Origin: an uncultured Oscillospiraceae bacterium
Lineage (GTDB): Bacteria; Bacillota; Clostridia; Oscillospirales; Acutalibacteraceae
Direction: 5' to 3'
DNA: 48,253 nucleotides
Assembly (NCBI GenBank): GCA_905211675.1
Contig: CAJMBP010000001.1
Location: 1-48,253 of the forward strand
Shown: positions 1-48,253 of the stretch, one piece after another
Position numbering within the stretch: position 1 is the first letter of the stretch
How the letters are laid out: each line of letters opens with the position of its first letter
Notes under the pieces: generated by a model
The model's input: the letters and a program-made list of their open reading frames with translations, nothing else
The model's database searches: none
What the model was told of the DNA's origin: nothing
Position numbers and translations under genes: made by a program

Positions 1-1
1 T

Positions 2-2119
2 ATGTGCGTGGCAATGCTCATCGGCACCACCTTCGCGTGGTTCACCGACTCCGCAAGTACAGCGGTAAACAAGATTCAGGCCGGTACGCTTGATGTTCAG
101 TTACTTGACGAAAACGGCAACTCTCTTGAAGGGCAGACCCTTTCGTGGCAGAAAGCGGCAGGCGCTCCCGACGGTGAGCAGGTTCTTTGGGAGCCGGGCT
201 GTACCTATAAGCTTCAGCCTATTACAATCAAAAACGCAGGTAATCTTGCACTTAAATACAAGGTTGTCATAAGCGGAATCAAGGGCAGTGCAAAGCTTAA
301 CGAGGTTATTGACTGGACAATCTCAGGTGCCGACATCAACACCGAATATTCGTTAACCGCAGGGGCTTCCAACACCCTTACAATAGAGGGTCATATGCAG
401 GAAACCGCCGGCAACGAGTATCAGGGTCTTTCAATTGACGGCATAGGCATTACTGTTGTTGCTACTCAGCTTGCTTCTGAGTATGACAGCATTAACAACA
501 CCTATGATACAAACGCTACATACTTAAATCAAGACGCAGACGATAACTACCTCATAAGCAACGCAAACGAGCTTGTTTACTTTGCTAAGAGCGTTAATGT
601 TGAGGGCAACAACTACGCAGGTAAAACCGTTAAGCTTACTGCAAATATAGATCTTGCGGGCAAGAACTGGATTCCTGTGGGCCAGACCGGTGCTACCCAA
701 TTCCAAGGTATATTTGACGGTCAGAATTATACAATCAAAAATATGACTGTCAATTATACAGGCACTAGTTCTAATTACGCTTGTGGTCTGTTTGGCTGGC
801 TCGAACTTCATAACGGTTCTCCCATCGTTATCCAGAATGTCAAGTTTGAAAACGCCAATGTAACCGGCATTAAGTACACCGGCGTTGTGGCAGGTTATGC
901 AAACGGTGCATCCGGTGCCGAAATTAAGAATTGTGTAGTAACCAACTCCACAGTCACCTCCAACACCAAGAATGCCGGCGGTATCATTGGTTACATGGGT
1001 AGAGTCGTTTTGACCGGTAACACTGTTTCCGGTTGCACCATCTCTGCAAAATACGATGTCGGCGGTATTGCCAACTCTGTAGAACCTGGAGTAACTTTCC
1101 AGAATAACAAAGTTGAGAATACCAACATCTACTATGAAGAAGATCAGCAATATGATGCTGCAGGTATTTTCACCAGCGGTAAAGTTGTTTACAGAGACGA
1201 TAATACCAAGACCACCTTTGTTCCTGACAGCACCAACACCGCTATTAATTGCGAAGTCGGTCGCACAGTTTACGGTTTGGCCATCATTCCCAATGGTGAA
1301 AATTCCAAAATTATTGTTAACAGCAAAGAAGGCTTATTGAACCTGACCAAGCTGTTCAACGACTGGACCACACTGTTCACCGACGGTAATGGAAACGAAT
1401 ATAGCAACTATCACCACGGTGCCGGAGTAGATTACTATTACAGCAGCTACTGGACCATTAGTCTTGAAGCAGACATTGATCTCAACAACGCCACCATTGC
1501 TCCTATTGCCCTTAATTTCCCCACTTCCACCGGTCCAGTTAAGTTCGAGGGCAACGAAAAGAAGATTAGTAATGCAAAAATCGTAATGGATGCGAACACC
1601 CAAAATGATGCCGGTCTGTTCGATGCCAGGGCTGTGATTATGAAGAACTTGAAACTCGACAACATCCAAGTTACCGGAAGCAACATAGGTAACTCCACCG
1701 CAGGCATTTTGGCCGGTATTACAAGCCAGGATGTAACTAATATCACCGTCACCAACTCATCCGTTACAGGCGGTAAGTACACCGGTGGTGTTGTCGGCTA
1801 CGGTTATAACAGTGTTAAAAACTGCACTCTGACCAATGTTTCCGTTAAGGGCGGATATAAGCTTGGTGGTTTGATTGGTTACATTTGCGCAAGTAACGGT
1901 AATACCAGTAATGTTACCGGCAATACCCTTACAGATTGCACCGTTGACGGCATCGGCGGAGGCATCTTTGCCGGCGGAAAGAATGAGTATATTATTGGTA
2001 AGATCGTAGGTAACTACAACTGCAACGGCACTTGCAACGATAACACTCTTACCAACATGACCACCTCTGCTACCGCAAACATAGGTGAAATTGAGAGTGG
2101 CAAGACCGTTACTCAGTAA
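2..2119 (+). CDS. Secreted protein, 5' partial at window edge: TasA/camelysin-like N-terminal domain with SipW-cognate signal peptide, followed by two tandem GLUG-motif (beta-helix, adhesin-like) modules
   Basis: The N-terminus LIGTTFAWFTDSASTAVNKIQAGTLDV matches the SipW-dependent signal/TasA motif. WEPGCTY..ITIKNAGNLALKY..VVATQ is a TasA/peptidase-M73-like core. Two similar modules (about nt 545-1140 and 1310-2040) share the pattern DIDL..W.P.G..F.G.FDG.N..I with repeated GG(I/V/L)(I/V)GY GLUG-like turns. The ORF is uninterrupted. Confidence 0.75.
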   Translation: MCVAMLIGTTFAWFTDSASTAVNKIQAGTLDVQLLDENGNSLEGQTLSWQKAAGAPDGEQVLWEPGCTYKLQPITIKNAGNLALKYKVVISGIKGSAKLNEVIDWTISGADINTEYSLTAGASNTLTIEGHMQETAGNEYQGLSIDGIGITVVATQLASEYDSINNTYDTNATYLNQDADDNYLISNANELVYFAKSVNVEGNNYAGKTVKLTANIDLAGKNWIPVGQTGATQFQGIFDGQNYTIKNMTVNYTGTSSNYACGLFGWLELHNGSPIVIQNVKFENANVTGIKYTGVVAGYANGASGAEIKNCVVTNSTVTSNTKNAGGIIGYMGRVVLTGNTVSGCTISAKYDVGGIANSVEPGVTFQNNKVENTNIYYEEDQQYDAAGIFTSGKVVYRDDNTKTTFVPDSTNTAINCEVGRTVYGLAIIPNGENSKIIVNSKEGLLNLTKLFNDWTTLFTDGNGNEYSNYHHGAGVDYYYSSYWTISLEADIDLNNATIAPIALNFPTSTGPVKFEGNEKKISNAKIVMDANTQNDAGLFDARAVIMKNLKLDNIQVTGSNIGNSTAGILAGITSQDVTNITVTNSSVTGGKYTGGVVGYGYNSVKNCTLTNVSVKGGYKLGGLIGYICASNGNTSNVTGNTLTDCTVDGIGGGIFAGGKNEYIIGKIVGNYNCNGTCNDNTLTNMTTSATANIGEIESGKTVTQ

Positions 2120-2314
2120 CATTTTTGTTAACTCTATCCGTTTAGGATAACAAAGTCCCCCACCCTCTTTTTGGGGGTGGGCGGCAATCAAAGGGCATAA
2201 GCGTTTTGGCAAGCAACTAATAATGATCTCTCTATTATGTTTCTTTTTTACCGCAAGACGTTTGTGCTCTTTGATTGCCGAAAAGCAATAATTAAAAAAG
2301 GAGGAGTAATTTCT

Positions 2315-3046
2315 GTGAAAAAATCAAAAGGATGGATTAGAGATTGGTTCTATGTTCCAAAACACGAAAAAGTATCCGATAAATCCTTTTTGCAGATAAT
2401 GCTTTCCTCTGTGTTCGGTATTCTTATTTGCGGAATATTTCTTGCCGGAATTACATGGGCATGGTTTACAAGCAGTATTACAAGTCCCGCAAGCAATATC
2501 ACCTCTGCAAAATTTTCCGTACAAATAACATTCAAGCAAAATGAAGCGGATGTTGAGCCCGAAACAGATGAAAACGGCGACTATAAATTAAACGGCACAT
2601 ACACCGTTACCGTTACGGCGGACGGAAACGCAAGCACCGGCTTTTGCCGCGTAGAATTAAAGCTGCCCGATAACAGCAGCCTTACCTATCATACAATACA
2701 AATTTACCCTGCGGGAACCGACGGCAATCCGCAAAAAACAGAATTTACCGTAATCGCTTCCGAAGGTTATCGCCTTGCAATCATACCACAGTGGGGCACC
2801 TATGTAAAGTCGGATGACAGCGAAGCACTTATAGGTAATTCAAGCGGCGATATTAAAATTATTCCGAATTCATCATTAACTGTTTTAAATTCGGGTACCG
2901 AAGAATCACAGACATATAATCTGACAGAATCGGAACAAAGCTACACCGTACAGCAGGACGATACTCAGTCTTTGATTGCAGACCTCTACGGCACAACGGC
3001 AGATCCAACAGAGCCGTTAACCACTGAGGAAAACAAAAGCAACTGA
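2315..3046 (+). CDS. Small secreted/membrane-anchored protein with a second SipW-cognate (TasA-class) signal peptide; function unknown
   Basis: A GTG start at 2315 lies 8 nt after AAAGGAGGAG (2297-2306); the ORF-track start at 2237 has no RBS. A basic N-terminus and TM helix are followed by GITWAWFTSSITSPASNITSAKFSV, then a beta-rich about 170-aa domain. Confidence 0.7.
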   Translation: MKKSKGWIRDWFYVPKHEKVSDKSFLQIMLSSVFGILICGIFLAGITWAWFTSSITSPASNITSAKFSVQITFKQNEADVEPETDENGDYKLNGTYTVTVTADGNASTGFCRVELKLPDNSSLTYHTIQIYPAGTDGNPQKTEFTVIASEGYRLAIIPQWGTYVKSDDSEALIGNSSGDIKIIPNSSLTVLNSGTEESQTYNLTESEQSYTVQQDDTQSLIADLYGTTADPTEPLTTEENKSN

Positions 3047-3094
3047 ATAAAAGCGCGAGCCGCAACGGATTTTTTGCTACCTATTTACATATAT

Positions 3095-3124
3095 AAAGCA
3101 TACCCTTTTAGGGTGTGCTTTTTT
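3095..3124 (+). terminator. Rho-independent terminator after the SipW-type gene pair
   Basis: The stem AAAGCATACCC/GGGTGTGCTTT has one G-U pair. The loop is TTTTA and a T-run follows. Confidence 0.6.
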
Positions 3125-3223
3125 CATTTTTAATAAAATTTATTTTTGTTTTTCAATCTTTCTTCAATATTGTCTTGTATAATGATGAAGCATAAGATAA
3201 TTTCTGAGAAAGGAAAGAAAATT

Positions 3224-3382
3224 ATGTACATTATAAAAAACGCATTAAGATGTATCGGCAGATCCAAAGGGCGTAATGTTCTGATAAGCATTATCACTCT
3301 TGTGATTCCGCCGAGTCGGTTGAAGATTTTTATTATACCATTACCGCCGCTTTTAACGGCACAGACGAATTATTGCCCGTAA
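3224..3382 (+). pseudogene. Remnant of an FtsX-type ABC permease gene (first about 28 codons only, then unrelated sequence)
   Basis: ATG at 3224 follows GAAAGGAAAG. MYIIKNALRCIGRSKGRNVLISIITLVI is the stereotyped N-terminus and TM1 of FtsX/MacB-like permeases. After codon 28 the frame reads PPSRLKIFIIPLPP... and stops at 3382. Confidence 0.45.
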
Positions 3383-3422
3383 CAAATTAAACCGAGGCTT
3401 TGCAAAGCTTTCGGTAATAAAT

Positions 3423-3626
3423 AAAGGCGATGAAATTCCCGTAGAACAATGTGAGAAGATATTTGAACGCTTCTACCGTGTAGATACCGCCCGCAACAGC
3501 GAGGGCAACCACTACGGACTGGGTCTTGCCATTGCAAAAGCAATCGTCACTTCACATAAAGGTCATATACAGGTGCTGTGCTATAACGGATTTGTCGAAT
3601 TCAAAGTGCAAATTCCCACCTTATAA
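3423..3626 (+). pseudogene. C-terminal fragment (about 67 codons) of a sensor histidine kinase (HATPase_c G1/G2 region) with no upstream kinase body
   Basis: My own translation gives KGDEIPVEQCEKIFERFYRVDTARNSEGNHYGLGLAIAKAIVTSHKGHIQVLCYNGFVEFKVQIPTL*. The FERFYR..D and GxGLGLAI boxes are diagnostic. There is no start codon or RBS and no HisKA/DHp region upstream. Confidence 0.7.
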
Positions 3627-3649
3627 CAAAAATTTCAACCGTATTAAAA

Positions 3650-3677
3650 TTGACAAATAAAATTTTTTTGGTATAAT
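3650..3677 (+). promoter_or_regulatory. SigA-type promoter for the SGNH hydrolase gene
   Basis: TTGACA (3650-3655), a 16-nt spacer, then TGgTATAAT (extended -10; TATAAT at 3672-3677). Confidence 0.55.
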
Positions 3678-3720
3678 AACGCATGTACAGTCCTTTCAAC
3701 AAATAACAGGCGGTGCAAAT

Positions 3721-4776
3721 ATGCAAGATATTGAAAAAATCGATAAAAACTTTAAGCTTGATACCGAGATTAAAAAAGACGATATTGTTTTTTATTCTGT
3801 TTTGGATTTGCCTTTTCGTGTTTACGGACTTATATACGAAAACAACAAATTCAGAAGAATGCCCGAAGACATTGCCAAAACGGTGAGTTACGGAGTACAT
3901 TGTCTGCACAGCAACACCTCGGGTGGCAGAGTGCGTTTTAAAACCGACAGCAAATATGTTGCAATTTCGGCAAAAATGTGCGGTATAGCAAAAATGGACC
4001 ATTTTGCGCTTACAGGCAGCGCAGGCTTTGACATATATGTAAACACAGACGGCGTCGATAAATTTAACGGTGCTTTTCGCCCGCCGTTCAACATTACCGA
4101 CGGTTACGAGTCGGTTTTCGATTTCGACTGCAAAAAAATGCGTGAAATAACAATAAATTTTCCGCTTTACAGTGATGTTTGCGAGCTTTATATCGGACTT
4201 CAAAAGGATGCCGCCGTAGAGGAAGCCAAACCGTATTCTTGCAGCAAACCCATAGTTTACTACGGCAGTTCAATAACACAGGGAGGCTGCGCGTCACGGC
4301 CCGGCAACGCATACCCTGCGATTGTTTCAAGACGGTTTGATACCGACTTTATAAATTTGGGCTTTTCGGGTTGCGGCTGCGGCGAACAGCAAATCGCCGA
4401 TTATATAGCAAGCCTTGATATGAAGATGTTTGTATTTGATTATGACCACAACGCTCCGAATGCCGAGCATTTGCAAAAAACCCATGAAAAATTCTTTAAA
4501 ACAGTGCGTGCCGCGAATCCCGATTTACCTATAATAATGATGAGCGCCGTAACATTGCCGCGTTTTTCAGACAACCGCGCAAAGCGCAGAGAGATTATTT
4601 ATAATACATACAAAAACGCAAAAGACAGCGGCGATAAAAATGTTTATTTTTTGGACGGCAGCAAAGAATTTGCGCCGTATGAAGACTTTGGAACGGTCGA
4701 AGGATGCCATCCTAACGACTTGGGATTTGCAGTCATGGCAAAATTATTAATCAATTTAATCGAGAAAATAATTTAA
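3721..4776 (+). CDS. SGNH/GDSL-family hydrolase (esterase) with an N-terminal beta-sandwich domain
   Basis: Block I is YYGSSITQGG (Ser nucleophile). Block V is CHPNDLGF (D-x-x-H-like). The 351-aa two-domain architecture is typical of carbohydrate-esterase-like SGNH proteins. Confidence 0.85.
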   Translation: MQDIEKIDKNFKLDTEIKKDDIVFYSVLDLPFRVYGLIYENNKFRRMPEDIAKTVSYGVHCLHSNTSGGRVRFKTDSKYVAISAKMCGIAKMDHFALTGSAGFDIYVNTDGVDKFNGAFRPPFNITDGYESVFDFDCKKMREITINFPLYSDVCELYIGLQKDAAVEEAKPYSCSKPIVYYGSSITQGGCASRPGNAYPAIVSRRFDTDFINLGFSGCGCGEQQIADYIASLDMKMFVFDYDHNAPNAEHLQKTHEKFFKTVRAANPDLPIIMMSAVTLPRFSDNRAKRREIIYNTYKNAKDSGDKNVYFLDGSKEFAPYEDFGTVEGCHPNDLGFAVMAKLLINLIEKII

Positions 4777-4790
4777 CACCCGACAAAGCT

Positions 4791-4833
4791 AAAAGGTGCT
4801 GTGAAAAAACAATGTTTTTCACAGCACCTTTTT
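4791..4833. terminator. Bidirectional rho-independent terminator between convergent genes
   Basis: An 18-bp perfect stem AAAAGGTGCTGTGAAAAA / TTTTTCACAGCACCTTTT has A- and T-runs on both sides. Confidence 0.8.
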
Positions 4834-4852
4834 ATATTACATTTACTAAAAA

Positions 4853-5569
4853 CTACTGCTTTTTAAGCACGATTGAAATAAAGTTTAAATATTTACCCGC
4901 GCCTGCCTCCATAGCCTTACGGTCGCCTACGGCATATTCGTTTTCTTGTTTAAGCCAATCTTCCCATACCTCTTGATTGCTTTGCATTTCCTTTACCGAA
5001 ATCACCTCGGCGCCGTGGCATGCGCCCACCGTTTGAGTCCAATATTTTACATCGTGCATGTAATCAAGCTGTTCGGGCGTCCAAGAAAGCAACAGTTCAC
5101 GCGGCAGATTATCATGGCAATCGTTTTTCATACCGGGAATTGCGATATAAATATATCCGCCGCTTTTTAAAAACGGCAGCAGCTTGCTGTCTAAATATTG
5201 CGGGTCACGCCCGAAATAGTTATAGGAATCTACGCTTATTACGGCGTCAAAAAATTCTTTTTCAAACGGTAGATCCGACGCGTCGGCCTTTACGGGCACA
5301 ATTTGCGTATCGGTAAGTCCCATAGAGTTAAAAAATGCTCTGTTTTCCTTAGGGTCACTCCAAAGGTCTGCGGCATAAACCGTAAAGCCGTATTCCTTTG
5401 CAAGGAACACGCTTGTAAGCCCCTGCCCGCTTCCCAAATCACATATCACACTGCCCGACGGAATTTTATGATTAAGCATAAGCTCCTCGGTAAGCTTAAC
5501 GGGATTAGGCCCCATAATCTTTTTTTGTAAATCGGGTGTGTCGTATTTTAAACTTTTTACATAATTCAT
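4853..5569 (-). CDS. Class I SAM-dependent methyltransferase
   Basis: Motif I is VICDLGSGQGLTS, with a post-I acidic residue (YAADL) and motif II DAVISVD. The RBS is AAAGGAGAAAAAC. It sits 21 nt downstream of the TetR gene, so it is probably co-transcribed. Confidence 0.85.
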   Translation of the reverse strand: MNYVKSLKYDTPDLQKKIMGPNPVKLTEELMLNHKIPSGSVICDLGSGQGLTSVFLAKEYGFTVYAADLWSDPKENRAFFNSMGLTDTQIVPVKADASDLPFEKEFFDAVISVDSYNYFGRDPQYLDSKLLPFLKSGGYIYIAIPGMKNDCHDNLPRELLLSWTPEQLDYMHDVKYWTQTVGACHGAEVISVKEMQSNQEVWEDWLKQENEYAVGDRKAMEAGAGKYLNFISIVLKKQ

Positions 5570-5590
5570 AGTTTTTCTCCTTTTATAATT

Positions 5591-6205
5591 TCAATCATTT
5601 AAAGTGTACCTGTCGAAAAAGGCGCATATAATTTTTTCAAGCAGCTGTGTAAGCTCGGCGGCGGTTTGGTCGCTGTACATATTTATAAGCAAAAACACAG
5701 GCGCGTAAAATTCGACTGCAAGGCGATGCGAATCGTCTTTTTTCAATATGCCGTTTTTCATAAGCTCGGCAAAAATATCCGCCATATACCGAACCGGCCC
5801 CGAAACCAAGCAACTGTCGTAAAGCTCCGCCGTTTCGGAATTATTATGCTGCTCAAGCTGGAGCATTTTTCTAAAGCATGCCGCAAATTCGTTTTGGGTC
5901 CAAAACTTAAACTGCTCTGCCGTAAAGCTTTTAATGCTTTTAACCGTTGTATCTCGATACTCCTGCGGCAATGTTTTGTATTTTTCAGTAGGCATATCAT
6001 GCTGCTGCGAATTTTCTTTATCGAGCTCAAACATTCTTTTTACAATACTGTCAAATATATCGCGTTTATTTTTATAATGTCTGTAAAGCGCCCCCTTTGT
6101 AATGCCGAGTTCGCCTGCGATTTCACTTACCGAAACAGCCTCGTAACCGCGTTTTGAAAACAGCTTGAGCGCCACGGTTAAAATTTGCTCCTTTGTATCG
6201 GTCAT
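5591..6205 (-). CDS. TetR/AcrR-family transcriptional regulator
   Basis: The N-terminal HTH is ILTVALKLFSKRGYEAVSVSEIAGELGITKGALYRHYKNK. The RBS is AAGGGGGA. Confidence 0.9.
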   Translation of the reverse strand: MTDTKEQILTVALKLFSKRGYEAVSVSEIAGELGITKGALYRHYKNKRDIFDSIVKRMFELDKENSQQHDMPTEKYKTLPQEYRDTTVKSIKSFTAEQFKFWTQNEFAACFRKMLQLEQHNNSETAELYDSCLVSGPVRYMADIFAELMKNGILKKDDSHRLAVEFYAPVFLLINMYSDQTAAELTQLLEKIICAFFDRYTLND

Positions 6206-6218
6206 ATCAAGTCCCCCT

Positions 6219-6264
6219 TTTGTAAACGGTCGTTTACAAACATTATAGTAAACGACCGTTTACT
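6219..6264. promoter_or_regulatory. Two palindromic operator candidates for the minus-strand TetR/methyltransferase unit
   Basis: Site 1 is TTTGTAAACG-GT-CGTTTACAAA (6219-6240, 10-bp perfect arms). Site 2 is AGTAAACG-AC-CGTTTACT (6247-6264). Site 2 fills the spacer of the minus-strand promoter. Site 1 covers the transcription start and 5' UTR. Confidence 0.6.
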
Positions 6265-6269
6265 TGTCA
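6242..6269 (-). promoter_or_regulatory. SigA-type promoter for TetR (5591..6205) and the methyltransferase
   Basis: On the minus strand: TTGACA (6269-6264), a 16-nt spacer, TATAAT (6247-6242). Confidence 0.55.
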
Positions 6270-6300
6270 AGCGCTATTTTTTTATTTTTTCCGTTTTTGC

Positions 6301-6329
6301 TTGACAAGTTACCTTGGAGTAACTATAAT
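6301..6329 (+). promoter_or_regulatory. SigA-type promoter for the TetR-GNAT-ABC operon
   Basis: TTGACA (6301-6306), a 17-nt spacer, TATAAT (6324-6329); both hexamers match the consensus exactly. Confidence 0.6.
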
Positions 6330-6351
6330 AAAAGTAACCTATAAGTAACCT
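6306..6351 (+). promoter_or_regulatory. GTAAC-core repeat array overlapping the plus-strand promoter (candidate operator of the second TetR)
   Basis: Inverted pair AGTTAC (6307-6312) / GTAACT (6319-6324). Two exact direct repeats AAGTAACCT sit at 6332-6340 and 6343-6351, 11 nt apart (one helical turn). Confidence 0.45.
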
Positions 6352-6365
6352 CGTGAGATTGTGAG

Positions 6366-6977
6366 ATGTATTTTATGAAAACCAGCAAAGAAAAAATATT
6401 GAATGCCGCTTTGACAGTTTTTTCCGAAAAAGGGTATGACGGCGCCCTGCTTCGGGATATTTCCGATTCTTTGGGAATTACAAAGCCCGCGCTGTATAAG
6501 CATTTTGACAGCAAAGAAACTCTTTGGAATTCGATGATTGACTATGTCGAAGCGTATTACCATGAGCATACGGGCAAGACTTGTGATATGCCTATTCCGG
6601 ATAATTGGCATCAATTTAAAGAGCTTTCTATGAGTCAAATCGATTTTACTTTACATGATTATACAGTAAGGCGTGTGCGCAGACTGCTTACCATAGAGCA
6701 ATACAGAAACGAAAGAATTTCTGCTCTTGCAACAAAGCATTTTATAACCGACATAGAAAGTCGCTACACATATATATTTAACGGTATGGTAAAAAAGGGA
6801 ATTTTCAGTTGTGCAGATACCCGGCTTCTTGCATTTCAGTTTACCGCCCCTATCACCTTGCTGATACACTATTGCGACCGCGAGCCCGACAAAGAGGCGC
6901 AAATTGTAAAGAAAATAGAAGCGCATATAAATAAATTTGAAAAAATAATTAAAAACAACCGGAGTACACCGATATGA
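6366..6977 (+). CDS. TetR/AcrR-family transcriptional regulator (paralog-like of 5591..6205)
   Basis: The HTH is ILNAALTVFSEKGYDGALLRDISDSLGITKPALYKHFDSK. An alternative start is ATG 6375 (MKTSKEK...). The stop overlaps the next start (ATGA). Confidence 0.9.
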   Translation: MYFMKTSKEKILNAALTVFSEKGYDGALLRDISDSLGITKPALYKHFDSKETLWNSMIDYVEAYYHEHTGKTCDMPIPDNWHQFKELSMSQIDFTLHDYTVRRVRRLLTIEQYRNERISALATKHFITDIESRYTYIFNGMVKKGIFSCADTRLLAFQFTAPITLLIHYCDREPDKEAQIVKKIEAHINKFEKIIKNNRSTPI

Positions 6978-7813
6978 ATTATTTAAAAATCACCGAAGAA
7001 AATATAGAAAAAGAGCATATTTGCTGTGCTATGTCAAATAAGCAAAGCAACACCAAAAAAGAATGGCTTAAAAATCAATTTAAAAACGGTCTTGTTTTTT
7101 ACCGAAGCGAGCAACGCGGAAAATGCTTTATTGAGTATATTCCCGCAGAAAATGCGTGGGTTCCGATTGAAGCCGCGGGATATATTTTTATCAACTGTCT
7201 TTGGATTGCAGGCTCTATGAAGGGTCACGGATATTCGAATGACCTGCTTGACGAGTGTATTCGCGACGCCAAGTCACAAGGCAAAAAGGGGCTTTGTATC
7301 CTGTCGTCAAACGGCAGAAAAAAGGAGTTTCTTGCCGACCCTAAATATCTGACCTACAAAGGCTTTTTTACTGCCGACACTTCAGACACGGACATTACGC
7401 TTATGTATTTACCCTTTAATGACGGCGCTTTGCCGCCGCGCTTTAAAGAATGTGCAAAGCGTCCGAAGAGTGCCGAAAGCGGATTTGTGCTTTACTACAC
7501 CGACCAATGCCCCTTTACATATTATTGGGTACCGCGGGTTGCAGAGGTTGCGAAAGATCATAAAATTCCGTTTAAGGTAATTCATATTACCGACAAAGAA
7601 TCGGCGCAAAGCGCGCCTGCGCCGGTTACTACATACGCGCTGTTTTATAACGGAAAATTCATAACCCAGGCCATACAGTCGGATAAAAAGTTTTTGTCTA
7701 TCGCAAAAAATATAATGCAAACCGACGCTGAAACGGCTGACAGCAACAAAAGCGATACCTCCGCGCAAACAGCCGAAACGGTAGCAACAATGACTGTTAC
7801 GGGAATTTTATAA
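6974..7813 (+). CDS. GNAT-family N-acetyltransferase with a YoaP-like C-terminal domain
   Basis: The GNAT core is IAGSMKGHGYSNDLLDECIRDAKSQG. The C-terminal YYTDQCPFTYYW...PAPVTTYALFYNGKFIT resembles the YoaP-like thioredoxin-fold domain. Confidence 0.8.
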   Translation: MNYLKITEENIEKEHICCAMSNKQSNTKKEWLKNQFKNGLVFYRSEQRGKCFIEYIPAENAWVPIEAAGYIFINCLWIAGSMKGHGYSNDLLDECIRDAKSQGKKGLCILSSNGRKKEFLADPKYLTYKGFFTADTSDTDITLMYLPFNDGALPPRFKECAKRPKSAESGFVLYYTDQCPFTYYWVPRVAEVAKDHKIPFKVIHITDKESAQSAPAPVTTYALFYNGKFITQAIQSDKKFLSIAKNIMQTDAETADSNKSDTSAQTAETVATMTVTGIL

Positions 7814-7841
7814 TTTTACTTTTGTTCAGAGATGATTTTAA

Positions 7842-8807
7842 ATGAATTTAGAAACTCAAAGGTTAATTTTGCGCCCTTGGAGATTAGATGACGCGCAAAG
7901 CCTTTATAAGTATGCGCGCGACGAAAGGGTAGGTCCTATTGCGGGGTGGAATCCGCACAAAAGCACGGAGGACAGCCGCCGGATAATAAAAGATGTTTTG
8001 TCGGCCGAAAACACCTATGCCGCCGTGCTTAAAGAAACAAACGAGCCTGTAGGCAGCATTGGTCTTATGATAGGCGAAAAAAGTAATTTGAGCCTGCCCG
8101 AAAGCGAGGGCGAAATAGGATATTGGTTAGGCGTGCCGTATTGGGGCAAAGGGTTAATGCCCGAGGCCGTGTGCGAGCTTATACGCTATGCCTTTGACGG
8201 TTTAAAGCTGCAAAGACTTTGGTGCGGCTATTTTGACGGCAACGAAAAGTCAAGGCGCTGTCAGGAAAAATGCGGTTTTAAATATCATCATACAAACAAA
8301 GATATTTATTGGGCTCTGACCGACAATATACGCACCGAGCATATAACAAGCCTTGAAAGGCGGTACGCAAGGCCGCTGATGAGCTTTGAAATACCAAAAG
8401 CCACAGACTTAATTTGGAAGACATTTCTTCGATTTGAAGCCCCCGAATATTCTAAAGAGGGCATAGAGCATTTCAGAGCAAGCCTTAATGATAATGAGCG
8501 TACAAAGGCTATGAAATGGTACGGTGCCTTCGATAACGGCAATCTTGTCGGCGTGCTTTCGGTGCGAAAGCCACAGCATATAGGCGGCTTTTTCGTAAGT
8601 GAGGACCGTCAGGGTCAAGGTTTCGGCAGAATGCTGTTTGAGCTTATGAAATCCGACTTTGAGGTAAAGGAGTTTACCGTTAACTCATCACCCTATGCCG
8701 TCAAAATTTACGAGCATCTCGGTTTTACTGCGACCGGCAAAGAACAAACAATAGACGGCATACGGTTTACACCCATGAAATACGGACAATCGGAGGTTTT
8801 TAGATGA
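7842..8807 (+). CDS. Tandem GNAT acetyltransferase (RimJ/RimL-like N-domain plus a second GNAT domain)
   Basis: The N-terminus is LETQRLILRPWRLDDAQSLYKY...GYWLGVPYWGKGLMPEA. The second domain has VSEDRQGQGFGRMLFE...YEHLGF. Confidence 0.85.
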   Translation: MNLETQRLILRPWRLDDAQSLYKYARDERVGPIAGWNPHKSTEDSRRIIKDVLSAENTYAAVLKETNEPVGSIGLMIGEKSNLSLPESEGEIGYWLGVPYWGKGLMPEAVCELIRYAFDGLKLQRLWCGYFDGNEKSRRCQEKCGFKYHHTNKDIYWALTDNIRTEHITSLERRYARPLMSFEIPKATDLIWKTFLRFEAPEYSKEGIEHFRASLNDNERTKAMKWYGAFDNGNLVGVLSVRKPQHIGGFFVSEDRQGQGFGRMLFELMKSDFEVKEFTVNSSPYAVKIYEHLGFTATGKEQTIDGIRFTPMKYGQSEVFR

Positions 8808-9679
8808 AAGCAATCAAGACAGAACACTTAACAAAATTTTACGGCAAAAGCCGCGGAATAAGCGATGTCGGCCTTTCGGTTAATGAGGGCGACTTTTTCG
8901 GATTCGTCGGCCCAAACGGGGCTGGAAAGTCAACTACAATCCGATTACTGCTCGGTTTAATTTCACCTACAGAGGGAAATGCGCAGGTGCTTGGCAAAAA
9001 CATTTTGAAGCAGCGCACCGAAGTACTTGACGAGGTTGGTTATCTGCCGTCCGAAACGATGTTTTATAACGGAATGCGCGTGCGAGATATTCTTTCGCTG
9101 TCGGCAAAGCTGCGAAAAGCCGATTGTGCTAAAGAGGCAAAAATACTTTGTGAGGCTCTTAAGCTTGACCCGTCACGGCGGGTAGATGAGCTGTCCCTCG
9201 GCAACCGTAAAAAGGTGGGAATTGTCTGTGCGCTTCAGCACAAACCGAGGTTATATATTTTAGACGAACCCACAAGCGGTTTAGACCCGCTTATGCAAAG
9301 GGAGTTTTACAAACTGCTTACCGAGCGCAATCGCGAGGGAGCAACCGTTTTTCTCTCATCGCATAATCTGTCTGAGGTTGACCGTTACTGTACGCACGCC
9401 GCCGTTATTAAAAACGGTGAAATTCTTGTGTCGGACAGCATACAAAAGCTCGGTCATACCGGTGTAAAAAAGGTCAGCCTGCGCGGAGCCTACCAGAAGC
9501 CCGAAATAAGCAATGCTAAAAATTTAAAGTTCGAAAACGGAAATGTCAGCTTTCTGTACAGCGGAAATCCAAAGGATTTGCTGTCTCAGCTTTCAAAAAC
9601 CGATTTTGAAGACTTTACCGTTACCGACCCCGAATTAGAAGAAGTGTTTATGCACTACTACACAAAGGAGGAAGAATAA
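8804..9679 (+). CDS. ABC transporter ATP-binding protein (ABC-2 exporter type)
   Basis: Walker A GPNGAGKST, signature LSLGNRKK, Walker B LYILDEPTSGLD. The start overlaps the upstream stop. Confidence 0.92.
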   Translation: MKAIKTEHLTKFYGKSRGISDVGLSVNEGDFFGFVGPNGAGKSTTIRLLLGLISPTEGNAQVLGKNILKQRTEVLDEVGYLPSETMFYNGMRVRDILSLSAKLRKADCAKEAKILCEALKLDPSRRVDELSLGNRKKVGIVCALQHKPRLYILDEPTSGLDPLMQREFYKLLTERNREGATVFLSSHNLSEVDRYCTHAAVIKNGEILVSDSIQKLGHTGVKKVSLRGAYQKPEISNAKNLKFENGNVSFLYSGNPKDLLSQLSKTDFEDFTVTDPELEEVFMHYYTKEEE

Positions 9680-10465
9680 ATGACCGTTTTCTTTCATGAG
9701 CTTAAACGGGGCAGAATTTCCTTGCTTATTTGGTCTGCCGCCATTGCCTTTATGCTTGCAATTTGCGTTATTATATACCCCGAAATGAAATCTCAAATGG
9801 GTGATATAAGCGCGATGTTCGCCGACATGGGCAGTTTTTCAGAGGCTTTCGGAATGGATAAAATAAACTTCGGCTCATTTACGGGCTTTTTCGGCGTGGA
9901 ATGCGGAAATGTTTTAGGCTTAGGCGGAGCTTTTTTTGCTGCAATTATCGGCATTTCGGCCCTTTCAAAAGAAGAAAAGGAGCACACCGCCGAATTTCTT
10001 TTGACACACCCCGTTTCAAGAACTGCCGTCATAGAGCAAAAATTATTTGCGGTTTTTGCCCAAATAACAATATTAAATATTGCCGTTGCCGCGATAACCG
10101 CAGTTTCGATTGTTGCAATAGGTGAAGATGCCGATGTAAAAACTGTGTTTTTGCTGTTTCTGTCCTACTTTATTTTGCAGATTGAAATTGCCGCAATAAC
10201 CTTTGGAATTTCGGCGTTTATAAAGGGCAACGGTCTTGGCATAGGGTTAGGTATAGCGGTAGTATTCTACTTTTTAAATATTATTGCCAATTTAACCGAG
10301 AACACCGAATTTCTTAAATACCTTACGCCCTTCGGCTATACCGAAGGCTCCGATATTATTTCAAGCGGAAAAATTGAAATTAAATATCTGTCGGTCGGGC
10401 TTTTATTTGCGGCGTTGGGTATTACCGCGGCATTTATTAAATACAGAAAAAAAGACATAGGTTAA
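9680..10465 (+). CDS. ABC-2 family transporter permease
   Basis: There are six predicted TM segments. The FFHELKRGRISLLIW N-terminus is typical of ABC-2 membrane proteins. The RBS is AAGGAGGAAG. Confidence 0.8.
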   Translation: MTVFFHELKRGRISLLIWSAAIAFMLAICVIIYPEMKSQMGDISAMFADMGSFSEAFGMDKINFGSFTGFFGVECGNVLGLGGAFFAAIIGISALSKEEKEHTAEFLLTHPVSRTAVIEQKLFAVFAQITILNIAVAAITAVSIVAIGEDADVKTVFLLFLSYFILQIEIAAITFGISAFIKGNGLGIGLGIAVVFYFLNIIANLTENTEFLKYLTPFGYTEGSDIISSGKIEIKYLSVGLLFAALGITAAFIKYRKKDIG

Positions 10466-10480
10466 GGGAAGAAAATCATA

Positions 10481-11395
10481 ATGGAACATATTATTGAAAT
10501 AGAACATCTTTGCAAGTCGTTCGGCGATATAAAAGCAGTTCAAGATTTGTCTTTTGTGGTAAAACGCGGCGAGCTGTTTGCGTTTTTGGGCGTCAACGGA
10601 GCCGGAAAATCAACAACCATTTCTATGCTTTGCGGACAGCTTAAAAAAGACAGCGGAAAAATTTCGGTATGCGGAAATGATGTAGAACATAATTTTGATA
10701 AAATAAGCAAAAAAATCGGAGTTGTTTTTCAAAATTCCGCTCTTGACGCTCCGCTTTCGGTTTATGACAATCTGCGAAGCCGCGCGGCGCTTTACGGCAT
10801 TACCGGAAAAGAATTTTCCAAAAAACTTAATGAGCTTTCCAGGCTTCTTGATTTTGCCGATTTGATAGGCCGACCGCTCGGCAGGCTTTCGGGCGGTCAA
10901 AAAAGGCGTATTGATATTGCGCGGGCGCTTTTGCACGAGCCCGAGATACTTATTCTTGACGAGCCTACCACCGGTCTTGACCCACAGACAAGGAGGCTTT
11001 TATGGAATGTAATAAACACCCTTCGAAAAGAAAAGCAAATGACTGTGTTTTTAACCACCCACTATATGGAAGAGGCGGCAGACGCAGACTATATAGTAAT
11101 TATTGACAGCGGAAAAATTTCTGCAAAAGGAACGCCGCTTGAGCTTAAAAACCGATATGCCGGCGATTACATTACTGTTTACAAAACAGAAGAAAGCATT
11201 GTAAAACAGTTTGAAATGCCGTACGAAAAAATCAGAGACGCATTTCGCATTTCGGTTCCCGATACCGCAAAGGCTACAGAATTGATTTTGTCTTATCCCG
11301 ACGCTTTTAAGGATTATGAGATAATCAAGGGCAATATGGACGATGTATTTCTTTCGGTTACGGGCAAAAAGCTTATAGGGGGTACTGAGCAATGA
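10481..11395 (+). CDS. ABC transporter ATP-binding protein (DrrA-like, ABC-2 exporter type)
   Basis: Walker A GVNGAGKST, signature LSGGQKRR, Walker B ILILDEPTTGLD, H-loop TTHYMEEA. Confidence 0.92.
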   Translation: MEHIIEIEHLCKSFGDIKAVQDLSFVVKRGELFAFLGVNGAGKSTTISMLCGQLKKDSGKISVCGNDVEHNFDKISKKIGVVFQNSALDAPLSVYDNLRSRAALYGITGKEFSKKLNELSRLLDFADLIGRPLGRLSGGQKRRIDIARALLHEPEILILDEPTTGLDPQTRRLLWNVINTLRKEKQMTVFLTTHYMEEAADADYIVIIDSGKISAKGTPLELKNRYAGDYITVYKTEESIVKQFEMPYEKIRDAFRISVPDTAKATELILSYPDAFKDYEIIKGNMDDVFLSVTGKKLIGGTEQ

Positions 11396-12288
11396 CGGGT
11401 TTATTTAATGTGTTTCGCCGTAATATAAAGCTGTTTTTTAAAGATAAGGGAATGTTTTTCTCATCGCTTATTACACCTATAATACTGCTTGTGCTATATG
11501 CGACCTTTCTTGCCAACATATACAAGCAAAGCTTTTCTTCGGCGTTGCCGCAAGGCGTTATTGTGCCGCAGGAGCTGCTTGACGGCACGGTTGTTTGCCA
11601 GCTGGTTGCTTCGCTGCTTGCAGTGTGCTGTGTGACCGTTTCGTTTTGCGCAAATTTACTTATGATAAATGACAGAGCAAATAAAACCGTAATAGATTTT
11701 AAGGTCTCGCCCGTTAAACACGGTACGCTTGCAATCGGTTATTACTTAGCCTCTGCCGCAAGCACGCTCATTATAACGCTTACCGCCCTTGCTGTAAGCT
11801 TGGGGTATGTTGCGCTTAAAGGCTGGTATTTATCGGCGGCCGATGTTTTTTGCGTAATCGGCGATGTGTTTATGTTAACGCTTTTCGGAACCGCGCTTTC
11901 ATCATGTATCAATTTCTTTTTGACAACAAGCGGGCAAGCCTCTGCTGTAGGAACGGTAATAAGCGCTGGCTACGGTTTTCTTTGCGGAGCCTATATGCCG
12001 ATTTCAAACTTTTCAAAAGGGCTTAGGAATGTGCTTATGTATCTGCCCGGCACTTACGGAACAAGCCTTGTACGCAATCATATGATGCGCGGTGTTTTTG
12101 CCGAAATGGAGGCGTGCGGCTTTCCTAAAGATGTGATGACCGGTATTCGTGACAGCATTGACTGCAATTTGTATTTTAACTCAAACGCCGTTTCGGTTAA
12201 TACCATGGCGGCGGTGCTTATAGGTTCGGTATTGCTGTTTACCGGCATTTTTGTTTTGATGAATATTCTTACAAAAAACAAAAAATAA
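11392..12288 (+). CDS. ABC-2 type transporter permease
   Basis: A polytopic membrane protein with an ATGA overlap to the preceding ATPase gene. Confidence 0.8.
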   Translation: MTGLFNVFRRNIKLFFKDKGMFFSSLITPIILLVLYATFLANIYKQSFSSALPQGVIVPQELLDGTVVCQLVASLLAVCCVTVSFCANLLMINDRANKTVIDFKVSPVKHGTLAIGYYLASAASTLIITLTALAVSLGYVALKGWYLSAADVFCVIGDVFMLTLFGTALSSCINFFLTTSGQASAVGTVISAGYGFLCGAYMPISNFSKGLRNVLMYLPGTYGTSLVRNHMMRGVFAEMEACGFPKDVMTGIRDSIDCNLYFNSNAVSVNTMAAVLIGSVLLFTGIFVLMNILTKNKK

Positions 12289-12322
12289 ACCCTTGAATTT
12301 TTAAAGCTCTCTATACACAAAC

Positions 12323-12358
12323 AAAAAATCCTTTGCCCTATGTCGGCAAAGGATTTTT
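12323..12358. terminator. Bidirectional rho-independent terminator
   Basis: Stem ATCCTTTGCC (12328-12337) / GGCAAAGGAT (12345-12354), flanked by an A-run and a T-run, between convergent genes. Confidence 0.8.
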
Positions 12359-12389
12359 AAACCTTTAAACAAATATTATTTTTCTGTAA

Positions 12390-12722
12390 TCAGTCAAATA
12401 TAACCGATTTTTTCTTTCCGTTTTTATTGCGCGGATACTCCCTTATACGAACAATAAAATCAAAATTTACAGCCTCTTCGGCATTGCCCCTTAATAAAAG
12501 AATTCCGCCCTCGTTCACCTCTTTGATAATGCCTGTAAGCTGTGAATTAAAGGTGTAAACAATACATTCTTTACCTAAAAATTTTTTTGCCATTTCAAAC
12601 ATTTGAATATCCCCCGTTTTTCGCTTTTTCATTATGTTTTTTATAACAGTCAAATTATTTTGCCTTGTAACAAACAAAACAACAAACATCATAATTATAG
12701 GTATAAAATATGCATGATTCAA
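12390..12722 (-). CDS. Small hypothetical protein (start ambiguous)
   Basis: The long form starts at TTG 12722 after AAGGTGG and adds one TM helix. The short form starts at ATG 12602 (MFEMAKKFLGKECIVY...) after GGGGGA. There is no recognisable catalytic motif. Confidence 0.55.
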   Translation of the reverse strand: MNHAYFIPIIMMFVVLFVTRQNNLTVIKNIMKKRKTGDIQMFEMAKKFLGKECIVYTFNSQLTGIIKEVNEGGILLLRGNAEEAVNFDFIVRIREYPRNKNGKKKSVIFD

Positions 12723-12825
12723 AAAACCGCCACCTTAAAATTGCCGTTTTGACTTTTTGTATTTATTATACCGATAATCAGAAATAAGTCAAGTTTTCAA
12801 AAGCATTTTGGGGCTTAATATTGTG

Positions 12826-12854
12826 TTGCTCTTTTTATAACATAATGTTATAAT
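12826..12854 (+). promoter_or_regulatory. SigA-type promoter for the DUF218-malQ unit
   Basis: TTGCTC, a 17-nt spacer, TGtTATAAT (extended -10; TATAAT at 12849-12854). Confidence 0.5.
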
Positions 12855-12874
12855 GCTTTAAGGTAGGTGATTGT

Positions 12875-13618
12875 GTGAAATTTGCAGTTTTAAAACGGAT
12901 TGCAAAAACGGTTTTTATTGCGATAGGTACAATTATTACATTTAACGGCGTCGCGCTGTTTTTTGTATCAAACCTTAATTTGGGTAATTTTATGACCGTA
13001 GCGCTCGGTTGCGTTATTATTCTGTTAGGTGTATTTTTTAATAAAACGGCAAAACTTTTGAAATTTTTGATTTTAGTGTGTTTATGCCTTGTAGTTTTAT
13101 TTGCAGGCAGTTTGATATTATACGGCAAAAGCGACAGTGTTACATATAACGAAGACGCCGTTATTGTTTTGGGCGCGGCAGTGCACGGAAAAACGCCGTC
13201 TCTTACACTTAAAAGGCGGCTTGACACCGCGGTAAAGTATCACGGCGAAAACCCCGACGCATTGATTATTGTAAGCGGGGGTAAAGGCTACGGAGAAGAT
13301 ATAACCGAAGCCGAGGCAATGCAAAACTATCTTGTAAGTCACGGTGTTTCCGAGAATAAAATTATAAAAGAAGAAAAGGCGACAAGCACCTATGAAAACT
13401 TTGCCTTTTCTAAGGAAATATTGGATAATAGCCTTAACCGCGATTATACCGCCGCATTTATCACAAACGAATACCATATATTGAGGGCAAACCTTTGTGC
13501 AAATGAAACGGGCTTAAAAAATATAACCCATACACACAGCAACACTAATTTGTCATACTTGATTTCAGGCACATTGCGCGAGTGTTTAGCCGTTATAAAA
13601 TATACAGTCTTTAAATAA
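12875..13618 (+). CDS. YdcF/SanA/ElyC-family (DUF218) membrane-anchored protein
   Basis: The GTG start follows AGGTAGGTGA. Two N-terminal TM helices precede the DUF218 core VIVLGAAVHGKTPS..L..RLD.A...IIVSGGKG...EAEAM..YL...KATSTYEN. Confidence 0.85.
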   Translation: MKFAVLKRIAKTVFIAIGTIITFNGVALFFVSNLNLGNFMTVALGCVIILLGVFFNKTAKLLKFLILVCLCLVVLFAGSLILYGKSDSVTYNEDAVIVLGAAVHGKTPSLTLKRRLDTAVKYHGENPDALIIVSGGKGYGEDITEAEAMQNYLVSHGVSENKIIKEEKATSTYENFAFSKEILDNSLNRDYTAAFITNEYHILRANLCANETGLKNITHTHSNTNLSYLISGTLRECLAVIKYTVFK

Positions 13619-13630
13619 TCGGAGTTTACT

Positions 13631-15109
13631 ATGAGAAAAAACGGAATTTTAATGCCTATATTTTCGTTGCCTTCACCCCACGGTATAGGCACCTTCGGCA
13701 AGGCAGCCTTTGAATTTGTTGACTTTTTGAATAAGGGTGCGCAGTCCCTTTGGCAGATATTGCCGCTTAACCCCACAAATTTCGGCGACTCGCCCTATCA
13801 GTCTTTTTCATCATTTGCAGGCAACCCTTACTTCATTGACCTTGACCTGCTCACAGATGAGGGGTTGCTTACCGCATCCGAAATTGAGTCCTTTGATTTC
13901 GGCAATGACCCCGAGAGCATAGATTACGAAAAGCTTTACAACACCCGTTACAAAGCTTTAAAAATCGCTTTTGACCGTTTCAAAAAAGATAAAAAATACA
14001 GCGAATTCACCGCCGAAAACGCATATTGGCTTGACAGCTACGCGCTTTTTATGGCAATAAAATCGGCAAACGGCGGCAAGGCTTGGTACGAATGGGACTC
14101 TGCGTTCAAAAAAAGTGAGCCCGCGGCGCTTTCAAAAGCACAAGGCGAGCTTGCCGAAGATATTGAATTTCATAAATTTTTGCAGTTCAAGTTTAACGAG
14201 CAATGGTTTTTACTTAAAGAATATGCAAATCAAAACGGCGTAGAAATCATAGGTGATATACCGATTTATGTGGCACTTGACAGTGCAGATGTGTGGGCAA
14301 GCCCAGAGCAATTTTTGTTAAATGACGACTACACCCCAAAAGCCGTTGCAGGTGTTCCGCCCGACGCTTTCAGCTCAGACGGACAACTTTGGGGCAATCC
14401 ACTATATGATTGGAAATATATGAAAAAAACAGGATATTCTTGGTGGAAGCAATATTTAGGTCATGCGCTTAAAATGTATGACACCGTAAGAATTGATCAC
14501 TTCAGAGGCTTCGAATCATTTTTTGCAATACCCTACGGTGACGCAGACGCCAAGGGCGGCAAATGGGTAAAAGGCCCCAACACCGATTTATTTAAGGCTT
14601 TACGCGCCGAGTTTGGCAAAAATCTGCCTATAATTGCCGAAGATTTAGGAATTATAACACCCAAGGTTCGCAAAATGCTTAAAGCCACGGGATTCCCCGG
14701 TATGAAGGTTTTGCAGTTCGCCTTTGACGGCGACAGTGACAACACCTATCTGCCGCATAATCTTGAGTCTAACTGCGTAATTTACACGGGCACTCACGAT
14801 AATGACACAATTATGGGTTGGCTTGAAAGCAGTAATCGCGACACGGTAAAGCAGGCAAAAAATTATTTTAATTATCAAGACAACAACGGCTTTAACTGGG
14901 CCATGATGAAAACCGCAATGGCAAGTGTTGCCGATACCTGCATACTTATGATGGGCGACCTTTTAGGCCTTGACTCGTCAGGCAGAATAAACACACCCTC
15001 GACCCTCGGAAACAACTGGAAATGGCGAATTAAACGCGAATGTATAAACGATTGGCTCGCCGACATATTAAAAGAAAATACCGCACTTTACGGAAGACAA
15101 AACAAGTGA
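13631..15109 (+). CDS. malQ: 4-alpha-glucanotransferase (amylomaltase, GH77)
   Basis: RKNGILMPIFSLPSPHGIGTFG...WQILPLNP...SPYQS, RIDHFRGF, IAEDLG and THDNDT are GH77 signature blocks. The protein is 492 aa. Confidence 0.93.
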   Translation: MRKNGILMPIFSLPSPHGIGTFGKAAFEFVDFLNKGAQSLWQILPLNPTNFGDSPYQSFSSFAGNPYFIDLDLLTDEGLLTASEIESFDFGNDPESIDYEKLYNTRYKALKIAFDRFKKDKKYSEFTAENAYWLDSYALFMAIKSANGGKAWYEWDSAFKKSEPAALSKAQGELAEDIEFHKFLQFKFNEQWFLLKEYANQNGVEIIGDIPIYVALDSADVWASPEQFLLNDDYTPKAVAGVPPDAFSSDGQLWGNPLYDWKYMKKTGYSWWKQYLGHALKMYDTVRIDHFRGFESFFAIPYGDADAKGGKWVKGPNTDLFKALRAEFGKNLPIIAEDLGIITPKVRKMLKATGFPGMKVLQFAFDGDSDNTYLPHNLESNCVIYTGTHDNDTIMGWLESSNRDTVKQAKNYFNYQDNNGFNWAMMKTAMASVADTCILMMGDLLGLDSSGRINTPSTLGNNWKWRIKRECINDWLADILKENTALYGRQNK

Positions 15110-15116
15110 AAAATAA

Positions 15117-15142
15117 CCTGCCTGAATTTTAATTCAGGCAGG
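15117..15142. terminator. Bidirectional rho-independent terminator between malQ and the malic enzyme gene
   Basis: An 11-bp perfect stem CCTGCCTGAAT / ATTCAGGCAGG with loop TTTA. Confidence 0.8.
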
Positions 15143-15151
15143 CTATTTCTT

Positions 15152-16327
15152 TTAAATCTTTCTAGCCACGCCGCTGCTCTTTGCCGCTTCGGCAACTGCT
15201 GCCGCTACGGCAGGTGCTATACGCTTATCGAAAGCCTTTGGCAATATGTAATCAGCGGCAAGCTCTGTTTCATCTACGAGCGATGCTATGGCGTATGATG
15301 CGGCGGTAAGCATTTCTTTGTTAATGTCGGAAGCCCGCACATCTAACGCTCCGCGGAAAATACCGGGAAAAGCCAACACATTGTTTATCTGATTTGCAAA
15401 ATCGGATCTTCCCGTTCCTACTACGCACGCACCGCCGGCAAGTGCCTCGTCGGGCATAATTTCGGGCACGGGGTTTGCCATAGGAAATACTACCGATTTT
15501 TCATTCATAGACGCTATCATTTCACGCGTTACTATGTTAGGCGCCGACACGCCTATAAACACATCTGCCGAGCGCATAACATCGGCAAGAGTTCCCTTTT
15601 CACAGTTTGGATTGGTTTTTTCGGCAAGCTCGTTGTGCGCATTGCTTAAATTAGGCATACCCTTGTAAATTGCACCCTGTTTGTCGCACATAATAAGATT
15701 TTTAACGCCTAAATCAAGCAAATGCTCGCCTATGGCAGTGCCTGCGGCACCCGCACCGTTAATAACACATTTAATTTGGGTAATTTTTTTGCCTACAACC
15801 TTAAGCGCGTTAAGCAAAGCCGCCGCCACTACAACCGCAGTACCGTGCTGGTCGTCGTGAAAAACGGGTATATCGCAAATTTCTTTAAGCCTGCGTTCAA
15901 TTTCGAAGCAACGGGGTGCGGCTATATCCTCAAGGTTTATTCCGCCGAACGAGCCCGAAAGCAGATAAACGGTCCGCACAATTTCATCAATATCCTGAGT
16001 TTTTATGCAAAGCGGAAAAGCGTCAACCCCTGCAAATTCTTTAAATAAAACGCACTTACCCTCCATAACGGGCATACCTGCTTCTGCCCCTATGTCACCC
16101 AAGCCCAATACCGCAGAGCCGTCGGTTATAACCGCCACCATATTGCCGCGGCGTGTAAGCTCATACGACTTGTTTATATCCTTTTGAATTTCGAGGCAGG
16201 GTTCGGCAACACCGGGTGTGTATGCAAGCGACAGCTGCTTACTGTCGGTAACAGGTGTGCGTGATGCAACCTCAATTTTACCCTGCCATTCATAATGCTT
16301 TTTTAAAGATTCTTTTCTGATATCCAT
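15152..16327 (-). CDS. NAD(P)-dependent malic enzyme (short, single-module type)
   Basis: LSLAYTPGVA, ITDGSAVLGLGDIG, MPVMEGK, FGGINLEDI and INGAGAAG are malic-enzyme blocks. I placed the start at ATG 16327 (MDIRKESL), 5 nt after GGTGG. The ORF-track GTG at 16336 lies inside that RBS. Confidence 0.92.
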   Translation of the reverse strand: MDIRKESLKKHYEWQGKIEVASRTPVTDSKQLSLAYTPGVAEPCLEIQKDINKSYELTRRGNMVAVITDGSAVLGLGDIGAEAGMPVMEGKCVLFKEFAGVDAFPLCIKTQDIDEIVRTVYLLSGSFGGINLEDIAAPRCFEIERRLKEICDIPVFHDDQHGTAVVVAAALLNALKVVGKKITQIKCVINGAGAAGTAIGEHLLDLGVKNLIMCDKQGAIYKGMPNLSNAHNELAEKTNPNCEKGTLADVMRSADVFIGVSAPNIVTREMIASMNEKSVVFPMANPVPEIMPDEALAGGACVVGTGRSDFANQINNVLAFPGIFRGALDVRASDINKEMLTAASYAIASLVDETELAADYILPKAFDKRIAPAVAAAVAEAAKSSGVARKI

Positions 16328-16357
16328 TTGTACCACCGAAAAAATAAATGCCTTGCT

Positions 16358-16588
16358 TTAATGAGCCTTGCGCCATTCCTCTGCCTTGCTTGCAGACAGC
16401 CTTGTAATATTCTCGTTCGGGTGAATGGAATCAACCCCGCCGTTCACATAAATAAAATATTTTCCGTTTTCGGTAACATAAAGGCTTTCCTCGTAACCGT
16501 CGGTATCGCCGAAAGTGCCGTATGTATGTTTTTTAACAAGCGAAGCCGTGTCGGTATCGTATTCAACCTTACATATAATTTTTTTCAT
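16358..16588 (-). CDS. Small conserved hypothetical protein (76 aa)
   Basis: ATG 16588 (MKKIICKVEYD...) follows AAAGGAGA. The longer ORF-track start at 16618 would lie within or upstream of the predicted -10 box. Confidence 0.55.
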   Translation of the reverse strand: MKKIICKVEYDTDTASLVKKHTYGTFGDTDGYEESLYVTENGKYFIYVNGGVDSIHPNENITRLSASKAEEWRKAH

Positions 16589-16616
16589 ATTTAGAATCTC
16601 CTTTATTTTTTCATAC

Positions 16617-16645
16617 ATTATACATTATATTGCAAAAAAATTCAA
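16617..16645 (-). promoter_or_regulatory. SigA-type promoter for the small ORF plus malic enzyme unit
   Basis: On the minus strand: TTGAAT (16645-16640), a 17-nt spacer, TATAAT (16622-16617). Confidence 0.5.
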
Positions 16646-16654
16646 CCAAAAACT

Positions 16655-16688
16655 AAAAGGGATGTAAAACTGTTTTTACACCCCTTTT
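16655..16688 (-). terminator. Rho-independent terminator after the GH38 gene
   Basis: On the minus strand: AAAAGGGGTGTAAAA-ACAG-TTTTACATCCCTTTT (one G-U pair), followed by a T-rich tail. Confidence 0.7.
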
Positions 16689-16691
16689 ATG

Positions 16692-19600
16692 TTATCTTGT
16701 GAATTTAAGTGTTATTATCTCAAAATTAGACACCGGAACTGTAACCTTGTTGTCGCTAAACTCAAGTTCTTCAATCTGATTTTCCATAAGGTCGCACAAA
16801 TATGCCTTTTTAAAGCCCTCTGCAACAGTAACCGTTGCGTTTGCACGGCGGTTAAACGCATCGTACATACGAACTATCATACCGTCATCGTCTTCGGCCT
16901 TTTTAACGGTTTCAACAATTACATTTGCCCTGTCGCATGAAACGAGTGAAAACTCGTCGGCAAGCGCGCCCTTGTTTGCGCAAACCTGCGCTACGGTGAA
17001 GGGTTGATTAAGAGCATAAGCCTCGTTGATAACGCCCGCTTCACGGAAATCGCCTTCATAAGCCATAATTGAATATGTAAGCTTATGGGCACCCTGATCG
17101 GCTTCTTCATTCGGGTACTGACTGCACTTAAGCACGGTTAATTTCATTGTGCTGCCCTCGGTGTTAAAACCGTATTTGCAATCGTTAAGCAGTCCTACTC
17201 CGTAACCGTTTTCGGCAACCGTTACCCATTTATGAGCGCAAACCTCGAACTTTGCCTGATCCCAGCTGGTGTTGCCGTGTGTCGGGCGCTCAATATGACC
17301 GAACTGCGTTTCATAGGTAGCGGTATTGGCGTGAACATCTACCGGGAATGCCACTTTAAGCACCTGATTACGCTCGTGCCAATCAATGTCGGTGTCAAAG
17401 TCAATACGGTCTGTATCCGAATAGAGCCATATATTTTGTATTATTTCGGAATCAAGATATTTTTTAACAACCCTAAAGCCCGCACGACTACCGTCGGTAA
17501 CGGGTGTAATTTGAGCCTCGTCGTCTAACACCCATTTCTTTTGCTTGTAATAATCGGTAATTTCCCAGTTGTCATACAGACGCGGAAAATCTTCAAAAGC
17601 CTGAAATTCGTTGCCGTATTCGCCCGATTTAAACACCTGACGGTTTGCAGATTTATCAAACAATTCGGCAATTCTGCCTGCGTTGTCAAGCGTCATCTTA
17701 TAAAATTTGTTTTCGGCGGTAAGTCCGTTTACAGCAACCCGACACTCATCGTTAAATTTATTTACAACCTTCCAGCCAAAAGCAGGAATTGCTTCTGTAA
17801 GTTCTACCGTCTTACCGCCTACCGTTGCAATGCCGCTACGCTCAAAGCCTGAAGGATTGTAAACAAGCAGACCGCCGTCGGTAGTAATATTCTTTGCGAT
17901 AACGCCGATTTTTTCGTTTATAACACCGTCGGTATATTCGGCAATTTCTTTATAGTCAACATCGGTGCCGTCATAAACATCTTTAATGGAAGAGCCGGGT
18001 ATAATATCGTGGAACTGATTATGCAAAACACGGTTCCAATTATTATAAAGACCCTTTGCGTCATATTCGCTGCCGAGCATTAAGCCGATATACGAAAGGC
18101 CTTCTGCCTTACCTAACGCCTGTTCGCTCTTGCGGTTGCCGCGCTTGTTTTTTGCCATAGAGGTATATGTGCCGCGGTGCAATTCAAGGTAAAGCTCGCC
18201 TACCCACTTTGGTGTGCGTTTTAGTTTTTTGCACGATTCGTCAAATTCTTCACGCTTTTTGTCAAGGTGCTCTATCAAAGTAGGCAATTTTGTAACAGGC
18301 ATACCCGGAATACCCTTTGCCATACGGCGCTGATTTTCGAGCATTTCTTTGGTGGGGCCACCGCCGCCGTCACCGAAACCGTAGGTTGAAAGCGCACGGT
18401 GCGAATACTGCTTTTCAATAAATTTATTCCATGTGCCCTTAATCTCGCTCGGTGTAAGATGCCCAACATAGGTGGTATATCTGTCAGGTTCGATACCCTT
18501 GTAATTTTGCGCAGTTATAAAGTTTGTGAAAATCTCGGTCCCGTCAAGGCCCTCCCACATAAAGCAGTCAACCGGCATGGTGTTGGTTTCATTCCAAGAA
18601 ATTTTCGATGTTACAAAATGGCGGATACCCGATTTTTTAAGTATTTGCGGAATAGCCGCAGAATAACCGAAAACATCGGGCAAAAACAGTATTTTATTGT
18701 CAACGCCGAATTCGTCTTTAAAGAACCTCTTGCCCTGATAAATCTGACGAACAAGACTTTCACCGCTTATAAGGTTGCAGTCTGCCTCAACATACATAGC
18801 GCCTTCGGGTTCCCATCTGCCCTCTTTTACAAGCTGCTTTAATTCCTCATACTTTTCGGGAGCTTCTTCTTTAAGATAGCGGTAAAGCTCGGGCTGAGAA
18901 AGCATAAACTTGTATTCGGGGTATTTTTTCATAAGCGCCAGAGCGTTTGTAAAGCTGCGCTGAATTTTCTCTCTTGTTTGAGCGCGTGCCCAAAGCCACT
19001 CGATGTCGATGTGGGTGTGGGCTATGCAGTCAACAATCGGCTTGCCCTCTTCGGTGCAGATTTTTTCGTAAAATTCCTCTTCGATAAAATCTACGGCACG
19101 GCTTACGCTTGCCTTATATTCATCACTGTAAGGCTTACGGAAATCAATAAGGTTACAGGTCTGCTCTAAAACAGGTATAATTATTTCATGGGCGTCTTCA
19201 TTTTGACGGTGCATCATAAACACATCATAGGGCACCCTTATGTCATAATAAAGCTGTTCGCTTTTTTCATCAAGCTCATACATGGCCATGTGAAGCGGAA
19301 CGTTGTTTTTAATAAGACCCAAGTAAAAATAGTTATACATTGTATATTCGGTATCGGGCTCTAAATAAATCTCGGTGTGATTTGTGTCGACGCCCTGAAC
19401 CATTTCGCCGTTTAAATATATTATGCCCTGCGGATTTGTGCCGTCCCACTCGCCCTCAAAGCCTGTGGTGCACTTTATGTAGTAAGAGGTATTTTCTTTT
19501 TTCGGGGGAGTCTTAAAGCTTGCGCGAAGCCAGTAGTGCGCGTCTCTTCCGGTCATTTTGGTGTCGGCAGTAAAGGGCTGCCAACCGCTTTCGGGAAAAG

Positions 19601-19721
19601 AATTATCGGTTTTGTAACCGCACTTAACATACTCAACGCCCTCAAGGTCGTAAAGCTTTATATTGGCAAACTGCCTGAGCTTTTGCCAGCTTATTCTGAT
19701 TTTTTCATCAACGAATGACAT
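16692..19721 (-). CDS. Alpha-mannosidase, glycoside hydrolase family 38
   Basis: The GH38 N-domain has CIAHTHIDIEWLW..., FLPDVFGYS and ELYLELHRGTYTS. The protein is about 1009 aa. I placed the start at ATG 19721 (MSFVDEK) after GAAAGGCGG; the ORF-track TTG at 19739 overlaps that RBS. Confidence 0.92.
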   Translation of the reverse strand: MSFVDEKIRISWQKLRQFANIKLYDLEGVEYVKCGYKTDNSFPESGWQPFTADTKMTGRDAHYWLRASFKTPPKKENTSYYIKCTTGFEGEWDGTNPQGIIYLNGEMVQGVDTNHTEIYLEPDTEYTMYNYFYLGLIKNNVPLHMAMYELDEKSEQLYYDIRVPYDVFMMHRQNEDAHEIIIPVLEQTCNLIDFRKPYSDEYKASVSRAVDFIEEEFYEKICTEEGKPIVDCIAHTHIDIEWLWARAQTREKIQRSFTNALALMKKYPEYKFMLSQPELYRYLKEEAPEKYEELKQLVKEGRWEPEGAMYVEADCNLISGESLVRQIYQGKRFFKDEFGVDNKILFLPDVFGYSAAIPQILKKSGIRHFVTSKISWNETNTMPVDCFMWEGLDGTEIFTNFITAQNYKGIEPDRYTTYVGHLTPSEIKGTWNKFIEKQYSHRALSTYGFGDGGGGPTKEMLENQRRMAKGIPGMPVTKLPTLIEHLDKKREEFDESCKKLKRTPKWVGELYLELHRGTYTSMAKNKRGNRKSEQALGKAEGLSYIGLMLGSEYDAKGLYNNWNRVLHNQFHDIIPGSSIKDVYDGTDVDYKEIAEYTDGVINEKIGVIAKNITTDGGLLVYNPSGFERSGIATVGGKTVELTEAIPAFGWKVVNKFNDECRVAVNGLTAENKFYKMTLDNAGRIAELFDKSANRQVFKSGEYGNEFQAFEDFPRLYDNWEITDYYKQKKWVLDDEAQITPVTDGSRAGFRVVKKYLDSEIIQNIWLYSDTDRIDFDTDIDWHERNQVLKVAFPVDVHANTATYETQFGHIERPTHGNTSWDQAKFEVCAHKWVTVAENGYGVGLLNDCKYGFNTEGSTMKLTVLKCSQYPNEEADQGAHKLTYSIMAYEGDFREAGVINEAYALNQPFTVAQVCANKGALADEFSLVSCDRANVIVETVKKAEDDDGMIVRMYDAFNRRANATVTVAEGFKKAYLCDLMENQIEELEFSDNKVTVPVSNFEIITLKFTR

Positions 19722-19763
19722 TTTAAAACCGCCTTTCAAAACTATTGTTCTGTGACTTCATTT

Positions 19764-19777
19764 TAGCATATATGCTA
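19764..19777. promoter_or_regulatory. 14-bp perfect palindrome in the divergent GH38/AraC intergenic region (candidate operator)
   Basis: TAGCATATATGCTA is self-complementary. It is flanked by ATTGTT (19744-19749) / AACAAT (19785-19790). Confidence 0.35.
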
Positions 19778-19838
19778 TTGAAAAACAATCGCTAATGTGA
19801 TATTATAGTTATGGTATTTTGATATTAGGAGCAATATT

Positions 19839-20681
19839 ATGAACCCGAAATTTCTTACCGACGATTATGAATTTAACGGAAAGCTTGAGTGCTTATACCG
19901 ATATGTTTACAGTGACACCGAAAACTTCGACCCCCATTACCACGAATTTTACGAGTTTTTTCTTATTTTAGACGGCAATGCCTTACATTTAATAAACAAC
20001 ACAAAGATACCGCTTACAAAGGGTAGTCTTGTATTTATACGCCCAAACGACATTCACGATTATGTTTGCATAAATTCAGAGCCGTTTTCATTGCTTAATA
20101 TTTCTTTTACAAAAAATACTGCCGAACAGATTTTTAATTTTTTGGGTGAAGGGTTTCCGAGCAGGCAGCTTACCGAATCGGCCGTTCCGCCCGAAATTCA
20201 CCTGAACGAATACGAATTCAGGCGTTTTAACAATCGAATTGCAAGCATTAAGGCCATAAATCCGCAAAATACCGAACAGCTTAAAACAGCGCTGCGCACA
20301 TTTCTTTTTGATATATTCATACGGTATTTTTCGTCGGATGAACAAGCACACGAGGATATGCCGATTTGGTTAGAGCAAATGTGCGATAAAATTAAAAAAA
20401 ACGGAAACTTCGCCTTAGGCTCGGATTATTTTTTCAGTCTTTCGGACAAAAGCCGTGAACACATATCACGTTGCTTAAAAAAGCACACGGGCATGACGGT
20501 TACCGAATACATAAACTCAATCAGGCTTAATTATATTGCAAATATGCTGCGTAACTCAAATTTCAGTATTTCGAGCATAATTTTTGACAGCGGTTTTAAT
20601 AACATCAGCTGGGCATGCGAACAGTTTAAAGAAAAATACGGCGTTTCGATGCGTGAATACCGAAACAATGCAAAAAATTAG
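19839..20681 (+). CDS. AraC-family transcriptional regulator (cupin sensor plus HTH)
   Basis: The N-terminal cupin is HYHEFYEFFLILDG..IRPNDIH. The C-terminal double HTH is ...VTEYINSIRLNYIANML...GFNNISWACEQFKEKYGVS. The RBS is AGGAG. Confidence 0.9.
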   Translation: MNPKFLTDDYEFNGKLECLYRYVYSDTENFDPHYHEFYEFFLILDGNALHLINNTKIPLTKGSLVFIRPNDIHDYVCINSEPFSLLNISFTKNTAEQIFNFLGEGFPSRQLTESAVPPEIHLNEYEFRRFNNRIASIKAINPQNTEQLKTALRTFLFDIFIRYFSSDEQAHEDMPIWLEQMCDKIKKNGNFALGSDYFFSLSDKSREHISRCLKKHTGMTVTEYINSIRLNYIANMLRNSNFSISSIIFDSGFNNISWACEQFKEKYGVSMREYRNNAKN

Positions 20682-20682
20682 C

Positions 20683-20719
20683 AAAACTCCCGACAATTGC
20701 CTAATTGTCGGGAGTTTTT
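20683..20719. terminator. Bidirectional rho-independent terminator
   Basis: A 16-bp perfect stem AAAACTCCCGACAATT / AATTGTCGGGAGTTTT with loop GCCT. Confidence 0.85.
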
Positions 20720-20721
20720 AA

Positions 20722-21711
20722 TTAAAATGAATTTTCTTTTGTGAATTTAATAAGCTCGTCAACGGTAGAAAATGCCAAGCCCACAACGGTGTCTGCCGCG
20801 CCATAGTAAAGTGCTATTCTGCCTGTATCGGCATCGCACAGTGTTGATACGGGAAAAACAACATTGGGCACATCTCCGATGCGCTCATATTGCTCACGCG
20901 GGCTTAAAACATAGTGCTTTGTGCGGTAAAGCACCTTTGTAGGATCGTCGCGGTCAAGCAACGCCGCACCCACCATATAAAGCAGACCGTTACAGGTTCC
21001 CCTTACGCCGTGATAGATAAGCAGCCAACCCTCATCGGTTTCTATAGGTGTGGGACCGCCGCCGATTTTTGAATTCTGCCAACCCGTAGCCGGACTCATA
21101 ACAAGGCGATGCTTGCCCCAATAAACCAAATCGGGACTCTCGCTGCTGTATATGCTGCCATTACCCGGTGCGCCGTGGCCCGCCTCGCTGGGGCGTGAAA
21201 GCATAAAATATTTACCGTTTATTTTTCTCGGAAACAATACGCCGTTGCGGTTATAGGGCAAAAACGCATTTTCCATTCGATAAAATTTTTCAAAATCATC
21301 GGTATATGCCATTCCGATTGTCGGGTCCCAATTTGACATACCGGTGCACCAAATTATGTAATATCTGCCGTCAATTTCACAAATACGCGGGTCATAACCG
21401 TAAACATAGGGTACGCCTTCGATTGTGTTTTCAAATTGCAACGGTTCATCGTCTATTTGCCAGTGTATGCCGTCCGTACTTTTGCCTTTATGAAGCTTGG
21501 GTATCCAGTCGGTACGGTCGCAACGGAATATTCCTCTGAATTCACCCTTGTATGCTACTACCGAGCTGTTAAACAGGCTGTTTGCTTTTTTTACATCTTT
21601 GTAGGTCAGTATGGGGTTATCGCTGTATCTCCAAAAAATGTCATCACAGCCTGCAGGTCTGTCCTGCCAGGGCATATTCGGTATTGACCTGCCGTTTATT
21701 ACCTTTGCCAT
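20722..21711 (-). CDS. GH130-family beta-mannoside phosphorylase/glycosidase
   Basis: The 329-aa protein has NPIL...NSSVV...G.FRCD, YGYDPRI, PRKINGKY.MLSRP and IGGGPTPIETDEGWLLIYHGV. These are five-bladed-propeller GH130 blocks. The size fits the short GH130_2-like enzymes. Confidence 0.85.
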   Translation of the reverse strand: MAKVINGRSIPNMPWQDRPAGCDDIFWRYSDNPILTYKDVKKANSLFNSSVVAYKGEFRGIFRCDRTDWIPKLHKGKSTDGIHWQIDDEPLQFENTIEGVPYVYGYDPRICEIDGRYYIIWCTGMSNWDPTIGMAYTDDFEKFYRMENAFLPYNRNGVLFPRKINGKYFMLSRPSEAGHGAPGNGSIYSSESPDLVYWGKHRLVMSPATGWQNSKIGGGPTPIETDEGWLLIYHGVRGTCNGLLYMVGAALLDRDDPTKVLYRTKHYVLSPREQYERIGDVPNVVFPVSTLCDADTGRIALYYGAADTVVGLAFSTVDELIKFTKENSF

Positions 21712-21797
21712 AAAAAATCAGCCTCCGATATATTTTATAAGTTAAATATATCAGAAGCCGATACCAATAACAAGAATTATTTTTACTAAACAGGGAA

Positions 21798-22601
21798 TTA
21801 TTTTGCCGTTTTTGCGTATTCGCTCGGCGTAACGCCGTAAAGCTTTTTAAACCGCTTGGTAAAGTTACGAACACCCGTAAAACCGCTTTCTAAACAGGCG
21901 TCTATAACGCTGTTACCGTTTCTGAGCAATTTTTTTGCATAACTGAAACGGCATTCGGCAAGATAATCGGTAAAACAAACGCCGGTCCGCCGCTTAAACT
22001 CGCGGCTGAAATACGACGGTGAAATATGAAACCTTTGACTTATAATGTCAAGGGTAATTTTATTTCTGAAATTTATATTTATATACCCAATAGCCTGAGA
22101 AACGCTGTCGCCCGAATTATTGCCGACTGCATTTTTTGCCCTGCGCCCAAAAAGATTAACAATTATAAGTTCTGTAAGATTTTTTAGCTGCAATTCGGCA
22201 TAATGGCCGTTTGCCGTAAAAATTTCAATCAGACGCTCAAAATCGCTGATGTTTTTTTCGCCGGCGTCTTTGACAATATCGGCTTTAAGTGAAGAAATCA
22301 AAGCCGAAATTTCAGGCGACATATCCTTCGAATAAAAATGCAGAGTGATTGTTTTTATGTTTTGCGCTTCAAAGCCATGGAAGTCCATAGGTGTAATAAA
22401 AACTATGTCTCCCCGCCTTACAGGGTAAGCGGCGCCGTTTATAAGATGCGTGCCCTGCCCCTCGGATATATATTCCAATTCATAAAAATCGTGCTGATGA
22501 AGCGGGTAATGTTTGTTTATCACATTACGGCAGACAAAAAAGTCACCGATTTTTACGCAGTCACCCTGATCATAAAAATAAGGTGTTTTCCTGTTTTTCA
22601 T
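21798..22601 (-). CDS. AraC-family transcriptional regulator
   Basis: Cupin HQHDFYELEYISEG plus a C-terminal AraC HTH pair (SPSYFSREFKRRTG...GFTGVRNFTKRFKKLYGVTPSEY). The start is 5 nt after the ABC ATPase stop and has no independent SD. Confidence 0.9.
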   Translation of the reverse strand: MKNRKTPYFYDQGDCVKIGDFFVCRNVINKHYPLHQHDFYELEYISEGQGTHLINGAAYPVRRGDIVFITPMDFHGFEAQNIKTITLHFYSKDMSPEISALISSLKADIVKDAGEKNISDFERLIEIFTANGHYAELQLKNLTELIIVNLFGRRAKNAVGNNSGDSVSQAIGYININFRNKITLDIISQRFHISPSYFSREFKRRTGVCFTDYLAECRFSYAKKLLRNGNSVIDACLESGFTGVRNFTKRFKKLYGVTPSEYAKTAK

Positions 22602-22606
22602 AACCG

Positions 22607-23401
22607 TTATGAAAGCAGCATACGGTCATTATTTAATTCTTCACCCGAAGAAATCTTGAACTTTTCAAGAAGGTCTGCCGTGGTAAGATTTTTCTTTTCT
22701 TCGCCCGAAACATCAAAAATAATTTTACCGTTGCTCATCATTACAATTCGGTTGCCTATACGAATGGCATCTGCCATATTATGGGTAATCATAATGGTTG
22801 TCAGGTTGTTTTCGGCAACTATTTCTTCGGTAATATCAAGCACCATTTTAGCGGTTTTAGGGTCAAGCGCCGCCGTGTGCTCATCAAGTAAAAGAAGCTT
22901 GGGCTTTTTGAGCGTCGCCATAAGAAGTGTAAGTGCCTGACGCTGACCGCCCGAGAGCAAGCCTACCTTTGAAGTGAGTCGGCTTTCAAGACCTAAATCA
23001 AGTTTTTTAAGTAATTCCTTATATTCCGCTTTTTCTTTTGAAGTAATACCGGATTTCAATGTGCGTGACATTCCTCGACGTGCCGCAAGCGCTAAGTTTT
23101 CATCAATTTGCATTGTGGCGGCAGTTCCGTTCATAGGGTCTTGGAAAACGCGCCCTAAATATTTTGCTCGTTTATACTCGGGCAACCTTGTAACATCGAC
23201 TCCGTCTATTATAATTTGTCCGCAATCAACGGGGTAAACGCCCGCTATCATATTAAGCATGGTTGATTTTCCCGCGCCGTTGCCGCCGATTACCGTGACA
23301 AAATCACCCTCATTAAGCGTAAGGTTGATGCCGTTAAGCGCTAATTTTTCATTAACCGTATTAGGATTGAATACCTTTGATACATTTTTAATTTCAAGCA
23401 T
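22607..23401 (-). CDS. ABC transporter ATP-binding protein (COG1101-type, partner of the COG2984/COG4120 importer)
   Basis: Walker A GGNGAGKST, signature LSGGQRQA, Walker B LLLLDEHTAALD. I placed the start at ATG 23401 (MLEIKNV) after GGAGGT; it overlaps the permease stop. Confidence 0.9.
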   Translation of the reverse strand: MLEIKNVSKVFNPNTVNEKLALNGINLTLNEGDFVTVIGGNGAGKSTMLNMIAGVYPVDCGQIIIDGVDVTRLPEYKRAKYLGRVFQDPMNGTAATMQIDENLALAARRGMSRTLKSGITSKEKAEYKELLKKLDLGLESRLTSKVGLLSGGQRQALTLLMATLKKPKLLLLDEHTAALDPKTAKMVLDITEEIVAENNLTTIMITHNMADAIRIGNRIVMMSNGKIIFDVSGEEKKNLTTADLLEKFKISSGEELNNDRMLLS

Positions 23402-24323
23402 CTTCCTTACCTCCTGCCTTAATAACATTTGATTTTACAAGCTTGCTTTTCCAGAAAGGAATAGCAAGAAATACGGCAACTATTATTGCAGAAAGAAGTT
23501 TAAGCAGGTTTGCGTCAAATCCGAGCGTAATAACCGCTTGAACAACTATATAGTAAATCACCGAGCCAAGCACTACCGCAAGCAGTTTAAGGGCGAAGTT
23601 TTTAAATATTTTTCCAAATAACGCTTCACCTATAATAACTGCCGCAAGGCCTATTACGATTGCGCCGCGTCCCATATTTACATCGGCAAAGCCTTGATAC
23701 TGTGTAAGAAGGGCGCCCGAAAATGCAACAAGGCCGTTTGAAAGCATAAGCCCTAATATTTTATTAAAGTTTGTGTTTATTCCCTGTGCGCGGCTCATAT
23801 TTATGTTTGCGCCGGTGGCGCGTATAGAACAACCCATTTCTGTTCCGAAAAACCAATAAAGAACTGCTATAAGCACTATTATTATTATTCCTACCGTGAT
23901 AATAGGATTATGCATGGCAAAATCTTTTACCCATCTTAAAGAAATAAGAAGGTCGGTATTGTTAACATTTACCGATTGATTTGATTTTCCCAAAATTTTG
24001 AGATTTATTGAGTAAAGCGAAAGTTGAGAGAGAATTCCCGAAAGAATGGCGGGTATGCCCATAAACACATGAAAAACGCCCGTCATAAATCCCGTAAGTA
24101 TTCCGGCAATAAACGCCATAAGCATTGAAAGCCATAAATTCATTCCGCTTAATATGCACATAACACCAACGGCGCCGCCGGTTGCAAACGAACCGTCAAC
24201 CGTAAGGTCGGCAATATCAAGAATTCTGTATGTTATATAAATGCCGATTGCCATAATACCCCAGATAAGTCCTTGAGATATAGAACCCGGCAACGCATTT
24301 AACAGTTGAATAATAACACCCAT
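23394..24323 (-). CDS. ABC transporter permease (COG4120 / branched-chain-like fold)
   Basis: A polytopic 309-aa protein. The RBS is AGGAGAAAAAA. It sits between the cognate SBP and ATPase genes. Confidence 0.88.
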   Translation of the reverse strand: MGVIIQLLNALPGSISQGLIWGIMAIGIYITYRILDIADLTVDGSFATGGAVGVMCILSGMNLWLSMLMAFIAGILTGFMTGVFHVFMGIPAILSGILSQLSLYSINLKILGKSNQSVNVNNTDLLISLRWVKDFAMHNPIITVGIIIIVLIAVLYWFFGTEMGCSIRATGANINMSRAQGINTNFNKILGLMLSNGLVAFSGALLTQYQGFADVNMGRGAIVIGLAAVIIGEALFGKIFKNFALKLLAVVLGSVIYYIVVQAVITLGFDANLLKLLSAIIVAVFLAIPFWKSKLVKSNVIKAGGKEDA

Positions 24324-24346
24324 TTTTTTCTCCTAAAACAACAAGC

Positions 24347-24374
24347 CAAGGGAGAAATATTAATTTCTCCCTTG
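24347..24374 (-). promoter_or_regulatory. Intra-operon stem-loop between the SBP and permease genes (mRNA stabiliser or partial terminator)
   Basis: A 12-bp perfect stem CAAGGGAGAAAT / ATTTCTCCCTTG with a 4-nt loop. It is followed on the minus strand by GCTTGTTGTTTT. Confidence 0.55.
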
Positions 24375-24403
24375 TCGGAAATATGTTTATAATATCTTAA
24401 AGA

Positions 24404-25363
24404 TTATTCTTCGATAGCAACATAGCCTTCAAGAGGTGTGATGCCCAAAGCATCGCAAACAGCCGCATTGTATTTTTTGGTAGTGGTTGTGTATTCAACG
24501 GGCATTTCCGAAATGTTTGCTTCGCCCTTAAGAATTTTAGCCGCCATCTTACCGGTTGTTCTGCCGAGATCCTCGTAGCTGATTGAAAGCGTAGCAACGC
24601 CGCAACCCTTGCATATACCCTCTTCACCTGCGATTACGGGCACCTTTGCGGTTTGGCAGATAGAATCGATAATACCTGTGTTGTCGGCAACCGTGTTGTC
24701 GGTGGGCACATAGATTACATCATTGTTTTCAACAGCAGTTGTGCAAACCGATGAAATATCGTTAGAGTCTGCAAAAGGATACAGTGTAGCGGTAAGACCG
24801 GCTTTTTCGAGCTTTGCCTTAACAACATCAACCTGATATTTGCTGTTTGCCTCTGCCGAGCAGTAAATAAGACCTACATTCTTTGCATTCGGGAACCACT
24901 CGGTAACCATAGCTGCCTGCTGATCAAGAGGAGCCAAATCCGAAGTGCCCGAAACATTGCCGCCTACGGTACCGTTGAAGTCTTTAATGTTAAGAGCAAC
25001 GCCGTATTCTGTAATAGATGTACCCAAAATCGGAATTTCGGATGTTGCGGCAGCCGCAGCCTGCAATGCAGGTGTAGCATTTGCCAAAATTAAATCAACC
25101 TTATTTGAAACAAACTGGTTTGCTATTGTAGAGCAGGTGTTTGAATCGTTTTGACCGCTTTGGAAGTCAAATACAACCGCATCTTCGCCAAGCTCTTCAA
25201 TCAGAGCATCCTTAAAGCCCTTTGTTGCGGCATCAAGCGCGGGATGCTCGGTAAGCTGAACAATACCTACTTTGTATTTGCCGTCATCCTTACTGCCGCA
25301 GCCTGCAAATGCACCGCAAATCAAAACTGCTGCCAAAACTATTGCTAAAACTTTTTTCAACAT
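24404..25363 (-). CDS. ABC transporter substrate-binding lipoprotein (ABC_sub_bind / COG2984 family)
   Basis: The lipobox is LICGAFAGC|GS. YKVGIVQLTEHPALDAA..GF...L and VDLILANATPALQAA are family blocks. Confidence 0.9.
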   Translation of the reverse strand: MLKKVLAIVLAAVLICGAFAGCGSKDDGKYKVGIVQLTEHPALDAATKGFKDALIEELGEDAVVFDFQSGQNDSNTCSTIANQFVSNKVDLILANATPALQAAAAATSEIPILGTSITEYGVALNIKDFNGTVGGNVSGTSDLAPLDQQAAMVTEWFPNAKNVGLIYCSAEANSKYQVDVVKAKLEKAGLTATLYPFADSNDISSVCTTAVENNDVIYVPTDNTVADNTGIIDSICQTAKVPVIAGEEGICKGCGVATLSISYEDLGRTTGKMAAKILKGEANISEMPVEYTTTTKKYNAAVCDALGITPLEGYVAIEE

Positions 25364-25434
25364 TTAGATTTCCCCCAAACAATTACTTTAAAATTTTATT
25401 GCTTTAACGCTTTTATGCGTTAAAGTACGGTATT

Positions 25435-25463
25435 ATTATACTATCACCCGTGCAATAAGTCAA
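25435..25463 (-). promoter_or_regulatory. SigA-type promoter for the ABC importer operon
   Basis: On the minus strand: TTGACT (25463-25458), a 17-nt spacer, TATAAT (25440-25435). The leader carries the hairpin CTTTAACGC-ATAAAA-GCGTTAAAG. Confidence 0.55.
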
Positions 25464-25490
25464 GCGTTTTATTTTAATCGACAGCGGAAA

Positions 25491-26216
25491 TTATTTGTAA
25501 ACGGCAATACCCTTTCGCTTGTGCTCGCTCGCTTTATGCATACGCTCGATTATTTTTTTGTTTTCTTCGGCGATATTGCCGCCGTTTATATATGCGTCAA
25601 GCTCGGCATAGCTTACGCCCATTTCGGTTTCATCGGTCTGCCCGTCAAAGAGCGCCGCCGACGGTGCCTTTTCGATTATACGGACAGGGGCGTCAAGGTA
25701 TTTTAAAAATTCGTACACTTCGGTAACGGTAAGGTCGGCTATAGGATTAAAGTCGTGCGCGCCGTCACCCCATTTGGTGAAATAACCAACATAAGCCTCG
25801 CTTTTATTGCCGGTGCCTGCAACCAAACGGCCCTCCGCCGCGGCAACCGCATAAAGAGTAAGCATACGAAGTCGCGGAGCTATGTTTGCAAGCGCCGCGG
25901 AATTCATTTCGGCAACGCCCTCAAGCGCTTTGAGCTCGGCTTCTTTTACGGGGGTTAAATCAACCGTGCGTGTTTCGATACCGTACCTTTCGGCAACCGA
26001 TTTTGCATCGGCGGTGTCCTCATCGTAATTTCTTTTGGAGGTGCAGGGCAGTATAATACCCACCGTGTTGTCGCACGCCGCTTTACAGAGTATTCCCACC
26101 AAGGCGGAATCTTTACCTCCGCTGTTTCCGAAAACAATACCCTTTGAGCCGCTGTCGGCAAGAATATTTTTTATAAAAGCAACCCTTTTTTCAAATTCAA
26201 CCTTGTAATCACGCAT
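25491..26216 (-). CDS. nadE: NAD+ synthetase, single-domain (NadE1-type) enzyme
   Basis: The PP-loop is GNSGGKDSAL. There are 241 aa with no fused C-N hydrolase domain. The RBS is AAGAGG. Confidence 0.92.
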   Translation of the reverse strand: MRDYKVEFEKRVAFIKNILADSGSKGIVFGNSGGKDSALVGILCKAACDNTVGIILPCTSKRNYDEDTADAKSVAERYGIETRTVDLTPVKEAELKALEGVAEMNSAALANIAPRLRMLTLYAVAAAEGRLVAGTGNKSEAYVGYFTKWGDGAHDFNPIADLTVTEVYEFLKYLDAPVRIIEKAPSAALFDGQTDETEMGVSYAELDAYINGGNIAEENKKIIERMHKASEHKRKGIAVYK

Positions 26217-26231
26217 AAAAATAACCTCTTT

Positions 26232-27004
26232 TCAGTATAATTCGGGGCGTCGGTCACGAAATACGGGGATTTTTCCGCAAATTTCGGAAAACGCCTGTAT
26301 GTCGCAATCCGCCGTTATAATCTGCTGACCCTCACCGGCAATCGCCAATGTTTTGCCAAGCGGGTCAATAATCGAAGAATTTCCGCCGTAGAGCGTTCTA
26401 TCGGCTTGACCGCAGGAATTACAGCAAACGACAAATATTTGATTTTCAATAGCCCGTGCCGTTGTCAGACTGCGCAGATGAAAAACACGTTCGGCAGAGA
26501 TACAACAAAAAGCACATCAAGCCCCTGCAAAGCAAGGCGCCTCGTAAGCTCGGGAAAGCGCAGATCATAACAAATGATAACGCCGCACCTTACACCGTCA
26601 AGCGTAAAGCGGCACAGGCGGTCTCCCTTTGTGTAGTAATTGTCCTCTCCCATAGGGGTAAAAAGATGCGTTTTATCATAGCTTGCTATGCACTCGCCCT
26701 TTCGGTTAAAAACCGTAGCGGTATTAAACACCCTACCGTCACGAACATTTGACACCGATCCTGCAACAATGTTTACGCCGTATTTTTTTGCCAAGGCGCC
26801 TATACACAAATTTACCTCTTTGCAGTCATTGCAACACAGCTGATTAAGATTTTCTTTCGGAAAGAAGCCCGTATTCCATGTTTCGGGTAAAACCAAGACA
26901 TCGGGCTTTTGTTTTACCGCTTCGCTTATAAGCTTTTCGGCACGGCAAAAATTCTCTTGCGGCATGCCGAGCTTCATATCCATTTGCAGGCAGGCAACCC
27001 TCAT
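26232..27004 (-). pseudogene. Carbon-nitrogen hydrolase (nitrilase superfamily) gene interrupted by a frameshift; candidate glutaminase partner of NadE
   Basis: Frame A (27004-26465) encodes MRVACLQMD...LPETW(E)...YDKTHLF(K)...IICYDLRFPE(C)...LDVLFVVS, then a premature stop. A second frame, open from 26516 to 26232, encodes AERVFHLRSLTTARAIENQIFVVCCN...YGGNSSIIDPLG...FRDRRPELY*. Both frames are open across 26468-26516, so a single indel near 26490-26500 joins them. Confidence 0.75.
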
Positions 27005-27009
27005 AACCG

Positions 27010-28200
27010 TTACCCCTTTTTAAGCAGAGTGCAAAGTCGGTTTGCAGCTTCCTTTGTTTCTTCGGGATTGCCGAAGGTCGAAAAGCGGAAATAGCCTTTT
27101 CCGCATTCGCCGAAGCCGTCACCGGGTATGCCTACTACCTGAATTTCATTAAGCAGGTAATCGAAAAAGTCCCAACCGCTCATATTGTCGGGGCACTTCA
27201 TCCATATATACGGCGAATTTTTGCCGCCGACATACCAAATACCCGCGGCATCAAGCGCCTCCATAAAATATGAAGCATTTTTCTTGTAAACGCTTAAATT
27301 TTCGTGAATCTGACGCTGTCCTTCGGGGGTAAATACTGCTAAAGCACCCTTTTGAAGAATATAGGAAACGCCGTTTGTTCTGGTTTCGCGGTTGCGTGAC
27401 CACATTTCGTTTAAATTCATACCGCCGCGAACAAGATTGCACGGAACAACAGTGTAACCGAGTCGTGTGCCTGTAAAGCCTGCGGTTTTTGAGAGCGAAC
27501 AAATTTCAATAGCGCATGTATCCGCACCGTCTATTTCATAAATGCTGTGCGGAATATCGCTTTCCTCAATAAATATCTCATACGCCGCATCAAATAAAAT
27601 AACGGCACCGATTTCGTTTGCATAGTCAACCCAAGCCTTCAACTGACTGCGGTTAAACACAGCACCTGTTGGGTTATTAGGTGAACATATATAAATAATA
27701 TCTGTCTCTACATTTTTGTCGGGTTTTGGTAAAAAACCGTCTTTTTCTCCTGCGGCTAAATGAATAACCTTTCTGCCTGCGAGTATATTTGTGTCAACAT
27801 ATTCGGGATATGCAGGTTCAATTACCATTACGGTGTTGTCCCGTTCAAAAAGCTCGAGAATATCGCCTAAGTCATCACAAGCACCGCTTGAAACAAAAAT
27901 TTCATTCTGTGAAACCGAAGCGCCCATTTTGCCGTAATATTCCGCAATGGCGCGGCGAAGGTCGGCATCGCCTACCTCGGGCATATAACCGTGAAAGGTT
28001 GCGGCATTCGCCTGATCGTCAACCGCTTTATGAAGCGCTTTAATAACAGCGTCGCACAGCGGCAACGACACATCGCCCACACCCATTCTCAAAACATTTT
28101 TATCGGGATTTGCCTCGAGATACTCATTGGTTTTGCGATAGATTGTGTTAAACAAATATGTGTCTTTAAGTTCTTTGTATCTTGTGTTGGGTTTTAACAT
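27010..28200 (-). CDS. dapL: LL-diaminopimelate aminotransferase-like class I aminotransferase
   Basis: YLFNTI...LRMGVGDVSLPL, CSPNNPTG, the PLP-lysine block SLSKTAGFTGTRLGYTVVP, and GGKNSPYIWMKCP are DapL-type blocks. The protein is 396 aa. Confidence 0.8.
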   Translation of the reverse strand: MLKPNTRYKELKDTYLFNTIYRKTNEYLEANPDKNVLRMGVGDVSLPLCDAVIKALHKAVDDQANAATFHGYMPEVGDADLRRAIAEYYGKMGASVSQNEIFVSSGACDDLGDILELFERDNTVMVIEPAYPEYVDTNILAGRKVIHLAAGEKDGFLPKPDKNVETDIIYICSPNNPTGAVFNRSQLKAWVDYANEIGAVILFDAAYEIFIEESDIPHSIYEIDGADTCAIEICSLSKTAGFTGTRLGYTVVPCNLVRGGMNLNEMWSRNRETRTNGVSYILQKGALAVFTPEGQRQIHENLSVYKKNASYFMEALDAAGIWYVGGKNSPYIWMKCPDNMSGWDFFDYLLNEIQVVGIPGDGFGECGKGYFRFSTFGNPEETKEAANRLCTLLKKG

Positions 28201-28259
28201 ATTTTGTTTCTCCTTTGTATGTGTCAGCGGTATGTTAATGCTTTAATACCGTTATCGTA

Positions 28260-31200
28260 TTATTCGGCGTCAATAGTTGATATGCCCATTGTGACCTCTT
28301 CAAGCACATCAAGAAGCATTCTCACCGTGTCAAGTGAGGTAAGCATTGTAATGTTGTTCTGTGCCGCGCATTGGCGTATTGCAATGCCGTCACCGAAATG
28401 CTTGCCCGAAAGAATGGCGCGCGTGTTGATAACATAGCTGACATAGCCTGCGCGTATAGAATCCAATACCTCTTGACTGCCTTCGCTGGGTTTATGTCTT
28501 ATCCGCGTGCGAATTCCGTTTTCTTTCAAGACTTCGCCCGTAAGCGAAGTGGCTTCAATATTGAATCCCATATTGTAAAATCTGCGCACCAAAGGCAGTG
28601 TTTCTTCCTTGTCTTCGTCGGCAACGCTTACAAGCACCGTTCCGTAATTGCGAAGCTTAAGCCCCGACGCCACCATAGCCTTGTAAACCGCACGGTGAAG
28701 CTTTTTGTCGTAACCTATAGCCTCGCCCGTAGATTTCATTTCGGGCGAAAGGTAGGCGTCCATACCGCGAAGCTTTGAAAAGGAAAATGCCGGAGCCTTA
28801 ACATAATAGCGCTCCTTTTCTTTTGGATACCGAGCAAAAATTCCCTGCTCACTCAGCGACACACCTAAATTACATCGGGTTGCTATATCGGCAAGGCTGT
28901 AGCCCGTGGCTTTTGATAAAAACGGCACCGTTCTCGAAGAACGGGGATTAACCTCTATAATATAAACCTCGTCGTGTTCATCAACAATAAACTGTATATT
29001 GAAAAGTCCTATAATTCCAATTCCCAAACCGAGCTTTTCGGTATAATCGAGAATGGTGTTTTTAACCTTTTGCGAAATACTGTATGTGGGATATACGCTT
29101 ATAGAGTCACCCGAATGAACACCGGTTCGCTCAACAAGCTCCATAATACCCGGAACAAACACACGCTGACCGTCGCAAACCGCGTCAACCTCGACCTCTT
29201 TACCCTTAATGTATTTATCTACCAAAACGGGCTTATCAACATCAATTTCAACGGCGGTTTTAAGGTAATTACGCAGCGCCGCTTCCTTAGCGACTATCTG
29301 CATAGCTCTGCCGCCCAATACAAAGCTCGGGCGAACAAGCACAGGGTACCCGATTTCCTCGGCGGCCTTTACGCCCGCTTCTACGCTTGTCACCGCCCTG
29401 CCCTTAGGTTGCGGGATGCCCAGAGAGCTTAACAGCTTTTCAAAAGCATCACGGTTTTCGGCGCGCTCGATAGCGTCGCAATCCGTGCCGATTATCTTTA
29501 CGCCTCGGGCGCTGAGCGGCGCCGCCAAAGAGATAGCCGTTTGACCGCCCAGTGTTGCAATAACTCCCTCGGGCTTTTCGAGCTCTATAATATTCATAAC
29601 ATCTTCTACGCAAAGCGGCTCAAAATAAAGCTTATCCGAGCAGGTGTAGTCGGTAGAAACCGTTTCGGGATTGTTGTTTATAATAATTGCCTCATAGCCC
29701 GAAGCCTTTATGGTTTGCACCGCGTGAACGGTAGAATAGTCAAACTCTACACCCTGACCTATGCGTATGGGTCCCGAACCGAGCACAATGATTTTCTTTT
29801 TGTCAGAAACAACCGATTCGTTTTCCTGCTCATAGGTGGAATAAAAATACGGAATGTAACTTTCAAACTCCGAAGCGCAGGTGTCAATCATTTTATAAAC
29901 GGGAAGAATACCGTTTGCTTTTCTTAAATTGAAAACCTCTTCCTCGGTCATATTCCAAAACTGCGCGATAGCCTTGTCTGAAAAGCCCATCTTTTTAGCA
30001 CAGCGAAGCACATTTATATTTCCGCAGTTTTGTTTTACTTCATTTTCTTCATCTACAATATTACGCAGTTTGCGTATAAAAAATCTGTCAATCGCCGTTA
30101 TCTCGGCAATGCTGTCTATGCTTTCACCCAAACGCAAAAGGCGGGCAATCGCATAAATACGGTCGTCGGTACCTATTTTAATATAGTCACAAAGCTCGTC
30201 ACGGGTCATGCCGTCAAACCTGGCGTAATAAAGGTGACAAAGCCCTATTTCAAGAGAACGAATTGCTTTCAACAGGCTTTCTTCAACCGTTCTGCCTACG
30301 CTCATAACCTCGCCTGTGGCCTTCATCTGAGTAGAAAGCGAGTTGTTGGCGTCTGCAAATTTATCAAACGGAAAACGCGGCATTTTGGTAACAACATAGT
30401 CAAGCGCCGGCTCAAACGACGCGGGCGTGTTGGCAATTTGAATTTCGTCGAGCGTCATACCTACGCCGATTTTTGCCGATACGCGAGCTATAGGGTAACC
30501 GCTTGCCTTTGAGGCGAGAGCCGACGAACGCGAAACTCTCGGATTGACCTCAATTAAATAATACTTAAAAGAATTAGGGTCAAGTGCAAACTGCACATTG
30601 CAGCCGCCCTCAATTTTAAGCGCGCGAATAATTTTAAGCGCGCTGTCCCGCAGCATTTGATATTCCTTGTTAGTAAGCGTTTGAGAAGGGCAAACTACAA
30701 TGGAGTCGCCCGTGTGTATTCCGACAGGGTCAAGATTTTCCATATTACAAATAGTAATAGCGGTGTCGTTGCTGTCACGCATTACCTCATATTCGATTTC
30801 TTTATAACCCTTAATGCTCTTTTCGATAAGAACCTGATTCACAGGAGAAAGCGAAAGTGCATTTTTCATAAGCGGTAAAAACTCCGCCTCGTTATCGGCA
30901 AAGCCGCCGCCGGTTCCGCCGAGCGTAAAGGCAGGACGCAAAACTACGGGATAGCCGATTTTTTGTGCAACCGCCAAGCCCTCCTCAACAGAGCTTGCTA
31001 TGTCCGACGGCAAAACGGGCTCGCCCAATTCCTCGCAAAGCTCTTTAAACAACTCGCGGTCCTCGGCGCGCTCAATACTGCTGCTGCGGGTTCCGAGCAG
31101 TTCTGTGCGGCACTCTTCAAGAATGCCCTTCTTTTCAAGCTGCATTGCAAGGTTAAGCCCAGTCTGACCGCCGATACCCGGCAAAATTGCGTCGGGGCGC

Positions 31201-31442
31201 TCATAACGGATAATCTTCGCAATGTATTCAAGCGTCATCGGTTCCATATAAACCTTATCGGCAATAGAGGTATCGGTCATAATGGTAGCAGGATTGGAAT
31301 TGCACAGAACAACCTCATAGCCCTCTTCCTTTAAAGCGATGCACGCCTGTGTTCCCGCATAGTCGAATTCAGCCGCCTGACCTATAACAATAGGCCCCGA
31401 ACCGATAACAAGCACTTTTTTGATATCTGTTCTTTTAGGCAT
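28260..31442 (-). CDS. carB: Carbamoyl-phosphate synthase large subunit
   Basis: The 1060-aa protein has duplicated ATP-grasp halves ([24 protein letters not shown] / [19 protein letters not shown]) and a C-terminal MGS-like domain. Confidence 0.97.
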
Positions 31443-32529
31443 TTTTGAATTCCTCCATCAATTTTATAAAGCAGTCAAACAAATAGGCGCTGTCCTGCGG
31501 ACCGGGTGCGCTTTCGGGATGATACTGAACGCTGAACACTTTATCTTTATCGCATTTCACGCCTTCTACGGTATTGTCAAGCAGATTTATATGCGTTACC
31601 GAAAGCGGAGTGTTTTTAAGGCTTTCGGCGTCAACCGCATAGGAATGATTTTGCGAAGTGATTTCAATTTTATTTGTTTCAAGATTTCTGACGGGATGAT
31701 TACCGCCGCGGTGTCCGAACTTCAATTTATAGGTTTTAGCCCCGTAAGCCAAGGATATAATTTGATGGCCGAGACAAATACCGAAAATAGGATACCTACC
31801 TATCAGTTCTTTTATTGTCTCAACTGTTTGCGGCACATCGGTAGGGTCGCCCGGACCGTTTGAAATAAAAATTCCGTCGGGGTCAAGTGCCATTATCGCC
31901 TCGGCAGGCGTGTTCCACGGAACTGCCGTTACCTTACAGCCGCGTTTGTTAAGTGAGCGTACTATGTTCATTTTCATACCGCAGTCAATGGCTACCACTC
32001 GGTAATTCTGTTTTTCGGCATTGTGAATGGCAATTTTATCACAGCTTACCCTCGATACTGCGTCGGTAGGCAGCTTTGCAGATTTTAAAATTTTAAGTCC
32101 GTCCTCTAAAGAAGTGGTAACATCGGTTATAAGAACCTTTTGACTGCCATAGTCACGAATTGAGCGATTCAGCTTTCTTGTGTCAACGCCGTATATTCCG
32201 ACAACGCCGAAGCGCTTCATTACATCGGACAGCGTTTGTGTGCTTCTGAAATTAGAGGGCTCATCGTTGTACTCATGAACTATAAGCGCGCCGATTGTAA
32301 TATTATCTCTTTCAAAGTCGTCGTCAGCCATACCGTAATTACCTATAAGCGGATAGGTCATAACTACAGCCTGATCGGTATATGACGGATCTGAAAGTAT
32401 TTCCTGATAACCTACCATAGAGGTGTTAAAAACAATTTCAAGTACACACTGCCTGTCTGCACCGAAGCCATAGCCTAAATATTCTCGGCCGTCCTCTAAA
32501 ATCAGTTTTTTGTCAAATTCTTTTATCAT
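31435..32529 (-). CDS. carA: Carbamoyl-phosphate synthase small (glutaminase) subunit
   Basis: The class I GATase triad context is [10 protein letters not shown] ... QYHPE. I placed the start at ATG 32529 (MIKEFDKK) after AAGGTGA. There is an 8-nt overlap with carB. Confidence 0.95.
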
Positions 32530-32539
32530 AACCGTCACC

Positions 32540-35643
<3,104 letters not shown>

Positions 35644-35683
35644 TCATAGGTTGGGTATGTAGGTTTTTTTACGACACTATATG

Positions 35684-37216
35684 TTATTCCCATTCAACCG
35701 TTGCCGGAGGTTTTGAGGTTATATCATAAACCACTCTTGATATTCCCTTAATTTCGTTTGTGATACGGCTGCTGGCCTTTTCAAGCACCTCGTAAGGCAG
35801 TCTTGTCCACTCGGCCGTCATAAAATCATCGGTGGTAACCGCACGCAGCGCTACGGTGTAGCCGTAGGTTCTTGCGTCACCCATAACACCCACCGAGCGA
35901 AGATCGGTAAGCACGGCAAAATACTGATTTGTACTGCCTTCAAGTCCTGCGTTTGCAATCTCTTCACGGAAAATTGCGTCGGCTTCTCTTAACAGGTCTA
36001 ATTTTTCTTTTGTGATTTCACCGATAACCCGAACCGCAAGTCCGGGGCCGGGGAAGGGCTGACGCCATACAAGCTCATGCGGAATTCCGAGTTGAGCTCC
36101 GGTTTCACGCACCTCGTCCTTAAACAAATCGCGAAGCGGCTCAACAATTTCATCAAAGTCGATTACATCGGGGAGCCCGCCCACATTGTGGTGGCTTTTA
36201 ATAACCGCCGAATCGCCCTTTCCGCTTTCAATAACATCGGGATATATTGTTCCCTGCACAAGCACATTCATTTTGCCCAACTTGTTTGCCGTGTCCTCAA
36301 ACACACGAATAAATTCTTCACCGATGATTTTACGCTTTTTTTCGGGCTCGGTAACGCCTTTAAGCTTTTGAAGAAATCTCTGCTCGGCGTTTACTCTTAT
36401 AAGGTTAATTCCGAACTGCTTGCCGAATGTATGCTCAACAAAATCGCCCTCGTCTTTACGAAGAAGTCCGTGGTCAACAAACACACAGGTAAGATTGTCA
36501 CCTATTGCTTTGTGCAAAAGAACAGCGGCAACCGAGCTGTCAACACCGCCCGAAAGAGCGAGAAGCACCTTTTTGCCGTCAAGCTCTTTTTTGTATTTTT
36601 CTACAGACGCTTCAACAAAGTTTTCCATTTTCCAATCTGCTTTGCACCCGCAGATTTCAAAAATAAAGTTATGAAGCATTTGCTTTCCGTAAACGGTGTG
36701 TGTAACCTCGGGGTGAAACTGCACGCCGTAAAGCTTTCTGCCCGCATCGCACATGGCGGCACAGGGGCATTTTGCCGTATGGGCTATTGTAACAAAGCCT
36801 TTAGGCGGCGTTTTTACATAATCGGTATGGCTCATCCAGCAAACACTTTCGGCAGGCACCTTATTAAACAAAACATTTTCTTGTGTGAACACGGTTGTCT
36901 TACCGTACTCGCTGCTGTTTTCGGCCGAGGTGATTTCGCCGCCCGCCATATATGCCATAAGCTGATCGCCGTAGCATATACCTAAAATCGGCACACCCAA
37001 ATCAAGAATTTGCGGGTCATAATGCGGTGATTTTTCATCATAAACGCTGTTGGGACCGCCTGTAAAAATTATGCCCTTGTAGCCTGTATTTTTAATTTCA
37101 TCGGGCGTAATTTTGTTGTACGGCTTTATCTCCGCATATACCTGCTCGGCACGAACCCTTCGGGCAATTAGCTGGTTGTACTGACCGCCGAAATCCAAAA
37201 CAAGAATTTTATCCAC
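35684..37216 (-). CDS. guaA: GMP synthase (glutamine-hydrolysing)
   Basis: The GTG start follows AGGTGA. GATase blocks are ILGICYGDQ and QFHPEV. The PP-loop is [11 protein letters not shown]. The C-terminus is ...PPATVEWE. Confidence 0.97.
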
Positions 37217-37231
37217 TGTATCACCTGTTCC

Positions 37232-38647
37232 TTACAGATTGATTGTTGCCGACTTTCCGTCAGCGTCCGCGATAAGCGGTTTAATTTTATTCACAAACGC
37301 AGTCACCTGTTCGGGGCATCTGCCTATATATAAGCTCGGGTTAAGAAGCTCGGTCATCTCTTGCTCGGAAAGCCCGAATTCTTTTTCGGCCGCCAAGCGT
37401 GAAAGCAGGTCGCATTGCTCGCCGTTTTTCATTTTTGCCGTAGCCTCCATAGAGCATTTGCGTATAATTTCATGAAGCTGCTGACGGTCGCCGCCGCGCT
37501 TAACAGCCTCCATCATCAAATTTTCAGTTGCAATAAACGGCAAATACTCTCTTACCGTTTTTTCTATAACCTTTTCATTCACATTAAGTCCGTCGGTAAT
37601 ATTTTGCGCAAGTCGAAGAACAGCGTCGGCGCAAAGCATGCCCTCGGGCAGTGAAATACGGCGGTTTGCAGAGTCGTCGAGCGTTCTTTCAAGCCACTGC
37701 GTCGAAGCAGTTATGGGAGCGTTCATAGCGTCTGCCATAAGATAACGCGAAAGCGAGCAAATGCGCTCACTGCGCATGGGGTTGCGTTTATATGCCATTG
37801 CCGAAGAGCCTATCTGATTTTTTTCAAAGGGCTCTTCAACCTGACGGTCATGCTGTAAAAGGCGTATGTCGTTTGCCATGCGGTAACAGCTTTGCGCAAT
37901 AGAAGAAAGGGCATTTAAAATGCGGCTGTCAACCTTACGCGGATATGTTTGCCCCGACACATCAAAGCACTCGTCAAACCCGAAATCTGCGGCAATCATA
38001 CGGTTCATTTCATCAATTTTAGCCGAGTCGCCTTCAAATAGATCCATAAAGCTTGCCTCGGTGCCCGTTGTTCCGCGGCAGCCTAAAAATTTAATATTTT
38101 CAATAGCAAAATCAATTTCTTTAAGGTCGGAGAGAAAATCCTGCATCCAAAGTGTTGCGCGCTTACCCACCGTTACAAGCTGTGCCGGCTGATAGTGAGT
38201 ATATCCGAGCGTGGGCAAGGCTTTATACTTTTCGGCAAAATCCGCAAGGTTTGCCAAAACGCCCAAAAGCTCCGAGCGTAAATATTTAAGCGCGTCACGG
38301 TAAATTACAAGGTCGGCATTGTCGGTTACATAACAGCTTGTAGCGCCTAAATGTATAATTCCCGCAGCGGTCGGAGCAACCTTGCCGTAAGCGTAAACAT
38401 GCGCCATAACATCGTGACGCACCTCTTTTTCACGGCGGCTTACACAGTCATAGTCAATATCGGTAATGTGTGCCGACAGCTCGTCAATCTGCTCTTGTGT
38501 AATGGGAAGCCCCAAGGCTTTTTCAGCCTTTGCGAGCGAAACCCAAAGCCTGCGCCATGTTTGATACCTTGTGTCAGAGGAAAAAAGTTCAAGCATATAA
38601 TCGGAAGCATAGCGTGATGATAATGGTGATTCATATCGGTTAGTCAT
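37232..38647 (-). CDS. purB: Adenylosuccinate lyase
   Basis: The N-terminus is RYESPLSSRYAS. The fumarate-lyase signature is GSSAMAYKRNP. The protein is 471 aa. Confidence 0.96.
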   Translation of the reverse strand: MTNRYESPLSSRYASDYMLELFSSDTRYQTWRRLWVSLAKAEKALGLPITQEQIDELSAHITDIDYDCVSRREKEVRHDVMAHVYAYGKVAPTAAGIIHLGATSCYVTDNADLVIYRDALKYLRSELLGVLANLADFAEKYKALPTLGYTHYQPAQLVTVGKRATLWMQDFLSDLKEIDFAIENIKFLGCRGTTGTEASFMDLFEGDSAKIDEMNRMIAADFGFDECFDVSGQTYPRKVDSRILNALSSIAQSCYRMANDIRLLQHDRQVEEPFEKNQIGSSAMAYKRNPMRSERICSLSRYLMADAMNAPITASTQWLERTLDDSANRRISLPEGMLCADAVLRLAQNITDGLNVNEKVIEKTVREYLPFIATENLMMEAVKRGGDRQQLHEIIRKCSMEATAKMKNGEQCDLLSRLAAEKEFGLSEQEMTELLNPSLYIGRCPEQVTAFVNKIKPLIADADGKSATINL

Positions 38648-38673
38648 GTTGTGTCTCCTTAATTTTTAACATT

Positions 38674-39948
38674 TTATCTGACAATAATGCTGTCTCTTTC
38701 GGGACCTACCGATACATACTTGATGTGACAGCCTATTTGTTGCTCGATAAAACTTACATAATCTTTTGCCGCCTGCGGCAGTCCGTCCCAAGTGCGAACG
38801 CCCGAAATATCGCATTTCCAGCCGTCGAAGTATTCTATAATCGGTTTTGCATTTTTTAACGCCGACGGGAACGGAAATTCGTCTGTCTGTTCGCCGTTAA
38901 GTTCATAATGAGTGCAAACGGGTATTTTATCCATATAGCTTAAAACATCAAGCTTTGTAAGCGCTATGGAGCTTGCGGCCTGAACCTCAACGCCGTACCT
39001 TGTGGCAACTATGTCAATAGGCCCTACTCTGCGCGGTCTGCCGGTCTTTGCACCGTATTCAAAACCGTTTTTGCGAAGCTCCTCGGCTTCTTCGCCGAAC
39101 ATTTCGCACACAAACGGACCTTCGCCCACACAGGTGGAATATGCCTTTACAACACCTACTACATCATCAATTTTCGCGCTCGGAAGACCCGAACCCATGG
39201 GAGCATACGCCGCCGTGGTGTTTGAAGATGTGGTGTAAGGGTATATGCCATAATCTAAATCTCTTAAAGAGCCGAGTTGTGCTTCAAAAAGAATATTCTT
39301 GCCGCTGTTTTGTGCCTGCTTTAAAAATACCCCCGTATTGCAAACATACGGTTTTATCTTTTCACAGTAATTTTCAAGCCATTCTTCAAGCATTTCCATA
39401 GTATAGGGCTTTGCACCGTACACTCTTGTAAGGGTAAGATTTTTCCATTCCATCAGGTCGGCAAGGTGGGCCTTAAGCTCTTCGGGGTAAAAAAGCTCGC
39501 CTGCAAGAACGGTCTTTTTTTGATATTTGTCGGAATAAAAAGGCGCTATGCCCTGCTTGGTAGAGCCGTATTTTTTATCGGCAAGGCGCATTTCCTCAAG
39601 CTCGTCCATATCGCGGTGCCAAGGAAGCAGCAATGACGCGCGGTCGCTGATTTTAAGATTATCGGGGGTAAGTGCCACTCCCTTTGACATAACATCATTC
39701 ATTTCTGACCACAAATTTTCGGGGTCAACCGCCACGCCGTTTCCCAGAATATTTACCACATCGGGTCTGAATATGCCCGAAGGTAAAAGGTGAAGCGCAA
39801 ATTTACCACATTCGTTAATAACCGTGTGACCGGCATTGCCGCCGCCCTGAAAACGAACTACAACATCATAGTCTTTTGTAAGTAAATCGACCATTCGGCC
39901 CTTGCCTTCATCGCCCCAGTTAATACCTACGATTGCACAGTTTGACAT
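38674..39948 (-). CDS. purA: Adenylosuccinate synthase
   Basis: The P-loop is GINWGDEGKG. GGGNAGHT and GAKTGRPRR are further family blocks. The protein is 424 aa. Confidence 0.96.
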   Translation of the reverse strand: MSNCAIVGINWGDEGKGRMVDLLTKDYDVVVRFQGGGNAGHTVINECGKFALHLLPSGIFRPDVVNILGNGVAVDPENLWSEMNDVMSKGVALTPDNLKISDRASLLLPWHRDMDELEEMRLADKKYGSTKQGIAPFYSDKYQKKTVLAGELFYPEELKAHLADLMEWKNLTLTRVYGAKPYTMEMLEEWLENYCEKIKPYVCNTGVFLKQAQNSGKNILFEAQLGSLRDLDYGIYPYTTSSNTTAAYAPMGSGLPSAKIDDVVGVVKAYSTCVGEGPFVCEMFGEEAEELRKNGFEYGAKTGRPRRVGPIDIVATRYGVEVQAASSIALTKLDVLSYMDKIPVCTHYELNGEQTDEFPFPSALKNAKPIIEYFDGWKCDISGVRTWDGLPQAAKDYVSFIEQQIGCHIKYVSVGPERDSIIVR

Positions 39949-39961
39949 AAATATACCCCTT

Positions 39962-40675
39962 TTATATACGCTCGGTAAGGCGTTTCATTACTTCGGCATA
40001 AGCATCTTCAACTCCGCCGAGGTCACGGCGGAATCTGTCTTTGTCAAGCTTTTCGCCGGTTTTTGTGTCCCACAGTCTGCAGGTGTCGGGGCTTATTTCA
40101 TCGGCAAGCACAATGGTGCCGTCCGACAGTCTGCCGAATTCCAACTTAAAGTCAACCAATGTTACGCCGCACTCGGCCCAAAACGCTTTAAGCTGCTCAT
40201 TTACACCGAAAGCATACCTTTTGATTGTTTCAATTTCATCTGCGGTGGCAAGCTTCATGGCGATAGCGTGATAGCTGTTCATGAGCGGGTCGCCGAGTTC
40301 ATCGTTTTTATAAGAAAATTCAATAGTCGGTGCTTCAAAAACAAAGCCTTCCTCAACACCGTAACGCTTTGAAAACGAGCCTGCGGCAATGTTGCGTATA
40401 ATAACTTCTAACGGTACAATCGAAACCTTTTTCACAACAGTTTCGCGGTCGTTAATTTCTTCGACATAGTGGGTTGGAATGCCCGCCTTTTCAAGACGCT
40501 CCATAAGAAGATTGCTAATTCGGTTGTTGATAACGCCCTTGCCTGCGATTGTTCCCTTTTTGAGCCCGTTAAACGCCGTGGCATCGTCTTTATAAGAAAC
40601 GATAAGCAGTTCGGGGTTCTCGGTCGCAAACACTTTTTTTGCTTTTCCTTCGTACAGCTGTTCTCTTTTGGTCAT
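39962..40675 (-). CDS. purC: Phosphoribosylaminoimidazole-succinocarboxamide (SAICAR) synthase
   Basis: LYEGKAK.VF, EVIIRNIAAGS and ADEISPDTCRLWD are family blocks. The RBS is GGAGG. Confidence 0.96.
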   Translation of the reverse strand: MTKREQLYEGKAKKVFATENPELLIVSYKDDATAFNGLKKGTIAGKGVINNRISNLLMERLEKAGIPTHYVEEINDRETVVKKVSIVPLEVIIRNIAAGSFSKRYGVEEGFVFEAPTIEFSYKNDELGDPLMNSYHAIAMKLATADEIETIKRYAFGVNEQLKAFWAECGVTLVDFKLEFGRLSDGTIVLADEISPDTCRLWDTKTGEKLDKDRFRRDLGGVEDAYAEVMKRLTERI

Positions 40676-40725
40676 AGTTTATATACCTCCAAATATTATT
40701 AACGGCCTTAAATAATAACGCCTTT

Positions 40726-40782
40726 AAAAACAAGAAAACGGCAATGACGTTTTAATGAGCAAACATTAAAGACGCCTTTGCC
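40726..40782 (-). promoter_or_regulatory. Terminator-like hairpin plus U-tract inside the purC-operon leader (candidate attenuator)
   Basis: On the minus strand: GGCAA-A-GGCGT-C-TTTAATG [TTTGCT] CATTAAA-ACGTC-A-TTGCC. That is about 17 bp with one mismatch and one bulge and a hexaloop. It is followed by GTTTTCTTGTTTTT and begins about 8 nt after the predicted transcription start. Confidence 0.55.
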
Positions 40783-40796
40783 TTTTTTACCCGAAT

Positions 40797-40825
40797 ATTA
40801 TACTCTTTTTATCGGAATTTGTCAA
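40797..40825 (-). promoter_or_regulatory. SigA-type promoter of the purC...nadE operon
   Basis: On the minus strand: TTGACA (40825-40820), a 17-nt spacer, TATAAT (40802-40797); both hexamers match the consensus exactly. Confidence 0.6.
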
Positions 40826-40897
40826 CCACTTAAGGCAAGGTTTTAAAAAAATCTGAAGTCCGAAAAAAATTTATGCCACAGTCTGTCAACAAACATT

Positions 40898-40930
40898 AAA
40901 AGGCAAAAGCGCCGTGTTAAAACGGCGCCT
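40898..40930 (-). terminator. Rho-independent terminator after the ECF S-component gene
   Basis: On the minus strand: GGCGCCG-TTTTAACA-CGGCGCT, followed by TTTGCCTTTT. Confidence 0.7.
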
Positions 40931-40932
40931 TT

Positions 40933-41463
40933 TTACATTTTCATAAGCTTTTCGTGATAAAGCCTGTATATTCCGCATTTCCAGCATAAAAGCATACCCA
41001 AAACGGCACCTACCGCCGCTTGAAGTATTTGGTAGGGAAGCTTCATTATTGCGTATTCGGGGGTGCTGTATATAAAAGCCCTTCCGAGAGAGTATCCGAC
41101 TACCATTATTACGGCACCGATTGCAACACCGATACCCGAAGCCAAAACGCGATGCTTTTTCATAACATAATTCGCAAAAAGCGAAATTACCACTGCCTGT
41201 AAGCCGTGTGTAACAAGAGAAACAAACATAGGAGCAGGATAAAAGAACAGGTCGCCGAGAAAGGCTCCGATACCGCCTACAATAAAGGCAGCAACAGGGT
41301 CTAAAATAATAGCGGCGGTGCAGATAACAATATCATTCATATACAAATGACCGCCCGGAACGGGAACCCCGAAAGAGCTTAATGCAATATTTATGGCCAT
41401 AAACATAGCCGTTGTGCACAGCCATACCGTAGTTTTTTGCGTTGCTTTGTTTTTGTTTCCCAT
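40933..41463 (-). CDS. ECF transporter S (substrate-capture) component, substrate unknown
   Basis: A 176-aa, about 6-TM protein with FMAINIALSSFGVPVPGGHLYMNDIVI and GGIGAFLGDL blocks typical of ECF S components. ATG 41463 follows AAGGGG; the ORF-track TTG at 41466 lies one codon upstream of it. Confidence 0.78.
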   Translation of the reverse strand: MGNKNKATQKTTVWLCTTAMFMAINIALSSFGVPVPGGHLYMNDIVICTAAIILDPVAAFIVGGIGAFLGDLFFYPAPMFVSLVTHGLQAVVISLFANYVMKKHRVLASGIGVAIGAVIMVVGYSLGRAFIYSTPEYAIMKLPYQILQAAVGAVLGMLLCWKCGIYRLYHEKLMKM

Positions 41464-41529
41464 CAATTTACCCCTTGCTTGATTTATCGGCTTTATTAAG
41501 CATAATACTTAACTGAAATCAACCAGTAT

Positions 41530-41559
41530 ATTATATATGCCGACCGGTTGCTTTGTCAA
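41530..41559 (-). promoter_or_regulatory. SigA-type promoter for the ECF S-component gene
   Basis: On the minus strand: TTGACA (41559-41554), an 18-nt spacer, TATAAT (41535-41530). Confidence 0.5.
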
Positions 41560-41620
41560 TGGGTAAACAGCATTAAAATAATGCATTATCAGATGATTTG
41601 TATATTAAATTTTCATAGTT

Positions 41621-42205
41621 TTAAGAATATGTTTTAATAATCTCTTCGGCAACCTCACGTTTCGATATGCAACGGTCCATCGCCTGCTTTTCTATGTATC
41701 GGTGAGCTCCCGGCTCGTCCATGCTGATTTGACTGATAAGAAGCCACTTCGCTCGGTTTACAATACGTATTTCCTCCATTTTTTCTTCAATTGAAAGGGT
41801 TTTCTTTTCGGCCTTACGCAATCGCTCGCGCGCGCTTGACATCCAACCGAGCGCCGTTATAACGGTGGGCTTTGACATAGGCTTTGACAGCGTGAACACA
41901 CCGTGCTCGGCAACCTTGTCAAATATTTCGGCATGTAATTCGGCACGCACTATCAACAGCACAACCGTACCCTTTGAATTGCAGACATCAATGGCAAACC
42001 GCGTGCCCATATCGTCGGGCAGGGGTGAATTTATAATCACATAATCAAATGCCCGTTCCGCAAAAGCACGCTTTGCGGCGCTTATGCTCGACGCCGTACA
42101 AACAGGATTATAGTTTGATTCGGGGAGTAAATCAAAAAGAGCGGTGTTGAAGTTTTCGGCCGCAGAAACGACAAGAACGCTGTAAACCCGTTCTTTAAGA
42201 CTCAT
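41621..42205 (-). CDS. ANTAR-domain RNA-binding antiterminator with a pseudo-receiver domain (AmiR/NasR/NitR-like)
   Basis: The C-terminal ANTAR domain is IVNRAKWLLISQISMDEPGAHRYIEKQAMDRCISKREVAEEII. The N-terminal REC-like fold lacks the acidic pair (VLVVSAAEN) and the phospho-acceptor (DYVIINSPLPDDMG, with Asn at the Asp position). The RBS is AAAGGAGGGG. Confidence 0.88.
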   Translation of the reverse strand: MSLKERVYSVLVVSAAENFNTALFDLLPESNYNPVCTASSISAAKRAFAERAFDYVIINSPLPDDMGTRFAIDVCNSKGTVVLLIVRAELHAEIFDKVAEHGVFTLSKPMSKPTVITALGWMSSARERLRKAEKKTLSIEEKMEEIRIVNRAKWLLISQISMDEPGAHRYIEKQAMDRCISKREVAEEIIKTYS

Positions 42206-42238
42206 GTTACACCCCTCCTTTTCAAATTTTAAACCGTC

Positions 42239-43450
42239 TTATTTGCCACAGTAAATTTCCGTAATTGCCGACGGCACATACGCTTTAATAAATTCGCTCC
42301 GAGCGGCAATTTTACGGGCTTCATCCAAATTTTGGGGAAGCTTTTGATACTTTGCCAGCGTATCCGAATCGGCTTTATACAAATTGATATCGGCTACGGC
42401 AGGTATTTCAAGCTTGTTCTGCAACCCATAAAGCCCCGCATATATAATAAGCGCAAACGCCAAATACGGATTTGCGGTAGGGTCGGGTGAGCGCAACTCG
42501 GCACGGCGATATTCGCCGACTGCCGCAGGAATACGCACAAGCTGCGAACGGTTTTCGCTCGACCATGATACATAACCGGGTGCTTTATCCGAGCCGAAAC
42601 GTTTGTATGAAGCATCGGTAGGATTAAGAAAAAGGGTCATTTCAACAGCCTTTTCAAGTACCCCCGCAATCATATTGCAAAGGTCTTGTGAGCCTTTTGA
42701 ATTTTTAACCGACATATTTATATGAAATCCGTTACCGGGTTTGTTTTTAAGCGGCTTCGGTGAAAAGTTCGCCCACAAACCGTTGCGACGGGCAACCGTT
42801 TTTACCACCGTCTGAAAGGTAATTGCATTGTCGGCGGCGGTCAGGGCGTCGGAATATCTGAAATCTATCTCGTTTTGTCCGGGGCCCTGCTCGTGATGAG
42901 AGCTTTCGGGGCGTATGCCCATTTGCTCTAATGTAAGACAAATTTCACGCCTTATATTTTCGCCTCGGTCTTCGGGCGCAATGTCCATATATCCCGCTTC
43001 GTCATACGGAATGTCGGTTGGTTTTCCGCTTTCATCCAACTGAAAAAGATAAAATTCCTGCTCGGCGCCGAAGGCGAACGAATATCCCGCTTTTTCGGCG
43101 TCGTCAACCGCTTTTTTAAGCAAATATCTGGTATCGCACTCAAAAGGTCTTCCGTCGGGATAGGTTATGTGCGAAAACATACGCACAACCTTGCCGTGTT
43201 CCGGTCTCCACGGAAGCAGCATAAGCGTTTCGGGCTCGGGATGAAGCAATAAATCACACCTGCTTTCATCACCGAAGCCTGCTATAGCAGACGCGTCAAA
43301 TGCAATACCGTATTCAAAGGCACGGGGCAGTTCCGCAGGCATTATAGATATATTTTTTTGTTTGCCGAATACATCACAAAAAGCAAGACGAATAAACTTT
43401 ACATCCTCCTCGTTGACGTACTGCATTACCTCTTCCTTGGAATACTTCAT
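42239..43450 (-). CDS. glnA: Glutamine synthetase (type I family, short 403-aa form)
   Basis: EQEFYLF, HHEQGPGQNEIDF, GNGFHINMS, SWSSENRSQLVRIP and ELRSPDPTANPYL are GS catalytic blocks. Confidence 0.93.
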   Translation of the reverse strand: MKYSKEEVMQYVNEEDVKFIRLAFCDVFGKQKNISIMPAELPRAFEYGIAFDASAIAGFGDESRCDLLLHPEPETLMLLPWRPEHGKVVRMFSHITYPDGRPFECDTRYLLKKAVDDAEKAGYSFAFGAEQEFYLFQLDESGKPTDIPYDEAGYMDIAPEDRGENIRREICLTLEQMGIRPESSHHEQGPGQNEIDFRYSDALTAADNAITFQTVVKTVARRNGLWANFSPKPLKNKPGNGFHINMSVKNSKGSQDLCNMIAGVLEKAVEMTLFLNPTDASYKRFGSDKAPGYVSWSSENRSQLVRIPAAVGEYRRAELRSPDPTANPYLAFALIIYAGLYGLQNKLEIPAVADINLYKADSDTLAKYQKLPQNLDEARKIAARSEFIKAYVPSAITEIYCGK

Positions 43451-43470
43451 AATGTTTTACCTACTTTCTG

Positions 43471-44190
43471 TCAATTTGCCACATACATCTGCTTGTACGG
43501 ATTTTTACTGTCGGGTGTAACAACGGTAAAGGGCGAAGCCAAAACCTTTTCTGCATCATAACCGAATAATTCGCAGTATCTTGACACATAAGATTCAAGC
43601 TCTTTCATATCGGACTCATCTGCGGGACGGGCTGTAACCTGACCCGGAAACTCGATATCCTTGCAGTCGCTTCTCAAAAACATTTTTCCGCCGTGCATTC
43701 CCGTGCAGGGGAAGAAACCGACAATTTTTCCGTCTTTTGCCTCAAGGCCGAGAACAACAATAACGCCCCCTGCCTGATACTCGCCGAGAAAGCTGCCCGC
43801 CGTACCGCCGATAACCATAACGGGTACCTTTTCTTTATATTCCTTCATATGTATGCCTGCACGGTATCCGGCATTGCCTTTTACAAAAATTTTGCCGCCT
43901 CGCATGGCATAGCCTGCGGCATCTCCGATATTGCCGTGAATAACAATTTCACCCTCGTTCATGGTGTCGCCTACCGCGTCCTGAGCGTTGGCGTTTACGG
44001 TTATTGCGGCGCCGTTGAGATACGCGCCGAGAGCATTGCCCGGAACGCCTTCAACCGTTACGCTCTTATCCGACATTCCGGCGGCAATAAAGCGTTGACC
44101 GCAGCAATTTGTTATTGTGACATCTCCGCCTTGAGCGCGAAGCTTATCGTTTAAAGCCTTGTAATCAAGGTCTTTTGCATCGATTAACAT
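43471..44190 (-). CDS. Glutamate synthase domain-3-like protein (GXGXG motif beta-helix)
   Basis: Repeated G.GN..G turns: VEGVPGNALGAYLNG, IHGNIGDAAGYAMRGGKIFVKGNAGYRAG. The RBS is GGAGGTG. Confidence 0.88.
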   Translation of the reverse strand: MLIDAKDLDYKALNDKLRAQGGDVTITNCCGQRFIAAGMSDKSVTVEGVPGNALGAYLNGAAITVNANAQDAVGDTMNEGEIVIHGNIGDAAGYAMRGGKIFVKGNAGYRAGIHMKEYKEKVPVMVIGGTAGSFLGEYQAGGVIVVLGLEAKDGKIVGFFPCTGMHGGKMFLRSDCKDIEFPGQVTARPADESDMKELESYVSRYCELFGYDAEKVLASPFTVVTPDSKNPYKQMYVAN

Positions 44191-44193
44191 ATA

Positions 44194-45426
44194 TTATACC
44201 ACACCTCCGAACTTTTTTCTACGAATTTTTGAAGAAAACGCAAAAGTTGTAGCACTTTTCTTTAAAATGTCAAAGTCAAGCGAATCAATCGGTGTTTTTT
44301 CGCGTATAACCGATGTGTAAATACCGGCGCGTTCATTGACACCGATAAGTATAAATCCCTTCAAAAGTCCGTCCTTTACAAAAAGCCGTTTTATAGAATT
44401 TTCGTCCTTTTCCTCATACATTTCGCCGTCATAACTTCCGGCGGTCATTGCGTGTAAACCGAAAAAGCCTATCGAGTTCATCGGTATAGCATTATCAAAA
44501 AGCTCGTCACCGCCTGCCATATTTACACCTGCGGTATGCCCCTGCATATATGCGTTAGGCATAATGGCAAGAACCCTTTTTTGACCCAATGAAATATCGT
44601 CGCCCTCGGTGCAGTCGCCTGCGGCGTAAACATCTTTTACAGTGGTTTCCATACGGTCGTTTACAATAATTCCTCTATTCACTTCACCGCCTATTTGCTT
44701 TACCAAAGCGGTGTTTGCCCGCACACCTACCGCAAGCACAAGAACATCGAAATCAACCGTTTTTCCGCTGTTCATAAATGCTGTGTTGCCTTCAAAATAC
44801 GCCGCGCTGTCACCCAACATAAAGCGAATACCGTTTGCCTCTAAATGCTTTTGCATTATTGCGGCACATTCGGCATCAAGAATACTTGAAAGTATATGGT
44901 CGGCAAGGTCGCATACAGTAATGCCGGCAACTCGCGAGTGAAGCCCCTCGGCACATTTAAGACCTATAAGACCGGCACCCACAATCAATACCTTACTGTC
45001 TTTATCTATTGCTTTTTCAAGAGCCAAAGTGTCGTCAAGCGTCATAAAGCTGAACTTCTTTTCAACCGTTTGAAGCCCTTTAAAAGGCGGAATAAAGGGC
45101 GAAGAACCCGTTGCCGCGCAAACAGACGAATACGGCAGCTCGGTGCCGTCGTCAAGAATTACTTTTTTGGTGTCGCAGTCAATTTTTACCGCCTTTTTAC
45201 CGTAAATTACATTGCAATTTGCCTTTTCGTAAAAATCGGCACTGCGGTAGTTCATACGCTCTGTGTCGGTTTTGTTTTCGAGATAGTATGAAATAAGCGG
45301 GCGGCAGTAAACCGGGTGTTTTTCTTCGGACACTACGGTAATTTCAGATTTTTTATCAACACTGCGTATGCCCTCGATAGCGCCCGCCGCGGCAACACCG
45401 TTACCTATAATTACATACTGCTTCAT
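44194..45426 (-). CDS. NAD(P)/FAD-dependent pyridine-nucleotide oxidoreductase (electron-input subunit of the split GOGAT)
   Basis: The FAD Rossmann motif is YVIIGNGVAAAGA. The second dinucleotide fold is VLIVGAGLIGLKCAE. AAGDC is a further family block. There is an ATGA overlap with the upstream ferredoxin gene. Confidence 0.85.
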   Translation of the reverse strand: MKQYVIIGNGVAAAGAIEGIRSVDKKSEITVVSEEKHPVYCRPLISYYLENKTDTERMNYRSADFYEKANCNVIYGKKAVKIDCDTKKVILDDGTELPYSSVCAATGSSPFIPPFKGLQTVEKKFSFMTLDDTLALEKAIDKDSKVLIVGAGLIGLKCAEGLHSRVAGITVCDLADHILSSILDAECAAIMQKHLEANGIRFMLGDSAAYFEGNTAFMNSGKTVDFDVLVLAVGVRANTALVKQIGGEVNRGIIVNDRMETTVKDVYAAGDCTEGDDISLGQKRVLAIMPNAYMQGHTAGVNMAGGDELFDNAIPMNSIGFFGLHAMTAGSYDGEMYEEKDENSIKRLFVKDGLLKGFILIGVNERAGIYTSVIREKTPIDSLDFDILKKSATTFAFSSKIRRKKFGGVV

Positions 45427-45863
45427 TCGTCGTCACCCCGTTCCTCATAAACAATGGCCCTGTTCGGGCATCCCTTAACACAGGCAGGCTCTCCGCAGGT
45501 GTTTTTAAGACAAAGCTCGCATTTTTGCATAACGCCTTCGGCACTCGGAGCAAGCGAGCCGTAAGGGCACACAAGCACACAGGTAAAACAGCCCACGCAT
45601 TTATTTTTATCAATTACTACCACGCCGTCTTTTTGAGAAATCGCGCCCGCAATACAGCTTTTTACACATATAGGGTCGGTGCAGTGACGGCAGGAAACCG
45701 CGTAGGATATTTTATCGTCTCCTTCAATATGAATACGCGGATAAATCGGTTTGCCTTTAAGAGCGGTTGCCATATCCGAAATGCCGGAATTTGCAAAAGC
45801 GCAGTTATATTCGCAAAGATGGCAGCCGAGGCACCATTCTTCATTTACATATACTCTTTTCAT
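45423..45863 (-). CDS. 4Fe-4S dicluster ferredoxin-domain protein
   Basis: There are multiple CxxCxxCxxxC(P) motifs (CLGCHLCEYNC, CRHCTDPICVKSC, CVGCFTCVLVCP, CELC...CVKGCP). Confidence 0.85.
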   Translation of the reverse strand: MKRVYVNEEWCLGCHLCEYNCAFANSGISDMATALKGKPIYPRIHIEGDDKISYAVSCRHCTDPICVKSCIAGAISQKDGVVVIDKNKCVGCFTCVLVCPYGSLAPSAEGVMQKCELCLKNTCGEPACVKGCPNRAIVYEERGDDE

Positions 45864-45869
45864 TTTTCA

Positions 45870-47375
45870 TCACTCTCCCGCGTGAGAAATTCCGAGAATT
45901 TCAAGTTCTTTATCGGTCATACCGATGCCGCGAAGCATAAGACGGTTACCGCGCAAAGCCTCAATAGAGTTTATACCCATTCCGCCCATAAGCTCCTTGA
46001 TTTCATGCTGCCAAGCGTGCATAAGGTTGACAAGGCGTTCACTGCCGACATCGGGATTAAGGCGTTTTACAAGCTCAGGGCGCTGGGTTGCAATTCCCCA
46101 GTTACATTTGCCGGTCTGACAGGTTCGGCAAAGGTGACAGCCGAGCGCCAGCAAGGCCGCAGTCGCCACATAGCAAGCGTCGGCGCCCAAAGCTATAGCC
46201 TTTACAACATCCGAGGCGCTTCTGATACTGCCGCCTACAACCAACGAAACATTATTGCGTATGCCCTCGTCACGCAGGCGTTGGTCAACCGCCGCCAAGG
46301 CAAGCTCAATCGGAATTCCTACATTGTCGCGTATGCGGGTAGGCGCCGCGCCCGTACCGCCGCGAAAGCCGTCGATTGCAATAATGTCGGCGCCGCTTCT
46401 TGCAATGCCGCTTGCTATTGCCGCAATATTATGCACGGCGGCAACCTTTACAATGACAGGTTTTTGGTAATTTGTTGCCTCTTTAAGTGAGAAGACAAGT
46501 TGACGCAGGTCTTCAATAGAATAAATGTCGTGATGAGGAGCCGGCGAAATGGCGTCGGAGCCCTCGGGAATCATACGCGTGCGTGAAACATCACCCACTA
46601 TTTTGGCACCGGGCAGATGACCGCCGATACCCGGCTTTGCGCCCTGACCCATTTTAATTTCAATAGCGGCGCCTGCGCTTAAATAATCTTCGTGAACACC
46701 GAAACGCCCGCTTGCAACCTGAACGACGGTGTTAGCGCCGTAACGGTAAAAATCTTCATGCAGTCCGCCCTCGCCCGTGTTATAAAGAATACCGAGCTCA
46801 CATGCCGCGCGGGCAAGCGAAGCGTGGGCGTTATAGCTTATCGAGCCGTAGCTCATTGCAGAGAACATAACGGGCATCGAAAGTTCTATCTGAGGGGGTA
46901 ACTCACAGTTAATTTTTCCGTTTGCGTCACGCTCAATTTTGCTCGGCTTTTTACCCAAAAATACCCGAGTTTCCATAGGCTCGCGCAACGGGTCAATAGG
47001 CGGATTTGTAACCTGAGAAGCGTTTATTAGTATCTTGTCCCAATATACAGGGAGCGGCTTGGGGTTACCCATCGATGAAAGCAAAACGCCGCCGCTGCTC
47101 GCCTGCTTGTATATCTCTTTGATAGTGTCGCTTTGCCAGTTCGCGTTTTCGCGGAACGTACAGTCGTTCTTGACGATCTTCAGCGCATGTGTGGGGCAAA
47201 GCGATACACAGCGCTGGCAATCGACGCATTTCGACTCATCGCTGAGCATGACCTTACCGTCAGCGTCGTAGCTGTGTACGCCGTTGGCGCACTGCCGTTC
47301 ACAGACGCGACAGGCTATACAGCGATCGTGATTACGCACGATCTCAAATTCGGGAACTATATAATTGACCGACAT
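45870..47375 (-). CDS. gltB: Glutamate synthase FMN/2-oxoglutarate domain (GltB domain 2) with an N-terminal 2x[4Fe-4S] ferredoxin module
   Basis: The N-terminus has CIACRVCERQCA and CVDCQRCVSLCP. The core has MSYGSIS, IKMGQGAKPGIGGHLPG, SPAPHHDIYSIEDL and IDGFRGGTGAAP. The Cys-rich LGCHLCRTCQTGKC block follows. Confidence 0.92.
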   Translation of the reverse strand: MSVNYIVPEFEIVRNHDRCIACRVCERQCANGVHSYDADGKVMLSDESKCVDCQRCVSLCPTHALKIVKNDCTFRENANWQSDTIKEIYKQASSGGVLLSSMGNPKPLPVYWDKILINASQVTNPPIDPLREPMETRVFLGKKPSKIERDANGKINCELPPQIELSMPVMFSAMSYGSISYNAHASLARAACELGILYNTGEGGLHEDFYRYGANTVVQVASGRFGVHEDYLSAGAAIEIKMGQGAKPGIGGHLPGAKIVGDVSRTRMIPEGSDAISPAPHHDIYSIEDLRQLVFSLKEATNYQKPVIVKVAAVHNIAAIASGIARSGADIIAIDGFRGGTGAAPTRIRDNVGIPIELALAAVDQRLRDEGIRNNVSLVVGGSIRSASDVVKAIALGADACYVATAALLALGCHLCRTCQTGKCNWGIATQRPELVKRLNPDVGSERLVNLMHAWQHEIKELMGGMGINSIEALRGNRLMLRGIGMTDKELEILGISHAGE

Positions 47376-48253
47376 CAGTACGCACCTTCCTTTACTTTTA
47401 CGATAACAGGCTCTCCGCCTGCGGGAGCATAAACGTTTTCGGCGTCGGGCTCCATGACACGGATAGCCGCTTCCTCGCTTGCGATGAACACCTTTTCACC
47501 CTTTTCGGCAACGACCATTGAACGGAGCTTCAGGCGGTCATTGAGCGCCATCATCCCGCCGTCGAAGGACAGCAGGATGGAGAACGGCCCGGTGATCAGC
47601 AGCGGGGCGAAGGTGTCCCGCAGGTAGGTGAGCGTCTCCCGCTTTTCCGGGGACTGCCGCCCGATGGTGTCCCAGAACGGCGCCGCGACCACGCCCGCCG
47701 CCTCTTCGAGGGTGAGCCCCTGCTTGCGCATGAGGTAGTCGAAAATATAGGTGATCACCTCGGTATCGGTCTGCAGCGTGCACCTGTAGCCGAACATTTC
47801 CACCCAGCGCCGGTTGGCGTCATAGGAGGAAATCTCGCCGTTGTGCCCCACGGCGCCATCCAGCAGGGCAAACGGATGCGCGCCGCCCCACCATCCCGGC
47901 GTGTTGGTCGGATACCGCCCGTGCGCCGTCCAGCAGTAGCCCGCGTATTCGTCGAGCTTGTAAAACGCACCGACATCCTCCGGATAGCCCACCGCCTTGA
48001 ACACGCCCATGTTTTTGCCGCTCGAAAACACATAGGCGCCGTCGATCTTCGTATTGACGGTGATCACGCACCGCGCCACGAACTCGCGCTCATCCAGCTG
48101 GCTGTCGACCAGCTTTGTATGAAGGGGCTGAACAAAATAGCGCCAGATCAGCGGCGCATCCGTAATGGCCGGGGTTTTTCGCACGGGGATCTTAGAAAGG
48201 TTGATGATCTCAAAATGCCTTTCTAAAAACGCCTCGCATGTTTTTTTCGCTTC
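47375..48253 (-). CDS. Glutamate synthase class-II glutamine amidotransferase domain (GltB domain 1), 5' partial: runs off the window
   Basis: AHGRYPTNTPGWWGGAHPF...VGHNGEISSY is the Ntn-GATase block. The reading frame stays open upstream of the ORF-track GTG at 48184 through to nt 48253 (...EAKKTCEAFLERHFEIINLSKIPVRKTPA...). The expected N-terminal Met-Cys is absent, so the true start lies beyond the window. The stop overlaps the next start by 1 nt. Confidence 0.85.
   Translation of the reverse strand, partial: EAKKTCEAFLERHFEIINLSKIPVRKTPAITDAPLIWRYFVQPLHTKLVDSQLDEREFVARCVITVNTKIDGAYVFSSGKNMGVFKAVGYPEDVGAFYKLDEYAGYCWTAHGRYPTNTPGWWGGAHPFALLDGAVGHNGEISSYDANRRWVEMFGYRCTLQTDTEVITYIFDYLMRKQGLTLEEAAGVVAAPFWDTIGRQSPEKRETLTYLRDTFAPLLITGPFSILLSFDGGMMALNDRLKLRSMVVAEKGEKVFIASEEAAIRVMEPDAENVYAPAGGEPVIVKVKEGAY

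Follow-up and report, generated by a model that had tools for sequence, protein, structure and literature searches.

A gene cluster of human-gut Clostridia that most likely builds a wall-anchored, TasA-related surface fibre with an adhesin-like subunit

The stretch of DNA analysed here (the window, 48,253 nt, the start of contig C1), from an uncultured human-gut Oscillospirales bacterium, opens with two genes for putatively exported proteins, ORF1 and ORF2. The question is what the two proteins build, and how the large product of ORF1, which has no sorting signal at its C-terminus, would be displayed. Both genes lie in the first ~3 kb of the window and form the distal end of an eight-gene cluster. 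The cluster is conserved in numerous Clostridia of the human gut. Its most likely product is a surface fibre, anchored to the cell wall and related to the Bacillus biofilm protein TasA, in which one subunit carries a large adhesin-like domain. As originally predicted, the motif AWFT(D/S) follows a hydrophobic helix in both products. In a six-frame scan of the 1.55-Mb genome this arrangement was found only in ORF1, in ORF2 and at the 3' end of contig C92, where an allelic variant of the N-terminal part of ORF1 is located. The features of ORF1 are as follows (residues in full-length numbering).

2-2119, + strand: ORF1, open at the 5' end, stop codon included
2-37, + strand: 3' part of the SipW-type signal peptide (TIGR04088; full N-terminus from P0001/L111)
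38-91, + strand: candidate donor strand WFTDSASTAVNKIQAGTL, residues 32-49 (conservation)
92-475, + strand: TasA/camelysin-like beta-sandwich, residues 50-177 (profile, Foldseek, hhalign)
476-526, + strand: conserved linker ...ATQ-x3-E-x-DS-x4-YD..., residues 178-194
527-1270, + strand: beta-helix module A, residues 195-442, of the GLUG / IgA1-protease N-terminal-domain type
1292-2119, + strand: beta-helix module B, residues 450-724, and stop codon

The contig start cuts off the first 19 codons of ORF1; the complete protein (P0001, encoded on contig L111 from a human-gut metagenome) has 724 residues, 19 more at the N-terminus than the window provides. The ATG at nt 2-4 lies within the gene, and L111 has an Ile codon in its place. 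Despite its incomplete 5' end, ORF1 scores 26.4 bits against the SipW-cognate signal model TIGR04088 (cut-off 19), and the complete N-terminus of the C92 allele reaches 32.9 bits. The AWFTD motif comes directly after the hydrophobic helix, and the N-termini of ORF1 and TasA are taken to align residue by residue. Cleavage by SipW is predicted after ...TTFA, between A31 and W32, since the donor strand of TasA (residues 28-38) begins directly behind the signal peptide that SipW removes (PMC9674648). By position, residues 32-49 of ORF1 would correspond to that strand. This candidate donor strand is the most conserved segment of the ORF1 family (46 homologues; 88 payload proteins): W32, F33, G47 and L49 are invariant, while T34, D35, N42 and I44 are nearly so. 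N42, together with E83 of the WEPG motif and K104 of LALKY, is at least 90% conserved in both the 46 and the 88 family members, and the three residues are candidates for an N-E-K isopeptide like that of BsaA, whose triad N35/E56/K74 places the Asn in the donor strand and the catalytic Glu and the Lys in the acceptor sheet (PMC11580942).

The domain behind this strand had been predicted to be a TasA/M73-like beta-sandwich, and the profile searches agree. With the signal removed, the mature-domain profile finds B. subtilis TasA as its best matches in the PDB (5OF1, E 4e-4; 8AUR, E 8e-4), and the motif blocks of ORF1 align to PGD..NNGSLAIK and NKYQG..ATQ of TasA; a variable segment lies inside the sandwich at about residues 50-80. 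The AlphaFold2 (AF2) model of the domain is all-beta (pLDDT 80-90). Foldseek pairs it with archaeal AbpA (7ueg, probability 1.0, although E is weak at 3.6e-3) and with the donor-strand pilins CfaB and PapG/Fim; fold-search E-values for this domain are weak (3e-3, TM 0.4), and TasA is absent from its top 50 Foldseek hits. From profiles and model together, we class the N-domain as having a jelly-roll or beta-sandwich subunit fold related to TasA. Pfam Peptidase_M73 (PF12389; gathering score 22.5) gives 20.7 bits for the 5'-incomplete ORF1 and 26.2 bits for full-length P0001, a match that spans the signal and the first strand only (profile positions 3-47 of 196). In the linker, E179, D181, Y187 and D188 are invariant among the 88 payload proteins. 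The two most conserved segments of ORF1, the donor strand and the E..DS....YD linker, are left unplaced in the AF2 monomer, where residues 24-46 are not docked on their own domain and both these residues and the linker have pLDDT <50. This fits intermolecular contacts of the kind seen in TasA fibres, in which the C-terminal segment of TasA becomes ordered only within the fibre (PMC9674648), and by analogy the linker may be an inter-subunit interface.

The remainder of ORF1 was described in the original prediction as two similar GLUG-type modules. Their similarity is confirmed (29% identity, E 6e-11), and both are modelled as beta-helices, module A as rungs with pLDDT 80-95 and module B with pLDDT ~90 (AF2). 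The GLUG label holds for the family: Pfam Glug (PF07581) has no match to the ORF1 of the window at E<=1, but it matches 21 of 46 close homologues (best E 5e-8), and Peptidase_M26_N matches four of the 46, so that a family-level kinship of ORF1 with GLUG is likely. In the PDB, the best sequence match of module A (profile A1) is the N-terminal beta-helix domain of the S. pneumoniae IgA1 protease (6XJA/6XJB/7JGJ, E 1e-3, positions 183-391), and Foldseek returns 3n6z, a putative IgA1 protease. Among homologues the modules are shuffled, and module B is swapped independently.

Downstream of ORF1 the window contains an RNA element and the second gene.

2157-2279, + strand: conserved tandem-hairpin intergenic RNA element between ORF1 and ORF2, consisting of HP1 and HP2
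2159-2181, + strand: HP1, a GC-rich stem with compensatory changes between copies
2182-2279, + strand: HP2, a 19-bp stem with the conserved sequence GGCAAUCAAAGGGCAUAAG...CUUGUGCCUUUUGAUUGCC
2315-3046, + strand: ORF2 (family O2), 243 aa, GTG start

ORF2 starts at GTG 2315, behind the ribosome-binding site AAAGGAGG; an alternative start at ATG 2237 was rejected, as this site and the gene calls of 243 aa in contigs L004 and L111 favour the GTG. A basic N-region is followed by a TM helix (residues 22-53) ending in TWAWFTS, a donor-strand-like segment, a compact beta-sandwich (67-160) with an invariant WG and a disordered Thr/Glu/Ser-rich tail (AF2). TIGR04088 does not match ORF2 at E<=1 or E<=0.01, yet the profiles of the ORF2 and ORF1 families can be aligned across signal and first strand (ORF2 residues 23-77; hhalign 97.6%, E 4e-12); ORF2 therefore resembles the SipW-signal class, to which it had been assigned along with ORF1, and is not a formal member of it. 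The idea of a small TasA-class partner likewise survives in part. The homology ends with the first strand, and a second TasA-fold protein was rejected for ORF2, whose small beta-sandwich is unrelated to the ORF1 domain. It has no significant PDB fold match (best E 8e-3, TapA not among the fold hits), and no Pfam or NCBIfam search linked it to any TapA model. The analogy with TapA holds by function only: ORF2 has a donor-strand-like N-terminus and no acceptor domain. Given its long basic N-region, ORF2 could also be left as an uncleaved membrane anchor.

A dedicated SipW peptidase and further TasA-class proteins had been expected just upstream of the window, and both were found there, on C92 and in a 98%-identical strain. 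Contig L004, whose ORF1 product is 98% identical, joins C92 to the window as one contiguous region, and C92 is syntenic with L004 and L005 at 98-99% nucleotide identity. The cluster runs from a gene for a Xer-like recombinase with a candidate invertible promoter through S266, T182, the zinc-ribbon protein Zn81, SipW and the small membrane protein tm77 to ORF1 and ORF2.

C92 2958-3710: SipW-type (archaeal/ER-type) signal peptidase (TIGR02228)

The peptidase, encoded two genes upstream of ORF1 in L004 and L005, scores 69.3 bits with TIGR02228 (cut-off 51.85) and remains below the Bacillus SipW equivalog model (72 bits vs 190). T182, a TasA-like protein of 182 aa, is homologous to the N-domain of ORF1 over its full length (hhalign 99.4%), as is S266 over the whole of that domain (97.4%). 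The leader and first strand of both are unlike AWFTD, and T182 does not reach the BsaA family model TIGR04090 (17 bits, cut-off 60). S266 ends in NSPQTG, a TM helix and KKRKK, and its family conserves (S/P)PxTG followed by a TM helix and a basic tail. The genome has two sortase genes (PF04203, above cut-off), and SPNTG and SPITG signals occur on other proteins encoded in it. With this motif, helix and tail and with these sortases, S266 is a predicted sortase substrate; (S/P)PxTG is the motif of C. difficile SrtB.

Loci with the layout S266–T182–SipW–(1 to 6 payload subunits)–ORF2-like occur repeatedly in Oscillospirales and in Lachnospirales. Among 77 loci, 25 of which are complete, the ORF2-like gene is always the last of the cluster; each complete locus has one to six payload genes. 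Recognisable payloads are almost all of beta-helix or solenoid types. At least 578 stretches of species-representative genomes match, the majority titled as gut Clostridia. Faecalibacterium prausnitzii, Agathobacter and Butyrivibrio crossotus are among the titles, and some of the records, for instance Yeguia hominis NSJ-40, are of cultured isolates.

Two further elements may bear on expression. The tandem hairpin (fold z-score -7.5) has a second copy on C92, before ORF1, and 50 distinct copies in related loci, nearly always just 3' of a payload gene. Its HP2 pairs include 134 G.U against 9 A.C, the covariance model scores 57.7 bits on the sense and 33.2 bits on the antisense strand, and Rfam contains no match. 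The tandem hairpin is a candidate new RNA family linked to this type of operon. It probably sets relative transcript levels. At the other end of the cluster, a perfect inverted repeat of 19-25 nt with an asymmetric centre adjoins the gene for the Xer-like (tyrosine) recombinase. The repeats enclose a promoter-like site pointing away from the operon, and in the related contig L005 the sequence stops precisely at the right-hand repeat. Inversion of this promoter segment of ~260-300 bp probably turns expression of the cluster on and off.

From these observations, a mechanism of assembly may be proposed. The exported subunits would cross the membrane by Sec, and the SipW-type peptidase would cut them just before WFT(D/S), which would leave each with a free N-terminal strand that corresponds to the donor strand of TasA. 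This strand would insert into the TasA-like beta-sandwich of a neighbouring subunit. Sortase would fix S266 through its (S/P)PxTG signal to peptidoglycan as the base, and the chain would consist of T182, the domain only, and ORF1, the domain with two beta-helix modules. Having no anchor of its own, ORF1 would therefore be held and displayed through its N-domain, its GLUG/IgA1-protease-type beta-helices acting as an adhesive or ligand-binding payload. ORF2, with a donor strand and without an acceptor domain, would therefore be TapA-like: as initiator or cap, it would provide the strand at one of the chain's ends. The domain homologies, the order of the genes, their conservation across species, the sorting signal, the occurrence of peptidase and sortase genes and the structure of the RNA are shown; the cleavage site, polymerisation by donor-strand exchange, the order of the subunits, the adhesin function, phase variation and the role of the RNA are what we infer here, and so is any choice between a 'decorated fibre' and a 'tip adhesin'. 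A 55-kDa payload on a chain subunit may fit poorly with TasA-like packing. For the reading as a whole, namely a donor-strand-exchange fibre with a wall-anchored S266 base, a T182/ORF1 chain, a TapA-like ORF2, an invertible promoter and a hairpin RNA, our confidence is somewhat better than even. A more far-reaching version is put forward tentatively: a modular, phase-variable 'plug-and-polymerise' display, in which interchangeable beta-helix adhesin cassettes share the same TasA-type polymerisation domain and are linked by donor-strand exchange, possibly locked by an N42-E83-K104 isopeptide, to a sortase-anchored base with a strand-only cap at the end, and in which the hairpin RNA after each cassette, not described before, sets subunit stoichiometry or serves as a conserved 3' flank for cassette exchange.

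Some of the evidence can be read otherwise. The fold matches of the beta-helices include polygalacturonases, capsule depolymerases, tailspikes and an alpha-1,3-glucanase, and payloads of relatives have Beta_helix, NosD and Pectate_lyase_5 matches; moreover, the large BsaC of C. perfringens, from a SipW operon, is secreted as a monomer (PMC7395162; PMC11580942). The proteins might thus be non-polymerising, SipW-dependent matrix proteins or enzymes, with the N-domain as an export, folding or wall- or matrix-binding module and ORF1 free or loosely bound, possibly as a glycan lyase or hydrolase, comparable to BsaC alongside BsaA. We consider this unlikely. The closest sequence relatives of module A are the non-catalytic N-terminal domain of IgA1 protease and GLUG, and the enzyme fold matches are all weak (E>=4e-6, TM<=0.17 on the query). 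The strict conservation of donor strand and linker across differing payloads is hard to square with a mere export tag, and so is the fact that a wall-anchored TasA-fold partner and a strand-only partner always accompany the payloads.

The single anchor gene per cluster, set against one to six interchangeable payload genes with near-identical donor strands, could also point to one-to-one display, and so could the same strand on ORF2. The donor strand of a payload would then plug into S266 (or T182-S266) in a dockerin/cohesin-like manner without chain growth, and ORF2 would compete for or regulate the socket. We give this little credence: the payload subunits retain a complete acceptor domain with conserved groove motifs (WEPG, NxGNLALKY, GNEYQG, ATQ), which counts against a plug because a pure plug needs none, and T182 is domain-only, as is typical of a shaft protein. 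The name of the matching Pfam family, Peptidase_M73 (camelysin), suggests yet another function, that of an active metalloprotease in the N-domain, which would make ORF1 a surface protease. That is highly improbable, as the assignment of CalY as a protease is itself regarded as a probable misidentification (PMC11580942), the Pfam match is limited to the signal and first strand, and inspection of the ORF1 sequence by eye revealed no HExxH or other metal-binding motif. The wall-anchored, donor-strand-exchange fibre remains our preferred reading.

What is known of TasA-type fibres comes mainly from Bacillus, where they are biofilm scaffolds, with C. perfringens and some archaea as more recent additions. 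The present locus suggests a wide use of the TasA assembly principle as a carrier for large, variable adhesin-like payloads. If the preferred reading is true, this fibre would be a main surface appendage of dominant human-gut commensals and would explain the retention of anchorless giant surface proteins. Experiments could start from the predicted site of SipW cleavage, from the donor strand and its N-E-K candidates, or from the sortase anchor and the candidate invertible promoter.

Among known systems, the N-terminal beta-helix of streptococcal IgA1 metalloproteases (Peptidase_M26_N, Glug; 6XJA, 7JGJ) resembles module A by profile, and both are right-handed beta-helices; 3N6Z, the putative IgA1 protease, is from Bacteroides ovatus. 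ORF1, unlike the streptococcal proteases, has no M26 catalytic domain. The N-domain of ORF1 matches in fold AbpA of Pyrobaculum calidifontis (7UEG; PMC9245690), a TasA homologue assembled by donor-strand complementation. Its partner AbpB, a proposed FimH-style donor of the first strand with distal adhesin-like domains, follows the same logic of a strand-bearing adhesin. AbpA and AbpB, however, are archaeal, and their locus lacks both a dedicated SipW and a sortase anchor. AbpB, as the proposed adhesin, brings the strand alone, without the full TasA domain that in ORF1 is fused to a beta-helix.

The C. perfringens operon sipW-bsaA-bsaB-bsaC with adjacent srtB (PMC7395162; PMC11580942) is likewise a SipW operon of Clostridia with several TasA-like paralogues, one of which carries LPXTG in most strains and is the proposed wall anchor, and with a large accessory protein bearing an interaction domain. 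The differences are that no fusion to a TasA-like domain is described for the vWA payload of BsaC, that BsaA subunits are locked by an N-E-K isopeptide for which N42, E83 and K104 are candidates here, that the window proteins fall short of the BsaA family model and that the sorting motif is (S/P)PxTG. In the same 2025 preprint (PMC11580942), BsaA/TasA operons are noted to include LPXTG proteins along with several paralogues and to be associated with anchors and sortases. Donor-strand heteropolymers are already proposed there, and BsaA is reported to tolerate a C-terminal FAST fusion, with oligomers seen anchored on the cell surface.

With tapA-sipW-tasA of B. subtilis (5OF1, 8AUR; PMC9674648) the cluster shares a dedicated SipW-type peptidase in the operon, a jelly-roll subunit in which the motifs PG..N.G.LA.K and N.YQG..ATQ occur, a strand at the N-terminus that immediately follows the site of cleavage, a predicted one here, and an accessory protein with the shared strand and without the subunit fold, TapA there and ORF2 here. 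TapA donates the first strand of the TasA fibre (PMC9674648); ORF2 has no detectable homology to it beyond the strand. Unlike in B. subtilis, the subunit domain is fused to a beta-helix payload of ~530 aa, each cluster has one to six payload genes, a separate TasA-fold protein bears a sortase signal, and in place of control by SinR there appears to be a candidate invertible promoter.

The genome is a 1.55-Mb MAG in 129 contigs, and the window is the first 48 kb of its contig C1. ORF1 (nt 2-2119) is open at the contig start, its 5' end being missing. A human-gut metagenome contig (L111), which carries ORF2 too, encodes a 724-aa protein identical in local alignment to the 705 aa of ORF1; therefore, the first 19 codons of ORF1 are absent from the window, and the ATG at nt 2 is an internal codon (residues are numbered here as in the full-length protein). 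ORF2 starts at GTG 2315, preceded by AAAGGAGG, and is 243 aa long. The AWFT(D/S) motif closing a hydrophobic helix, by which both proteins had been placed in the SipW/TasA class, is present in ORF1 and ORF2, and a whole-genome scan returned this pattern only there and at the 3' end of C92, a 4.7-kb contig of the same genome (coordinates as locus L086) with the following gene order:

L086 106-945, first gene: Xer-like tyrosine recombinase
C92, second gene: S266, a TasA-like protein with a sortase signal, 266 aa
C92, third gene: T182, a TasA-like protein, 182 aa, matching Peptidase_M73
C92, fourth gene: Zn81, 81 aa with four cysteines, a possible zinc ribbon
C92, fifth gene: SipW-type signal peptidase, 238 aa
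C92, sixth gene: tm77, a 77-aa membrane protein
C92, 3' end: first 79 codons of an AWFTD protein

The dedicated SipW peptidase, expected just upstream of the window, was thus located: the C92 gene passes TIGR02228, the archaeal/ER-type signal peptidase I model that includes SipW, with 69.3 bits against a cut-off of 51.85. An ENA contig whose ORF1 product is 98% identical (L004) carries the identical gene series followed directly by ORF1, ORF2 and the next genes of the window; hence, C92 directly precedes the window. The ORF at the C92 end is 88% identical to window nt 1-96 and beyond that diverges to the N-domain variant seen in protein P0054. It represents a strain allele or else a second paralogue left unassembled, and under both readings it accounts for the assembly break. 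The sample holds two variants of the segment from donor strand to WEPG, LDVQLLDENGNSLEGQTLSWQKAAG... and LDVALEMSTDGTNWETAEGKTLTFKTADNR... (L086 4486-4722 versus window 2-160), both found again in other database homologues, a recurrence suggestive of long-standing alleles or cassettes of an exposed surface loop. Relative to the 98% strain (L004/L005), 235 nt are inserted in the gap between tm77 and ORF1 (insertion at L086 4186-4421); they include the inverted repeat CTCCCTTGTGTAAAGGGAG / CTCCCTTTACACAAGGGAG and might constitute a small mobile element.

ORF1 passes TIGR04088, the model of the SipW-cognate signal. Its match to Pfam Peptidase_M73 is confined to the signal and the first strand; this was one of the grounds for rejecting a camelysin-type protease activity. 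When a profile of the mature N-domain alone was searched against the PDB, the best matches were the monomer and fibre structures of B. subtilis TasA (E 4e-4 and 8e-4), followed in third place by AbpX; the motifs from which a TasA-like sandwich had originally been recognised align with PGD...NNGSLAIK and NKYQG...ATQ of TasA. The AF2 model of ORF1 (pLDDT 80) consists of an all-beta N-domain and two beta-helices. Foldseek related the N-domain to AbpA (7ueg) and the donor-strand pilins CfaB, CS17, PapG and Fim, and the beta-helices, weakly, to a putative IgA1 protease (3n6z), pectinases and tailspikes. Since the fold search with the full-length model gave weak scores, with TasA absent from its top 50 matches, the assignment of the N-domain rests on the profile search.

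The two beta-helix modules, A and B, share 29% identity (E 6e-11) and are swapped independently between homologues; in a profile search, module A was related to the N-terminal domain of the IgA1 protease of S. pneumoniae (E 1e-3). Their description as GLUG modules held for the family, with Glug matches in 21 of 46 homologues, but not for ORF1 itself, where there is none. ORF1 has no anchor of its own. Elsewhere in the genome (minus strand of contig C25, 14470-18798), a beta-helix stretch with 27% identity to module A is part of a ~1,440-aa protein whose C-terminus bears the sorting signal SPNTGD, and thus the payload type also occurs directly sortase-anchored.

Profile-profile comparison showed T182 to be homologous to the ORF1 N-domain across the whole domain (99.4%), as is S266 (97.4%), which has a low-complexity insert. 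At the C-terminus of S266-family proteins, (S/P)PxTG is followed by a TM helix and a basic tail; the genome encodes two sortases, and SPNTG or SPITG signals are found on other proteins. ORF2 had been taken for a small TasA-class partner, and this proved true of its signal and first strand, which resemble those of ORF1 (97.6%, 55 columns), but of nothing beyond them. In its model, a TM helix is followed by a beta-sandwich of 95 residues, predicted with confidence and containing an invariant WG, and the tail is disordered. No family was assigned to ORF2, because the fold search returned no significant solved structure, only generic jelly-roll/TNF/C1q-like sandwiches. In several species of the ORF2-family alignment, the upstream in-frame ORF has a tm77-like stretch (a TM helix, then ...YWRRELRC.YLCLIPF; e.g. 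L042:13524-14519, L028:12992-14137); tm77 may be fused to ORF2 there, or the gene starts may have been called too early. The genome also has a second, different SipW-type locus (L087, contig C111, 155-2926) that codes for a signal peptidase 28% identical to the first one, an exported protein of 230 aa whose leader is of the TFAKY type, a ~290-aa protein bearing the sorting signal SPITGD, and the beginning of a further signal peptidase.

The ORF1 family has at least 578 relatives among the species-representative genomes scanned, nearly all from gut or rumen Clostridia by record title. Cultured carriers include Yeguia hominis NSJ-40, Brotomerdimonas butyrica and Lentihominibacter faecis (loci L039, L043 and L044). 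Across 77 fetched loci, 25 of them complete, the recurring order is S266, T182, (Zn81), SipW, (tm77), payload subunits (ORF1-type proteins) and an ORF2-like gene, with 1 to 6 payload genes per complete locus; almost all payloads known to Pfam are of beta-helix or solenoid types. In 88 payload proteins, G27, T29, A31, W32, F33, G47 and L49 of the signal and donor strand are invariant, as are E179, D181, Y187 and D188 of the linker after the N-domain. These two segments largely coincide with residues 24-46 and 178-191, where the pLDDT of the AF2 monomer is below 50. Three further residues are at least 90% conserved in the same set:

window 128-130: N42, donor strand
window 251-253: E83, WEPG
window 314-316: K104, LALKY

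TasA residues 28-38, the strand at the very start of the SipW-processed protein, complete the next subunit's sheet, and a C-terminal segment is ordered only within the fibre; TapA has a TasA-like strand and is regarded as the donor of the first strand (PMC9674648). BsaA of C. perfringens polymerises as TasA does, with an N-E-K isopeptide lock, and tolerated a C-terminal fusion; most strains have an LPXTG-bearing paralogue, the proposed anchor (PMC11580942). By analogy with TasA/TapA and BsaA, SipW would cut ORF1 at A31|W32 and ORF2 at A49|W50, S266 would form the base anchored to the wall, T182 and ORF1 would be the chain subunits, the beta-helices of ORF1 would be the payload on display, and ORF2 would act as a strand-only TapA-like subunit, an initiator or cap; the alternative to such a fibre would be single plugs. 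N42, E83 and K104 could be the counterparts of the BsaA triad that forms the intermolecular isopeptide; in an alignment with BsaA-family proteins, collected by TIGR04090, the N...EPG...K pattern is compatible but secures no residue-to-residue equivalence.

Two non-coding features accompany the genes. The gap between the recombinase and S266 contains a candidate inverton:

L086 (C92) 1002-1290: candidate inverton
L004 6671-7019: candidate inverton, 98% strain

A perfect inverted repeat of 19-25 nt, ACATAAT-GTAT-ATTATGT, whose asymmetric centre is reversed in the right-hand copy, encloses about 260-300 bp. Within it lies a promoter-like site, TTTACT-17-TATAAT with a TG preceding the -10 hexamer, that faces away from the operon; the C92 segment is, from its sequence, a candidate invertible promoter in the OFF orientation. 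The layout of recombinase, repeat and S266 recurs in L004 and two other genomes (L009, L024), other long repeats precede S266 in L026, L033, L077 and L082, and one related contig terminates exactly at the inverted repeat. Among metagenome contigs, the unflipped right junction was matched by C92 alone (ERZ780149 NODE_12335, coverage 3.5), and the flipped one was unmatched within that single-contig sample. Gut metagenomes such as ERR321576 contain this organism.

The second feature is a tandem hairpin, in which a GC-rich hairpin (1) abuts a long hairpin (2):

window 2157-2279, gap between ORF1 and ORF2: tandem-hairpin element, z-score -7.5
L086 (C92) 4066-4179, gap ahead of ORF1: second copy, z-score -6.8

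In 1.15 Mb of related loci, the operon strand has 49 occurrences of its 11-mer CAATCAAAGGG and the opposite strand a single one, with nearly all copies just 3' of a payload gene. Hairpin 1 forms in 50 of 50 distinct copies, although its stem shows 30 different sequences among them. The 19-bp stem of hairpin 2 is conserved in sequence and its loop varies between 17 and 128 nt; the 134 G.U versus 9 A.C pairs of hairpin 2 point to a sense-strand RNA. With a covariance model, the element was detected in 19 of the 121 genomes sampled from the order, often in clusters, and the sense strand scored higher every time. The intergenic element had no match in Rfam, and nothing credible was found for riboswitches such as c-di-GMP. 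Of the clusters that have Zn81, 11 of 14 contain exact CAATCAAAGGG, as do 7 of the 11 that lack it, and a tie to Zn81 was therefore rejected. An attC-like cassette recombination site was rejected as the leading reading because just 3 of the 31 S266-bearing related loci with enough upstream sequence have the recombinase as a neighbour, and the hairpin sequence bears no relation to the likely site of this enzyme, ACATAAT-GTAT-ATTATGT. The tandem hairpin is a candidate new RNA family; we would guess that it sets subunit ratios by stabilising or processing segments of the mRNA.

Our literature search found no description of this cluster in gut Clostridia; the general idea is already contained in a 2025 preprint, which noted operons with anchors, sortases and several paralogues and suggested heteropolymers (PMC11580942). 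The cluster is likened in its working to tapA-sipW-tasA and sipW-bsaABC, with which it belongs to one broad family. It differs in the fusion of a TasA-type domain to exchangeable beta-helix payloads, a separate, putatively sortase-anchored base of TasA fold, a strand-only partner that is not TapA, the candidate inverton and the tandem-hairpin RNA element.

What the first reader, a model, noticed from the sequence alone, without database searches (positions are those of the whole stretch)
25491..48253. 23-kb block that groups enzymes by nitrogen-donor chemistry: GS-GOGAT-ANTAR next to an 11-gene operon of glutamine- and aspartate-dependent N-transfer steps
The genes from promoter 40797-40825 to nadE are separated by -8 to +97 nt, and I could find no convincing internal terminator. 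The order is purC, purA, purB, guaA, pyrG, purF, carA, carB, dapL, nitrilase-like gene, nadE. This is not a pathway operon. It mixes purine, pyrimidine, arginine-precursor, lysine/peptidoglycan and NAD steps. Within this window it lacks the purine genes that do not transfer nitrogen from Gln or Asp (purE, purM, purN, purH, purD). What the members share is chemistry. Glutamine amide transfer: GuaA, PyrG, PurF, CarAB, and NadE plus its glutaminase. Aspartate amino transfer with fumarate release: PurC, PurA, PurB. Glutamate-dependent transamination: DapL. Immediately upstream on the same strand lie the enzymes that make those donors (glutamine synthetase and a five-gene glutamate synthase) and an ANTAR antiterminator. 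A single chromosomal module for nitrogen assimilation plus distribution, possibly co-regulated by nitrogen status, is not a textbook arrangement.
Basis: inference. Interest (0 to 1): 0.7.

Follow-up and report, generated by a model that had tools for sequence, protein, structure and literature searches.

The report
Nitrogen-handling gene island with shared RNA switch
In this gut Clostridia genome, the enzymes that capture ammonia and those that pass nitrogen into nucleotides, NAD and cell wall lie in one island, and each operon starts with the same small RNA hairpin-plus-terminator, which points to one nitrogen-status switch, probably the island's ANTAR protein.

Summary
purC-purA-purB-guaA-pyrG-purF-carA-carB-dapL-nit-nadE is packed at -8 to +97 nt behind a perfect promoter, with no internal terminator. 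Corrections: an ECF S-component gene with its own promoter and strong terminator separates ANTAR from purC. The nit gene carries a 7-bp frameshifting deletion. gltAT is cut by the window end, and the last ~1 kb looks chimeric.

The new result is a mechanism. The purC leader (40726-40785) holds a 6-bp hairpin with an AANGNN hexaloop, the ANTAR signature, and this hairpin overlaps the 5' arm of an intrinsic terminator. The same element precedes GS-III, Amt-PII, AsnB, GDH, GlmS, GOGAT-GS-ANTAR, pyrG-purF-carAB and nadE operons in dozens of gut and rumen Clostridia. Both alternative structures show compensatory changes. A motif-first metagenome scan found nitrogen genes first in 55 of 62 cases. 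In a near-identical MAG contig, gdhA and GS-III-amtPII-asnB lie divergently just beyond the window, with the same leaders.

ANTAR binding and nitrogen responsiveness are inferred, not shown. I rate it a new variant of a known kind, interest about 0.7.

The parts
47375..48253 (-). gltAT: class-II glutamine amidotransferase subunit of a split glutamate synthase. It is 5'-truncated by the window end, and about 47100/47500-48253 is possibly chimeric.
   Evidence: Matches the GltB N-terminal region and purF/glmS GATase models. The ORF continues off the window. GC is about 0.6, and identity to L086/L207 drops to 62-78%.
45870..47375 (-). gltFMN: glutamate synthase FMN/Fe-S domain protein
   Evidence: NF008730, 276 bits over GltB positions 864-1176. 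Pfam Glu_synthase.
45423..45863 (-). 4Fe-4S ferredoxin-type subunit
44194..45426 (-). FAD/NAD(P)H pyridine-nucleotide-disulfide oxidoreductase subunit
   Evidence: Pyr_redox_2.
43471..44190 (-). GXGXG domain protein (GltB C-terminal domain)
   Evidence: PF01493.
42239..43450 (-). Short (403 aa) type-I-like glutamine synthetase
   Evidence: Gln-synt_N and Gln-synt_C. TIGR00653 scores 343 bits, below its cutoff of 429.
41621..42205 (-). ANTAR RNA-binding antiterminator with an aspartate-less pseudo-receiver domain
   Evidence: PF03861, 56.7 bits. Best PDB hits are Rv1626, AmiR and EutV. The receiver acidic pair DD is SA and the phospho-Asp is Asn.
41530..41559 (-). Sigma-70 promoter (12/12) of the ECF-S gene
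40933..41466 (-). ECF transporter S component of unknown substrate; an intervening unit, not obviously nitrogen-related
   Evidence: PF07155, 90.7 bits.
40905..40932 (-). Intrinsic terminator (11-bp stem, 6 GC pairs, U run) ending the upstream unit
40797..40825 (-). Sigma-70 promoter (TTGACA-17-TATAAT, 12/12) of the purC operon
   Evidence: The same promoter-to-motif spacing is seen across relatives.
40768..40785 (-). Leader mini-hairpin AAAGGC[AAAGGC]GUCUUU with an ANTAR-type hexaloop (A1, A2, G4); the proposed antiterminator and protein-binding site
   Evidence: the only copy in the window. Pairing and covariation. Folding energy -4.5 kcal/mol.
40726..40782 (-). Leader intrinsic terminator (hairpin 40740-40782 plus U tract 40726-40739), whose 5' arm overlaps the mini-hairpin
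   Evidence: Fold of -30 kcal/mol for the leader, z = -3.4. The covariance model built without the window scores it at 47 bits, E = 1.7e-7.
39962..40675 (-). purC (SAICAR synthase; aspartate nitrogen donor)
   Evidence: TIGR00081, 262 bits.
38674..39948 (-). purA (adenylosuccinate synthase; aspartate nitrogen donor)
   Evidence: NF002223, 490 bits.
37232..38647 (-). purB (adenylosuccinate lyase; releases fumarate)
   Evidence: TIGR00928, 370 bits.
35684..37216 (-). guaA (glutamine-hydrolysing GMP synthase)
   Evidence: NF000848, 780 bits.
33973..35586 (-). pyrG (glutamine-hydrolysing CTP synthase)
   Evidence: NF003792, 833 bits.
32540..33976 (-). purF (glutamine PRPP amidotransferase); overlaps pyrG by 4 nt
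   Evidence: TIGR01134, 506 bits.
31435..32538 (-). carA (carbamoyl-phosphate synthase glutaminase subunit)
   Evidence: TIGR01368, 478 bits.
28260..31442 (-). carB (carbamoyl-phosphate synthase large subunit); overlaps carA by 8 nt
   Evidence: NF003671, 1489 bits.
27010..28200 (-). dapL (LL-diaminopimelate aminotransferase; glutamate nitrogen donor)
   Evidence: TIGR03542, 469 bits against a cutoff of 365.
26232..27004 (-). CN-hydrolase (nitrilase-like) gene, the candidate glutaminase subunit for NadE; disrupted here by a 7-bp deletion at about 26498
   Evidence: The intact 259-aa homologue in L002 matches PF00795 at 169 bits.
25491..26216 (-). nadE (single-domain NAD+ synthase)
   Evidence: TIGR00552, 233 bits.

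Best explanation
The 23-kb block is the larger part of a nitrogen island of about 36 kb in an uncultured gut Clostridia species. The island consists of adjacent transcription units. The first is GOGAT(5 genes)-GS-ANTAR. The second is a small ECF-S gene. The third is the 11-gene operon purC-purA-purB-guaA-pyrG-purF-carA-carB-dapL-nit-nadE. Just beyond the window, transcribed divergently, lie gdhA and GS-III-amtPII-asnB. Every unit except the ECF-S gene starts with a strong sigma-70 promoter. About 12 nt downstream of the -10 box comes the same RNA element: a weak 6-bp hairpin capped by an AANGNN hexaloop, whose 3' half is also the 5' arm of a much stronger intrinsic terminator. By default the terminator forms and transcription stops in the leader. 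The proposed switch is that the ANTAR protein encoded in the island binds and stabilises the hexaloop hairpin. That removes the terminator's 5' arm, and RNA polymerase reads through. Ammonia capture (GS, GOGAT, GDH, Amt) and nearly every biosynthetic step that spends glutamine, aspartate or glutamate nitrogen would then be tuned together to nitrogen status. Shown here: gene identities, tight packing, conservation of the clustering, the shared leader, and covariation for both alternative structures. Inferred: that each block is one transcript, that ANTAR is the binding factor, that the pseudo-receiver is controlled by a protein partner or ligand rather than by phosphorylation, and the direction of the nitrogen response.
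For: Spacing, promoter and terminators come.

Conservation. Of 80 species loci centred on purF, 44 have pyrG-purF adjacent, mostly with a 4-nt overlap. Gaps between operon genes are mostly 30 nt or less. At least six loci carry the run purC..dapL.

Added members in relatives are AsnB, GS-III, an Amt-PII fusion, GlmS and DapF.

Leader. A conserved promoter plus AAAGGC[AANGNN]GUCUUU plus terminator lies upstream of GS3, purC, gltAT, pyrG, GS, amtPII, purF, nadE, asnB, purA, guaA and glmS. The mini-hairpin is 95.2% paired, against 85% in shuffles and 42-61% in slid controls. It has 33 compensatory cells, a value reached by 0 of 500 shuffles. In the terminator consensus, 6 of 11 pairs show compensatory changes, and hexaloop position 3 pairs with the 3' arm. 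Nearly all units fold at -19 to -43 kcal/mol and are followed by a U tract. In the window the mini-hairpin is -4.5 kcal/mol and the terminator about -19.

A covariance model built without the window finds the purC leader as the top hit, at 47 bits and E = 1.7e-7. In the near-identical MAG contig it finds the gdhA, GS-III, gltAT and purC leaders.

An unbiased census of hexaloop hairpins found AANGNN loops in 52 of 270, against 1.6% expected.

A motif-first metagenome scan found a nitrogen gene first in 55 of 62 cases: GS3 34, gdhA 6, purC 5, amtPII 3, gltS 2, pyrG 2, and nadE, glmS and purA one each.

ANTAR link. A1 and G4 are the defining hexaloop positions (PMC3369931). The minimal ANTAR motif has been redefined as a single hexaloop (PMC8934654). 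ANTAR genes sit in operons that carry this leader, including GS-ANTAR-pyrG-guaA. The ANTAR domain scores above the Pfam cutoff.
Against: No experiment shows binding, antitermination or a nitrogen response. Only one hexaloop hairpin is present per unit, and there is no room for an upstream P1. EutV antitermination in vivo needs two hairpins. Essential genes (purF, pyrG, guaA, nadE) would sit behind a default-off terminator, which requires leaky or constitutive read-through. The ECF-S gene inside the island lacks the element. DapF and DapL fit the chemistry rule only loosely, and PurL/Q is missing. In about half of the purF loci that could be traced, no leader element was found with my crude gene calls. 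The compensatory changes come largely from two leader classes, so they represent few independent events. Genome-wide co-occurrence of ANTAR and the motif could not be tested.
Confidence: 0.65

Rival explanations
1. The shared leader is real but ANTAR does not read it. It is either a small riboswitch for a nitrogen-status metabolite (glutamine, 2-oxoglutarate) or the site of a different RNA-binding protein. ANTAR would then control something else.
For: There is only a single hairpin instead of the classical dual-hexaloop motif. The G.U wobble is highly conserved (48 of 56), as are loop positions. ANTAR genes were seen in only a minority of the fetched loci, because the flanks are limited.
Against: The conserved core is only about 18 nt, with no further conserved unpaired nucleotides to form a ligand pocket. 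Loop positions 3, 5 and 6 vary freely and covary with the terminator. The A1/G4 hexaloop overlapping a terminator's 5' arm is exactly the ANTAR signature. No Rfam riboswitch matches, including the glutamine riboswitch. Operons encoding ANTAR carry the element themselves.
Confidence: 0.2
2. purC..nadE is not one regulatory unit. Internal promoters or processing sites split it into pathway-specific sub-operons (purCAB-guaA, pyrG-purF-carAB, dapL-nit-nadE), and the leader controls only the first genes.
For: The 97-nt guaA-pyrG and 59-nt carB-dapL spacers could hold weak promoters. Relatives start operons at pyrG, purF, guaA, purA or nadE, each with its own leader. Promoter-like hexamers occur inside genes.
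Against: Promoter-like sites do not exceed the shuffled expectation (39 vs 32.5 +/- 5.9), and none lies in the two spacers. There is no internal terminator. Two gene pairs overlap (-4 and -8 nt). The window has exactly one leader element.
Confidence: 0.12
3. The clustering is a historical accident or a generic cluster of highly expressed biosynthesis genes with no nitrogen logic, or it is a MAG mis-assembly.
For: The island contains non-nitrogen members (ECF-S; DapF in relatives). The last ~1 kb of the window looks chimeric.
Against: The same order is found in five independent assemblies and in many species. The genes gained in relatives are again nitrogen-transfer or nitrogen-assimilation genes. 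The motif-first scan returns nitrogen genes in 55 of 62 cases. The non-nitrogen pur genes are consistently absent.
Confidence: 0.03

Closest known systems
ANTAR antitermination systems (EutV/eut, NasR/nasF, AmiR/ami) and the ANTAR nitrogen regulons predicted in Firmicutes by Ramesh et al. 2012 (PMC3369931)
   Same: An ANTAR-domain protein is present. The hexaloop hairpin has A at position 1 and G at position 4. The hairpin overlaps the 5' half of an intrinsic terminator. Targets include GS, GOGAT, Amt/PII and AsnB. The regulator's own operon carries the element.
   Different: There is one hexaloop hairpin per unit, placed at the very 5' end of the transcript, instead of a P1+P2 pair. The closing stem GGC/GUC with a G.U wobble is strongly conserved. 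The regulon extends to purF, purCAB, guaA, pyrG, carAB, glmS, nadE and dapL. Table S2 of the 2012 survey, as held in text form, has no hit for purine, pyrimidine, CTP synthase, carbamoyl-phosphate, GMP synthase or NAD synthetase terms. The regulator has an aspartate-less receiver, as AmiR does, and not a phosphorylatable one like EutV's.
Clostridium thermocellum Clo1313_2030-2036 (split GOGAT + type I GS + ANTAR response regulator) and NitR of solventogenic clostridia (PMC4676874)
   Same: The seven-gene composition is the same: class-II amidotransferase, ferredoxin-type glutamate synthase, 4Fe-4S protein, oxidoreductase, GXGXG protein, GS and ANTAR. That paper suggests ANTAR is an ammonia-responsive antiterminator.
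   Different: Here the cluster is physically joined to an 11-gene operon of nitrogen-spending enzymes and to gdhA/GS-III/amt/asnB, and all of them share one leader. No target RNA is given for the C. thermocellum protein in that paper.
Bacillus-type pathway operons with leader attenuation (pur operon with PurR and the purine riboswitch; pyr operon with PyrR)
   Same: Biosynthetic operons are controlled by a leader terminator and antiterminator choice.
   Different: Those operons are organised by pathway and sense the end product (purines, UMP/UTP). This one mixes five pathways, omits the pur steps that do not take nitrogen from glutamine or aspartate, and shares its leader with ammonia-assimilation genes. 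There is no PyrR or purine riboswitch match.
Two-subunit glutamine-dependent NAD synthetase (Thermus thermophilus TTC1538/1539; PMC3376133)
   Same: A stand-alone nitrilase-family gene lies immediately next to a single-domain nadE in one operon.
   Different: In this window the nitrilase-like gene carries a 7-bp frameshifting deletion, although it is intact in a sister assembly. Many relatives have nadE without it. Complex formation and glutamine use are untested.

Membership tests
ANTAR antitermination system | A protein with an ANTAR domain is encoded in or near the regulated locus | tested here: met
   PF03861 scores 56.7 bits against a cutoff of 27.3 at 41621-42205. It aligns to Rv1626, AmiR and EutV across the ANTAR helices.
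ANTAR antitermination system | The target RNA hairpin has a hexanucleotide loop with A at position 1 and G at position 4 | tested here: met
   The window loop is AAAGGC. AANGNN loops make up 52 of 270 hexaloop hairpins in 98 leaders in an unbiased census, against 1.6% expected. The stem is 95.2% paired with compensatory changes.
ANTAR antitermination system | The hexaloop hairpin is mutually exclusive with an intrinsic terminator because it overlaps the terminator's 5' arm | tested here: met
   Columns 12-21 are shared by the mini-hairpin (4-9/16-21) and the terminator (12-23/38-49).
ANTAR antitermination system | A dual-hexaloop motif: P1 recruitment hairpin plus P2 antiterminator hairpin | tested here: not met
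   Only 11-14 nt separate the -10 box from the hairpin, so an upstream P1 cannot fit. The apical loops of the terminator vary in length and sequence and lack A1/G4. Walshe 2022 redefines the minimal binding motif as one hexaloop but still finds that EutV needs P1 in vivo.
ANTAR antitermination system | The protein binds the RNA and causes read-through | not testable with these tools
   This needs EMSA, in vitro transcription or genetics.
Phosphorylation-controlled ANTAR response regulator (EutV/PdtaR type) | The receiver domain has an acidic pocket and a phospho-acceptor Asp | tested here: not met
   The DD pair is replaced by SA, and the acceptor Asp is replaced by Asn (VIINSPLP) in alignments to NtrC and Rv1626 receivers. 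Pfam Response_reg scores 27.5, below its cutoff of 30.2.
Split clostridial/archaeal-type glutamate synthase + GS + ANTAR cluster | Separate genes for the GATase-II, FMN/Fe-S, 4Fe-4S, FAD oxidoreductase and GXGXG domains are followed by GS and ANTAR | tested here: met
   The composition matches that described for Clo1313_2030-2036.
Two-subunit glutamine-dependent NAD synthetase (type C) | An intact nitrilase-family G subunit is encoded next to single-domain nadE | tested here: not met
   Adjacency is met, with a 15-nt gap. However, the G-subunit gene has a 7-bp deletion and frameshift in the window and in L001. It is intact in L002.
LL-diaminopimelate aminotransferase DapL | The score is above the equivalog cutoff | tested here: met
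   TIGR03542 scores 469.2 bits against a cutoff of 364.7.
Known nitrogen or purine riboswitches in Rfam (glutamine riboswitch, purine, PRPP, ZTP, glmS ribozyme) | A covariance-model match in the leaders | tested here: not met
   There are 0 gathering-level hits in the window. Seven related loci gave only a tRNA and a cobalamin riboswitch. Relaxed scans of the leaders gave only chance hairpin hits.
Classical Firmicutes pur operon (purEKBCSQLFMNHD) | The pathway-complete gene set lies in one operon | tested here: not met
   Only purC, purA, purB and purF are present. No purE, K, S, Q, L, M, N, H or D occurs in the window or just beyond it.

The most novel reading that the evidence does not exclude
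Gut and rumen Clostridia run a single-hexaloop ANTAR RNA regulon. One attenuator controls ammonia uptake and assimilation (Amt-PII, GDH, GS-III, GOGAT). The same attenuator controls almost every committed nitrogen-spending step of central biosynthesis: PurF, PurC/A/B, GuaA, PyrG, CarAB, GlmS, AsnB, NadE and DapL. This would amount to a nitrogen-budget regulon organised by donor chemistry rather than by pathway. The regulator's aspartate-less receiver would be switched by a protein partner, not by phosphorylation. The short GS-like protein always encoded just upstream of it is the candidate partner, acting as a glutamine or ammonium sensor by analogy with AmiC-AmiR and GS-TnrA.
Probability: 0.35. 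Interest if true: 0.85.

Novelty: new variant of a known kind. Interest (0 to 1): 0.72.

Why it matters
Nitrogen control is textbook for Proteobacteria (NtrBC/PII), Bacillus (TnrA/GlnR) and Actinobacteria (GlnR/AmtR), but is poorly defined for the Clostridia that dominate the human gut and the rumen. This locus gives a concrete, testable model. One short RNA element and one ANTAR protein would couple nitrogen capture to nitrogen spending in nucleotide, NAD, amino-sugar and cell-wall synthesis. It also gives a simple sequence signature (promoter, AAAGGC-AANGNN-GUCUUU, terminator) for mapping the regulon in thousands of MAGs. It would be a natural example of operons organised by shared substrate chemistry rather than by pathway. 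It further suggests that a single hexaloop can serve as an ANTAR target, which bears on the open question of why EutV needs two. Cultured carriers exist (Lachnospiraceae bacterium G41, Sarcina sp. DSM 11001), so the model can be tested directly.

Tried and rejected
1. Rfam at gathering thresholds on the window and on seven related loci, plus relaxed scans of the leaders, found no known RNA family. The glutamine, purine, PRPP and ZTP riboswitch, PyrR and T-box explanations were dropped.

2. I looked for a classical upstream P1 hairpin and for A1/G4 in the terminator's apical loop. Neither is present.

3. I looked for further copies of the element in the window by pattern with up to 3 mismatches and by covariance model with filters off. 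Only the purC leader was found. A 23-bit hit at 13364-13411 is antisense inside a DUF218 gene and is treated as chance.

4. I considered the conserved AAAGGCGTCTTT as a DNA palindrome or operator. I rejected this because position 3 of the loop varies freely and the flanks covary as RNA pairs.

5. An exact look-up of the truncated gltAT product failed. I reached the upstream region through the oxidoreductase gene instead.

6. Seven literature searches found no description of this operon or of an ANTAR regulon that includes nucleotide or NAD amidotransferases. The library is incomplete, so this is absence of evidence only. Rydzak et al. 2017, on the C. thermocellum glnA deletion, is not held and was not used as evidence.

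7. tRNA scan: none found.

Full report
**1. Observation**

All ORFs of the block lie on the minus strand.
- purC, purA, purB, guaA, pyrG, purF, carA, carB;
- dapL (TIGR03542, above its cutoff);
- a CN-hydrolase gene and a single-domain nadE;
- upstream, five split glutamate-synthase genes (class-II amidotransferase, FMN/Fe-S, 4Fe-4S, FAD oxidoreductase, GXGXG);
- a 403-aa GS and a 194-aa ANTAR protein.

The intergenic distances are 13, 26, 15, 97, -4, 1, -8, 59, 5 and 15 nt. The promoter at 40825..40797 matches the consensus at 12 of 12 positions. Neither of the two longer spacers holds a terminator or a good promoter. The rest of the window has no pur genes. It holds glycoside hydrolases, ABC transporters, TetR and AraC regulators and a malic enzyme.

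Corrections:
- A 177-aa ECF S-component gene with its own perfect promoter and a strong terminator sits between ANTAR and purC.
- The CN-hydrolase gene has a 7-bp deletion at about 26498 relative to an intact sister assembly.
- gltAT is cut by the window end.
- The last ~1 kb has GC of about 0.6 and differs from two otherwise identical assemblies, so it may be chimeric.

**2. Source and reproducibility**

Exact copies of the window's PurF occur on five contigs from separate samples, all with the same neighbouring genes where the contig is long enough. One is the human-gut MAG GCA_902473115.1, which is 99.995% identical to the window over 21 kb.

**3. Comparative genomics**

A scan for PurF relatives returned 80 loci from distinct species of uncultured and a few cultured Clostridia, at 73-90% identity. 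The records label them Lachnospiraceae, Acutalibacteraceae, Oscillospiraceae and Ruminococcus. Mapping the window's proteins onto these loci and clustering all their ORFs gave three results.
- The order purC-purA-purB-guaA-pyrG-purF-carA-carB-dapL(-nit)-nadE recurs in full or in part. pyrG-purF is adjacent in 44 loci, 29 of them with the same 4-nt overlap. Most other gaps are 30 nt or less.
- The genes that join these operons in relatives are again nitrogen enzymes: AsnB, type III GS, an Amt-PII fusion and GlmS, plus DapF.
- GOGAT-GS-ANTAR or GS-ANTAR lies directly next to pyrG-purF-type operons in several different layouts. These are often divergent, and sometimes form a single GS-ANTAR-pyrG-guaA unit.

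**4. The shared leader**

Reading the leaders showed a conserved promoter. About 12 nt downstream comes AAAGGC-AANGNN-GUCUUU, which runs into a GC-rich hairpin and a U tract. The window's purC leader has one copy (40768-40785, with the terminator to 40726).

Two structures compete.
- *Mini-hairpin.* This is a 6-bp hairpin with a hexaloop. In 56 distinct instances, 95.2% of cells pair, against 85% in shuffles and 42-61% when slid. There are 33 compensatory cells, a value reached by 0 of 500 shuffles. The three outer pairs, which my search pattern did not constrain, switch from A-U to U-A or G-C in the leader class that precedes gltAT and GS (AUGAGC[AARGGC]GUUCAU).
- *Terminator.* It uses hexaloop positions 3-6 and the hairpin's 3' strand as its 5' arm. 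Six of 11 consensus pairs show compensatory changes. Nearly all units fold at -19 to -43 kcal/mol.

In the window the hairpin is worth -4.5 kcal/mol and the terminator about -19. Termination is therefore the default.

Because my pattern fixed A2 and G4, I repeated the count without constraining the loop. Among 270 hexaloop hairpins followed by a T run in 98 leaders, 52 are AANGNN, and the top four loops are all of this type.

A covariance model built from 33 instances, with the window excluded, scores the purC leader at 47 bits (E = 1.7e-7). That is the best hit in the window.

**5. Motif-first test**

I analysed 80 loci holding 82 matches. Of the 62 instances with a downstream gene chain, the first gene was:
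- GS-III in 34, gdhA in 6, purC in 5, amt-PII in 3;
- a Na+/glutamate symporter in 2 and pyrG in 2;
- nadE, glmS and purA in 1 each;
- something else in 7.

The chains also contain pyrG (12), asnB (11), purF (10) and carAB. This independent sampling recovers the same regulon.

**6. Beyond the window**

The near-identical MAG contig shows what lies upstream of gltAT. gdhA, and then GS-III-amtPII-asnB, are transcribed divergently. The model finds leaders in front of gdhA (38 bits), GS-III (58 bits), gltAT (the m2 class, 22 bits, behind a CTTGACA-17-TATAAT promoter) and purC (47 bits). Four units of one island of about 36 kb therefore carry the element. This refutes the idea that the missing pur genes sit just outside the window.

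**7. Who reads the element?**

The ANTAR literature defines targets as hexaloop hairpins with A1 and G4 that overlap the 5' side of a terminator. It also reports ANTAR hits upstream of GS, GOGAT, Amt/PII and AsnB in Clostridia (PMC3369931). The EutV-RNA structure redefined the minimal binding motif as a single hexaloop (PMC8934654).

The island's ANTAR protein has a good ANTAR domain. Its receiver-like domain lacks the acidic pocket and the phospho-acceptor Asp. Like AmiR, it is therefore probably controlled by a partner protein or a ligand.

I infer that this protein stabilises the mini-hairpin and so prevents termination. What does not fit the classical family is the absence of a second hairpin. 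Which nitrogen state switches the system on is unknown. Because essential genes sit behind the terminator, read-through must be substantial under normal growth.

**8. Comparison with known systems, and novelty**

The GOGAT-GS-ANTAR cluster itself is known from C. thermocellum (PMC4676874). A nitrilase gene next to nadE resembles the two-subunit NAD synthetase of Thermus (PMC3376133). The features I could not find described are:
- the operon organised by nitrogen chemistry;
- its physical and regulatory union with the assimilation genes;
- the single-hexaloop leader;
- the extension of the predicted ANTAR nitrogen regulon to purine, pyrimidine, NAD, amino-sugar and DAP enzymes.

These terms are absent from the 2012 survey's Table S2, from Rfam, and from seven literature searches. 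The library is incomplete, so prior description cannot be excluded.

**9. Verdict**

The mechanism is now concrete and testable, but not proven. I rate it a new variant of a known kind.

Noticed in passing
window 26490-26500 (minus strand): There is a 7-bp deletion (CAGTGGC, removing the conserved Q-W-P) in the nitrilase-like gene, relative to the intact 259-aa gene of GCA_964328625.1. The same deletion is in GCA_902473115.1. It is either a strain-specific pseudogene or an assembly error. If it is real, NadE in this strain is ammonia-dependent only.
   Followed up: yes
window ~47100-48253: GC rises to 0.59-0.66, against about 0.45 elsewhere. Identity to two otherwise identical assemblies (L086, L207) drops to 57-78%, and the break points differ. 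This suggests a chimeric contig end inside the conserved gltAT/gltFMN genes, or a recombination hot spot. In L086 the gltAT gene is itself split into two overlapping ORFs.
   Followed up: partly
window 40933-41559 (minus strand): An ECF transporter S-component gene (PF07155 family, unknown substrate) has a perfect promoter but no hexaloop leader. It is wedged between ANTAR and purC. A 66%-identical homologue lies near purF in L076. Its link to nitrogen metabolism, if any, is unknown.
   Followed up: partly
L006, L028, L043, L059 (glmS between guaA and pyrG): In these relatives glmS sits inside the nitrogen operon. No glmS ribozyme was detected in the two of them that were scanned (L006, L059; Rfam gathering scan). 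The usual Firmicutes control of glmS may therefore be replaced by the nitrogen leader.
   Followed up: partly
L207 1304-3058; L051 3074-4828 and 17 other loci: The ammonium transporter is fused to a C-terminal PII domain (584-608 aa) instead of being encoded as separate amtB and glnK genes.
   Followed up: partly
L087-L166, e.g. L109, L126, L130, L143: A back-to-back promoter arrangement recurs. One leader class (ATGAGC[AARGGC]GTTCAT) points one way and the other class (AAAGGC[AANGNN]GTCTTT) points the opposite way. The two classes tend to serve different operon types: GOGAT/GS-ANTAR or pyrG-purF, against GS-III/asnB.
   Followed up: partly
window 42239-43450: The GS encoded next to ANTAR is short (403 aa) and scores below the type-I GS equivalog cutoff. 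The same genome also has a 698-aa type III GS. The short GS is always paired with ANTAR in relatives, so it might be a sensor partner rather than the main assimilatory enzyme. This is speculation.
   Followed up: no
window 13364-13411 (minus strand): A weak covariance-model hit (23 bits, E about 0.007) to the leader model lies antisense inside a DUF218 gene. It is probably a chance hairpin.
   Followed up: no
window 2-3046: Two ORFs (705 aa, truncated at the window start, and 269 aa) have no Pfam match at E <= 1e-5.
   Followed up: no
window 25400-25463 (minus strand): No strong terminator follows nadE. An 11/12 promoter and a weak AT-rich hairpin precede the next genes, a TrpX-like ABC substrate-binding protein, a permease and an ATPase. 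Some read-through from the nitrogen operon into this transporter is possible.
   Followed up: no

What the first reader, a model, noticed from the sequence alone, without database searches (positions are those of the whole stretch)
40676..40932. purC-operon leader: consensus promoter followed within about 8 nt by a strong terminator-like hairpin, with no recognisable purine, ZTP or PurBox element
After the perfect TTGACA-17-TATAAT promoter, the transcript would almost immediately form a roughly 17-bp hairpin (40740-40782) with a hexaloop. A U-tract GUUUUCUUGUUUUU follows, then a weaker AU hairpin just before the RBS. I found no alternative promoter between this structure and purC. Expression of the whole 15-kb operon therefore seems to require read-through. 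The upstream RNA is too short to host a conventional aptamer. I also could not match the G-box purine riboswitch, the ZTP/pfl motif or the CCGAAC PurBox. The stem contains the DNA palindrome TTTAATG-N6-CATTAAA. The 11-mer CAAACATTAAA (plus strand) recurs exactly at 40760-40770 and 40890-40900, each time next to a GGCAAA(A)G(C)G hairpin arm. The options are a protein-dependent attenuator (the ANTAR gene is two genes upstream), a repressor roadblock on the palindrome, or a 5' stabilising structure.
Basis: seen in the sequence. Interest (0 to 1): 0.6.

Follow-up and report, generated by a model that had tools for sequence, protein, structure and literature searches.

The report
Nitrogen-controlled ANTAR attenuator before purC
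The stop-signal hairpin right after the purC promoter is one copy of a leader found across gut Clostridia, in which an 18-nt hairpin of the type bound by ANTAR anti-stop proteins competes with a terminator, so nitrogen status probably controls a 15-kb operon of nitrogen-consuming biosynthetic enzymes.

Summary
A perfect TTGACA-17-TATAAT promoter (40825-40797, minus strand) is followed at about +8 by a 17-bp hairpin with a hexaloop and a U-tract (40782-40726). No Rfam family matches.

That is the ANTAR recognition signature. This mini-hairpin and the terminator share the segment 40782-40768, so only one can form.

The same unit occurs in 107 distinct copies in front of glnN, gdh, split GOGAT-glnA-ANTAR, amtB and purC/purA/guaA/pyrG operons in many Clostridia. 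Stem classes covary (AAAGGC/GUCUUU, AUGAGC/GUUCAU, CAGGGC/GUCUUG and others) and the loop stays AANGRN. It tracks a pseudo-receiver ANTAR gene, here two genes upstream (41621-42205).

Best reading (0.75): a NitR-type, protein-dependent antitermination leader. It differs from the textbook form in having one hexaloop hairpin starting near +1, with no upstream recruitment hairpin.

The operon gathers glutamine- and aspartate-nitrogen-consuming steps, not a purine pathway. The palindrome is the terminator's apical stem. The second 11-mer copy remains unexplained.

Earlier notes of this scan report the same design on other genomes.

The parts
40820..40825 (-). -35 hexamer TTGACA
   Evidence: 12/12 promoter match. 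Of 108 distinct units in relatives, 52 sit directly behind an equally strong promoter.
40797..40802 (-). -10 hexamer TATAAT. The transcription start is inferred at about 40790 (GGGUAAAAAAGG...).
   Evidence: The gap from the -10 end to the first stem base is 11 nt here and 7-11 nt in the 52 relatives. The start site was not mapped.
40768..40785 (-). Antiterminator mini-hairpin: stem AAAGGC (40785-40780), hexaloop AAAGGC (40779-40774, A1 = 40779, G4 = 40776), stem GUCUUU (40773-40768). It is the candidate ANTAR binding site.
   Evidence: It folds alone at -3.5 to -4.5 kcal/mol. Of GC-N6-GU hairpins followed by a T-run, 124 of 150 have A1 and G4. Outer stems are fully paired in 62% against 2.8% of controls, and the stem classes covary.
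40740..40782 (-). Intrinsic-terminator hairpin: 5' arm 40782-40764, loop UUUGCU 40763-40758, 3' arm 40757-40740. It shares 40782-40768 with the mini-hairpin, so the two structures exclude each other.
   Evidence: -19.8 kcal/mol, z -4.1. Model R1 scores it at 84 bits. In 92 of 107 related units the loop and 3' stem of the mini-hairpin pair with a downstream arm.
40726..40739 (-). U-tract GUUUUCUUGUUUUU of the terminator
   Evidence: In 97 of 107 related units the hairpin ends 0-2 nt before a T-rich run.
40686..40725 (-). Spacer with a weak AU hairpin, then the GGAGG ribosome-binding site (40690-40686)
   Evidence: This stretch is not conserved in the related purC leaders. No role is assigned.
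25491..40675 (-). Controlled operon: purC, purA, purB, guaA, pyrG, purF, carA, carB, aminotransferase, C-N hydrolase, NAD synthase
   Evidence: Pfam assignments. Promoter-like and terminator-like sites inside it are no more frequent than in shuffled sequence.
41621..42205 (-). Candidate regulator: a 194-aa protein with a pseudo-receiver and an ANTAR domain
   Evidence: Pfam ANTAR 2e-15. Asn replaces the phospho-acceptor Asp (DYVIINSPLP). At the EutV RNA-contact positions it has R, R, H and M. It co-occurs with the motif.
42239..43450 (-). 403-aa glutamine-synthetase paralogue directly upstream of the ANTAR gene; a possible sensor partner
   Evidence: It is adjacent to the ANTAR gene in 66 of 70 loci with enough flank. 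The metal-ligand Glu residues are kept, but the catalytic flap Glu is Lys in 66 of 66 orthologues.
40890..40900 (-). Second copy of the 11-mer UUUAAUGUUUG, just after the terminator of the ECF S-component gene and upstream of the promoter
   Evidence: It has no mini-hairpin or terminator context of its own. It may be chance (my estimate is roughly 0.01-0.05 for this region) or a relic.

Best explanation
The leader is a protein-dependent transcription attenuator of the ANTAR (NitR) type.

Proposed sequence of events:
1. RNA polymerase starts at about 40790.
2. It first transcribes an 18-nt hairpin, AAAGGC[AAAGGC]GUCUUU, whose hexaloop has A at position 1 and G at position 4.
3. This hairpin is weak on its own (about -4 kcal/mol). 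About 20 nt later the 3' arm of a -20 kcal/mol terminator is made. That arm captures the loop and the GUCUUU strand, and transcription stops at the U-tract (40739-40726).
4. When the pseudo-receiver ANTAR protein encoded two genes upstream (41621-42205) is active, it binds and holds the hexaloop hairpin. The terminator then cannot form, and polymerase reads into purC-purA-purB-guaA-pyrG-purF-carAB-aminotransferase-NAD synthase.

By analogy with NitR of solventogenic clostridia, the protein would be active under nitrogen limitation. The signal probably reaches it through a partner protein, not through phosphorylation.

What is shown: both alternative structures, their mutual exclusivity, their conservation and covariation, the nitrogen-gene regulon, and the linkage to the ANTAR gene.

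What is inferred: the transcription start, binding by this protein, the direction of regulation and the signal.
For: 1. Both structures exist and share 40782-40768.

2. The hairpin is one of 107 distinct units found upstream of identified nitrogen genes in Clostridia. Counted over all 124 detected copies, the downstream genes are glnN 48, split-GOGAT first gene 28, gdh 14, purC 9, glnA paralogue 6, purA 2, guaA 1, pyrG 1, unidentified 14 and none 1.

3. An unbiased scan gave these results. Of GC-N6-GU hairpins with a downstream T-run, 124 of 150 have an A1/G4 loop, against 1/16 expected by chance. Given the core, the four outer pairs all form in 124 of 201 cases, against 26 of 933 for other loops.

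4. The mini-hairpin stem covaries while the loop stays AANGRN. The classes are AAAGGC/GUCUUU, AUGAGC/GUUCAU, UGAAGC/GUUUCA, CAGGGC/GUCUUG, GAAGGC/GUCUUC and AAGAGC/GUUCUU. The outer 5' stem bases are mostly unpaired in the terminator fold, so the terminator does not explain their complementarity.

5. The terminator covaries too, for example C-G 65 / U-A 22 and U-A 58 / C-G 28 at two positions.

6. The A1/G4 hexaloop overlapping a terminator is the published ANTAR signature (PMC3369931). The minimal site was later redefined as a single hexaloop (PMC8934654).

7. Linkage: 27 of 33 genus genomes with two or more motif copies have the ANTAR orthologue, against about 32 of 179 without. In about 45 of 80 loci from several families the motif lies within 10 kb of the gene.

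8. The ANTAR domain keeps the EutV contact positions or replaces them conservatively.

9. NitR, an ANTAR protein encoded next to glnA, is reported to antiterminate GS/GOGAT genes on nitrogen limitation (PMC6316151; PMC4676874).
Against: - There is no expression, 5'-end or 3'-end data.
- No binding was tested.
- The textbook ANTAR substrate has two hairpins 5-12 nt apart, and changing that spacing abolished EutV control. Here no second hairpin exists.
- The window has a single unit, whereas relatives often have two in tandem.
- A few genomes with the motif showed no ANTAR orthologue: G004, G008, G125, G014 and G072. Four of these carry near-identical short contigs that may be mis-binned.
- One close ANTAR carrier, G147, had no motif match.
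- Co-occurrence among related genomes is not independent evidence.
- It is not obvious why glutamine consumers and GDH should be induced together with GS/GOGAT.
Confidence: 0.75

Rival explanations
1. The mini-hairpin/terminator switch is real, but a factor other than the neighbouring ANTAR protein operates it. That could be another RNA-binding protein, a small RNA pairing with the 5' arm, or a small ligand.
For: Binding was not tested. Some motif-bearing genomes gave no ANTAR hit and one close ANTAR carrier gave no motif hit. The substrate lacks the second hairpin that EutV needs.
Against: The loop signature is exactly the ANTAR one. The motif lies within 10 kb of the ANTAR gene in many families and also fronts the operon that encodes the protein. 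An 18-nt hairpin is too small for known ligand aptamers. No complementary RNA was noticed.
Confidence: 0.1
2. The conserved sequence is a DNA operator at +1 to +20. A repressor bound there blocks initiation or elongation, and the hairpin potential is incidental.
For: The element sits at a fixed distance from the -10 (7-11 nt) in 52 units, which is a typical operator position.
Against: - More than half of the units have no promoter directly upstream. These are second tandem units and gdh-glnN intergenic units.
- Every unit is oriented with the gene and ends in a U-tract. Reverse-strand model scores are far lower.
- The second pair of the stem is G.U in every unit listed (the scan required GC...GU). 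That would be a G/T mismatch in DNA, so the two halves are not symmetric at DNA level.
- The apical stem changes sequence while keeping pairing.
Confidence: 0.05
3. The hairpin is an unregulated feature: a 5' stabilising stem-loop or a leaky constitutive terminator that merely sets the expression level.
For: 5' hairpins close to +1 can stabilise Gram-positive mRNAs. Nothing here measures regulation.
Against: A stabiliser needs no U-tract, no conserved A1/G4 loop and no covarying alternative hairpin. It would also not be restricted to nitrogen genes or linked to an ANTAR gene.
Confidence: 0.05

Closest known systems
NitR, the ANTAR regulator encoded next to glnA in Clostridium saccharobutylicum / C. 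acetobutylicum (Stutz et al. 2007, as cited in PMC6316151 and PMC4676874)
   Same: An ANTAR protein is encoded directly after a glnA-type gene beside glutamate synthase genes. It is proposed to antiterminate nitrogen-assimilation genes. The host is also in the Clostridia.
   Different: Orthology to NitR was not tested because the primary paper and its sequence were not held. Here the regulon also reaches gdh, type III GS and a 15-kb nucleotide/NAD/carbamoyl-phosphate operon. The adjacent GS paralogue has Lys in place of the catalytic flap Glu. No antisense RNA was examined.
EutV and the eut leaders of Enterococcus faecalis (dual-hexaloop ANTAR substrate; PMC3369931, PMC8934654)
   Same: A hexaloop with A1 and G4 on a short stem, whose 3' strand is also the 5' strand of an intrinsic terminator. 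The protein stabilises the weak hairpin. The ANTAR domain has Arg, Arg, His and Met at the positions of EutV K143, K147, Y164 and M172.
   Different: There is no upstream recruitment hairpin P1. The hairpin starts at about +1 to +4 of the transcript. Tandem complete attenuators 59-83 nt apart are common. The receiver domain lacks the phospho-acceptor Asp, so there is no EutW-type kinase input.
AmiR/AmiC of Pseudomonas aeruginosa
   Same: An ANTAR protein with a pseudo-receiver that is not phosphorylated and is controlled by a partner sensor protein. Like AmiR, the protein here has His at the position of the EutV stacking residue Tyr164.
   Different: The partner here, if there is one, would be a glutamine-synthetase paralogue and not a periplasmic-binding-protein-like AmiC. 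The target genes and RNA layout also differ.
NasR and the nasF leader of Klebsiella oxytoca
   Same: Nitrogen-related ANTAR antitermination in which loop positions A1 and G4 are needed.
   Different: NasR senses nitrate through a NIT domain, and its leader has two hairpins.

Membership tests
ANTAR-target antiterminator RNA (Ramesh et al. 2012 definition) | Terminal hexanucleotide loop with A at position 1 and G at position 4 | tested here: met
   The window loop is AAAGGC (40779-40774). Of 150 hairpins with a T-run, 124 have A1/G4, and position 2 is A in 50 of 57 distinct hairpins. One relative has G1, with a compensating change in the terminator arm.
ANTAR-target antiterminator RNA (Ramesh et al. 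2012 definition) | Short stem of at least 3 bp with conserved closing pairs | tested here: met
   The stem is 6 bp. The lower four pairs covary among six classes. The closing C-G and G.U pairs were fixed by the scan, so their invariance is not independently shown.
ANTAR-target antiterminator RNA (Ramesh et al. 2012 definition) | Two such hairpins separated by a short linker (5-12 nt in eut) | tested here: not met
   A second A..G.. hexaloop hairpin within 35 nt upstream was found in 4 of 109 units, against 14 of 109 in shuffled controls. The promoter leaves only a few nucleotides of RNA upstream. Tandem units are 59-83 nt apart and each has its own terminator.
ANTAR-target antiterminator RNA (Ramesh et al. 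2012 definition) | The hairpin overlaps an intrinsic terminator, so the two exclude each other | tested here: met
   The shared segment is 40782-40768. This holds in 92 of 107 units, and 97 of 107 abut a T-run.
ANTAR-target antiterminator RNA (Ramesh et al. 2012 definition) | An ANTAR-domain protein is encoded in the genome, usually nearby | tested here: met
   The gene is at 41621-42205. Co-occurrence in the genus. Motif within 10 kb of the gene in about 45 of 80 loci.
ANTAR-target antiterminator RNA (Ramesh et al. 2012 definition) | Loop-specific protein binding and relief of termination | not testable with these tools
   This needs EMSA and in vitro transcription.
NitR / glnA-nitR nitrogen system of clostridia | The ANTAR gene lies directly downstream of a glnA-type gene, beside glutamate synthase genes | tested here: met
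   The window order is split GOGAT, glnA (403 aa), ANTAR. The same adjacency is seen in 66 of 70 loci and in Allobaculum.
NitR / glnA-nitR nitrogen system of clostridia | Leader attenuators in front of the GS/GOGAT genes | tested here: inconclusive
   In relatives, 28 GOGAT leaders and 6 glnA-paralogue leaders carry the AUGAGC/GUUCAU class. In this genome the GOGAT operon runs off the contig end at 48253, and glnN on contig C22 is cut at its 5' end.
NitR / glnA-nitR nitrogen system of clostridia | Sequence orthology to the characterised NitR | not tested
   The NitR sequence and the primary paper were not held.
Purine / ZTP / PRPP riboswitches, T-box, other Rfam leaders | Match to the family covariance model | tested here: not met
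   No match at gathering score in the window or in three related loci. At E <= 10 there were only chance-level hits.
pyrG-type reiterative-transcription attenuator | Conserved initially transcribed G-run, plus a pyrimidine-rich terminator 5' strand that extra 5' G residues could pair with | tested here: not met
   The 5' strand is purine-rich (AAAGGCAAAGG). The start region differs among units (GGGUAAAA here, ACAUAAAGG or ACGUAAAGG elsewhere).

The most novel reading that the evidence does not exclude
Gut Clostridia run their main nitrogen regulon with a three-part module. The parts are a glutamine-synthetase paralogue whose catalytic flap Glu is always Lys, acting as metabolite sensor; a non-phosphorylatable ANTAR protein that it gates; and single-hexaloop attenuators placed at +1 of the transcript, which work without the recruitment hairpin thought to be required for ANTAR action. 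In this genome the module also couples all glutamine- and aspartate-nitrogen-consuming steps of purine, pyrimidine, carbamoyl-phosphate and NAD synthesis to nitrogen status.
Probability: 0.35. Interest if true: 0.7.

Novelty: new variant of a known kind. Interest (0 to 1): 0.5.

Why it matters
It explains a leader that looks like a dead end: a perfect promoter that runs straight into a terminator with no aptamer.

It assigns a 15-kb operon to a nitrogen regulon. That operon supplies nitrogen to purines, pyrimidines, carbamoyl phosphate and NAD.

The design bears on an open question. EutV genetics says two hairpins are required, whereas the EutV-RNA structure says one hexaloop is the binding unit. 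Here many leaders have one hexaloop starting near +1, so they offer a natural test of whether the recruitment hairpin is dispensable.

The regulator has more than 523 relatives among the species genomes searched, including cultured gut isolates. This may therefore be a main route of nitrogen control in abundant gut and rumen Clostridia, which lack the well-studied NtrBC and TnrA/GlnR paradigms.

Tried and rejected
- Known RNA families: Rfam at gathering score and at E <= 10 gave nothing relevant.
- Nucleotide-level homology of the whole leader in 40 relatives gave only short pieces. One of these, a hairpin after gdh in G014, was the first lead.
- The palindrome TTTAATG-N(5-8)-CATTAAA as a genus-wide site was barely enriched over the reversed control. 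Most hits are the rplO/secY coding junction (MFQTLKNAW), so it was rejected as an operator.
- The 11-mer as a genomic motif: 6 copies, 4 of them inside genes, with no shared context.
- pyrG-like reiterative transcription and purine sensing at the start site were rejected. The 5' arm is purine-rich and the start region is not conserved.
- A second ANTAR hairpin next to the first was not found.
- More units in this genome: none were found. The places where they would be expected are at contig ends.
- The Stutz 2007 paper could not be read.
A tblastn in the script box showed a separate purE cluster on contig C9.

Full report
**The observation.** All genes near the finding are on the minus strand. 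The ECF S-component gene ends at 40933 and has its own terminator (40932-40905). A 12/12 promoter follows: TTGACA at 40825-40820, a 17-nt spacer, and TATAAT at 40802-40797. From 40782 to 40740 the transcript can form a 17-pair hairpin with one mismatch, one bulge and the loop UUUGCU. It is followed by GUUUUCUUGUUUUU. The 67-nt leader folds at -19.8 kcal/mol, with z = -4.1 and no shuffle of 200 as stable. No other promoter-like site lies before the purC ATG at 40675. Rfam gives nothing at gathering score and only chance-level hits at E <= 10. The transcription start, at about 40790, is inferred from the -10 position.

**What the operon is.** Pfam assigns the downstream genes as SAICAR synthetase, adenylosuccinate synthetase, adenylosuccinate lyase, GMP synthase, CTP synthase, amidophosphoribosyltransferase, carbamoyl-phosphate synthase small and large chains, a class I/II aminotransferase, a C-N hydrolase and NAD synthase. 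These are not consecutive steps of one pathway. They are the steps of nucleotide, carbamoyl-phosphate and NAD synthesis that take nitrogen from glutamine or aspartate. A purE cluster lies elsewhere, on contig C9. Upstream on the same strand lie a split glutamate synthase, a 403-aa glutamine-synthetase paralogue and a receiver-ANTAR protein. Between purC and nadE, promoter-like and terminator-like sites are no more frequent than in shuffled sequence.

**Related leaders.** Only 8 of 61 sampled genomes of the genus have purC. In six of them purC follows purE with no leader. G070 and G123 have purC behind a perfect promoter and a hairpin with the same 5' arm. G014 has that hairpin after a gdh gene. 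A covariance model built from these four found many more copies in the genus. They lie in front of gdh, type III glutamine synthetase (glnN), purC and guaA, and often as two complete units in a row. The conserved part is (C)AUAAAGGCAAAGGCGUCUUU. The apical stem differs in sequence between copies but stays paired. The 3' arm follows the 5' arm.

**The key feature.** The conserved 18-mer folds on itself as AAAGGC / AAAGGC / GUCUUU. That is a 6-bp stem with a hexaloop carrying A at position 1 and G at position 4 (-3.5 to -4.5 kcal/mol). This is the published recognition signature of ANTAR antiterminator proteins, whose target hairpin shares a strand with a terminator (PMC3369931). In the window the mini-hairpin occupies 40785-40768 and the terminator 40782-40740, so they exclude each other. 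Once the 5' strand is removed, no terminator-like fold remains.

**Tests of the mini-hairpin.** I scanned 101 sources: the window, genus loci, and 80 loci around orthologues of the ANTAR gene. The query was any N4-GC-N6-GU-N4 hairpin.
- Among those followed by a T-run, 124 of 150 have A1 and G4, against 1/16 expected by chance.
- Conditioning only on the core GC-A..G..-GU plus a T-run, all four outer pairs form in 124 of 201 cases. For other loops the figure is 26 of 933, and 175 of 6334 when there is no T-run.
- The outer stem falls into covarying classes: AAAGGC/GUCUUU, AUGAGC/GUUCAU, UGAAGC/GUUUCA, CAGGGC/GUCUUG, GAAGGC/GUCUUC and AAGAGC/GUUCUU. The loop stays AANGRN.
- In the terminator fold the outer 5' stem bases are mostly unpaired, so the terminator does not account for their complementarity.
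- Of 107 distinct units, 92 pair the loop and 3' stem with a downstream arm, and 97 end 0-2 nt before a T-rich run. Mean energies are -21.7 kcal/mol for the terminator and -3.9 for the mini-hairpin. The terminator pairs covary as well.

**The regulon.** The genes behind the 124 detected copies are glnN (48), the first split-GOGAT gene (28, nearly all of the AUGAGC/GUUCAU class), gdh (14), purC (9), the GS paralogue (6), purA (2), guaA (1) and pyrG (1). Fourteen were unidentified, among them an AmtB-like start, and one had no downstream ORF. In Allobaculum stercoricanis the layout is purC, asnB and glnN on one strand, divergent from split GOGAT, the GS paralogue and ANTAR.

**Link to the ANTAR protein.**
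- In the genus, 27 of 33 genomes with two or more motif copies have an orthologue, against about 32 of 179 without. Related genomes are not independent, and four of the exceptions carry near-identical short contigs that may be mis-binned.
- The protein has more than 523 relatives among species genomes. The best 80 are 65-82% identical across records labelled Lachnospiraceae, Oscillospiraceae, Christensenellales, Acutalibacteraceae and the Erysipelotrichaceae member Allobaculum (family assignment from my own knowledge).
- The model finds the motif within 10 kb in about 45 of 80 such loci.
- The receiver domain has Asn at the phospho-acceptor position and no acidic pair.
- At the EutV RNA-contact positions K143, K147, Y164 and M172 it has R, R, H and M (contact residues from PMC8934654).
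- NitR, an ANTAR protein encoded beside glnA in solventogenic clostridia, is reported to antiterminate GS/GOGAT genes on nitrogen limitation. The primary paper was not held.
- Ramesh et al. list ANTAR hits before glutamine synthetase genes in some Firmicutes. The words SAICAR and glutamate dehydrogenase do not occur in their supplementary files.

**How it differs from the textbook case.** The published substrate has two hairpins 5-12 nt apart, and that spacing mattered for EutV. Here a second hexaloop hairpin upstream is rarer than in shuffled sequence (4 of 109 against 14 of 109). In 52 of 108 distinct units a strong promoter ends 7-11 nt before the stem, so the hairpin starts at about +1 to +4. 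Where two units occur they are 59-83 nt apart and each has its own terminator. The EutV-RNA structure showed that one dimer contacts one hexaloop and redefined the minimal site as a single hexaloop. That makes a one-hairpin switch plausible but untested.

The window has one unit. Its promoter-proximal 5' part resembles unit 1 of the tandem purC leaders of G123, L114 and L128. Its apical stem and 3' arm resemble unit 2. It could have arisen by recombination between the repeats, but that is speculation.

**Rival readings.**
- A DNA operator is unlikely. Over half of the units have no promoter directly upstream. All are oriented with the gene and end in a U-tract. The stem contains a G.U pair in every listed unit, which would be a mismatch in DNA.
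- A plain stabiliser or constitutive terminator does not explain the conserved loop, the covarying alternative hairpin, or the restriction to nitrogen genes.
- A different trans-acting factor cannot be excluded without binding data.

**The signal.** This part is inferred. The regulator cannot be phosphorylated at the usual site. In 66 of 70 loci its gene follows the 403-aa GS paralogue. That paralogue keeps the metal-ligand glutamates but has Lys in place of the catalytic flap Glu in 66 of 66 orthologues (the role of the flap Glu is from established GS enzymology). The genome also has two type III GS genes. A sensor role for the paralogue, like AmiC for AmiR, is an attractive idea and nothing more.

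**Earlier notes of this scan.** After I had reached this reading, a look-up showed that the scan had already reported single-hexaloop ANTAR leaders and the pseudo-GS/pseudo-receiver pair on other genomes. It had also noted the pseudo-receiver on this window. These are unchecked notes. The points I rely on were tested here.

**Limits.** In this assembly the expected glnN and GOGAT leaders lie at contig ends, so only one unit can be seen in the genome.

**Verdict.** The finding is real and is explained as a member of a widespread nitrogen attenuator system of the ANTAR/NitR kind, in a one-hairpin variant. The interest is moderate. The mechanism class is known, but the architecture and the reach of the regulon are not described in the papers I could read.

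Noticed in passing
window 42239-43450 (-): The 403-aa glutamine-synthetase paralogue next to the ANTAR gene keeps the metal-ligand Glu residues. It has Lys where GS enzymes have the catalytic flap Glu (SDKAPGY against GYEAP). The Lys is present in 66 of 66 orthologues, and the C-terminal ~40 residues of typical GSI are missing.
   Followed up: partly
window 40890-40900 (-): A second exact copy of UUUAAUGUUUG lies just after the ECF S-component terminator and upstream of the promoter. It has no hexaloop hairpin or terminator of its own. It may be chance or a relic of a lost unit.
   Followed up: partly
G000 contig C22, about 18620-18950 (minus strand), outside the window: The long leader before asnB contains GGUGGCACCGCG and looks like a T-box. 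Upstream on the same contig lie a glnN cut at the contig end and an AmtB-PII fusion gene.
   Followed up: no
G000 contig C9, 7491-17204, outside the window: A second carB (72% identical to the window copy), a purE and a distant purF-like gene lie here. The nitrogen operon therefore duplicates some functions and purE is encoded apart from purC.
   Followed up: no
L083, L066, L089, L067, L084 (G014:C4, G008:C34, G004:C25, G125:C6, G123:C13): Five different species bins carry near-identical short contigs with the gdh leader. Four of these bins show no ANTAR orthologue (G123 has one). This suggests mis-binning or recent transfer.
   Followed up: no
L123, L126, L127: Records labelled Bacteroidaceae, Muribaculaceae and Paludibacteraceae carry an ANTAR gene about 75% identical to the window's, plus the motif. 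One motif copy is of the CAGGGC/GUCUUG class and sits before an AmtB-like gene. The taxonomic labels look doubtful.
   Followed up: no
L018, L020, L027, L033 and others (rplO-secY junction): The palindrome TTTAATGTTTCTAACATTAAA recurs across the genus because it spans the L15 stop and encodes the SecY start (MFQTLKNAW).
   Followed up: yes
window 41467-41559 (-): The ECF S-component gene between the ANTAR gene and the purC leader has its own 12/12 promoter (41559-41530) and a leader of about 60 nt with no hexaloop unit. In relatives, asnB occupies this position.
   Followed up: no
L146 1094 and L163 1094 (+): A further stem class, UGAAGC/GUUUCA with an AAUGGC or AAAGGC loop, precedes an unidentified gene starting MAAFERVKSGIPEM. 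It may be an additional regulon member.
   Followed up: no
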